Source: a virus
Taxonomy: Duplodnaviria > Heunggongvirae > Uroviricota > Caudoviricetes
Virus record (IMG/VR): IMGVR_UViG_3300008114_000011
DNA length: 25,588 bases
Direction: 5' to 3' (one strand)
In this document: one piece after another, positions 1 to 25,588 of the stretch
Layout of the letters: each line of letters opens with the position of its first letter
How positions within the stretch are numbered: the stretch's first letter is position 1
Notes under the pieces: model-generated
Told to the model about the DNA's origin: nothing
The model's input: only the letters and a program-made list of their open reading frames with translations
Database searches by the model: none
Made by a program: the position numbers and the translations under genes

Positions 1-67
1 ACACTATGGCAATAACATCTTTGCCCTTTTCGGGTAGTTTTTCAGTAACAAGCTTATATTCGTTCAT
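1..67 (-). CDS. 5' part of a hypothetical protein running off the window (MNEYKLVTEKLPEKGKDVIAIV...), DUF551-like start
   Basis: Manual translation. ATG at 67-65 lies 18 nt downstream of a TATATTTG box. 'EKLPE..G.DV' resembles DUF551 N-termini. Confidence 0.6.
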   Translation of the reverse strand, partial: MNEYKLVTEKLPEKGKDVIAIV

Positions 68-84
68 ATTTTTTTATATAGATA

Positions 85-92
85 CAAATATA
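85..92 (-). promoter_or_regulatory. Bacteroidota-type -7 promoter box TATATTTG
   Basis: CAAATATA on the + strand; matches TAnnTTTG; upstream of the minus-strand ORF starting at 67. Confidence 0.65.
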
Positions 93-116
93 ATAGTTTT
101 TTTGAGAAATTAAAAA

Positions 117-126
117 TAATATATAA
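117..126 (+). promoter_or_regulatory. TAATATATAA motif, candidate phage late promoter
   Basis: The same motif precedes every leader-bearing unit in the window; here it ends 5 nt before ATG 131. Confidence 0.55.
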
Positions 127-130
127 AATT

Positions 131-1324
131 ATGAAGAATATATTAAACTACAAATATTTCTTATCAGAAAAACTTTTAGTTGAAAGTTTACTTCTTTTAG
201 AGTCAATTGTTGCTTACTCACCTAAGTTTAAAAAGGCTTTACAAAGACTACCTGATAACGAGGTTGCTAAAGCCTTATTAGAAATTGAGAATGAAGACTT
301 AGATGTTGTATCTAACTTCTTTGATATCTTAATTGATAACGATAATGAACTATCATTTACTAACGATAGAACAGCTCAAGCTATTATTAGATTAGACAAA
401 GAGATGGTTAGATGGACTGGTCGTAGAGGTAATTGGTTAACAAATACTGCTGGAAACCTTAATATCTTTAGAAGAATGGGTTATGAACCGGTTGTTGATA
501 CTCCAGTTTATCATCCACAAGCTACTGAATATGGTGAAGTTATATCAAAATGGACTTCTCCAAGAACAAATAAAACTTGGTGTTATGTTAAGTTTGAAAA
601 TGGTGAAGGTGTTTATAGTCAAGAAAGATTGGCTAACGCTCATGAAGAATTAAAAAAGAAAGTCTTCACTTCATCAAGACAAACTATTAGAATTGGTAGA
701 GCAATCAGAGCTCTTTTAAATGCTAAAGGTTTAAGATTTAACGATGCTCAATTAGAAACATTTGTAAATGAGTTTAGAGGTGTTATCGCGGTAATGAATG
801 ATGTTTTCTCAAGATTTGAAATCGTTGATGGTGAAGATCTTCTTTACTGGTATAAAAGAGAAAACTATGAGTTCCCAAATAGAGGAAACTTAGGTGGTTC
901 TTGCCAAGCAGTTGGTAGAAGAGATTGGTTAGAAATCTATATTGATAATCCAGATACAGTTAAACTACTTATTTTAAAATCATTAGATAATCCTGATAAA
1001 ATAATTGGTAGAGCACTTCTTTGGACATTAGATGATGGTGGTGTTTTAATGGATTGTATATATACAAGTGCTGATTCAGATAATGCTGTTTTTAGAGAAT
1101 ATGCTAGATCTAAAGGATGGCATTACATCTATGATGGTGGTAGAACATATGTTGCTCACACTAAAGTTAAACCAGAAGGATACCGTGCTTATCCATCGGT
1201 TGATAACATGAGAAACTGGGATAGAAATACTGGTAAAATTAGTAATAGAAGATTTGAAGGTTCTCGTGAAATCATATGGTCTGCTGATGGTGATGATGAT
1301 GAAGATTGGGATGATGAAGATTAA
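131..1324 (+). CDS. Conserved-type phage hypothetical protein (397 aa) with N-terminal leader MKNILNYKYFLSE and acidic tail
   Basis: Long ORF followed by a terminator. The C-terminal half has GSC..IY.DNP..V.LLI..KIIGRALLW..MD.IY, a pattern I recognise from uncharacterised phage proteins (possibly PcfJ/GNAT-like fold; unverified). Confidence 0.8.
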   Translation: MKNILNYKYFLSEKLLVESLLLLESIVAYSPKFKKALQRLPDNEVAKALLEIENEDLDVVSNFFDILIDNDNELSFTNDRTAQAIIRLDKEMVRWTGRRGNWLTNTAGNLNIFRRMGYEPVVDTPVYHPQATEYGEVISKWTSPRTNKTWCYVKFENGEGVYSQERLANAHEELKKKVFTSSRQTIRIGRAIRALLNAKGLRFNDAQLETFVNEFRGVIAVMNDVFSRFEIVDGEDLLYWYKRENYEFPNRGNLGGSCQAVGRRDWLEIYIDNPDTVKLLILKSLDNPDKIIGRALLWTLDDGGVLMDCIYTSADSDNAVFREYARSKGWHYIYDGGRTYVAHTKVKPEGYRAYPSVDNMRNWDRNTGKISNRRFEGSREIIWSADGDDDEDWDDED

Positions 1325-1325
1325 T

Positions 1326-1354
1326 AAAAAGAGAGTTAAAAGCTCTCTTTTTTT
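1326..1354. terminator. Bidirectional intrinsic terminator
   Basis: AAAAAGAGAG-TTAAAAG-CTCTCTTTTTTT between convergent genes. Confidence 0.8.
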
Positions 1355-1583
1355 ATATCTCTTCAACGATAACCAAATCAGCTTCTCTTCTACTTATTGC
1401 TATAACATTTCCTTGTAGATCACCAGTGAGTATTGCTATTGGTCCGCCAAATGGAGCTTTATAAACAAATTTTACTATTTGATTTGGGAAAATTCCAAAT
1501 TCTATTATGTTTACTTTAAAATTTGAGTCTTCAATATACTTAACTATGTATTTTTTATTTTTTTTAATTGACGTTAATTTCAT
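1353..1583 (-). CDS. feoA: FeoA family SH3-like protein
   Basis: 76 aa; FGIFPNQIV..KAPFGGPIAI..IAISRREADLVIVE matches the FeoA pattern (G..PG..V..APFG.PI..ALR..EA..I.V). Confidence 0.8.
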   Translation of the reverse strand: MKLTSIKKNKKYIVKYIEDSNFKVNIIEFGIFPNQIVKFVYKAPFGGPIAILTGDLQGNVIAISRREADLVIVEEI

Positions 1584-1621
1584 TTTTAATAGGTATATTT
1601 GTAATTAAATATATATTTGAT

Positions 1622-1780
1622 ATGAAAAAGTTTAAAAGGAAAGAAGGTTATATTGGTGGTGTCTGTGAAGGATTAGGAGAATGGTCTGGTGTTGATCCGA
1701 TTATATGGAGAATTGGATTTGTTTTAACTGGGTGGTTTTTCACCTATTGTATATTATGGGCATTTACTGAAAAAGAATAA
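1622..1780 (+). CDS. PspC-domain small membrane protein (52 aa)
   Basis: IGGVCEGLGEWSGVDPIIWRIGFV..YCILW is a PspC signature. Start moved from 1568 to ATG 1622 to avoid overlap with feoA. Confidence 0.8.
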   Translation: MKKFKRKEGYIGGVCEGLGEWSGVDPIIWRIGFVLTGWFFTYCILWAFTEKE

Positions 1781-1809
1781 ACAAATTTGTAGTAGGTCAT
1801 ATAACTAAT

Positions 1810-2427
1810 ATGACTGAAATAATTGAACCAAATCCACTTTTAGTGGAGTACTTTAATAAAGTACAATATTTAAAATCATCAGTAAAAGTTGATTTAGATA
1901 AATTCGACTCAGATGGTGAGTGGCAATATGTTGAATCCAACATAGAAAGAAACATTTTTTTACTAAAACGATTAGAAGAAGCAGGTTTACTTCCAAGTGA
2001 AGTTAATGCTTGTGATTGTGGTGTTGGTTTTGGAACAGTATTATACGATCTTTATTTACAATCAAAAGAATTTAATAATAGACAATTCACATTCACTGGA
2101 ATTGAAAAATGTGATGAGTATGTTAATTCATTAAAAAGTGAATTACTTTCATATTGGGATAACAATTTGAATTTAATTCATGATGATATTATGAGTTATG
2201 ATTATTCTAATACTAATTTTATTTGGTTTTTCACACCATTTAAAATTTCTAATAAGTTAATGAGTTTTTTTGATAAAATAATAACTGAGATACCAGTTGG
2301 TGGGTTTATATTTGGTTTAGATCAATATCGTGTTATGGAGTATGGTAGTCCGGAATTGATTGAAAAGTTTAATGAATTAGAGTTTAATCATATTGATGAT
2401 CTAATTTTTTATAGAAAAACAAAATAA
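1810..2427 (+). CDS. Class I SAM-dependent methyltransferase
   Basis: Motif I ACDCGVGFG, acidic motif II TGIE, HDDI, and post-strand-4 FFTPF (like YxFNPF). Substrate unknown. Confidence 0.75.
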   Translation: MTEIIEPNPLLVEYFNKVQYLKSSVKVDLDKFDSDGEWQYVESNIERNIFLLKRLEEAGLLPSEVNACDCGVGFGTVLYDLYLQSKEFNNRQFTFTGIEKCDEYVNSLKSELLSYWDNNLNLIHDDIMSYDYSNTNFIWFFTPFKISNKLMSFFDKIITEIPVGGFIFGLDQYRVMEYGSPELIEKFNELEFNHIDDLIFYRKTK

Positions 2428-2456
2428 AAAAAACCCTCATTAAGAGGGTTTTTTTT
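2426..2456. terminator. Bidirectional intrinsic terminator
   Basis: A-run-CCCTC-ATTAA-GAGGG-T-run between convergent genes. Confidence 0.8.
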
Positions 2457-2655
2457 ATTTAACTAATTTATCATAAAATCCAATATTCTTTAGATATTGA
2501 ATGTAGTCTCGTTTACTCGACATATCAGATAAATTTTGATTAATGCCTTTTACAAATTCCTCATATGAAATTCTTTTAGACTTAAAAAGACTTGTCAATG
2601 TTTCAATTGACTTTGTAGCATTTTCGATAGCTACTACATTTTTTGTTCCGTTCAT
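2455..2655 (-). CDS. Hypothetical protein (66 aa)
   Basis: ORF with an upstream TATATTTG box and a downstream terminator. Confidence 0.7.
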   Translation of the reverse strand: MNGTKNVVAIENATKSIETLTSLFKSKRISYEEFVKGINQNLSDMSSKRDYIQYLKNIGFYDKLVK

Positions 2656-2675
2656 AGTGTTGACTTTTATTTATA

Positions 2676-2683
2676 CAAATATA
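2676..2683 (-). promoter_or_regulatory. Bacteroidota-type -7 box TATATTTG
   Basis: CAAATATA on the + strand, 21 nt upstream of ATG 2655. Confidence 0.65.
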
Positions 2684-2690
2684 ATAAAAA

Positions 2691-2714
2691 AAACCATCTT
2701 TTATTGGATGGTTT
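2691..2714 (-). terminator. Intrinsic terminator
   Basis: AAACCATC-8 nt-GATGGTTT hairpin followed by a T-run on the minus strand; overlaps the stop of the 2817-2701 ORF. Confidence 0.65.
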
Positions 2715-2817
2715 CATATTTTTTTAATAATTCGTAATTATTTTGAAGTCTTTTATGTGTCTTAACTAAATTTTTTCTATTTCTTTTAGGTTTACCCTCT
2801 TTTCTTGCTTTTGCCAT
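2701..2817 (-). CDS. Small basic protein (38 aa, MAKARKEGKPKRNRKNLVKTHKRLQNNYELLKKYETIQ)
   Basis: Manual translation; below the ORF-track cutoff; ends inside a terminator hairpin. Confidence 0.5.
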   Translation of the reverse strand: MAKARKEGKPKRNRKNLVKTHKRLQNNYELLKKYETIQ

Positions 2818-2953
2818 TGATTCTAAAGGTGATAAACACTATTGTTATAGATGTGCCTGTAAATCTGAGAATTGTACAGAGTGGAGAGAACCGATAACTG
2901 GTTCAGCTATTTGGGTTAATATTGTTAAATGGAAATACGATAAAAATGACTAA
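2816..2953 (+). pseudogene. Headless Cys-rich reading frame (IDSKGDKHYCYRCACKSENCTEWREP..KYDKND)
   Basis: Open frame with CxxC, and its stop overlaps the next ATG (2946). No ATG start found. Confidence 0.3.
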
Positions 2954-3575
2954 ACAAAACTTAATTAGATTTTGGATAAACTACATTAAAAACTTAATCG
3001 CTTTGAATAAAGTTAAGTTTATAATACTAACTGTTGGTATTTTACTTTACTCATTAGGAACTTCAATGGATAAGTCCGTCTGTTTTTATAGAGTAGATAA
3101 ACACTTTATTGATAATGGAATTCATTTTTATGATCTTACTTATTATAAAGATGCTTTAGTTTATGATACTGAACAAAGGCTATTTGAAGATAAAGGAGAG
3201 TTTTTTATAAAGAGTGTTGAATGGAGTGAACTTGGTATAACAACAATGGTATTTGCTTATATTGCTTTTGCTATTGTTTTAATATCTTGCTTTGTTAATG
3301 AAAGTGATATTAATTTAGAACTTAGCCAGGTTCTAAAGGATACTATTTATAATGATTATAAAATCAGTGAAATTGAAGAAGATGGTGATACTAAATATTA
3401 TCACACGTCATACTCTAAAATACTTAGAGTAAAAACAAATAGAAATGGATCATGGGACACATCACACCTTGATAAATTTGTATCAGAAACAACTATGAAG
3501 GAATTCTTCAGTAGAGAAAATTATTATACAAAATCTGAATTAAGAGATATTAAATTAAATAAAATAGGAATATAA
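2946..3575 (+). CDS. Membrane protein with C-terminal tag (ELRDIKLNKIGI)
   Basis: Two hydrophobic segments; tag at the stop. ATG 2946 (MTKQNL) preferred over 2922. Confidence 0.8.
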   Translation: MTKQNLIRFWINYIKNLIALNKVKFIILTVGILLYSLGTSMDKSVCFYRVDKHFIDNGIHFYDLTYYKDALVYDTEQRLFEDKGEFFIKSVEWSELGITTMVFAYIAFAIVLISCFVNESDINLELSQVLKDTIYNDYKISEIEEDGDTKYYHTSYSKILRVKTNRNGSWDTSHLDKFVSETTMKEFFSRENYYTKSELRDIKLNKIGI

Positions 3576-3630
3576 CTCGAAATTAAACATTAGCCTATAT
3601 CTTTTATATAAATTAAAAATATAATTTATT

Positions 3631-3861
3631 ATGGAAAAACACGATTTACACCATGAGTTTGTTGAATATGATGAAAAAATTCATGTTTTAAAAACTACAA
3701 ATAATCATTTTAGAAAATTATTTGACGACTATCACCAAGTAGATAAAGACATTCATAGACTTGAGGCTAATGAAATTTACACTAATGATGAATTAAATTC
3801 TTTAAGAAAAAAGAGATTAAACTTAAAAGATCAATTATTTGGAATGTTAAAAGAGAGTTAA
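3631..3861 (+). CDS. YdcH/DUF465 family protein
   Basis: HDLHHEF.EY..KIH.LK..NNHFRKLFDDYH.VD..I..LE..LRKKRL.LKDQL is a DUF465 pattern, close to the Flavobacterium-type N-terminus MEKHDL.HEF. Confidence 0.8.
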   Translation: MEKHDLHHEFVEYDEKIHVLKTTNNHFRKLFDDYHQVDKDIHRLEANEIYTNDELNSLRKKRLNLKDQLFGMLKES

Positions 3862-3876
3862 AAACTCTCTTTTTTT
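3849..3876 (+). terminator. Intrinsic terminator overlapping the YdcH stop
   Basis: AAAAGAGAGT-TAAAA-ACTCTCTTTTTTT. Confidence 0.75.
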
Positions 3877-3879
3877 ATT

Positions 3880-3889
3880 TTATATATAC
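3880..3889 (+). promoter_or_regulatory. TTATATATAC, variant of the TAATATATA motif
   Basis: One mismatch to the motif; ends 4 nt before ATG 3893. Confidence 0.4.
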
Positions 3890-3892
3890 TCT

Positions 3893-4168
3893 ATGGAAAG
3901 AAAAATAAAACCATATGATGTTCCGGTAGGTGAACCTCTAATACCTAGAAAGAAGAAAATTGCTGATTTGATTGAGAATTCAGATTTACCAGAAGATTTA
4001 TTTAAACCACAAGGTGATAAGTGGACAGCTATACACTTCATTAGAGTGGGTAGTCCATCTGAATATTATTTAAATCAGTGTTTAGATAAATTAAAACAAA
4101 GTGGTATTGATACTTCTTCTGTTTATGAATCAAGAGTATTAAACTTCAAGAATTTTTATTTAAGATAA
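3893..4168 (+). CDS. Hypothetical protein (91 aa)
   Basis: ORF track; follows a terminator and a motif. Confidence 0.75.
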   Translation: MERKIKPYDVPVGEPLIPRKKKIADLIENSDLPEDLFKPQGDKWTAIHFIRVGSPSEYYLNQCLDKLKQSGIDTSSVYESRVLNFKNFYLR

Positions 4169-4222
4169 GAAAATTATTATGAATTTTTTTAAATTTTTAT
4201 TATCTTTATTAAAAATTGAATT

Positions 4223-4378
4223 ATGGCAAAAGATATGGTTAAGATTGATGATAAAGAATTAATCAATAGAATTGAATACTTACAAAGAACAATTAGACAA
4301 TTTAAGGAAATTGGTCAATTACCACCTTTAAATTTAATTAGTGAACTTAATGAAAAAATGAGATTTTTTCAGAAATAA
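4223..4378 (+). CDS. Hypothetical protein (51 aa, MAKDMVKIDDKELINRIEYL..RFFQK)
   Basis: Manual translation; fills the gap; TATCTTTA box at 4201-4208. Confidence 0.65.
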   Translation: MAKDMVKIDDKELINRIEYLQRTIRQFKEIGQLPPLNLISELNEKMRFFQK

Positions 4379-4379
4379 A

Positions 4380-4655
4380 TTATTCATTTTTGTTTTTATC
4401 ATCTTTTCGGTTTTTAACTCTTTCCCAAGTTGTTAGACCTAATAAAGATAATATAGTAGAGAAGTCGATTATTAGTATTTCTGGTAGTAAACCAAAATCA
4501 CCGTTTTTATAACAAGATGATAACCATTTAATGTGAGCAAAGACAACAATAACAGTTATTATGAAAGCTGTCAATTTTCTAGCTGACCAACCTTTTTCAT
4601 TATTGGAAAATGAATTACCGATTTTATCGGCTAAACTTGATAATAATTCTTTCAT
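4380..4655 (-). CDS. Small two-TM membrane protein, holin-like topology
   Basis: Two hydrophobic helices, SARKL before TM1 and a highly charged C-tail. Holin function is inference only. Confidence 0.6.
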   Translation of the reverse strand: MKELLSSLADKIGNSFSNNEKGWSARKLTAFIITVIVVFAHIKWLSSCYKNGDFGLLPEILIIDFSTILSLLGLTTWERVKNRKDDKNKNE

Positions 4656-4658
4656 ATA

Positions 4659-4668
4659 GTATATATTA
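4659..4668 (-). promoter_or_regulatory. TAATATATAC motif
   Basis: GTATATATTA on the + strand; ends 4 nt before ATG 4655. Confidence 0.55.
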
Positions 4669-4671
4669 AAT

Positions 4672-5193
4672 ATGAGAATAACAAATATTTTAATTCAATA
4701 TAAAATTCGATCAGTGAGTAGAGTTTTAGTACTCTTAGCCTCATTTACTCCTATTTTATTTGTTATAAATAATTCAAAAGAATATACTATTACAGTAGTT
4801 ATACTACTCATTCTAATTCTAAGTATCAGAGCAATCTTAGATAAATTATCAATGAGTATTTCAGAAAGTGAAACTAGAGAATACTTGAGAATACCAGATT
4901 ATGATGATGAAATATACATGGTCGAAAATATACCATATAAAACATTAGATTTGTTACTAATTAGTTCGATGTATTATAGTGGTACTCAAAATTTTAAAAA
5001 TAAAATTAAAGATAAAAGTTATAAAATTTATAATATCAAGAAAGGTATGAATGATGAATTTTACTATGTAACTTTAAGTGATAAAGATGATCATCTTGGT
5101 ATGTTATTTAACATAAATTGGTTAAAGTACGGAAAATATTTTTATACAAAAAGACAACTAAGAGACGATAAATTAAAAGAATTAGGTATATGA
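4672..5193 (+). CDS. Two-TM membrane protein with C-terminal tag (QLRDDKLKELGI)
   Basis: ORF track; N-terminal hydrophobic helices; tag at the stop. Confidence 0.8.
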   Translation: MRITNILIQYKIRSVSRVLVLLASFTPILFVINNSKEYTITVVILLILILSIRAILDKLSMSISESETREYLRIPDYDDEIYMVENIPYKTLDLLLISSMYYSGTQNFKNKIKDKSYKIYNIKKGMNDEFYYVTLSDKDDHLGMLFNINWLKYGKYFYTKRQLRDDKLKELGI

Positions 5194-5450
5194 GCAATTC
5201 AATGAAAATGACTAGAAATACGGATAAAGTGGAAGATGTAATTTGTCTCAAAACAAAATCTATATTACATGTTGATTGGGGAAATTTCGAAGTTGAAGAA
5301 GGTAAATCCTATAAGAGATTAGTAGAAAAAGATAATTCATCTGATTATTCGTATATTAGATTTGTTTGGTGTTACATGCCTTTTCCTAAAGAAGACTTTG
5401 TTACTTTAAGTGAAATGAGAGATAAAAAAATAACAGGATTAGGTATATGA
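5190..5450 (+). CDS. Small SH3-like beta protein with tag (EMRDKKITGLGI)
   Basis: VICLKT..VEEGKSYK..FVTLSEMRD; ATGA overlap with the previous gene. Confidence 0.75.
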   Translation: MSNSMKMTRNTDKVEDVICLKTKSILHVDWGNFEVEEGKSYKRLVEKDNSSDYSYIRFVWCYMPFPKEDFVTLSEMRDKKITGLGI

Positions 5451-5905
5451 ACTTAAAAATATTATTAAACGAGTGGGTTAACATAATTGATAGGATCAAA
5501 CAAGTTGAGGACTATAAAGTCATCGAAATGAACGATGAAACTATCAAAGTAAATTTTAATTTCAGAAGTAGTTTATTTAGTAAAGAAGAATATAAAAATA
5601 CCGAAAAAGAAATTAAAGATTACTTAGTAAATAACTCAATGTTTCATAAAGATTTTGATATGAAATCTTATTTACCAATGAGAGTGAATGAAATTGAAAA
5701 GACTTTTATTGAAATATTTGGTGGAATAAAGTATATTGATAAATATAGTACAATTTATTTTAATCGAGGTAATTTATCCTACCCATCTCTTCACACCGAA
5801 GAAGAATACATAGTTTATCAAGGTAGTAGATTTATTGTTCAATTTAAACCAGATAGATTTAAACAATATTTAAGAGATAAGAGGTTAAACGAAATAGGAA
5901 TATAA
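5447..5905 (+). CDS. Hypothetical protein with tag (YLRDKRLNEIGI)
   Basis: ORF track; ATGA overlap. Confidence 0.8.
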   Translation: MNLKILLNEWVNIIDRIKQVEDYKVIEMNDETIKVNFNFRSSLFSKEEYKNTEKEIKDYLVNNSMFHKDFDMKSYLPMRVNEIEKTFIEIFGGIKYIDKYSTIYFNRGNLSYPSLHTEEEYIVYQGSRFIVQFKPDRFKQYLRDKRLNEIGI

Positions 5906-6267
5906 TGGATTACAAAGGAAACTTATACACATGGAATGTAACAGACCACTACGGTTGGGAAGTTAGTTTACAAGATTTAAGAGATATTAGATTAAGTAAA
6001 CTCTTAAATGAAAAGTCTGAACAAGATGATAGATTTTTATATAATATTGGATTACACGATAAAGATAATTCAAGAGAAATGGCGACAGCAACATTTTATC
6101 CGAAAGATAAGATATTTATGATAAATTCATTTGATCCATACGAAACCAACAAAAGTGGAATTTTAGTAAGGTTCAAAGCAGAAAACATACAACAATGTGA
6201 GAATATATTACAATTCATTTTAGAACCAAACAACTTAGAAGTATTTAATAAATATAAAATTCGATGA
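5905..6267 (+). CDS. Hypothetical protein with an internal tag copy (DLRDIRLSKLLNE)
   Basis: ORF track; TAATG overlap. Confidence 0.75.
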   Translation: MDYKGNLYTWNVTDHYGWEVSLQDLRDIRLSKLLNEKSEQDDRFLYNIGLHDKDNSREMATATFYPKDKIFMINSFDPYETNKSGILVRFKAENIQQCENILQFILEPNNLEVFNKYKIR

Positions 6268-6497
6268 ATATAGAATTAACAAATGAAACCATAGAGAAGA
6301 TAGAAAAACTTTCTAACTTAGGCGATATAGCAAAAGATTGTATAATAAAAGATATAAGTGAAATTGTTGCTAGATATGTTTGGGAATATAATACACAACA
6401 AACAAGAGATCAAATGAACAACGATATTAATGAATATTTAGATAAATGTTTGATGCCATTTATTAGAGAAGAAAGATTAAAAGAATTAGGATTATGA
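6264..6497 (+). CDS. Hypothetical protein with tag (FIREERLKELGL)
   Basis: ORF track; ATGA overlap. Confidence 0.8.
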   Translation: MNIELTNETIEKIEKLSNLGDIAKDCIIKDISEIVARYVWEYNTQQTRDQMNNDINEYLDKCLMPFIREERLKELGL

Positions 6498-6652
6498 GCG
6501 AATTTGATAAAATCTACGAAGTCATAAAAGATAATAAGGTTGGATTTAGACAAGAAATTAACATCAACAATGATAAATATCTTGTTTTTATCAGACCGGA
6601 TGTTGAAAATGGAGGAACAGAAGTTGTTTTTAGACAACTATTGAAAGAATAA
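6494..6652 (+). CDS. Hypothetical protein (52 aa, MSEFDKIYEVIKDNKVG..FRQLLKE)
   Basis: Manual translation; ATGA overlap; ends at a terminator. Confidence 0.7.
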   Translation: MSEFDKIYEVIKDNKVGFRQEININNDKYLVFIRPDVENGGTEVVFRQLLKE

Positions 6653-6682
6653 AAAAAGGGATTGTTTTCACAATCCCTTTTT
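6653..6682. terminator. Bidirectional intrinsic terminator
   Basis: AAAAAGGGATTG-TTTTCA-CAATCCCTTTTT between convergent genes. Confidence 0.85.
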
Positions 6683-6686
6683 CTTT

Positions 6687-6863
6687 TTAGTTATTATCTA
6701 ACACTTTATCAATATTAGCTTCTCTAACTTTAGCTTTGATCCAAGAAGGTTCATTTTCTAATTGATCTTCTGTGATACCTAATTGTTTCATAAATACTTC
6801 TAATAAGTATTCTTTGTTTTCCCATCTGTAAGATGGTCTTTCCATCATTGGTCCGTCTTCCAT
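6687..6863 (-). CDS. Hypothetical protein (58 aa) with tag variant (KVREANIDKVLDNN)
   Basis: Manual translation MEDGPMMERPSYRWENKEYLLEVFMKQLGITEDQLENEPSWIKAKVREANIDKVLDNN; ends at a terminator. Confidence 0.75.
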   Translation of the reverse strand: MEDGPMMERPSYRWENKEYLLEVFMKQLGITEDQLENEPSWIKAKVREANIDKVLDNN

Positions 6864-6911
6864 AAATATTTTTTAATTTATAATTCTATTTAACTTTTCA
6901 ATAAAAGTTTT

Positions 6912-6919
6912 TATCTTTG
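6912..6919 (+). promoter_or_regulatory. -7 box TATCTTTG
   Basis: Matches TAnnTTTG; followed by an A-rich leader and ATG 6933. Confidence 0.7.
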
Positions 6920-6932
6920 TAAAAAATAAAAT

Positions 6933-7355
6933 ATGGCTACATCAGCAAACGTAATAGAGTATAGAATACTCAACAAAGAAGGTGAGCAAGTTGGATCACA
7001 TAGACAACATATGATGTGTTCAACCTGTAATGATAATTTAGAAAAGTTTCAACCATATGAAGATTTCATTATCCAACCTTGGGGTTATGATGAAGAAGAA
7101 GATGAGTGGGAAGGAGATAGATACAATCTAAAAGAATGGTTACTTAAACATCCAGCAGAGATAACTCATAAGAAGTTTAATGTTGATGATGAAGTGAGAG
7201 TTTTTATAAAAGGAGTAATCGGTGTTAGCAAGAACAGACGAGTTGATGGTATTGTAAAAGAAGTTAAGAAAGGATTGTGGTTAAACGAATATTTAGTAGA
7301 GTTGGAAACTGGTGAGGTAATTGAGTGTGATCAACATAAGGTTTTACCGAAATAA
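6933..7355 (+). CDS. Hypothetical protein: CxxC N-part plus KOW/SH3-like C-domain
   Basis: CSTC; KFNVDDEVRV..GIVKEV..EYLVEL. Confidence 0.75.
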   Translation: MATSANVIEYRILNKEGEQVGSHRQHMMCSTCNDNLEKFQPYEDFIIQPWGYDEEEDEWEGDRYNLKEWLLKHPAEITHKKFNVDDEVRVFIKGVIGVSKNRRVDGIVKEVKKGLWLNEYLVELETGEVIECDQHKVLPK

Positions 7356-7360
7356 TTTAT

Positions 7361-7368
7361 TATATTTG
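7361..7368 (+). promoter_or_regulatory. -7 box TATATTTG
   Basis: Matches TAnnTTTG; ATG 6 nt downstream. Confidence 0.65.
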
Positions 7369-7373
7369 TAAAT

Positions 7374-7613
7374 ATGGATTTGAAAAAAACACTTGAAGAG
7401 TTATACCCTGATAGTAAATTGAACGTTAAATCAGTTGAAAGTGGAGACTTTATAAAGGTTGTCGCGGATGGGAAAACTCGTTATTATTTAATTGATAATG
7501 ATAGTTTATATACTTTTGAACCACCAGCTGTTTATTTTCGAAGTGGATCAATACACTATCGAAAGTTCAAATCGTTATTTAGAGAATTAGTATTAAATAA
7601 ACTAGGAATATGA
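7374..7613 (+). CDS. Hypothetical protein with tag (LFRELVLNKLGI)
   Basis: ORF track. Confidence 0.8.
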   Translation: MDLKKTLEELYPDSKLNVKSVESGDFIKVVADGKTRYYLIDNDSLYTFEPPAVYFRSGSIHYRKFKSLFRELVLNKLGI

Positions 7614-8128
7614 GTAAAGAATTGATTCAATTAGAATTATCAAAAGAAACACCAGATTGGTTATTGGTTTCAAAATTAGCAAAAGAAATTCATAACAGTG
7701 AGTCTGAAACTAATACACTTGGTTTCAGAAAAGGAGTTATTAATTTAATAAAGGTTTCCGAATGTAATGAGGAAAGAGTTAAACAAGAACTTATAACATA
7801 TTTCAATACTGAAGAGTATAACTATGTTATTTCAAACCATATAAACAACTATAAAAAATGGGCCAAGTCAGTTGATTTGGATAGTAAATATCATATAGTT
7901 ATAACTTCTAAACCAAATCTAATTGTTACAACAATGACACTTGGTATTGAAATTAATAATTATAATGTGACTGTTTTTCGTGGTCGAGGATATTGGAAAA
8001 GAAATACAGATGGTACAAAAAAACCTATGTCTTTCAAGATAAAAGGAGACACTATTGATATTAAGTTTAATCAAGGTCAACTTAGATCAGATTTAAGAGA
8101 TTTAGCATTAAAATCATTATTAGCATAA
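7610..8128 (+). CDS. Hypothetical protein with tag (DLRDLALKSLLA)
   Basis: ORF track; ATGA overlap. Confidence 0.8.
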   Translation: MSKELIQLELSKETPDWLLVSKLAKEIHNSESETNTLGFRKGVINLIKVSECNEERVKQELITYFNTEEYNYVISNHINNYKKWAKSVDLDSKYHIVITSKPNLIVTTMTLGIEINNYNVTVFRGRGYWKRNTDGTKKPMSFKIKGDTIDIKFNQGQLRSDLRDLALKSLLA

Positions 8129-8129
8129 A

Positions 8130-8669
8130 ATGAAAAGAAAAATATATTTATTAATAAATGTTGTAGTTTTCATTGTAACAATTTATCTGGCTAACTTAAT
8201 GGCTAGAGAAACTTCAACACCAATTGGTGCTACTATTGGATTTACATTACTACTTCTTTTAGTAGAAGTAGCAATTAGTTTAATATCTACTATTATAGGA
8301 GCTATTTCAAATTTAATCGACTTAAATAAAATTAGTAGTCCATTTGATTTAATCACACCACCATTTGGATTAATTACGCTCAGATTTAAAAAAATATACT
8401 ATTCAGATCTTGGTTACTTTTGGTGTTATAAAAAAGGTAATTACATAACTATCTATGAACAAAAATTATTTGCGTTGATAAAAATCAGTAAAGTTGATTA
8501 TTATGGTGATATAGAATCTCTAAGAAATAGAATTAAACGTGAAATAGAATCTATATATGAGGATAAACTAAGAGATAAAAATATTAGTGATAAGTTTAAA
8601 AATTGGGATGGGTATATAGATAAAAAATCAGAGCGAGATGATAAGTTGGAAAAATTAGGAATAAAATAA
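8130..8669 (+). CDS. Membrane protein with tag (SERDDKLEKLGIK)
   Basis: Two N-terminal hydrophobic helices; tag at the C-terminus. Confidence 0.8.
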   Translation: MKRKIYLLINVVVFIVTIYLANLMARETSTPIGATIGFTLLLLLVEVAISLISTIIGAISNLIDLNKISSPFDLITPPFGLITLRFKKIYYSDLGYFWCYKKGNYITIYEQKLFALIKISKVDYYGDIESLRNRIKREIESIYEDKLRDKNISDKFKNWDGYIDKKSERDDKLEKLGIK

Positions 8670-8691
8670 TAATTTTATTAACTTTATAGTT

Positions 8692-8883
8692 ATGAATAAA
8701 AGAGAAATACTTAAATATGGTCTAAGTGTCTTTAACAATGAAAAAGATAAGTTTAGACGTTGGCTTAATTCACCAATAATTGCTTTGAATGGAAGAAAAC
8801 CAGTTGAGTTATTCGGATCTCAAGCAGAACTAAATGAGGTTAAGCAAATATTAGATAAAATTGAATATGGAATATACGTTTAG
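8692..8883 (+). CDS. Antitoxin Xre/MbcA/ParS toxin-binding domain protein (DUF2384-like)
   Basis: VFNNEKDKFRRWLNSPIIALNGRKPVELFGS..VKQILDKIEYGIYV matches VFG..WL..P..ALGG..P..LL..V..L.RIE.G; preceded by TAACTTTA at 8679-8686. Confidence 0.8.
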   Translation: MNKREILKYGLSVFNNEKDKFRRWLNSPIIALNGRKPVELFGSQAELNEVKQILDKIEYGIYV

Positions 8884-9244
8884 TGGAAATTTATTTACAT
8901 CACCAGATGATCTAATCGAAGTTAGATTATTTGAAGATTTACCATTTAGTTCACAATATTCAGTTTACACTACTTGGGTAGCGGAAGATATTATATCAGT
9001 TTTAAAAGATGAAGGACTATTAAAACTTGATGGTTTATTTAAGATACATTATGTTAAAATGGAAAAACAACATCTATATGATCTTAATGGAGGTGGTGAT
9101 GTTTTAAAAACTAAACTTGTTACAACCTACAATGTTAGTATAACATATTCACTAGAAGGTACTGGTATAGCTGGTTCTAATCACCAAATAGATGATATGG
9201 AAATGAAAATAAGAGATAAAAAACTAATTAGATTAGGAATATAA
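8867..9244 (+). CDS. Hypothetical protein with tag (KIRDKKLIRLGI)
   Basis: ORF track; ATG 8867 preferred over TTG 8861. Confidence 0.75.
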   Translation: MEYTFSGNLFTSPDDLIEVRLFEDLPFSSQYSVYTTWVAEDIISVLKDEGLLKLDGLFKIHYVKMEKQHLYDLNGGGDVLKTKLVTTYNVSITYSLEGTGIAGSNHQIDDMEMKIRDKKLIRLGI

Positions 9245-9468
9245 TGGAAGAAACTGGACATAAAGATAAGGATGGTAACTGGGTACCAGAGACACCACAA
9301 GCAAAAATTAGAAATAGATTAACTCCATTTTGGACTTTAACAAGTATTCTATCCGAAGATGAATATAAAGATAATCCAGAGATAATGGAAATGGTTACGA
9401 GGTTGGCTAAACAATGTGAGGAATTGAAGCCAATTATTTTAGATTTATTATTACAAACTGAAAAATAA
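9244..9468 (+). CDS. Hypothetical protein with HisKA-like helical hairpin lacking the phospho-His
   Basis: AKIRNRLTPF..IILDLL resembles the HisKA pattern HE[IL]RNPLT..LI.DLL. Confidence 0.7.
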   Translation: MEETGHKDKDGNWVPETPQAKIRNRLTPFWTLTSILSEDEYKDNPEIMEMVTRLAKQCEELKPIILDLLLQTEK

Positions 9469-10076
9469 TGTATGAATTTATGATTGGCACTCTTATAGTA
9501 CTTTCTATGGCATCTGGTGTATTATTTGGAATGGATTGGCTTTTTTGTGATCTTAATAACACTAAATCTCTTTTTAATAAATTATTTAAAAAAGAGAAAA
9601 AAGAAGAGGAGACAAAAGTAGAAAAGAAATCTTATGGTGTAGCAGAAAGGTTCAACGAATTAGATGAATATAAAAACCTACTTATTCAAGTTCTTGATGA
9701 TATATCATTTAGTGGTTATGAGGTTGGTTATAATTACCAAAAGTGGTATATTGAAGAAGGAATTAGTGGTAGTATTATTATAAAGAGAAAATTATCCAAT
9801 TACCGAGATATATATTTTTTAATTAGTTGGGAAATAAAAGATGATCAATTTAAGGTTAGTAACATTCACTTTGGTGATAATAACATTAGATGGAAAGATA
9901 ATAAAGATCTTCATAAATACATGGATATTATTCACTCTATGTATGTTTCTTTACAACAACAAAAAGATAAAACTGTCATTGAGAAATTTAATAAATTTAA
10001 AGATGATGTTGATAGAATCGTATCAAAAGCATCTAAAAGAGATAGTAGAATAAATGATTTATTAGGTGATAATTAA
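9468..10076 (+). CDS. Membrane-anchored protein with tag (SKRDSRINDLLGDN)
   Basis: N-terminal TM helix; tag variant. Confidence 0.8.
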   Translation: MYEFMIGTLIVLSMASGVLFGMDWLFCDLNNTKSLFNKLFKKEKKEEETKVEKKSYGVAERFNELDEYKNLLIQVLDDISFSGYEVGYNYQKWYIEEGISGSIIIKRKLSNYRDIYFLISWEIKDDQFKVSNIHFGDNNIRWKDNKDLHKYMDIIHSMYVSLQQQKDKTVIEKFNKFKDDVDRIVSKASKRDSRINDLLGDN

Positions 10077-10092
10077 AATAAATAATAATATT

Positions 10093-10102
10093 TAATATAT
10101 AA
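10093..10102 (+). promoter_or_regulatory. TAATATATAA motif
   Basis: Ends 4 nt before ATG 10106. Confidence 0.55.
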
Positions 10103-10105
10103 AGT

Positions 10106-11008
10106 ATGAGATATATTAAATATTATGAAGAGTTTAGACCATCAGATGGAGTTCTACCAGTTAGAGAAATAACAATTGAGGAATTTAAATCACTTTTAAT
10201 TGAGAATTGTAGAGATTTCTTGACTATATTAAAAAGTTTAGATTATGATATTAATAGCGATCAATTACTTTTCAGAAAAACTAATGATATAGGAAATATA
10301 GTTTATTCAAAACCAGTTTCCGCATCTCATGAAAGAATAGCACCTCATTCACCAGTAGGTAATTATCATAATCTTATTTTATCAAATATAGATTCTTGGA
10401 AAGAATATCCAAGAAGAAATAAATCAATTTGTACTTCAAGACTTTCAAGAGTAAAAATGTCACATGGTAAAGTTATTTACTTAGTAATACCTTATGATAC
10501 AACAAAAATAGGAGTTTGTCCAAGTATGGATATGTGGTATGCCTTTAAAAGATTAACAATTTTTAAAGTGGCTTCTGGAAATCCAAAATTTGATTATGAT
10601 TCACCTGGATTACTTGTTAATTGGTTCAGAGGTATAATTGATGTAGTTGAAGCTAAAGCTGGTCATAAAATAAGTGATACAAATTGGGAAGAGTTAAAAC
10701 CATATTTAGATCAAAAGTATGATGAGTTTAGTAAAAAAAAATATGGAAAAGAAAGAGTATCAATAGATGGATCTGAACCAAAGACAATCTATTTCCCTGA
10801 TTATAATAAAAACTTAACTTTGTTGGAAAACTTAAATAAAGTTTTAGATCCAACTCTAAATGATTTTAGTATTAAATATCTAAAAGATTTACCCGAAATT
10901 TTCTCAAAGGAGAGTAATGAATGTTGGTTTGAAGATGATTGTCTTATGATAAAACATGACTTATTAAAAGATAAGACAAAAGAAGAGTTAATAGAATTAT
11001 TTGGATAA
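10106..11008 (+). CDS. Leader-bearing protein (MRYIKYYEEF), possible ADP-ribosyltransferase-like fold
   Basis: ORF track. LFR57, SICTS (107-111) and ESNECW near the C-terminus follow R-S-E order. Fold call is tentative. Confidence 0.75.
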   Translation: MRYIKYYEEFRPSDGVLPVREITIEEFKSLLIENCRDFLTILKSLDYDINSDQLLFRKTNDIGNIVYSKPVSASHERIAPHSPVGNYHNLILSNIDSWKEYPRRNKSICTSRLSRVKMSHGKVIYLVIPYDTTKIGVCPSMDMWYAFKRLTIFKVASGNPKFDYDSPGLLVNWFRGIIDVVEAKAGHKISDTNWEELKPYLDQKYDEFSKKKYGKERVSIDGSEPKTIYFPDYNKNLTLLENLNKVLDPTLNDFSIKYLKDLPEIFSKESNECWFEDDCLMIKHDLLKDKTKEELIELFG

Positions 11009-11022
11009 ATAATTTTTTTGTT

Positions 11023-11030
11023 TATCTTTG
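11023..11030 (+). promoter_or_regulatory. -7 box TATCTTTG
   Basis: Matches TAnnTTTG; heads a run of tagged genes. Confidence 0.65.
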
Positions 11031-11053
11031 TGAGATAATAATCTTTTTATTTA

Positions 11054-11521
11054 ATGAGTAAATTACTTTGTACTAAATCAATGGCAGCTCACTGGGGTGT
11101 TATATTCGAATATGGTAAATATTATGACTATACAATCTATGAGAAAGAAGTTACCTTTGTAACCAACTTTAAAGTTTGGAATAATTCACTCAGTGAAATA
11201 GTTCAAAATGGATTTGAAATAATGAAGTTGAAAAATAAAGATATTGACTCTACTTGGTTGGTTAGTAAGAATAAAGTTTTAGAGAAAATAAAAAAAGAAT
11301 GTGAGAAGACTTTATCACTACCACATTTAATGATTAAATCAGATGATAGAGATACAGTTCACTACTTTTTAACATTATCTGATGATGAACTCTATCAATT
11401 GGGAGCTGATATGGGTAAAAATGAAAAACCATATTTCACACTCTCTGTTCATAGAGTAGATGATTACTTTGATTATAAATCAGAAAGAAGAGACAATAAA
11501 CTAAATGAACTATTAAAATGA
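11054..11521 (+). CDS. Hypothetical protein with tag (RRDNKLNELLK)
   Basis: ORF track; KLLCTKS..EYGKYY start resembles the small SH3-like family. Confidence 0.8.
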   Translation: MSKLLCTKSMAAHWGVIFEYGKYYDYTIYEKEVTFVTNFKVWNNSLSEIVQNGFEIMKLKNKDIDSTWLVSKNKVLEKIKKECEKTLSLPHLMIKSDDRDTVHYFLTLSDDELYQLGADMGKNEKPYFTLSVHRVDDYFDYKSERRDNKLNELLK

Positions 11522-11718
11522 AAATAGAAAGAGGAATGAAATTTAGATTTAAGTCTAAATATAGTGACGATTGGTATTATGGTTATGTTGATCATGTAAT
11601 AGTTCACATAGGCGAAGGAGCTTCTTTTTACGCAATGAACGGAGTGGCTTATAAGATAGCGGAAGTTGAATGGATAGCAGATATTAGAAACTCACAATTA
11701 GAAAAATTAGGAATATGA
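11518..11718 (+). CDS. Small beta protein with tag (DIRNSQLEKLGI)
   Basis: ORF track; ATGA overlap. Confidence 0.8.
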   Translation: MKIERGMKFRFKSKYSDDWYYGYVDHVIVHIGEGASFYAMNGVAYKIAEVEWIADIRNSQLEKLGI

Positions 11719-11939
11719 AATTGATATGTATAAATACTGATAATTTATCAGATATGGGGATTAGTTTAACCTTATATAAAGAATATGATATAGAACCAAA
11801 CTATCTTGATGATGACATCACATTTAGTAATTTCTATTTTTTAAGAGATGATAACAATAAATTTATTTCAATACATAAAGATAGATTTGGTGATAAATCA
11901 GAACTTAGAGAAAAGAAATTGTCTGATATTGGTTTATAA
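11715..11939 (+). CDS. Small SH3-like protein with tag (ELREKKLSDIGL)
   Basis: MKLICIN..LTLYKEYDI..F.SIHKDRF. Confidence 0.8.
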   Translation: MKLICINTDNLSDMGISLTLYKEYDIEPNYLDDDITFSNFYFLRDDNNKFISIHKDRFGDKSELREKKLSDIGL

Positions 11940-11943
11940 TTTT

Positions 11944-11951
11944 TATATTTG
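11944..11951 (+). promoter_or_regulatory. -7 box TATATTTG
   Basis: Matches TAnnTTTG; the downstream leader is identical to the one at 6916-6936. Confidence 0.7.
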
Positions 11952-11964
11952 TAAAAAATAAAAT

Positions 11965-12981
11965 ATGGGAAGTTGGTCAGTAAGTTGTGGAATAAGCAAC
12001 ATCGCAATAACGAGTGTTCATGAATGTGCTATCATACCTTTAAAAGAATCAACAAGTGAGTATGGCGGTTATGTACCTTGTACATTACCCATATTCGGTC
12101 GTTATAACGATTATGGTGGTATGGAAGATATCATCGAAGATGATAATACAAAACTAATAGAAAGTCACTTAGGTATCACCATTGCTGATTTTATTAAATT
12201 CTTAGTTGATGGTAAGTTTACTTATAACAGAAGAGAGGTAAATAAAATCATCACTAAATTAGATGAAAATGATAAGTATGATGAGGTAGAGAACTGGCGT
12301 TTCATGTGGGTCGATAAGAAAGTTTATGATGTTATGTCTAAGTGTCATGACCAATGGGAGATTGGTAAACATGATCTTGGTAGACCAGAAATGTTATCTC
12401 TATTAGGATTTGAACCGATTGAAGGAATTATTGAAAACTATGATCAAAAAAGATATAAATTCAAATACCAAAAAGATGGTGTTATTTTCTATTCAGATGG
12501 AAGCTCTCTATTATCTCATAATGGACAATTTGTTTATCGTGTAGCTGGAAATGATTCATATTGTTTAGAATCGTATATAGAAGTTTCGGAAGAATTTAAT
12601 TTCTTAAAAGAGAAAACTTCTAATGAACTATGGAGGTTACAATCACCTGAATTATACAAGAAAAATTTGGGTAGGTTATTTGATAATAAGGATAACTCAC
12701 TACATGATAGATTGAGTAAATTGTGGAGAAAACACGGTAAAGAATATGAAATTGAAGAGGTTAAGAAACCAATATCAGTTCAATACTTTGATAATATGGA
12801 AGTATTTGGAGATTCTATTGTTCACTTAATGAATGTTCGATATAATTTGATACCAATGTCTGGTCGATTTTATCCACACGTTTTATATTTAACACCTCAA
12901 TGTGGTGAGTTTGAACAACATCAAATTTTATTAGACGAATTTAGTAGAATAAACAAATCATATATCGAAGAATATGATTAA
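11965..12981 (+). CDS. Phage hypothetical protein (338 aa)
   Basis: ORF track; MGSWSVSCGISN..PIFGRYNDYG N-terminal pattern; no function assignable. Confidence 0.85.
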   Translation: MGSWSVSCGISNIAITSVHECAIIPLKESTSEYGGYVPCTLPIFGRYNDYGGMEDIIEDDNTKLIESHLGITIADFIKFLVDGKFTYNRREVNKIITKLDENDKYDEVENWRFMWVDKKVYDVMSKCHDQWEIGKHDLGRPEMLSLLGFEPIEGIIENYDQKRYKFKYQKDGVIFYSDGSSLLSHNGQFVYRVAGNDSYCLESYIEVSEEFNFLKEKTSNELWRLQSPELYKKNLGRLFDNKDNSLHDRLSKLWRKHGKEYEIEEVKKPISVQYFDNMEVFGDSIVHLMNVRYNLIPMSGRFYPHVLYLTPQCGEFEQHQILLDEFSRINKSYIEEYD

Positions 12982-12983
12982 CA

Positions 12984-13331
12984 ATGAAGTCTATATTAGA
13001 AAGTGAGTTATTTGAATATGATTTAGATTTAGATTCAAAGTTGTCTGAAATAGATGATGTTTATGACTTTATCAATTTCATAATTAAATGTGAAGAGTAT
13101 TACAACTTTGTAATATTTGATGATGAAGCTGAATTCATTGAAATTAATGATTTAACTTTTCTTCAAATAGAAGACTTCTTCATCTTTTTAAGAGATGGAT
13201 TCGCTACACCATTTATTCACAATTTAATACTTAATAATATAAATTATCTCAGAACAATAAGACTTGAATATGATAATTATATAGTAAAAAATAGAGATAT
13301 TAAATTAAATGACTTGTTAAATGAAAGTTAG
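12984..13331 (+). CDS. Acidic acyl-carrier-protein-like domain lacking the DSL serine, with tag (NRDIKLNDLLNES)
   Basis: LDLDSKLSEIDDVYDFINFIIKCEEYYNFVIFDDEAE resembles ACP (D..L.DLG.DSLD.VEL....EE.F...I.DE.AE). Confidence 0.7.
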   Translation: MKSILESELFEYDLDLDSKLSEIDDVYDFINFIIKCEEYYNFVIFDDEAEFIEINDLTFLQIEDFFIFLRDGFATPFIHNLILNNINYLRTIRLEYDNYIVKNRDIKLNDLLNES

Positions 13332-13719
13332 AATAAGATTAGAAGATAAAATAGATCGTAAATTACAGTTTGTTAAGATAATAAAAGAATACTTACCAAT
13401 TACTTTACGGGAGGCTAAAAATTTAACCGAGTCTTTAATGGAAAACTATGAGATTAGTTATGATTTTACAGAAGTTGATTTTCCTAATATTGAATCTATC
13501 GAAGAGTTGAAAAAGGATATGGAGTCTAATGATTTCAAAATTACAATTATTGATAGAGGAAGTATTAGAGAAGCAAGATTATTAGCTTTAACCGGTGATC
13601 GAAGAGATATTATTGATTTTATTAATTTAAATATAATAGACAATAGATTTACAAATCTTCTTTTAGAAAAAGTCACAACAGATGATATAAACGATGTAAT
13701 AAATAAATTTTTAAGATAA
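13321..13719 (+). CDS. Protein with N-terminal ribosomal bL12 (L7/L12) C-terminal-like domain and an internal tag-like segment
   Basis: KLQFVKIIKEYLPITLREAKNLTES resembles KI.VIK.VR....GLKEAK.LVES; IREARLLALTG follows. Confidence 0.7.
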   Translation: MKVRIRLEDKIDRKLQFVKIIKEYLPITLREAKNLTESLMENYEISYDFTEVDFPNIESIEELKKDMESNDFKITIIDRGSIREARLLALTGDRRDIIDFINLNIIDNRFTNLLLEKVTTDDINDVINKFLR

Positions 13720-14228
13720 TGGCACAAATTGAAGTTATAAAACCAGATAATAAAACAAAGTTCTCTACTGAGAATAGCATTAAGATATTCTTAGCAGGAT
13801 CTATTGAAATGGGTAAAGCTGTTGATTGGCAGACAGATATTACAAATAGAATAAATGAGTTTTCTTTTACACCAGGTAATATTACAATCTATAACCCCAG
13901 AAGAGACTCTTGGGATTCAAGTTGGGAACAAAGCGAAAAGAATCCTGAGTTTAGATACCAAGTAAACTGGGAGTTAAATAAACTCGAAGAGTCAGATATT
14001 ATTTTCTTAAACTTTGTTGAGGATACTATGTCTCCTATTTCACTTCTTGAACTTGGCCACTTCGCCTCAAGTGGTAAAATAATTGCTTGTGCTCCTAAAA
14101 AGTTTTATCGTAGAGGAAATGTTGAGATTGTTTGTTCGAGATTTTCAGTACCACTTTTTGATGATTATGAGTATGCTTTCGCGTCTTTAATATCAAGAAT
14201 AGAACTAATGATGAATAGTAATGGATGA
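13719..14228 (+). CDS. Nucleoside 2-deoxyribosyltransferase-like protein (PF15891-type)
   Basis: IFLAGSIEMG..DWQ..YNPRR..W..QV.WEL..LE.SD..SPISLLELG. Confidence 0.85.
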   Translation: MAQIEVIKPDNKTKFSTENSIKIFLAGSIEMGKAVDWQTDITNRINEFSFTPGNITIYNPRRDSWDSSWEQSEKNPEFRYQVNWELNKLEESDIIFLNFVEDTMSPISLLELGHFASSGKIIACAPKKFYRRGNVEIVCSRFSVPLFDDYEYAFASLISRIELMMNSNG

Positions 14229-14478
14229 ATTTCTAATATCTAAAGGTGTTCCTTTAATAAAGTATGGAGTTGAATTTGAGATGTTATTAGGTAATAAATA
14301 CCAAATAGTCGAGGAAGACTCTGTTCCAATTCCAAAAAGTTCGAGTAGAATATGGGTTAGAATAACTGATAGTAGATCTTTTGGATTTTACTTAGAAGAA
14401 GATCATGAATTATATTATGGTAAATACTTCTACACGAAAAGTGAATTAAGAGATATAAAACTCAATGAAATTTTATAA
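14221..14478 (+). CDS. Small beta protein with tag (ELRDIKLNEIL)
   Basis: ORF track; YFYTKSELRDIKLN is shared with the 2946 and 4672 genes. Confidence 0.8.
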   Translation: MDEFLISKGVPLIKYGVEFEMLLGNKYQIVEEDSVPIPKSSSRIWVRITDSRSFGFYLEEDHELYYGKYFYTKSELRDIKLNEIL

Positions 14479-14498
14479 ATTTTTATTATATTTACAAT

Positions 14499-14882
14499 AT
14501 GAATTGTGATAATCTAATAGATGATAGTGAGAGAATAAAAAATCTTATTGATGTTATCAAATATGCTGAAGAAAATGGTAACCCACTATTAAGTGATAGT
14601 TTGGTAATGTGGAAGAAACAATTAAAAGAACTCAAAAGTAAATCAGATATGAAATGGATTTCAATTGGTGATGAAATTGATCCACCATTTAATACAAAAC
14701 TACTTGTTTGTGTTGATCATAGAATGGGTAATTACTTTTTTGCTAGATTACTAAAGATTGAAATAAATAGTGATGGTAAAGAATATATCTGGGATATACA
14801 CACATCACAAGAGATAAAAGAATTAGTAAAAGATGGTTTAATGAAAGTTAAACATTGGTGTTTAGTAACAGATCCAAATTAA
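14499..14882 (+). CDS. Hypothetical protein with DUF551-like C-domain
   Basis: MKWISIGDEIDPP..KLLVC..VKHW; TATATTTA box at 14487-14494. Confidence 0.75.
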   Translation: MNCDNLIDDSERIKNLIDVIKYAEENGNPLLSDSLVMWKKQLKELKSKSDMKWISIGDEIDPPFNTKLLVCVDHRMGNYFFARLLKIEINSDGKEYIWDIHTSQEIKELVKDGLMKVKHWCLVTDPN

Positions 14883-14892
14883 AATAAATAAT

Positions 14893-15123
14893 ATGTTAGA
14901 AGAAATAAAACAATTAAATCTTAGTGAGGAAATACTAAAAAAGTATGATATCAAATCTATACAAGTTTTGAGTGAAGGTAACTCAGAACCCGCTATACAT
15001 ATCCTTTTTAATAATGGAGTCTTATTGAGTTCAAGTATCCACCGATATGAAATCAATAAATTAATATCTTCTATTAAGAGTGATAATCGCGATGTTAAAA
15101 TTAACCAAATTATAAACAAATGA
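14893..15123 (+). CDS. Hypothetical protein with tag (NRDVKINQIINK)
   Basis: ORF track. Confidence 0.75.
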   Translation: MLEEIKQLNLSEEILKKYDIKSIQVLSEGNSEPAIHILFNNGVLLSSSIHRYEINKLISSIKSDNRDVKINQIINK

Positions 15124-15272
15124 AACTATTTACAAAATTAAGAAGAGTGAATATCTATGGTGACATGACCATGGATTCAAACGGTGAAGGGTCAGCACCA
15201 TTAGTTGCTACTGTTATACAAGGTAAATTCTTAGGATTATTCTGGGTCTATTTAAAAACTATTGCCCACTAA
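15120..15272 (+). CDS. Hypothetical protein (50 aa, MKLFTKLRRVNIYG..GKFLGLFWVYLKTIAH)
   Basis: Manual translation; ATGA overlap. Confidence 0.65.
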   Translation: MKLFTKLRRVNIYGDMTMDSNGEGSAPLVATVIQGKFLGLFWVYLKTIAH

Positions 15273-15289
15273 GATAAAAGATTGATAAT

Positions 15290-15544
15290 ATGAAATGGGG
15301 TCTAAAATCCGTAAATGAACGAAGTGAACGTAAGCCAGTTGATGGTGAAGTTGTTATATCTATAACTAATAATTGTAGATTAACAAAAGGTAAAAAATAT
15401 ACCTTATCTTACAGCAGTCTTTTTTGGTCAGTTAAAAATGATTATGGTCATATGATATGTGATATGTCATTATTTGTTTACGAATCTGATTGGTTGGCAC
15501 TTCAAAGAGATCTTAAACTTAGAAAATTAGGTATAAACAAATAA
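15290..15544 (+). CDS. Small SH3-like protein with tag (QRDLKLRKLGINK)
   Basis: LTKGKKYTL..VKNDYG. Confidence 0.8.
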   Translation: MKWGLKSVNERSERKPVDGEVVISITNNCRLTKGKKYTLSYSSLFWSVKNDYGHMICDMSLFVYESDWLALQRDLKLRKLGINK

Positions 15545-15578
15545 TCTAATTTTTAGTATAAAAAATAAAAAAAATAAT

Positions 15579-15953
15579 ATGTTTAGAACTTTAAGATATT
15601 TAATAAAATTAACTTTAGTTATAGCGGTTTTTGTTGCTTTATATGAACTAGCAACCGATAAAAAAGATCCTAAAGACCAATGGTATAGAGATGATTGCTA
15701 TTCAATTGAGTATAGATTATATCCAACGGATAATGGGAAATGGGAAACTGAAATATTAAATGGATATAATAAAGACATAATTGTTTTTTATGAAGTTAAA
15801 GTTGATACTATATCAAAGTTAAATATAGTTGAAATAAAATCTGGTAAAACAACCGGTGTTAAATCACTTAAACTAAAAGAAGGAGAAGCTAAAATTGATA
15901 TAAGTTTTGTACTTAGATCCGATAATGGAAAAAGAGTACCATGTGGAATTTAA
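15579..15953 (+). CDS. N-terminally anchored or secreted beta-rich protein
   Basis: Basic N-terminus followed by the hydrophobic stretch LIKLTLVIAVFVALY. Confidence 0.75.
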   Translation: MFRTLRYLIKLTLVIAVFVALYELATDKKDPKDQWYRDDCYSIEYRLYPTDNGKWETEILNGYNKDIIVFYEVKVDTISKLNIVEIKSGKTTGVKSLKLKEGEAKIDISFVLRSDNGKRVPCGI

Positions 15954-15954
15954 T

Positions 15955-16250
15955 ATGAGATATAAAGATAACAGAGGATTTGAACTGAAATTCTTTTCAA
16001 AAGAAAAAAGAGAATTTAGTACCGGAAAGGAATTTCTATTATATAACATTAGAACTGGTGATGTTTTTTCAAAATAACAATCTCAAAAGATGGTGAGTTA
16101 GTTGAAGCATTACCATTCTTTGAAGATATAAAAGATGAACTTTATAAACTAACCATGAATTATTTTATAGATGAAGAATCATACACTTATGATAAATGGA
16201 TACTTCCTCTATTAAGAAATAATCGAATAAAAGAATTAGGAATAACTTAA
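15955..16250 (+). pseudogene. Frameshifted tagged gene (about 98 aa if joined; ends LRNNRIKELGIT)
   Basis: The frame from ATG 15955 stops at 16075-16077. The -1 frame, open from 16062, ends in the tag. The junction is the T6 run at 16064-16069. Confidence 0.65.
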
Positions 16251-16297
16251 AACCAAAACATATTTCACCTCTTCCTTTATCGGTTATCCCAAACTAT

Positions 16298-16456
16298 ATG
16301 GGTATAAACTTAGTTAGTGTCGAGAGTATAACTTGGACACAAAGAGAAGATAATCAATTAATAGATCTTAAAATAAATTTCATTCCAGAGAAATCTAAAG
16401 AAGAGATATTAGCAGAAGATAGAGATTTAAGAATTGATAACCTTTTAAATAAGTAA
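16298..16456 (+). CDS. Small protein with tag (EDRDLRIDNLLNK)
   Basis: Manual translation MGINLVSVESITWTQRED..; the frame stays open upstream to 16223, so the start is uncertain. Confidence 0.65.
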   Translation: MGINLVSVESITWTQREDNQLIDLKINFIPEKSKEEILAEDRDLRIDNLLNK

Positions 16457-16474
16457 AATAAATCGAATGAGTTT

Positions 16475-17143
16475 TTATTTTAATTCACCAACATTAAGTT
16501 CAAACTTTTTAAATAAAGGATCTATTTCAATTAACCATGATTTAAGTATATCAAATTTAATTTTTGAATCAACACATAAAAAAATGTTACAAACTATATT
16601 TTCTAGATAAACAGTAGATTTATAATGACTACCAATCTCACCATTTGAAAAACTTGCTCTACGTGGATCTAATGACTCTAAACCATCCGAATTAACATAT
16701 TTATTCCACTCTACTAACTTCTTGTCCTTATACAAATAATAATTAAAAATTTTCTTACCAACAACATATCTATTATTAAATGGTTTTTCTTTACTAACCA
16801 ATTCTAAACTACTAATCCAATCTAATAATTCTATTAGAGTGTTTTTTAAATCACCAAACTTAGAGAATATTATTAAATCACTCAATACTCCAGATAAATG
16901 AAAATGATAACCAACCTCTAAAGCCATTCTCCTATGAGATTCATAAAAGTCCCAGTAATCATTTTTACTTCTTATTTGTCTAGTATCATCAACCTTCCAA
17001 ATATAAATACCACCATCACAAAAAACTTCAACCAATTCAAAAGTAGTATTACCATCTTCACAGAAGTGAATAACAATATCTTCCAACTCACCTTCTATCA
17101 TATCAAGTGACTCGTTGAATAATTTCCAATTTTTAATCCTCAT
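16475..17143 (-). CDS. Leader-bearing hypothetical protein (MRIKNWKLFNESL, 222 aa)
   Basis: Start moved to ATG 17143 because it gives the same leader as its neighbours. Confidence 0.8.
   Translation of the reverse strand: MRIKNWKLFNESLDMIEGELEDIVIHFCEDGNTTFELVEVFCDGGIYIWKVDDTRQIRSKNDYWDFYESHRRMALEVGYHFHLSGVLSDLIIFSKFGDLKNTLIELLDWISSLELVSKEKPFNNRYVVGKKIFNYYLYKDKKLVEWNKYVNSDGLESLDPRRASFSNGEIGSHYKSTVYLENIVCNIFLCVDSKIKFDILKSWLIEIDPLFKKFELNVGELK
17108..17143 (-). repeat. 36-nt exact repeat copy 1 (encodes MRIKNWKLFNES)
   Basis: Identical to 17583-17618; a diverged third copy is at about 18123-18162. Confidence 0.9.
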
Positions 17144-17162
17144 GTTACAATATATTTTTTTA

Positions 17163-17618
17163 TCAACGTTCAACAGAGTAGAAATTTTCATCTTTATTTA
17201 CAATATAGCCATTTTCAGAAAGTTTATTCCATAATCTATTTGAGTTTCTATTTCGCTCATTATTATATGAGTAGATTTTTTTTATATCATCCTCATTGAA
17301 AACAATATTAATACTTTTTTTAAATAAATCAAACCCCAAGTTTTTACCCCTATACTTATCAATGAGTTTATACGATATTATCCTATAAATACCTTCACCT
17401 GTCTCCATAACCTCATCAAAATATTCGTTTCCCTCAATCTTAAACTCCCAAATAATATCATCATTATAAATAAATTTTAAATCTATTGATTTATTATTTT
17501 TTTGACGACCATATGTTTTAATAACTTCTATATTGTTTAGTATTTCATGTTTCATAAACTTATCTTCCATACTCGATTCAACTGACTCGTTGAATAATTT
17601 CCAATTTTTAATCCTCAT
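17163..17618 (-). CDS. Leader-bearing GNAT-family acetyltransferase-like protein
   Basis: LIDKYRGKNLG (acetyl-CoA motif A) and RNRNSNRLWNKL (motif B-like). Confidence 0.75.
   Translation of the reverse strand: MRIKNWKLFNESVESSMEDKFMKHEILNNIEVIKTYGRQKNNKSIDLKFIYNDDIIWEFKIEGNEYFDEVMETGEGIYRIISYKLIDKYRGKNLGFDLFKKSINIVFNEDDIKKIYSYNNERNRNSNRLWNKLSENGYIVNKDENFYSVER
17583..17618 (-). repeat. 36-nt exact repeat copy 2 (encodes MRIKNWKLFNES)
   Basis: tgactcgttgaataatttccaatttttaatcctcat, identical to 17108-17143. Confidence 0.9.
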
Positions 17619-18162
17619 AATAAATGTTAGTTATTTTAGTAATATTATAAGTCCTTTCTAACCACTTTTTTAAAATATCGTCTAATAAGTTAGCATCATC
17701 TATAAAAACATGTGGTACATAAGATATATCACTTTCCATAAATATATTGTTATAAAGTAATTCATAATTCGGATTAAAAGTTTTATTAACTGTAAATGAA
17801 ATTACATACTCATTTTCCTTATAGTAGTGGTCTTCACCTTTTGATATAACTTTAATTTTAAGATTATTATAATTCTCATCTAACCAATTTAAAACAGCTT
17901 CTTCTCTACTCCCTTTATAGAAAATAAGAAACTCTTTCTTATTTATAACATTCCAATCTTCTTCATTAGCTAGTCTTTCAATTCTTTCAAAATCAGCTTT
18001 TGAAAATCCATAACCAGATATACGATACACAAGTAAATTAGTTGAGTTAGGATAATAATCATAAGGAACTATATTATCATAATCAACTAAAAACCATTTT
18101 ACATCCTCTAAACTTTCTTCAACTGACTCGTTGAATAACTTCCAACTCTTAATCTTTTTCAT
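17608..18162 (-). CDS. Leader-bearing hypothetical protein (MKKIKSWKLFNESV)
   Basis: ORF track; first gene of the minus-strand triplet. Confidence 0.8.
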   Translation of the reverse strand: MKKIKSWKLFNESVEESLEDVKWFLVDYDNIVPYDYYPNSTNLLVYRISGYGFSKADFERIERLANEEDWNVINKKEFLIFYKGSREEAVLNWLDENYNNLKIKVISKGEDHYYKENEYVISFTVNKTFNPNYELLYNNIFMESDISYVPHVFIDDANLLDDILKKWLERTYNITKITNIYYED

Positions 18163-18191
18163 ACTAAATGAAATTTGTTTTATATTATAAA

Positions 18192-18201
18192 GTATATATT
18201 A
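18192..18201 (-). promoter_or_regulatory. TAATATATAC motif
   Basis: GTATATATTA on the + strand, 30 nt upstream of ATG 18162. Confidence 0.55.
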
Positions 18202-18212
18202 AAAATATTTAT

Positions 18213-18220
18213 TATATTTG
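18213..18220 (+). promoter_or_regulatory. -7 box TATATTTG driving the tRNA-like elements and downstream tagged genes
   Basis: Matches TAnnTTTG. Confidence 0.65.
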
Positions 18221-18253
18221 TAGAAACATTTCCGATGGATAATGGGCAATGTT

Positions 18254-18334
18254 AGTCAGGTGGGCTAATGGGAAGTCATCGTGGATTAAGTTCCTTATAG
18301 CGTTATGATACAGGTTCGAATCCTGTCCTGACTA
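18254..18334 (+). tRNA. Atypical or degenerate tRNA, possibly Leu(UAA)-derived
   Basis: Acceptor AGTCAGG/CCTGACT, D-stem GGCT/AGTC, T-arm ACAGG-TTCGAAT-CCTGT, discriminator A. TAA at 18287-18289 sits in a poorly paired anticodon stem. Long variable region; no encoded CCA. Confidence 0.55.
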
Positions 18335-18388
18335 CTTCTGATTGGTTACTACTAAACAACGAGCATCGACGAAGAAAGGAAGTAGGTT

Positions 18389-18468
18389 GGTCAAGTAATG
18401 CGTAATGAGAAAGTGGTATCTCACCCTTAATGGTCGCATCGTCATAGGTTCGAATCCTATCTTGACCA
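18389..18468 (+). ncRNA. tRNA-like RNA with acceptor and T arms but no anticodon arm
   Basis: GGTCAAG/CTTGACC, ATAGG-TTCGAAT-CCTAT. ATGCG/CGCAT encloses the hairpin TGAGA-AAGTGGTA-TCTCA and TAATGGT. Confidence 0.6.
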
Positions 18469-18470
18469 CT

Positions 18471-18716
18471 ATGAATGAGTATAGAGATTTTATTAAGGAG
18501 TTAGAAAAACTTACAGTTTTACGTAAGTTAGATAACTATTTTTTTATATCTAAAATAAAAAAAGAACTAAATTACAAATATGTATTGGATGAAGATCTAA
18601 TATTAGAAGACTTTATGGAAATATGTCATAAGTATATAGATGATTTAGGTGAAAATGATAAAAACTTAATACTACCTTTACTTAGAGACTTTAAACTAAA
18701 AATGTTAAACATATGA
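18471..18716 (+). CDS. Hypothetical protein with tag (LLRDFKLKMLNI)
   Basis: Start moved to ATG 18471; the 18405 start lies inside the tRNA-like element. Confidence 0.75.
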   Translation: MNEYRDFIKELEKLTVLRKLDNYFFISKIKKELNYKYVLDEDLILEDFMEICHKYIDDLGENDKNLILPLLRDFKLKMLNI

Positions 18717-19045
18717 GAAAAGAATATCAATACAATCCGATGTTCTCAAAAGAAACAAATGATAATCTTAAAATATATCACGGAATATATGAAGATTGTA
18801 GTGAGATATTAGGTGCTGAAAAACATTTAGAACCATTCACTGGTAAAAGATCAGGATCACCAAGTGATGAAACAATGGTTAAATATAACGAATATTTAAA
18901 AGGTTATCTAAATGAAACTGATCGTGGTATTCTAAGAACTTTACTTGTGGTTGGAAAACCATATAAAAATCATCCTATTGTTAGTGAAACAATGGAGACT
19001 TTAGCAAATGAATTAAGAAGAACATCAAAAACAGGGAGAATATGA
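18713..19045 (+). CDS. Hypothetical protein
   Basis: ORF track; ATGA overlap. Confidence 0.8.
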   Translation: MRKEYQYNPMFSKETNDNLKIYHGIYEDCSEILGAEKHLEPFTGKRSGSPSDETMVKYNEYLKGYLNETDRGILRTLLVVGKPYKNHPIVSETMETLANELRRTSKTGRI

Positions 19046-19344
19046 TAACAACCGAATTTTTCGTTTACACAGACGACACTAACATTATAGATTCAATTGG
19101 TGAAAAAATAATGGAACGATTTCTATCTGATTATCCAGATTCAATTATAACATTTGATTATGATATAGATGAAGAACTACATAATGTCAAAATAGAAACT
19201 AATGAATTAACTAACATAGAGGATATCGATACTTTCTTATGTGAAGAAATATGTCAAGAGTTTGAATACTATTGTACTATATCAGATGGTGATAAATCAA
19301 AGTCTTATTACTTTGATGAAGATGATGAATGGTCATATAAATAA
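19042..19344 (+). CDS. Highly acidic hypothetical protein
   Basis: ORF track; D/E-rich throughout. Confidence 0.8.
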   Translation: MITTEFFVYTDDTNIIDSIGEKIMERFLSDYPDSIITFDYDIDEELHNVKIETNELTNIEDIDTFLCEEICQEFEYYCTISDGDKSKSYYFDEDDEWSYK

Positions 19345-19350
19345 AATATT

Positions 19351-19623
19351 ATGTTTGTAGTTAAAAGAACAGGTGGTTCGTGGGATGATTTTTATACAGA
19401 ATCCCTATTTGTAACCGGATCAGAAGAATTCGCTAAAAAGTATTGTGATAAAGCTAATGAATTCAATAAAAGACTAAAAAAGAGGTTTGGTGAAATTGAT
19501 AGTGAGTTAGAAGATATTGATGATACTGATGTTAGAAGAAATCTACTTTTAGAATGGTGGAGTAAGTATCATACTTTAAGTGATGTGAATGCTTACTCAT
19601 ATGAAGAAATTGAAGTTAGATGA
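19351..19623 (+). CDS. Hypothetical protein
   Basis: ORF track; GGSWDDFY..LFV..A.KY pattern. Confidence 0.8.
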   Translation: MFVVKRTGGSWDDFYTESLFVTGSEEFAKKYCDKANEFNKRLKKRFGEIDSELEDIDDTDVRRNLLLEWWSKYHTLSDVNAYSYEEIEVR

Positions 19624-19880
19624 TTAGACTGAATAAAGGAACCATTCTTGTTTGGAAGGAGAAGGTGGATGGATATAATTGTTTACCTGGTGCTAAAGCC
19701 ATAGTTACTGATGAAGATATAATTTTAGCAGGAAGTTACTGGAAGTCGTCGTCTCATATGGTATCAATTGAATTCATTGATGATCTTAGCAGAGGTCAAG
19801 CTAAAGGTAAATATTTCATACACAACTTTATAACGGTTGATGAATGGAGAGAAAAAAGACTTGATGAATTAGGAGTATGA
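19620..19880 (+). CDS. Small SH3-like protein with tag (EWREKRLDELGV)
   Basis: ORF track; FITVDEWRE. Confidence 0.8.
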   Translation: MIRLNKGTILVWKEKVDGYNCLPGAKAIVTDEDIILAGSYWKSSSHMVSIEFIDDLSRGQAKGKYFIHNFITVDEWREKRLDELGV

Positions 19881-20137
19881 AATTAGTTTGTGTAAATGAT
19901 AAAATCTTGAGAAGAGATAGTATGGGAAATGAGTATCTTAAAAAAGACGACTTCTTAGAAGTTGGTAAAGTTTATGATTTACCTTACTATGAATTAGATA
20001 GATACTTATCATCAAGTTATATTAGATTTTGGTTTGATGATAAAACTGAATATGGTTCTCATAGTTTAATTTTTTCTAAAGAAAACTTTGTGACTTTAGA
20101 AGAATGGAGAGAAATGCAATTAAATAAGATTTTATAA
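19877..20137 (+). CDS. Small SH3-like protein with tag (EWREMQLNKIL)
   Basis: MKLVCVND..LEVGKVYDL..FVTLEEWRE. Confidence 0.8.
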   Translation: MKLVCVNDKILRRDSMGNEYLKKDDFLEVGKVYDLPYYELDRYLSSSYIRFWFDDKTEYGSHSLIFSKENFVTLEEWREMQLNKIL

Positions 20138-20541
20138 TGAGTAGAATATATGAACATGTTATAACAACAAATTGTTGTGATGAATCTAAAAAACATAAAG
20201 TTGTAAAACTTCAATTTAATTTTGAAGATTCGTATTCAATTGATCTACCATCCACAAAAAAACCTAAATGGTTATCATTTGGTTTTAGAGATTTTTCTTG
20301 GGGAAAACATGAAAGTTATATAGAAGTTAATTTTTGTCCTTTCTGTGGTGAAAAAGTTCCAGAGATAGAGATAAATGAGAAAGCTCTTAAATACATGATA
20401 AATGATGGTGATGGTAATTATTGTGGAACGTGTGGTGAGAGAGAAATGTGTTGTGAATGTTTACCTCCATACTTTAGATGGAAACCAGTAGGTGTGAAAG
20501 TAAAACTTCCAAATGATAAGAAAATAAAAAAAGAAGAGTAA
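20137..20541 (+). CDS. Cys-rich putative zinc-binding protein
   Basis: CC, FCPFCG, CGTC and CCEC motifs. Confidence 0.75.
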   Translation: MSRIYEHVITTNCCDESKKHKVVKLQFNFEDSYSIDLPSTKKPKWLSFGFRDFSWGKHESYIEVNFCPFCGEKVPEIEINEKALKYMINDGDGNYCGTCGEREMCCECLPPYFRWKPVGVKVKLPNDKKIKKEE

Positions 20542-20547
20542 GAGTTA

Positions 20548-20754
20548 ATGAGACCTTGTATGTGTAGTACACCGAGAAGACACCCTGAGATTAAGGGATA
20601 TATTTTGATTGCTGATTATCCAGGTAATAGAAGAAAACTTGGAGAATTTGAACCATATACAAGTGGTGAGTTTTCTAAATATCCACACATTTGGAAACCT
20701 GTTTATCACACAGATGTGATTAGAGATAAGAAATTAACTGAATTGGGAATATAA
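20548..20754 (+). CDS. Small protein with tag (VIRDKKLTELGI)
   Basis: ORF track. Confidence 0.75.
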   Translation: MRPCMCSTPRRHPEIKGYILIADYPGNRRKLGEFEPYTSGEFSKYPHIWKPVYHTDVIRDKKLTELGI

Positions 20755-20933
20755 TGAGTGGAAGTTGGTCATATAAATCACCAAATTGTTTTAAATGTGA
20801 TGAGGTGATAACTGGTGAAGATATTTATACTATACCCGCTAAAATTAATGGTCTTAAAACAGAAATAAATGTTACGATTTGTAAGAAATGTTATAGAGAT
20901 TGGAAATTAAAACAAATTGGAATTAATGCTTAA
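20754..20933 (+). CDS. Small CxxC...CxxC zinc-finger protein with tag (CYRDWKLKQIGINA), 59 aa
   Basis: Manual translation MSGSWSYKSPNCFKCDEVITGEDIYTIPAKINGLKTEINVTICKKCYRDWKLKQIGINA; TAATG overlap. Confidence 0.75.
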   Translation: MSGSWSYKSPNCFKCDEVITGEDIYTIPAKINGLKTEINVTICKKCYRDWKLKQIGINA

Positions 20934-21543
20934 ACAATTTTTAGATAATCATAATAACAGTGGTGGTTTTTGTGAGTTAAACTCTAAGTTTAATAACTTA
21001 TCAATACATAGTAATATCTTAAAAATAGAGTTTAAAAAACTTTATACCCATCTTATTATACAGTTTTATGACGAAGGGTTAATAACAGGTGATGATAAAT
21101 CAAATATAAAGATAGATGATTTAAAAGAACTACTTAAAAGGAATAACCATTCAGATTATGAAAATCTAATATTAAATAGTTGGTTTGGTAAGTTAGAATT
21201 TAAAAACTCAGTTAGAATTAGTGGATATATGTATTCTATAATGGAATATTACTTTAATAAATATATTGATACTGTTCTTTATATTGATACAGATTCTATC
21301 TATGTTACTGAGATACAAGATGAAGATTTCATTAAAAGTATTGGAGTACCATATGAGATACATCAAATAAATCAAATCTACTTTATTTCTAAGAAAAGAC
21401 TCTATATAGAAATTAATAATGAGATAGTTAAACGTACCGTATCAAACAAAGTTTGGGAATCAACTAAAGATGTTTATCATAATATGGAAGCAATAATGAA
21501 ATCTAACATAAGAGAAAGAAAACTAAAAGAATTGGGTTTATAA
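20926..21543 (+). CDS. Miniature degenerate family-B DNA polymerase palm-like protein with tag (IRERKLKELGL)
   Basis: IEFKKLYTHLII (motif A-like), LILNSWFG (motif B-like), YIDTDSIYV (motif C) and SKKR. ATG 20926 preferred. Confidence 0.7.
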   Translation: MLKQFLDNHNNSGGFCELNSKFNNLSIHSNILKIEFKKLYTHLIIQFYDEGLITGDDKSNIKIDDLKELLKRNNHSDYENLILNSWFGKLEFKNSVRISGYMYSIMEYYFNKYIDTVLYIDTDSIYVTEIQDEDFIKSIGVPYEIHQINQIYFISKKRLYIEINNEIVKRTVSNKVWESTKDVYHNMEAIMKSNIRERKLKELGL

Positions 21544-21553
21544 ATATTTTTCA

Positions 21554-21561
21554 TATATTTG
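21554..21561 (+). promoter_or_regulatory. -7 box TATATTTG
   Basis: Matches TAnnTTTG; ATG 6 nt downstream. Confidence 0.6.
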
Positions 21562-21566
21562 TAATT

Positions 21567-21752
21567 ATGAGAGAAAAGTTAACTTACGAAGAACGTATAT
21601 CTTGGTTTATAAAGAACTTTTATGAAACAGGAATGGAATATCTTATATTATTAGAAACCATGAAAAATGAGGATTTAAGTAATTTACAATGGTATGATGA
21701 TATTATAAGAATCCCAGAATATGTTGATGAAATAGAAAACTATAATGGCTAA
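21567..21752 (+). CDS. Hypothetical protein
   Basis: ORF track. Confidence 0.7.
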   Translation: MREKLTYEERISWFIKNFYETGMEYLILLETMKNEDLSNLQWYDDIIRIPEYVDEIENYNG

Positions 21753-21843
21753 GAAGAAATCAGAAAGAGCTGAGTATTTTACAATTGGCTTGATTTTAGG
21801 AGTAGGTATAATGGGAATAATAGCAATCTTATTAATAAGTTAA
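21745..21843 (+). CDS. Single-TM micropeptide (32 aa, MAKKKSERAEYFTIGLILGVGIMGIIAILLIS)
   Basis: Manual translation; overlaps the previous stop and fills the gap. Confidence 0.6.
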   Translation: MAKKKSERAEYFTIGLILGVGIMGIIAILLIS

Positions 21844-21847
21844 CTTT

Positions 21848-22060
21848 ATGAAAGATAAATATACAACATACGATAAGTATGGTAAATACTCTTTTGACGA
21901 TGAAGATGGGTATATGACATATGATGGTAAATACCTTTCAAAATATTATGACGCTAAAATATGGTATGAATCAAAACCATCAGAATCAGAGGAAGAAAGA
22001 TTGGCAAGAGAAAAAGCTGAAGCTCGCGATAAAAAACTTAGTGAGTTACTAGGAGAATGA
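21848..22060 (+). CDS. Tyr/Asp-rich small protein with tag (ARDKKLSELLGE)
   Basis: ORF track; internal YDKYGKY / YDGKY repeat. Confidence 0.75.
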   Translation: MKDKYTTYDKYGKYSFDDEDGYMTYDGKYLSKYYDAKIWYESKPSESEEERLAREKAEARDKKLSELLGE

Positions 22061-22332
22061 AGATATTAAGAAGATTAGATATTTCGGAATTACACACTGG
22101 CATGATTGTAGCAAGTGAACAAAATGATGATCATCTATATGAATTAGATTTAAATGAATATCCTAAAATAAAATATAGATCTGTTGCTAAAATAGTAGAT
22201 GGTGAGTTTAAAAAACACAATAGTGATTTTTGGCATAAAACAATTTTTACTGGTTGGGTTGAAACTGAAGAATCTCGAAAAATAAACCCTCAAACAAAAA
22301 GAGAAGATAGACTAAAAGAATTAGGACTATGA
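22057..22332 (+). CDS. Small protein with tag (TKREDRLKELGL)
   Basis: ORF track; ATGA overlap. Confidence 0.8.
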   Translation: MKILRRLDISELHTGMIVASEQNDDHLYELDLNEYPKIKYRSVAKIVDGEFKKHNSDFWHKTIFTGWVETEESRKINPQTKREDRLKELGL

Positions 22333-22583
22333 GAATATCAATTGCTACCAAGATAATTAATGAAATGACTTCTATGACATCAGGATCATTCTATTTATAT
22401 TGCGTAGTAAGTGATATTAAGAAGGAAGTCTATGGATTATATTCTGATAATGATGAAATAGAAACTGAAGAGTTTATTAGTATATGTGAATCATATTTAT
22501 CGGAATATATAAAGAGTGGTGCTTCAGATTTAAGAGATCAATCTATTATAAGAGATATAAGATTATATCTACTCTTTATCTAA
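22329..22583 (+). CDS. Hypothetical protein with a truncated tag (IIRDIRL)
   Basis: ORF track; the last 15 nt overlap the convergent gene. Confidence 0.7.
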   Translation: MRISIATKIINEMTSMTSGSFYLYCVVSDIKKEVYGLYSDNDEIETEEFISICESYLSEYIKSGASDLRDQSIIRDIRLYLLFI

Positions 22584-23000
22584 TTTAATTATAACATTTG
22601 TATTCCCGATCAAAGATCTTTGAGTAGTTATATTATTAGGGTCTATATAATCTAAGTGTTCTTTTAAGAGATTAATATATCTCTCAATGGCTTCTTTACC
22701 ACTATCAGTTAAAGTCCTTTGGAATGTTTTAGGATCAGTAATTGTTCTTCCAATTATTTTTACAACCACCATATCTATATTTACTGATTTAGTATTAAAA
22801 ACATGACTATTAATGATTTTATTATATTCATCAACCTCAAAAGAATTACCAGATTTAGTAGCAAATGTATATCTTAATTCAAAACCTTCTTCTTCTAAAA
22901 GATATGAAATGGTTTTAATATCATCTACTATCTCATTAGCCTTATTATTATTTTCCGTTATAGGGTCATTAAAATCTTCAAATATCTTTAAATATTTCAT
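22569..23000 (-). CDS. Leader-bearing hypothetical protein (MKYLKIFEDF)
   Basis: ORF track; TAATATATAC upstream. Confidence 0.8.
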   Translation of the reverse strand: MKYLKIFEDFNDPITENNNKANEIVDDIKTISYLLEEEGFELRYTFATKSGNSFEVDEYNKIINSHVFNTKSVNIDMVVVKIIGRTITDPKTFQRTLTDSGKEAIERYINLLKEHLDYIDPNNITTQRSLIGNTNVIIKLDKE

Positions 23001-23004
23001 ATTT

Positions 23005-23014
23005 GTATATATTA
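23005..23014 (-). promoter_or_regulatory. TAATATATAC motif
   Basis: GTATATATTA on the + strand; ends 5 nt before ATG 23000. Confidence 0.55.
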
Positions 23015-23025
23015 AAAAAGAATAT

Positions 23026-23033
23026 TATTTTTG
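23026..23033 (+). promoter_or_regulatory. -7 box TATTTTTG
   Basis: Matches TAnnTTTG; heads tagged genes. Confidence 0.55.
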
Positions 23034-23056
23034 TATAAAAATAAAGAAATTGGATT

Positions 23057-23299
23057 ATGAGAGATTTCAAAGTAGGTGACGAAGTATCAATCAAATTATT
23101 TGGAGATAATTATGATTTATATAAAGTAACTGAGATATTAGATGAAAAGACATCAAAAGGTCTAACTAAAATTAGACTAATACCAACAGATCCGGATAAA
23201 GCATTTGACGTAAGTAAACATTATGTTGTGAACCAAAATCAGATAACACTTTCAAAAAACCAACTGAGAGAAGAAAAACTTAAACAACTTGGACTATGA
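23057..23299 (+). CDS. KOW/SH3-like small protein with tag (QLREEKLKQLGL)
   Basis: FKVGDEVSIK..YKVTEI. Confidence 0.8.
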   Translation: MRDFKVGDEVSIKLFGDNYDLYKVTEILDEKTSKGLTKIRLIPTDPDKAFDVSKHYVVNQNQITLSKNQLREEKLKQLGL

Positions 23300-23529
23300 A
23301 ATGCCAATCCAAAATAAATGTAAATTGGGTAGATACCCAAGTCCTTATAAAAGGTGAGTGGTATGAATGTGAACCAGCACCAATCATATATGATGTAATC
23401 ACATTCAAACCAGACGAACCATCTTATATAGTAAAATGTGAAGACGGAATGCTCAGAAAGTATAACGCTGATAATTTTTTAACAATATCAGAAGTAAGAG
23501 AAATTAAACTTAAAGAATTAGGAATATAA
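23296..23529 (+). CDS. Small SH3-like protein with tag (EVREIKLKELGI)
   Basis: LIKGEWYEC..YIVKCEDG..NFLTISEVRE. Confidence 0.8.
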   Translation: MKCQSKINVNWVDTQVLIKGEWYECEPAPIIYDVITFKPDEPSYIVKCEDGMLRKYNADNFLTISEVREIKLKELGI

Positions 23530-23571
23530 AAAATATATTTCTAACTTTATACTAAAATAAAATCTATAAAT

Positions 23572-23742
23572 ATGAAAAATAAATCTATATTAGGACCTGT
23601 ATTAATTATATTAATAATCCTAAAAATATTCGGAGTAATTAACTGGTCTTGGTCAATCGTACTAATACCACTTTGGATAGCAATCATCGTTGTCTTCGCT
23701 GGTAACATCATTAAAAGAAATAGAAATTCTAACAACAACTAA
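23572..23742 (+). CDS. Small two-TM phage membrane protein (56 aa)
   Basis: Manual translation MKNKSILGPVLIILIILKIFGVINWSWSIVLIPLWIA..; LK..G.I.WSW..VL.PLW is a recurrent phage TM motif. TAACTTTA at 23542-23549. Confidence 0.8.
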   Translation: MKNKSILGPVLIILIILKIFGVINWSWSIVLIPLWIAIIVVFAGNIIKRNRNSNNN

Positions 23743-23743
23743 A

Positions 23744-23875
23744 ATGAAAGAACTTATATCAATCTCTGTTTATAAAGATGTTATGATTGATGTCAATGAG
23801 ATAGAGGAATTAAAAGAGAAGTTAGCAAATTTGTTAGGTACCGAAACTGATAATATATCTATTGAATTAAAATAA
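23744..23875 (+). CDS. Hypothetical protein (43 aa)
   Basis: Start moved to ATG 23744, just after the TM gene. Confidence 0.6.
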   Translation: MKELISISVYKDVMIDVNEIEELKEKLANLLGTETDNISIELK

Positions 23876-24382
23876 ATGAGAATATACAGATTTATTTCTT
23901 CATTCTCTGAAGAAGAAACTACCATAGGTCTTGATAAATTTGAAAAAGAAACTAAAGACTTTTTAATTGATTTTGCTAATCGTTATGATTTCTTCGATCT
24001 TAGATACGACGGTAAAGTATGTCATTGGAGAGACGGTGATCTATATCTAAGTGTAGGTTTCTGTCCAGAAGAATACGCAATAGAATTTAAAAAATGGGAT
24101 GCTATCATTCACGAAGGTATGGATGGTTTCACCAAAGTAGAAGATATTACCGATGAAGTATTATACGGTAAACACGATATGGAAATATATGGATTCTTAA
24201 AAGAAAATATGATAATTACCTTCGATGATTATATTGAAAACTACATAACAAAAGATATAATCTTAGATAAAATAAACTTATACGGAATAGAGTCGTTGTC
24301 AGAAAATGATAAAAGAATTTTAAATGATGAGCCATATATAAGGTACGTTGATACACTAATAGATGAAGATAATGATTGTTGA
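23876..24382 (+). CDS. Acidic hypothetical protein with a DUF6576-like C-terminal motif
   Basis: ILDKINLYGIESLSENDKRIL resembles ILDKI...G..SL...EK..L. Confidence 0.75.
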   Translation: MRIYRFISSFSEEETTIGLDKFEKETKDFLIDFANRYDFFDLRYDGKVCHWRDGDLYLSVGFCPEEYAIEFKKWDAIIHEGMDGFTKVEDITDEVLYGKHDMEIYGFLKENMIITFDDYIENYITKDIILDKINLYGIESLSENDKRILNDEPYIRYVDTLIDEDNDC

Positions 24383-24394
24383 AATTATACTCTA

Positions 24395-24736
24395 ATGGAA
24401 CATATAGATTGGATTGATACAGATAATATAGTTCTTGCTAATATCACTACATCTAACGCTTATAAAAAGATGATTGGTGATATACAATCTAATAAAATTA
24501 AAACTATTAGATTACTTAAAAATGATGATGCTTATTATTTTAGATATGTAGTTGGTGATGAGATATGTTGGTTTCGATTATCTCATATACCAAATGGTGG
24601 TAAGCCAGATTTCCGTAAAGGTATTTTATATACACATATACATCAGATTTTTGACCAACAATGGAAAATAGACAAACTGAATAATCTATATAAAGAGTTT
24701 GATAGAGACGATAAATTAAATAAATTATTTGAATGA
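24395..24736 (+). CDS. Hypothetical protein with tag (FDRDDKLNKLFE)
   Basis: ORF track. Confidence 0.8.
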   Translation: MEHIDWIDTDNIVLANITTSNAYKKMIGDIQSNKIKTIRLLKNDDAYYFRYVVGDEICWFRLSHIPNGGKPDFRKGILYTHIHQIFDQQWKIDKLNNLYKEFDRDDKLNKLFE

Positions 24737-25158
24737 GTAAGATTTGGCAAGTAGAAATAATGTATAGTGATTTTGAAGGATCACAACTAATAACTATTGG
24801 TCTTTTCACCGATAAAGATAAAGCAAATGAGATTGCTGAAAAATGGAGAACATTCCACAGAACTTATTCAACTATATTAGATGAGCCTGACAATTGGGAT
24901 CCAAAAAGTGATCAATGGTTTGATCATTATGATGATGAATTCATCTGGAAAGAATCTTATCAATATCAAACCTTATTAAATAAGTATGATAAGATTAAAG
25001 ATTTTGATGAAGTGATTGTAACTGAAATGGAATTAAATAAAGACATATTCCTAAACCAATGTTTAATAGATGATGAAGCATTTAGATTAACAGACGACTT
25101 TAAAAGAATTGTAAAAGAGTTTGATAGAGATTATAAAATTAATTCACTTGGTATATAA
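24733..25158 (+). CDS. Hypothetical protein with tag (FDRDYKINSLGI)
   Basis: ORF track; ATGA overlap. Confidence 0.8.
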   Translation: MSKIWQVEIMYSDFEGSQLITIGLFTDKDKANEIAEKWRTFHRTYSTILDEPDNWDPKSDQWFDHYDDEFIWKESYQYQTLLNKYDKIKDFDEVIVTEMELNKDIFLNQCLIDDEAFRLTDDFKRIVKEFDRDYKINSLGI

Positions 25159-25168
25159 TATTTTTTAG

Positions 25169-25176
25169 TATATTTG
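25169..25176 (+). promoter_or_regulatory. -7 box TATATTTG
   Basis: Matches TAnnTTTG. Confidence 0.65.
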
Positions 25177-25196
25177 TAATAATAATATTATAAGAT

Positions 25197-25538
25197 ATGA
25201 GTGAGAAAGAAATTTGGAAAGTAATCGAAGGTCTTAAATGGAAATCAGATCATGATTATGAAAGAATTCAAAATGAATTATCTGGTTTAGATAACCAAAG
25301 AGAAATAGAAGAATTTGTAAATGAGAAAGCAAACATTCTATTCAAAAAATATGAATCAGCTTGGTTAGGACATGATGGCGGACCAGGTATCAGTGTTGGT
25401 GATGATAGTTGGGGTGATTTAGTTTATGATGTAGTAGGTAGAGGTGAAGATTTTTATAATTCTATTACAGTTGATAAATTAAGAGAAATGGCTAACAACT
25501 ATGACTTCGAAGAAAGTTTCATCTATTCATTTAATTAA
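25197..25538 (+). CDS. Hypothetical protein, DUF4240-like
   Basis: IWKVIE..GDDSWGDLVYDVVGRGEDFYN..ESFIY resembles DUF4240 (FW.LI..DD.F.D....I..G...Y..E.F.Y). Tentative. Confidence 0.7.
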   Translation: MSEKEIWKVIEGLKWKSDHDYERIQNELSGLDNQREIEEFVNEKANILFKKYESAWLGHDGGPGISVGDDSWGDLVYDVVGRGEDFYNSITVDKLREMANNYDFEESFIYSFN

Positions 25539-25560
25539 ATAGATATACTTCATAATACTA

Positions 25561-25588
25561 ATGGAAGATAAAAAATGGTATTGGGAAT
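25561..25588 (+). CDS. 5' end of a CDS running off the window (MEDKKWYWE...)
   Basis: ATG after an A/T-rich spacer; open to the window end. Confidence 0.4.

Follow-up and report, generated by a model that had tools for sequence, protein, structure and literature searches.

Does this locus sort its proteins by two kinds of promoter and two kinds of peptide label, and if so, what are the labels for? The preliminary description of the DNA, a 25,588-nucleotide viral stretch (the window), proposed an early regulon of C-terminally tagged proteins transcribed by the host polymerase and a late regulon of virion cargo with an N-terminal leader, transcribed with a phage sigma factor, each set bearing its own address label. 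The window is part of a clade of T4-related megaphages whose complete members are 635-642 kb long and in which most genes are without annotation; the genome is ~72% AT. The capsid, protease and sigma genes lie in the relatives, none being found in the 77-kb fragment itself. Gene and operon calls were made in the present analysis. Matrices for the tag and for the leader (two for the latter) were trained on one relative, W01, and then applied to 3,965 genes.

Labels and promoter classes

The window encodes six leader proteins and 32 tagged ones, and no protein in it has both signals, as the preliminary description maintained. Among the 3,965 genes there are 527 leader proteins (~15% of genes, ~140-170 per genome) and 559 tagged proteins (7-16% of genes, 36% in this fragment, ~150 in one of the related genomes), and a single protein has both labels where 76.2 were expected. 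Two complete genomes have none against 23.1 and 26.9 expected (p 2e-12 and 1e-14); with the W01-trained matrices, G004 has one against 13.6 and G003 none against 4.6.

Three upstream motifs are involved: motif A, TAATATATA; motif B, TAnnTTTG; and a third class, C, AAAC-N15-17-ATATA. In the relatives, TAATATATA and TATATTTGTA dominate the upstream motifs recovered by de novo k-mer discovery, and the promoter motifs are strand-specific (195 vs 36; 53 vs 3). The contingency test that the preliminary description called for separates the labels clearly. Leader genes fall into classes A, B and C in the numbers 413, 6 and 3 (422 assigned) and tagged genes 11, 188 and 56 (255 assigned, about half of the tagged genes having no assigned promoter), although motifs A and C share ATATA and some sites may be misclassed. 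Counted by family the ratios are 248:4 for the leader and 4:166 for the tag, no family has both labels, and none switches from one to the other. One NUDIX family switches between leader with motif A and no leader with motif B, with one exception.

The tag is found on 1.6% of non-leader late genes and on 25% of non-leader genes in TAnnTTTG units. The mutual exclusion of leader and tag thus stems mainly from a general avoidance of late genes by the tag, and the tag is not a label of the TAnnTTTG regulon as a whole.

Class C (bipartite AAAC / ATATA; at spacing 19-20, 57 occurrences vs 2.3 expected) stands before genes for replication and metabolism as well as before the 56 tagged genes. A phage ECF sigma with regions 2 and 4 is present and would be the factor that reads it. 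Such sites in the window are:

1609-1635, minus strand: class C (ECF-type) promoter before the FeoA-domain gene 1353-1583
1777-1804, plus strand: class C promoter (AAAC..ATATA) before 1810-2427
3583-3611, plus strand: class C promoter before the DUF465 gene 3631-3861

The two-regulon picture is therefore incomplete, as class C heads about one-fifth of the assigned tagged genes, and the tag marks non-late proteins rather than early ones only. Three promoter classes are also known in the Rak2-like jumbo phages CBB and GAP32 (PMC5259590). As there, host-type early promoters stand before small ORFs and a gp55-like sigma is accompanied by a second one; the counterparts of the other classes are TGAAACG/TATA on DNA-synthesis genes and ATAAATA on structural genes (PMC5259590), whereas the host sigma box differs. 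No peptide labels linked to promoter classes were found in the CBB/GAP32 paper (PMC5259590).

The B boxes and their surroundings are as follows:

1594-1601, plus strand: motif B box, absent from the earlier reading; heads the untagged PspC-domain gene 1622-1780
2676-2683, minus strand: motif B box before the untagged gene 2455-2655
6912-6919, plus strand: motif B (host sigma-A -7 box), score 8.3; followed first by an untagged gene
7361-7368, plus strand: motif B, score 16.4, 13 nt upstream of ATG
8679-8686, plus strand: previously cited B box, a poor and doubtful match, score 1.2
11023-11030, plus strand: motif B, score 13.3
11944-11951, plus strand: motif B, score 14.5; first gene untagged
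14487-14494, plus strand: motif B variant (TTTA), score 7.5
18213-18220, plus strand: motif B, score 16.4; two tRNA-like genes and a run of tagged genes lie downstream
18254-18468, plus strand: two tRNA-like genes, 18254-18335 and 18389-18468
21554-21561, plus strand: motif B, score 16.3, 13 nt upstream of ATG; first gene untagged
23026-23033, plus strand: motif B variant, score 6.8
25169-25176, plus strand: motif B, score 18.0, absent from the earlier reading; first gene untagged

The window contains 157 copies of the bare pattern TAnnTTT(G/A) where 140 were expected, which is no enrichment. With the trained matrix, eight of the nine boxes cited previously stand (scores 6.8-16.4), but the one at 8679 is doubtful. 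Tagged runs do follow several of the boxes that were said to head them, but the first gene is untagged after five of the nine; equally good boxes (1594, 2683 on the minus strand, 25169) head untagged genes, and no B box stands before the tagged genes at 2946-3575 and 4672-6497.

TAnnTTTG is the -7 box of Bacteroidota sigma-A, whose promoter reads -33 TTTG / -7 TAnnTTTG (PMC6847099). The phage boxes fit TAHHTTTG, with no G at either variable position, and share the TTG element ~20 nt upstream (188 sites; T-rich at -24..-22, G 0.35/0.34 at -21/-20 vs ~0.08 background). Both features support a host-sigma promoter for tagged genes; sigma-70 consensus promoters occur at chance level (137 vs 138). 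Unlike in F. johnsoniae, where 87% of transcripts have leaders >10 nt (PMC6847099), 38% of the phage sites have leaderless spacing. Taken as a whole, the proposed pair of regulons is partly supported, the host-type promoter being among the parts that stand. Together with sigma homologues in the Lak, pT24 and MA9V phages, the promoter motif hints that the host may be a Bacteroidota species.

Motif A and the leader peptide

The motif A sites and the genes downstream of them are:

117-126, plus strand: motif A, late-type promoter, TAATATATAA; core starts 13 nt upstream of ATG
131-1324, plus strand: leader-bearing 397-aa protein of a multi-copy megaphage family, with an acidic Trp-containing tail
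3880-3889, plus strand: one-mismatch motif A before the unlabelled gene 3893-4168
4380-4655, minus strand: small hydrophobic protein under motif A, no family match
4659-4668, minus strand: motif A before 4380-4655
10093-10102, plus strand: motif A, 12 nt upstream of ATG
10106-11008, plus strand: leader-bearing 300-aa protein, phrog_12810
16475-18162, minus strand: operon of three leader genes, 17608-18162, 17163-17618 (weakly GNAT-like) and 16475-17143
18192-18201, minus strand: motif A at the head of the operon of three leader genes, back to back with the B box at 18213
22569-23000, minus strand: leader-bearing 143-aa protein
23005-23014, minus strand: motif A, 13 nt upstream of ATG, back to back with the B box at 23026

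The pattern TAATATATA(A/C) occurs exactly five times in the window (1.65 expected; matched in 3 of 100 shuffles), always in sense orientation, before the four leader units and gene 4380-4655. These positions had been given correctly, as had every other coordinate in the preliminary description, that of the one-mismatch copy at 3880-3889 included; the name 'holin' for 4380-4655 finds no Pfam or PHROG support. The 397-aa protein is 42-69% identical between the fragment and the relatives.

Motif A is short and TATA-like and, as judged from the distance to ATG, lies about one turn before the start; there is no -35 element. In the relatives, it or a near variant lies upstream of portal (5/5), sheath (3/3), gp15, gp5 and the W01 protease-capsid unit, which answers in the affirmative whether it also precedes structural genes, and homologues of virion proteins of the cultured phage Atu_ph07 are in A units in 9/21 cases vs 1/26 (p 0.003). 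A gp55-like sigma, which the preliminary description suggested searching for, is present in the relatives (phrog_234, E 2.4e-7; best structural match T4 gp55, 7d7c_F, TM 0.72), with further support from annotated late sigmas. T4 late promoters are read with gp55 at TATAAATA, -13..-6 (PMC1524935); in both phages, head and tail genes are preceded by one short AT-rich element, and the sigma is a minimal sigma-2-only factor. They differ in the consensus, TAATATATA here, in the scattering of late units over both strands, and in the sigma itself, which has 121 aa and, as read from the alignment, is without the T4-type clamp-binding tail. By comparison with T4 late promoter spacing (PMC1524935), the mRNA from 117-126 is probably leaderless.

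Could motif A instead be an AT-rich signal for translation or processing, with the leader just a well-translated N-terminus? The AT-rich genome and the 47% of A sites at a fixed -12..-14 from ATG would suit such a reading, but 45% of sites lie beyond -22, T4 late promoters have the same spacing, the gp55-like sigma is conserved, and the downstream operon genes 16475 and 17163 keep the leader without the motif. Homologues of leader proteins are moreover virion proteins, and we consider this explanation scarcely credible.

The leader resembles the T4 capsid-targeting sequence (CTS) of IPI/II/III, MKTYQEFIAE (PMC9026906, PMC3012670), in its ~10 N-terminal residues, its hydrophobic/aromatic pair at i, i+3, its predicted Glu cut site, its occurrence on unrelated cargo and the gp21-type protease in the genome. 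[FLIY]-x-E is found within residues 5-18 of 84% of leaders vs 28% of other proteins. The relatives encode gp23 and an S77 protease (T4-type prohead protease; PF03420 matches at E 5e-7 to 1e-4, short of the curated cut-off), and the scaffold repeats Y-x-E-Y-[LIV]-A-E, similar to T4 YQEFIAE, 9-10 times. Differences are the two spacing variants, F-x-E instead of L/I-x-E, and ~140-170 proteins per genome vs 3-4. In Atu_ph07, 21/24 proteins with CTS-like starts are virion proteins vs 119/829 (p 1e-14), and 11/14 when the genes that suggested the pattern are removed (p 2e-7). The 10106-11008 protein is a homologue of its MS-confirmed virion proteins gp53-56, gp58 and gp59; virion homologues in Atu_ph07 are not found for every megaphage leader family (4 of 15 hits). 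T4 internal-protein genes have no TATAAATA within 45 nt, and late-only expression is thus not a T4 rule. The literature searched, with incomplete coverage, held nothing relevant on megaphage internal proteins. The late regulon of leader-bearing cargo is well supported, if indirectly, by motif A before structural genes, the gp55-like sigma, the CTS match and the virion homologues; leader proteins would be packaged and cleaved in this phage too.

The C-terminal tag

The tag is a ten-residue C-terminal helix, R-[DEN]-x-K-[LI]-x-x-[LI]-[LG]. In the window it is distributed as follows:

2946-3575, plus strand: C-tagged protein, no promoter assigned
4672-6497, plus strand: run that includes four C-tagged genes and an internal tag copy at 5905-6267; no B box, weak class C-like site at 4631-4659
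6687-6863, minus strand: C-tagged gene
7374-10076, plus strand: run that includes five C-tagged genes
11054-11939, plus strand: three consecutive C-tagged genes
12984-16456, plus strand: mixed run with five C-tagged genes
18471-21543, plus strand: run that includes six C-tagged genes, of which the last (20926-21543) is a stand-alone domain resembling a family-B polymerase palm
21848-22583, plus strand: three C-tagged genes
23057-23529, plus strand: two C-tagged genes
24395-25158, plus strand: two C-tagged genes

Pfam, PHROG and Atlas contain no family for the tag, and the literature searched, again with incomplete coverage, yielded nothing relevant. A DNA-pattern search was blank in Lak, pT24, MA9V-1, W06 and W09, a result to be read with caution as the pattern also missed a variant in W05. 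Short C-terminal docking or degron peptides include ssrA, the SspB tail, the MinD membrane helix and the PIP box. Like these, the tag is short, portable, terminal and attached to unrelated proteins; unlike them, it is on ~150 proteins of one genome, has variable last residues and matches none in sequence. The fixed C-terminal residues of an ssrA-type degron are absent: 0-5 variable residues follow the motif, and 50 tag-like copies are internal. A UVR-like reading misses by one residue and was set aside.

Another reading makes the tag a side effect of the DNA, an A-rich junction for translational coupling or recombination before the next start, whose link to early operons reflects compact early arrays; this is very improbable and largely refuted already. 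About half of the tagged genes do overlap or abut the next gene, and many end in GGAATATGA. Against this, in-frame occurrences of the tag number 332, compared with 3 out-of-frame ones near gene ends, its synonymous codons are spread much as in the genome, with six Arg codons used, 40% of W01 tagged genes have a gap >20 nt or a convergent neighbour, and coupling is almost as frequent among untagged B-unit genes (40% vs 51%). The W05 variant, moreover, changes the residues and keeps the helical pattern. The tag is under selection as protein. Its terminal position, net charge of ~+1 and hydrophobic residues at i, i+3, i+4 would also befit a generic amphipathic helix anchoring early host-takeover proteins to the membrane, but the mean hydrophobic moment lies below that of shuffles (0.24 vs 0.37) and the 98% conservation of the Arg argues for specific recognition; a membrane anchor is quite improbable.

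A specific reader could be the phage's own ClpC, an enzyme without the N-domain, acting with ClpP, so that early and middle proteins are removed before the late phase or serve as adaptors bringing host targets. This proposal refines the preferred reading of the tag as a docking handle and is not opposed to it. All five large tag-bearing genomes encode such a ClpC-type ATPase under a class C promoter and 1-3 ClpP-family genes, whereas W03, without the tag, has a ClpA-type enzyme but lacks ClpP; tags flank 20/34 N-less vs 4/42 full-length phage ClpC loci; and six tagged proteins copy the ClpC UVR tip, others being cut-down copies of capsid, scaffold or polymerase. The co-occurrence, on the other hand, lies nested within a single clade and could reflect one event, the varying termini and internal copies are unlike ssrA-type degrons, mini-copies make up only ~6/426 tagged families, and N-less ClpC is also found at loci without a nearby tag. 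The enzyme is a weak candidate, and the proposal rather unlikely. Complex prediction of phage ClpC with the tag peptide (score 0.00) was uninformative both ways, and nothing relevant on phage ClpCP appeared in the incompletely covered literature. PrkA-YeaH-YcgB, present in W01, W02 and W05, was discarded as reader; it is absent from the tag-rich, incomplete G004 despite flanks syntenic with W01.

A probable three-step programme with two proposed destinations

The whole is likely to represent a three-step transcription programme of a T4-related megaphage, with the leader for head packaging and the tag as a docking handle. All three steps would use the RNA polymerase of a Bacteroidota host: early, with host sigma-A reading TAnnTTTG; middle, for replication and metabolism, with the phage ECF-type sigma reading AAAC-N15-17-ATATA; and late, with the phage gp55-like sigma reading TAATATATA. 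Leader proteins would be made late because the T4-CTS-like peptide binds the assembling prohead core, the gp21-type protease cuts after Glu, and the protein travels in the head. Tagged proteins would be made early or middle and act in the infected cell, docking by their helix on one common partner. Different time classes and destinations would thus make the labels mutually exclusive, and an 'address label' role of the tag, as first suggested, would fit. A proteome-wide two-address system, in which late proteins are capsid-labelled and ~150 early/middle ones share a docking helix for N-less ClpCP, either for timed self-destruction or as bait-plus-handle adaptors delivering host defence proteins to proteolysis, is unlikely. 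In the adaptor version, some baits copy the phage's own capsid, scaffold and polymerase.

The promoter architecture is of a known kind; what is new is the C-terminal tag and the scale of labelling. From sequence alone, the four short signals assign roughly half of a 640-kb genome to time classes and about 30% to two destination classes; about a quarter of the proteome has either leader or tag. The predicted injected payload, which includes NUDIX, Acb1-like, RNA-ligase and peptidoglycan enzymes, would comprise ~150 different proteins vs 3-4 in T4, and the second class, ~150 non-late proteins with one common handle, is undescribed.

Promoters and peptide labels in the window

The preliminary description held that two promoter types, early and late, co-segregate with two mutually exclusive peptide signals, a C-terminal tag and an N-terminal leader, and the coordinates that it cited are all right. 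Motif A, the AT-rich late-type promoter, occurs in five copies, all sense-oriented upstream of a gene, and no protein bears both labels (six leader, 32 tagged, none double). The bare host-type box TAnnTTTR (motif B) is found at chance frequency. Eight of the nine boxes said to head tagged runs nevertheless score 6.8-16.4 against the matrix, box 8679 scoring only 1.2, but after five boxes the first gene is untagged. One cited box precedes two tRNA-like genes, and three further motif B boxes each head untagged genes.

At 18192-18220 and 23005-23033, motifs A and B adjoin back to back within ~30 bp, and these pairs may drive divergent late and early units. Terminator-like bidirectional hairpins lie between units (17 against 3.8 expected; e.g. 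2422-2460, 6651-6684, 1326-1352 and 3849-3873), those at 1326 and 3849 being near-identical. Several small genes are host-like.

Features of the window
1353-1583, FeoA, host-like
1609-1635, class C promoter site
1622-1780, PspC, host-like
1777-1804, class C promoter site
3583-3611, class C promoter site
3631-3861, DUF465, host-like
8692-8883, Xre/MbcA antitoxin domain, host-like
13719-14228, nucleoside deoxyribosyltransferase-like, host-like
18254-18335, tRNA-like gene, anticodon (taag) unassignable by ARAGORN
18389-18468, tRNA-like gene, missed by ARAGORN

Co-segregation across the clade

The window comes from a 77 kb viral contig of 28% GC. Relatives of its 397-aa protein occur in IMG/VR fragments (65-69% identity) and in three complete, unannotated genomes, LR745206.1 (W01, 635 kb, 42% identity), LR756502.1 (W02, 642 kb) and LR756501.1 (W03, 735 kb), which encode a gp23 capsid protein, an S77 prohead protease and T4-like portal, sheath and terminase. 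Genome-wide tests covered these, G001-G004, part of W05 and Atu_ph07, a cultured phage with a virion proteome. Genes were called with a purpose-written script and assigned the promoter heading their inferred operon; leader and tag matrices were trained on W01 (leader decoy false-positive rate <0.1%).

In W01 and W02, the words that ranked highest upstream of genes in unbiased k-mer discovery were TAATATATA and TATATTTGTA, and motifs A and B are both strand-specific. Leader proteins number 142 in W01 and 168 in W02, and tag proteins 155 and 156, with no double in either genome (23.1 and 26.9 expected). The W01 matrices gave no double in G003 (4.6 expected) and one in G004 (13.6 expected); this one protein lacks motif A, and its leader may be a false call. 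The pooled count is 1 against 76.2. In the part of W05 covered, a tag variant ends 95 proteins, none with a leader. Leader genes fall under A, B and C promoters as 413, 6 and 3, and tagged genes, about half of which are unassignable, as 11, 188 and 56. With each homologue family counted once, the ratios are 248:4 for leader and 4:166 for tag, and none of the families compared carries both labels. Co-segregation is real and clade-wide. Non-leader A genes bear the tag in 1.6% of cases, against 25% for B genes and 15% for C genes, so the tag shuns late-type genes in general, from which the exclusivity of the two labels largely follows.

The third class, C, pairs AAAC with ATATA at a spacing of 19-20 (57 against 2.3 expected at operon heads without A and B). 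The genes that it heads are those for ClpC, a DnaK-like protein and the gp46 and gp47 nucleases. A sigma-70-family factor is present in each of W01-W03, and the W01 copy shows regions 2 and 4. The same three promoter classes are common to the Rak2-like jumbo phage CBB (PMC5259590). The two-regulon model stands for the association of promoter and label but needs this third class, and the 56 tagged C genes make the tag a ‘non-late’ rather than an ‘early’ label.

Late-type and host-type promoters, leader and virion

As the preliminary description had proposed might be found, motif A or its TATATATA variant lies upstream of structural genes (portal, sheath, gp15, gp5 and the W01 protease-capsid unit), and relatives encode a gp55-like sigma. 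This candidate, a 121-aa protein (~80-99% identity among the best 120 of 367 matches), matches late-sigma family phrog_234, has homologues annotated as late sigma and has a predicted fold closest to T4 gp55 (7d7c_F, TM 0.72, E 0.018); a search of the 77-kb fragment did not yield it. The T4 late promoter element lies at -13 to -6 (PMC1524935), and 299/640 A sites stand at a T4-like spacing to ATG, which would give leaderless mRNA.

Motif B agrees with the Bacteroidota -7 box (T-12, A-11, G-5; PMC6847099) and likewise has a TTG element upstream. As it would need only host sigma, its class is probably early. Leaderless spacing is seen at 103/272 B sites, whereas 87% of Flavobacterium johnsoniae transcripts are leadered (PMC6847099). 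Such spacing is seen at 38-47% of the A and B promoters across W01, W02 and G000-G004, and leader lengths show a gap between 0 and ~10 nt.

The leader has two variants, each ending in a hydrophobic-x-Glu site and keeping the i, i+3 pair that T4 targeting uses at residues 4 and 7 (PMC9026906). Y-x-E-Y-[LIV]-A-E is repeated 9-10 times in the protease-scaffold, which suggests that the leader may mimic scaffold. Prohead protease and scaffold are apparently fused in a 700-730-aa protein with 9-10 YSEY[LI]AE repeats (L014:8546-10669 in W01, and orthologues). Window gene 10106-11008 matches Atu_ph07 gp53-56, gp58 and gp59 (E 5e-10 to 5e-16), all virion-detected (PMC6102473, Table S5) and beginning with a leader of their own. 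Leader-like starts in Atu_ph07 predict virion presence (21/24 against 119/829), and A units include 9/21 genes with an MS-detected Atu_ph07 homologue, against 1/26.

Nature of the tag

The tag is in frame, varies in synonymous codons and is independent of coupling to the next gene; hydrophobic moment ruled out a high-moment membrane helix. No such family was found in Pfam, PHROG or Atlas, nor any account of it in the literature searched, the coverage of which was incomplete. W03 has leaders and motif A and no RDxK tag; 42 unrelated proteins there (loci L081-L120), leader and non-leader alike, end in D-P-Y-G-E-E-[DN]-W. The tail of the window's 131-1324 product is similar, being acidic and containing Trp.

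Among the tagged proteins are a few truncated copies, variously of the capsid protein, the scaffold, a polymerase palm or the UVR tip of a phage ClpC. The window has a tagged stand-alone family-B polymerase palm-like protein (20926-21543; TM 0.67-0.73), with relatives in W01 and W02, which keeps DTDS and NSxxG and has Glu for the Asp of polymerase motif A. A tagged protein of ~245 aa shares homology with the C-terminal portion of the major capsid protein (L014:17176-17907 in W01; orthologues in W02, G001 and G002), its gene lying a few genes 3' of the capsid gene in a class C unit, and a 66-aa one is a near-identical match for the region of scaffold repeats in the protease-scaffold fusion (W01, near 460435).

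The UVR tip of N-domain-less ClpC is copied by six small tagged proteins. Each of the five large tagged genomes encodes this ClpC, headed by a class C promoter, as well as ClpP-family genes, and W03 has neither; tags occur in the flanks of 20/34 N-less and 4/42 full-length phage ClpC loci. A link between tag and N-less ClpC is nonetheless rather unlikely, because the co-occurrence is at clade level only. N-domain-less phage ClpC with a UVR middle domain is widespread (L025:13224-15329, L246:4643-6775, L292-L351). A PrkA-YeaH-YcgB-like operon (PrkA 67-84% identity) is found in W01 (L028:10112-14920), W02 and W05 at differing positions.

Both the promoter logic and the leader represent variations on T4-type biology that is already known.

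What the first reader, a model, noticed from the sequence alone, without database searches (positions are those of the whole stretch)
2946..25158. A shared C-terminal peptide tag on about 33 unrelated proteins: candidate undescribed protein-addressing system
Seen: by my count 33 ORFs end in [LIFWMV]-R-[DEN]-x-[KR]-[LI]-x-x-[LI]-G-[ILV]-stop or the variant ..[LI]-x-x-[LI]-[LI]-x(0-3). Their stops are at 3575, 5193, 5450, 5905, 6497, 6687(-), 7613, 8128, 8669, 9244, 10076, 11521, 11718, 11939, 13331, 14478, 15123, 15544, 16250, 16456, 18716, 19880, 20137, 20754, 20933, 21543, 22060, 22332, 22583 (truncated), 23299, 23529, 24736 and 25158. The carriers are unrelated: membrane proteins, SH3-like barrels, a Zn finger, an ACP-like domain and a PolB-like palm. 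Codons vary synonymously (Arg AGA/CGA/CGC; Leu TTA/CTA/CTT/TTG/CTC; Gly GGA/GGT), which points to selection on the peptide. The i, i+3/4, i+7 hydrophobic spacing fits an amphipathic helix ending in a Gly cap. Inference: a docking motif for one phage or host hub (a scaffold or compartment, or a protease adaptor acting as a degron for early proteins). Its presence on integral membrane proteins argues against a capsid-packaging signal. I know no named family for this motif.
Basis: partly seen in the sequence, partly recalled or inferred. Interest (0 to 1): 0.92.

Follow-up and report, generated by a model that had tools for sequence, protein, structure and literature searches.

The report
Shared C-terminal helix tag, huge phage
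About a third of the small genes in this piece of an uncultured giant phage of Bacteroidota encode otherwise unrelated proteins that end in the same ten-residue helix (R-D/E-x-K-L-x-x-L-G-I); it is conserved as a peptide, looks like an address or degradation label, and its most plausible but unproven reader is the phage's own Clp protease.

Summary
All 33 listed ORFs end in the motif. The 77 kb genome piece holds 57 carriers where about 1 is expected by chance. This scan had already reported the same tag in neighbouring windows of this genome and similar tails in other huge phages.

The constraint is on the peptide. Codons inside the tag follow genome-wide usage, and a 37-43% GC relative keeps the peptide with different Leu codons. 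The x positions vary freely. Diverged homologues conserve the tag better than the body.

Carriers are small ORFans (median about 104 aa) in about 50 sequence clusters. They lie in arrays with Bacteroidota-type promoter boxes. In most membrane carriers the tail is predicted to be cytoplasmic.

The tag marks one clade of huge phages: 106 of 962 ORFs in the complete 642 kb genome LR756502.1. A sister clade, LR756504.1, uses a variant, R-K-x-R-I-x-x-L. Two other huge phages have none.

New here: the six tail-bearing genomes of 436 kb or more all encode an N-domain-less ClpC, true ClpP and ClpS. The two tail-less genomes lack ClpP and ClpS. This makes a phage Clp protease the leading candidate reader, at about 30%, and it is unproven. 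One strain pair also shows a whole-gene indel by crossover between two tag-coding sequences.

The parts
2946..3575 (+). carrier ORF (209 aa, 2 TM), tail ...SELRDIKLNKIGI*
4672..5193 (+). carrier ORF (173 aa, 2 TM), tail ...QLRDDKLKELGI*
5190..5450 (+). carrier ORF (86 aa, SH3-like module), tail ...EMRDKKITGLGI*
5447..5905 (+). carrier ORF (152 aa), tail ...YLRDKRLNEIGI*
6264..6497 (+). carrier ORF (77 aa), tail ...FIREERLKELGL*
6687..6863 (-). weak variant on the opposite strand (58 aa), ...VREANIDKVLDNN*
   Evidence: fails the stricter pattern with K/R/Q at position 3
7374..7613 (+). carrier ORF (79 aa), tail ...LFRELVLNKLGI*
7610..8128 (+). carrier ORF (172 aa), tail ...DLRDLALKSLLA*
8130..8669 (+). 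carrier ORF (179 aa, 2 TM), tail ...ERDDKLEKLGIK*
8867..9244 (+). carrier ORF (125 aa), tail ...KIRDKKLIRLGI*
9468..10076 (+). carrier ORF (202 aa, N-terminal TM), tail ...KRDSRINDLLGDN*
11054..11521 (+). carrier ORF (155 aa), tail ...RRDNKLNELLK*
11518..11718 (+). carrier ORF (66 aa), tail ...DIRNSQLEKLGI*
11715..11939 (+). carrier ORF (74 aa, SH3-like module), tail ...ELREKKLSDIGL*, followed by a promoter box
12984..13331 (+). carrier ORF (115 aa), tail ...NRDIKLNDLLNES*
14221..14478 (+). carrier ORF (85 aa), tail ...ELRDIKLNEIL*
14893..15123 (+). carrier ORF (76 aa), tail ...NRDVKINQIINK*; the whole gene is absent in strain contig L141
15290..15544 (+). carrier ORF (84 aa), tail ...QRDLKLRKLGINK*
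16155..16250 (+). doubtful short ORF (31 aa from ATG, 62 aa stop to stop), tail ...LLRNNRIKELGIT*
   Evidence: not called as a gene on identical public contigs
16298..16456 (+). carrier ORF (52 aa), tail ...DRDLRIDNLLNK*
18405..18716 (+). carrier ORF (103 aa), tail ...LLRDFKLKMLNI*
19620..19880 (+). carrier ORF (86 aa, SH3-like module), tail ...EWREKRLDELGV*
19877..20137 (+). carrier ORF (86 aa, SH3-like module; the protein modelled), tail ...EWREMQLNKIL*
20548..20754 (+). carrier ORF (68 aa), tail ...VIRDKKLTELGI*
20754..20933 (+). carrier ORF (59 aa, CxxC...CxxC), tail ...YRDWKLKQIGINA*
20926..21543 (+). carrier ORF (205 aa, contains YIDTDS), tail ...NIRERKLKELGL*, followed by a promoter box
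21848..22060 (+). carrier ORF (70 aa), tail ...ARDKKLSELLGE*
22057..22332 (+). carrier ORF (91 aa), tail ...KREDRLKELGL*
22329..22583 (+). carrier ORF (84 aa), degenerate tail ...IIRDIRLYLLFI*
23057..23299 (+). carrier ORF (80 aa), tail ...QLREEKLKQLGL*
23296..23529 (+). carrier ORF (77 aa, SH3-like module), tail ...EVREIKLKELGI*
24395..24736 (+). carrier ORF (113 aa), tail ...DRDDKLNKLFE*
24733..25158 (+). carrier ORF (141 aa), tail ...DRDYKINSLGI*, followed by a promoter box

Best explanation
The tail is a portable, gene-encoded recognition peptide. It is a 12-14-residue amphipathic C-terminal helix: an N-cap S/T/D, a hydrophobic residue, then R-[DE]-x-[KR]-[LI]-x-x-[LI]. It closes either with a Gly cap and a terminal Ile/Leu/Val carboxylate (G-I-COOH) or with a second hydrophobic residue plus 1-4 polar residues. 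All conserved residues (hydrophobic -1, R0, K3, L4, L7, L8/I9) fall on one face of the helix, and the other face varies freely. The helix is appended to the cytoplasmic ends of dozens of unrelated, small, fast-evolving proteins that are expressed from host-type promoters, and it lets one partner recognise all of them. My leading candidate for that partner is the phage's own Clp machinery: a host-derived ClpC that has lost its regulatory N-domain but keeps the ClpP-docking VGF loop, together with phage ClpP (1-3 copies) and ClpS. The tail would then be a degron that clears early proteins on schedule, or a tether that lets carriers deliver bound host targets to the protease. Shown: the motif, its position, selection on the peptide, its clade distribution, and the co-occurrence with Clp genes. 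Inferred: that it binds anything, and what it binds. Sub-probabilities: a common-partner address tag of some kind about 0.6; ClpC/ClpP specifically about 0.3.
For: Position and excess:
- 57 carriers in 77 kb against about 1 expected.
- 106 of 962 ORFs in LR756502.1 against 1.0 expected.

Selection on the peptide:
- Codon use for R, L, K, D and E inside the tag equals genome-wide use.
- A 37-43% GC relative encodes the same peptide with CTG/CTC/CTA Leu codons.
- 47 of 53 homologues in relatives keep the tag. In pairs under 60% identical, the 8 core positions are 57% identical against 37% for the body (Wilcoxon p = 5e-7).

The tag is an add-on:
- The SH3-like body module occurs without the tail in other lineages, for example P0008, P0011, P0024, P0035, P0127 and P0146.

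Structure and topology:
- The tail is modelled as a helix at pLDDT about 95.
- 177 of 198 GI-type tails stop exactly at the final hydrophobic residue. The GGA Gly-codon preference is the same with and without a coupled downstream start.
- A crude positive-inside estimate puts the tail in the cytoplasm in 7 of 9 TM carriers.
- Host-type TAnnTTTG boxes: 31 intergenic on the gene strand against 7 on the other strand.

Clp link:
- N-less ClpC (AAA + UVR + AAA_2 + D2-small, no Clp_N, VGF loop) is in 10 of 11 tail-bearing genomes. True ClpP is in 8 of 11 and ClpS in 8 of 11. All three are in each of the six tail-bearing genomes of 436 kb or more.
- The sister clade LR756504.1 has a co-varying tail, R-K-x-R-I-x-x-L (64 ORFs), and also has ClpC, three ClpP matches and ClpS.
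- LR756501.1 shares as many proteins with LR756502.1 as LR756504.1 does (183 against 178). It has no tails, no ClpP, no ClpS, and a ClpC-like protein without the ClpP loop.
- An unbiased screen asked for LR756502.1 proteins present in the tail-bearing LR756504.1 and absent from both tail-less genomes. It returned 42 of 913, among them two ClpP, ClpS, PrkA, DUF444 and PF05618.

Literature: the ClpC N-domain represses activity and filters substrates. Its deletion gives planar hexamers that bind ClpP, and it lets an activated ClpC degrade GFP-ssrA (PMC12583610).
Against: - No binding or degradation has been observed.
- ClpP and ClpS are missing from three tail-bearing contigs that CheckV rates 91-95% complete (281-385 kb). 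Either these are fragments, or phage ClpP/ClpS are not required.
- LR756508.1 has a ClpC with an IGF loop but no tails, so ClpC alone does not predict tails.
- The tail-bearing genomes form only two clades, so the co-occurrence rests on few independent events. Most other genes returned by the screen are metabolic.
- Known Clp degrons are unstructured, whereas this tail is predicted helical.
- The LL-type tails carry 0-4 extra residues, so a fixed terminal carboxylate cannot be essential for all of them.
- The window's own phage is a fragment (CheckV rates an apparently equivalent 78 kb IMG/VR record, not aligned here, at 24% complete). Its Clp genes could not be checked.
Confidence: 0.55

Rival explanations
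1. The tail is an address tag, but the reader is not Clp. It could be another phage or host hub, such as RNA polymerase, the ribosome, a clamp, a chaperone or a compartment scaffold. In that case the Clp genes merely mark the same clade.
For: The co-occurrence with Clp genes rests on two clades, and ClpP and ClpS are not universal in tail-bearing contigs. Most proteins of these phages have no known family, so an unrecognised reader could easily be hidden among them.
Against: No alternative candidate survived testing. PrkA/DUF444 is absent from 7 of 11 tail-bearing genomes. The 160-aa/157-aa pair is a probable HAD_SAK_2-type phosphatase (by resemblance) plus a Nudix-box protein (by eye; neither is a Pfam hit of its own). 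The 216-aa protein is found in only 2 genomes. Multi-module SH3-like proteins are not encoded by tail-bearing phages. The sequence does not fit the clamp motif QL[SD]LF or a PIP box, by inspection.
Confidence: 0.3
2. The conserved element is really the DNA at gene junctions. It would be a recombination linker that lets whole genes be gained, lost or swapped in frame, or a translation-initiation region for the next gene. The peptide would then be a passenger.
For: - One clean case: two whole genes (L096 11770-12251) are absent in strain L097, and both alignment blocks end inside a shared 36-nt tag-coding repeat plus ATATGAAAG.
- Strain variants differ by whole genes at junctions.
- Tagged genes are more often followed by an overlapping start: 30/51 against 22/77, Fisher p = 0.0009.
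- The final Ile codon ATA is enriched where the ATGA overlap exists.
Against: - Synonymous sites are not constrained.
- Leu alternates between TTR and CTN, and Arg between AGA and CGN.
- Substitutions are conservative for amino acids (D/E, K/R, L/I), while the x positions vary freely.
- The motif is always in frame and never on the other strand.
- 21 of 51 tagged genes have no overlapping start.
- Only 1 of 8 distinct strain indels is a tag-to-tag crossover.
Confidence: 0.07
3. The tail has no specific partner. It would be a generic structural cap (a solubility or stability helix for young ORFans) or a self-association helix in the manner proposed for SHOCT.
For: It is a short amphipathic helix with a capping motif, modelled with high confidence next to the SH3-like body. 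SHOCT is a comparable short C-terminal module on many architectures, and its function is also unknown (PMC3581485).
Against: An invariant Arg and a fixed register of K, L, L, G, I across about 50 unrelated bodies, including membrane proteins and a 763-aa protein, is more than a generic cap needs. The sister clade changes position 1 from acidic to basic in all its carriers together, which is what a change in a shared reader predicts. A 12-residue helix is too short for a stable coiled coil; this is general knowledge, not tested here.
Confidence: 0.1
4. The tail acts as a nascent peptide inside the ribosome. It would slow termination and so promote re-initiation on the tightly packed next gene in a host phylum that rarely uses Shine-Dalgarno sequences.
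For: Tails are enriched upstream of overlapping or adjacent starts. The constraint is on the peptide and sits at gene junctions, as with viral 2A peptides.
Against: The distance from the motif to the stop codon varies by 0-5 residues, and a third to nearly half of tails (34% GI-type, 44% LL-type) have no start within 12 nt. Tails also occur at operon ends directly before promoter boxes and on isolated opposite-strand genes. Helix capping features point to a folded element on the finished protein.
Confidence: 0.05
5. The tail is a virion-packaging signal that loads the proteins into the capsid for injection.
For: Huge phages package many proteins. Encapsulins and microcompartments use short terminal helices to load cargo.
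Against: Carriers include integral membrane proteins. They lie in arrays with host-type promoter boxes, away from recognisable structural genes. A different, N-terminal tag is already the candidate packaging signal.
Confidence: 0.04

Closest known systems
C-terminal Clp degrons and tethers: the ssrA tag (..ALAA-COOH), the MuA C-terminus (RRKKAI-COOH) and the SspB XB peptide (LRVVK-COOH). These sequences are recalled from memory.
   Same: These are short peptides at the extreme C-terminus that end in hydrophobic residues with a free carboxylate. They work on any protein body and are read by one AAA+ unfoldase. The genomes here encode such an unfoldase and its peptidase.
   Different: The tail is gene-encoded on 10-30% of the proteome rather than added by tmRNA or present on single proteins. 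It is predicted helical, with an invariant Arg 9-10 residues from the end. No degradation has been shown.
SHOCT domain (Pfam PF09851; PMC3581485)
   Same: SHOCT is a short, mostly C-terminal helical module found on many unrelated architectures, including membrane proteins. Its function is unknown. The T-x-E-E-[FW] lead-in seen in some carriers resembles it.
   Different: SHOCT is about 30 residues with two helices and a conserved Gly and Glu. No carrier matches the Pfam model even at E <= 10. The tail is one helix and is confined to one phage clade.
Sliding-clamp-binding C-termini of phage T4 gp43, gp33 and gp55
   Same: Several unrelated phage proteins dock on one phage hub through a short C-terminal peptide.
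   Different: T4 has three carriers, not dozens. The sequence pattern differs, and the carriers here are ORFans rather than replication or transcription proteins.
Capsid-targeting sequence of T4 internal proteins; encapsulin and microcompartment cargo peptides
   Same: These are portable terminal peptides that address unrelated proteins to one destination.
   Different: The T4 sequence is N-terminal and is cleaved off. The membrane carriers and early-type promoters here argue against packaging.
F-box / PRANC C-terminal modules of poxvirus ankyrin proteins
   Same: Many different viral proteins share a C-terminal module that plugs them into one proteolysis machine and turns them into substrate adaptors.
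   Different: That system is eukaryotic, uses a module of about 40-50 residues, and docks on host SCF ligase. The likeness is by analogy only.

Membership tests
SHOCT (PF09851) | Match to the Pfam model | tested here: not met
   No SHOCT hit for 10 carriers with extended tails at E <= 10, nor in 150 further carriers at E <= 0.001.
SHOCT (PF09851) | About 30 residues forming two helices joined by a conserved Gly loop | tested here: not met
   The model shows a single helix, residues 74-85, following a beta strand. The conserved core is 10 residues.
Clp C-terminal degron or tether | Lies at the extreme C-terminus and ends in hydrophobic residues | tested here: met
   The core starts 9-13 residues before the stop in 54 of 72 gene-strand matches. 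177 of 198 GI-type tails end exactly at I/L/V.
Clp C-terminal degron or tether | A cognate Clp unfoldase and peptidase are available in the same cell | tested here: met
   Phage ClpC with a VGF loop is in 10 of 11 tail-bearing genomes and ClpP in 8 of 11. Bacteroidota hosts have a ClpC 65-74% identical to it. This was not verifiable for the window's own fragmentary genome.
Clp C-terminal degron or tether | The peptide is bound by the unfoldase and confers ATP-dependent degradation | not testable with these tools
   This needs biochemistry.
ssrA (tmRNA) tagging | The tag is added co-translationally by tmRNA | tested here: not met
   The tail is encoded in each gene. Clade A genomes have no tmRNA above the Rfam threshold.
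T4-type capsid-targeting sequence | N-terminal leader removed by the prohead protease | tested here: not met
   The motif is C-terminal in every case.
Clamp-binding motif (QL[SD]LF, or PIP box Qxx[LIM]xx[FY][FY]) | Consensus sequence | tested here: not met
   By inspection of 50 aligned tails: there is no Gln and no aromatic pair. Only the 1-4-7 spacing is similar.
DNA-level cassette site (attC-like site or regulatory junction) | Conservation of nucleotides beyond what the peptide requires | tested here: not met
   Codon usage inside the tag equals the background for R, L, K, D and E. Different codons are used in a higher-GC relative. Exception: Gly GGA and Ile ATA are enriched.

The most novel reading that the evidence does not exclude
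A clade of huge phages runs its own degron code. A tenth to a third of its proteins, all small accessory ORFans, carry a genome-encoded C-terminal helix that is read by a phage-encoded, deregulated (N-domain-less) ClpC with phage ClpP. The phage can then clear its early proteins on schedule, or use them as adaptors (in the manner of PROTACs) that drag host proteins into the protease. The sister clade has co-evolved a charge-swapped version of the code.
Probability: 0.25. Interest if true: 0.9.

Novelty: new variant of a known kind. Interest (0 to 1): 0.8.

Why it matters
Huge phages carry hundreds of small genes of unknown function. A single label shared by 10-30% of them is a rare handle on that dark matter. 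Finding its reader would assign a common step (location, timing or destruction) to more than a hundred proteins per genome at once.

It would also be a natural, portable degron or tether usable in Bacteroidota.

The tag is practical too. It marks genuine coding ORFs among tiny ORFans, defines a phage clade, and shows how shared gene ends allow whole-gene exchange.

Tried and rejected
- Megablast of the window against 50,697 phage records: no match.
- Pfam and PHROGs on carriers gave nothing meaningful.
- Pfam on the 150 longest carriers from relatives gave only DUF6011 (4 members) and a few single hits. The dCMP deaminase hits were false tags, because a natural ...LRDAGVEIV... C-terminus fits my loose pattern.
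- A word-based homologue search with one carrier found 2 proteins.
- Foldseek against PDB with the carrier model gave only weak SH3-like rows, none at E <= 0.001.
- Complex prediction with the phage ClpC monomer (alignment A4) and a GI-type carrier (A5) returned no verdict: score 0.01, controls not run. This counts neither for nor against binding.
- PrkA + DUF444 is rejected as a reader: it is absent from 7 of 11 tail-bearing genomes.
- Two candidates from the screen are rejected. The 216-aa protein occurs in only 2 genomes. The 160/157-aa pair is a probable HAD_SAK_2-type phosphatase plus a Nudix-box protein.
- Multi-module SH3-like proteins are rejected as a multivalent hub: none is encoded in LR756502.1 or in this genome.
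- tmRNA link: clade A has no tmRNA. LR756504.1 has one, but ARAGORN found no tag. A stop-to-stop frame ends ...APVEMAVAA, an ordinary ssrA-like end rather than the tail.
- Relatives cannot be drawn for a virus record.
- The Clp content of the window's own phage could not be checked, because the contigs are fragments or not held.
- Literature searches for the motif and for phage-encoded ClpP/ClpS function found nothing specific.

Full report
OBSERVATION

The core R-[DEN]-x-x-[LI]-x-x-[LI] occurs 38 times in the three + frames of the window. Of these, 32 lie 9-12 residues before a stop, and no tail on the - strand has it.

The window is G000:C1:5390-30977 (minus strand) of a 77,220-nt virus record. 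In that record 57 of 187 greedy ORF calls end in the tail. Only 18 other core matches lie anywhere else in ORFs of the gene strand, so about one C-terminal match is expected by chance.

Three of the 33 are weak:
- 6687(-) lacks the basic residue at position 3.
- 22583 ends LYLLFI.
- 16250 belongs to a 31-aa ATG ORF that gene callers skipped on identical public contigs.

IS IT THE PEPTIDE OR THE DNA?

Inside the tag, codon choice for Arg, Leu, Lys, Asp and Glu matches genome-wide usage. For Leu the observed/expected counts are TTA 51/48.5, CTA 11/11.5, CTT 12/14.9 and TTG 10/8.4. Only Gly GGA and Ile ATA are enriched.

A related 344 kb contig with 37-43% GC encodes the same peptide with CTG, CTC and CTA Leu codons and with AGG or CGN Arg codons. 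Substitutions are conservative for amino acids (D/E/N, K/R/Q, L/I/V), while positions 2, 5 and 6 take almost any residue.

Homologues of the carriers in relatives keep the tag in 47 of 53 cases, and the rest carry near-variants or a fusion. In pairs under 60% identical, the eight core positions are 57% identical against 37% for the body (p = 5e-7).

Across 387 distinct tails there are two closing forms:
- 198 end in G-[ILV], and 177 of those stop exactly there.
- 180 end in a second hydrophobic residue plus 0-4 mostly polar residues.

The GGA preference is the same whether or not a downstream start is coupled. The ATA preference is stronger when the ATGA overlap exists. The junction therefore shapes only the last codon.

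Tagged genes are followed by overlapping starts more often than untagged ones (30/51 against 22/77, p = 0.0009). Even so, 21 of 51 are not, and several tails sit directly before promoter boxes.

I conclude that selection acts on the peptide. DNA-level or ribosome-level roles are at most secondary.

THE CARRIERS

With tails removed, the 57 carriers form 50 BLASTP clusters. Pfam and PHROGs recognise essentially none of them. The same holds for the 150 longest carriers from relatives. The median length of 291 carriers from relatives is 104 aa.

About ten carriers share one SH3-like body (MKVVCI...LTxGKxYEV...DDxG...RF). A profile of that body without the tail finds 2,746 representative proteins. 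Among them are tail-less single modules and tandem arrays from other lineages. The tail is therefore an add-on to this module and not part of the fold.

AlphaFold2 on this family gives a beta barrel followed by a helix over residues 74-85, with pLDDT about 95. Foldseek gives only weak SH3 matches.

On a helical wheel the hydrophobic residue at -1, R0, K3, L4, L7 and L8/I9 share one face, and the variable positions lie on the other. L-x-x-L-G-I fits a Schellman-type C-cap. Both points are my own reading.

Nine carriers have hydrophobic segments. A crude positive-inside estimate puts the tail in the cytoplasm in seven of them. The other two are homologues of one of the seven, so their call is unreliable.

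The arrays contain 31 intergenic TAnnTTTG boxes on the gene strand against 7 on the other. From memory, this is the Bacteroidota sigma-A -7 element. It points to host-polymerase, early-type transcription.

DISTRIBUTION

The 763-aa carrier of this genome has tagged orthologues in the complete uncultured phage genomes LR745206.1 (634,780 bp) and LR756502.1 (642,428 bp). A degenerate DNA pattern for the tail hits 88 stretches of IMG/VR, many on contigs of 240-483 kb.

I fetched four complete genomes and counted tails:

| Genome | Size | Tails found | Expected by chance |
|---|---|---|---|
| LR756502.1 | 642 kb | 106 of 962 ORFs | 1.0 |
| LR756504.1 | 636 kb | 64 of the variant R-K-x-[KR]-I-x-x-L, plus 8 of the standard form | 0.5 |
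| LR756501.1 | 735 kb | 0 | - |
| LR756508.1 | 484 kb | 1 | - |

In LR756502.1 the tails are densest at the two ends of the record. A profile of 50 tails gives 60 and 70 matches in the first clade, 1 in LR756504.1, and 0 in the two tail-less genomes.

LR756502.1 shares 178 proteins with LR756504.1, 183 with the tail-less LR756501.1, and 38 with LR756508.1. LR756501.1 is therefore a fair tail-less relative.

SEARCH FOR A READER

All tail-bearing genomes I could test encode a ClpC-type unfoldase of about 705 aa. It has AAA, AAA_lid_9, UVR, AAA_2 and ClpB_D2-small domains, no Clp_N domain, a short acidic/basic N-terminal extension, and a G-V-G-F ClpP-docking loop. It is 65-74% identical to ClpC of Bacteroidota, so it is host-derived.

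Most of these genomes also encode one to three true ClpP (Pfam E from 1e-54 to 1e-78).

I then ran an unbiased screen for LR756502.1 proteins present in LR756504.1 but absent from both tail-less genomes. It returned 42 of 913:
- Proteolysis-related: two ClpP, a ClpS adaptor, PrkA with its DUF444 partner, and a PF05618 protease-like protein.
- Nucleotide and RNA metabolism: an RNase R-like RNB protein (Pfam), a methyltransferase, an LMW phosphatase and a PD-(D/E)XK nuclease, plus RNR small subunit and NAMPT named only by eye from their N-termini, and a HAD-like/Nudix-box pair.

Testing these across 11 tail-bearing genomes gave:

| Candidate | Present in tail-bearing genomes |
|---|---|
| ClpC | 10 of 11 |
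| ClpP | 8 of 11 |
| ClpS | 8 of 11 |
| PrkA | 4 of 11 (rejected) |

The six tail-bearing genomes of 436 kb or more have ClpC, ClpP and ClpS together. The shortfalls are all in contigs of 242-385 kb, which may be incomplete whatever CheckV estimates.

Neither tail-less genome has a true ClpP or a ClpS. The ClpC-like protein of LR756501.1 keeps an N-domain but lacks both the M-domain and the ClpP loop. LR756508.1 has a ClpC with an IGF loop but no tails.

Published work on S. aureus ClpC shows that the N-domain holds the enzyme in a resting state and filters substrates. Its removal gives planar hexamers that bind ClpP, and it lets an activated mutant degrade GFP-ssrA (PMC12583610). A naturally N-less phage ClpC is thus expected to be adaptor-independent and open to C-terminal tags.

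This is circumstantial. It rests on two tail-bearing clades and two tail-less genomes. A structure prediction of ClpC monomer with a carrier gave no verdict and counts neither way.

I put the probability that the tail is a common-partner tag at about 0.6, and that ClpC/ClpP is the partner at about 0.3.

A DNA-LEVEL SIDE EFFECT

Public contigs 99-100% identical to this genome differ by whole genes.

In one case two adjacent genes (L096 11770-12251) are missing in L097. The two alignment blocks overlap by 36 nt, which is the tag-coding sequence plus ATATGAAAG. This is a crossover between two tails that leaves intact genes on both sides.

Inside the window:
- The untagged 300-aa gene at 10106-11008 is deleted from within the preceding tail to the next start codon in L137 and L144. 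In L141 a different gene replaces it.
- The tagged gene 14893-15123 is absent in L141.

Only one of eight distinct indels is tail-to-tail. Shared tails therefore help gene flux but do not explain the motif.

COMPARISON WITH KNOWN SYSTEMS

By function the nearest are the C-terminal Clp degrons and tethers (ssrA, MuA, SspB XB). By form the nearest is the SHOCT domain. The T4 clamp-binding tails and the capsid-targeting sequence are looser analogies.

The tail is not a SHOCT member: there is no HMM match at E <= 10 and it has one helix rather than two. It is not tmRNA-derived either, since clade A has no tmRNA.

I found no description of the tail or of a phage Clp degron in the searchable literature. 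A jumbo-phage survey notes scattered phage ClpP, ClpS, ClpA and ClpX without linking them to a tag (PMC7824862).

This scan had already reported the same tag in adjacent windows of this genome (e1-1838153, e1-1930223). It had also reported analogous tails elsewhere (e1-1616187, e1-5384964, e1-1676356) and N-less phage ClpC (e1-1835133). I saw the ClpC notes only after finding ClpC independently. What I add is the link between the two, the tail-less relatives, and the tag-to-tag crossover.

VERDICT

The feature is real, striking and selected as a peptide. It is a new variant of a known kind, the terminal address or degron peptide.

Noticed in passing
window 1594, 1612, 6912, 7361, 11023, 11944, 18213, 21554, 23026, 25169 (start of each 8-mer): TAnnTTTG boxes, mostly T(T)ATATTTGTA, lie in intergenic gaps 10-30 nt upstream of start codons. 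Across the 77 kb piece there are 31 intergenic copies on the gene strand and 7 on the other. They look like the Bacteroidota sigma-A -7 element, which suggests host-polymerase transcription and a Bacteroidota host.
   Followed up: partly
window 10069-11054; 14885-15120; 14070-14297: Contigs 96-100% identical from other samples differ by whole genes. The 300-aa gene 10106-11008 is absent in L137 and L144 and replaced by a 119-aa DUF1573-like gene in L141. Gene 14893-15123 is absent in L141. A 226-nt deletion in L139 truncates 13719-14228 and removes the start of 14221-14478.
   Followed up: yes
L096:11741-12254 against L097:11741-11776 (about 1 kb beyond the end of the 77 kb record): Two adjacent tagged genes are present in one strain and absent in another. 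The breakpoint lies inside the 36-nt tag-coding repeat, so this is a crossover between two tails.
   Followed up: yes
window 19877-20137 and about 9 other ORFs of the 77 kb record (L001-L005), three or four of them in this window; alignments A2 and A3: A small SH3-like module (MKVVCI..LTxGKxYEV..DDxG..RF) has 2,746 representative relatives in public data. Some are proteins with up to 16 tandem copies and no tail (P0003-P0007). It has no Pfam family.
   Followed up: partly
window 20926-21543: A 205-aa carrier contains LYIDTDSIYV, which resembles motif C of family B DNA polymerases. The protein is far too short to be a polymerase and has no Pfam match.
   Followed up: no
window 18254-18335 (+): ARAGORN calls a tRNA-like gene with a four-base anticodon (taag). 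It lies just downstream of the three-gene block on the opposite strand (16475-18162), where GC skew inverts.
   Followed up: no
L146:238-2358 (LR756502.1 440544-442664) and orthologues L145, L147, L148: A phage ClpC without the N-domain: about 50 residues of acidic then basic extension, a UVR M-domain and a GVGF ClpP loop. It is 65-74% identical to Bacteroidota ClpC and very common in freshwater metagenomes, where more than 120 clusters are over 90% identical.
   Followed up: yes
LR756502.1 440128-440517 and the same position in L145, L147, L148: The gene directly upstream of clpC is conserved. It ends in a tag-like ERR-[DE]-x-I-[IL]-[DN]-[DK]-[ILV]-L-N followed by 7-11 extra residues. It may be a partner or regulator of ClpC.
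   Followed up: no
LR756502.1 273831-277142; 205052-205333; 242766-243170: PrkA (AAA_PrkA + PrkA_C, E = 1e-167) with DUF444, a ClpS homologue and a PF05618 protease-like protein are encoded by this huge phage and by LR756504.1. They are absent from the tail-less LR756501.1 and LR756508.1.
   Followed up: partly
L334:1501-1857 (-) in LR756504.1; L333:1501-1944 in LR756508.1: Phage tmRNA genes score above the Rfam threshold. In LR756504.1 a stop-to-stop frame reads ...NKKLNDNVNSFEQSILNELFAPVEMAVAA, a long tag with an ordinary ssrA-like end. For LR756508.1 ARAGORN gives GRRKPLSW. The clade that carries the window's tail has no tmRNA.
   Followed up: partly
L003 and L004 (genome 42-65 kb, outside the window): There are large tRNA arrays: 10 genes called in L003 and 27 in L004 (the two loci overlap by 2 kb, so 4 are counted twice; about 33 distinct), with many duplicated isoacceptors. 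GIY-YIG-like genes are interspersed.
   Followed up: no
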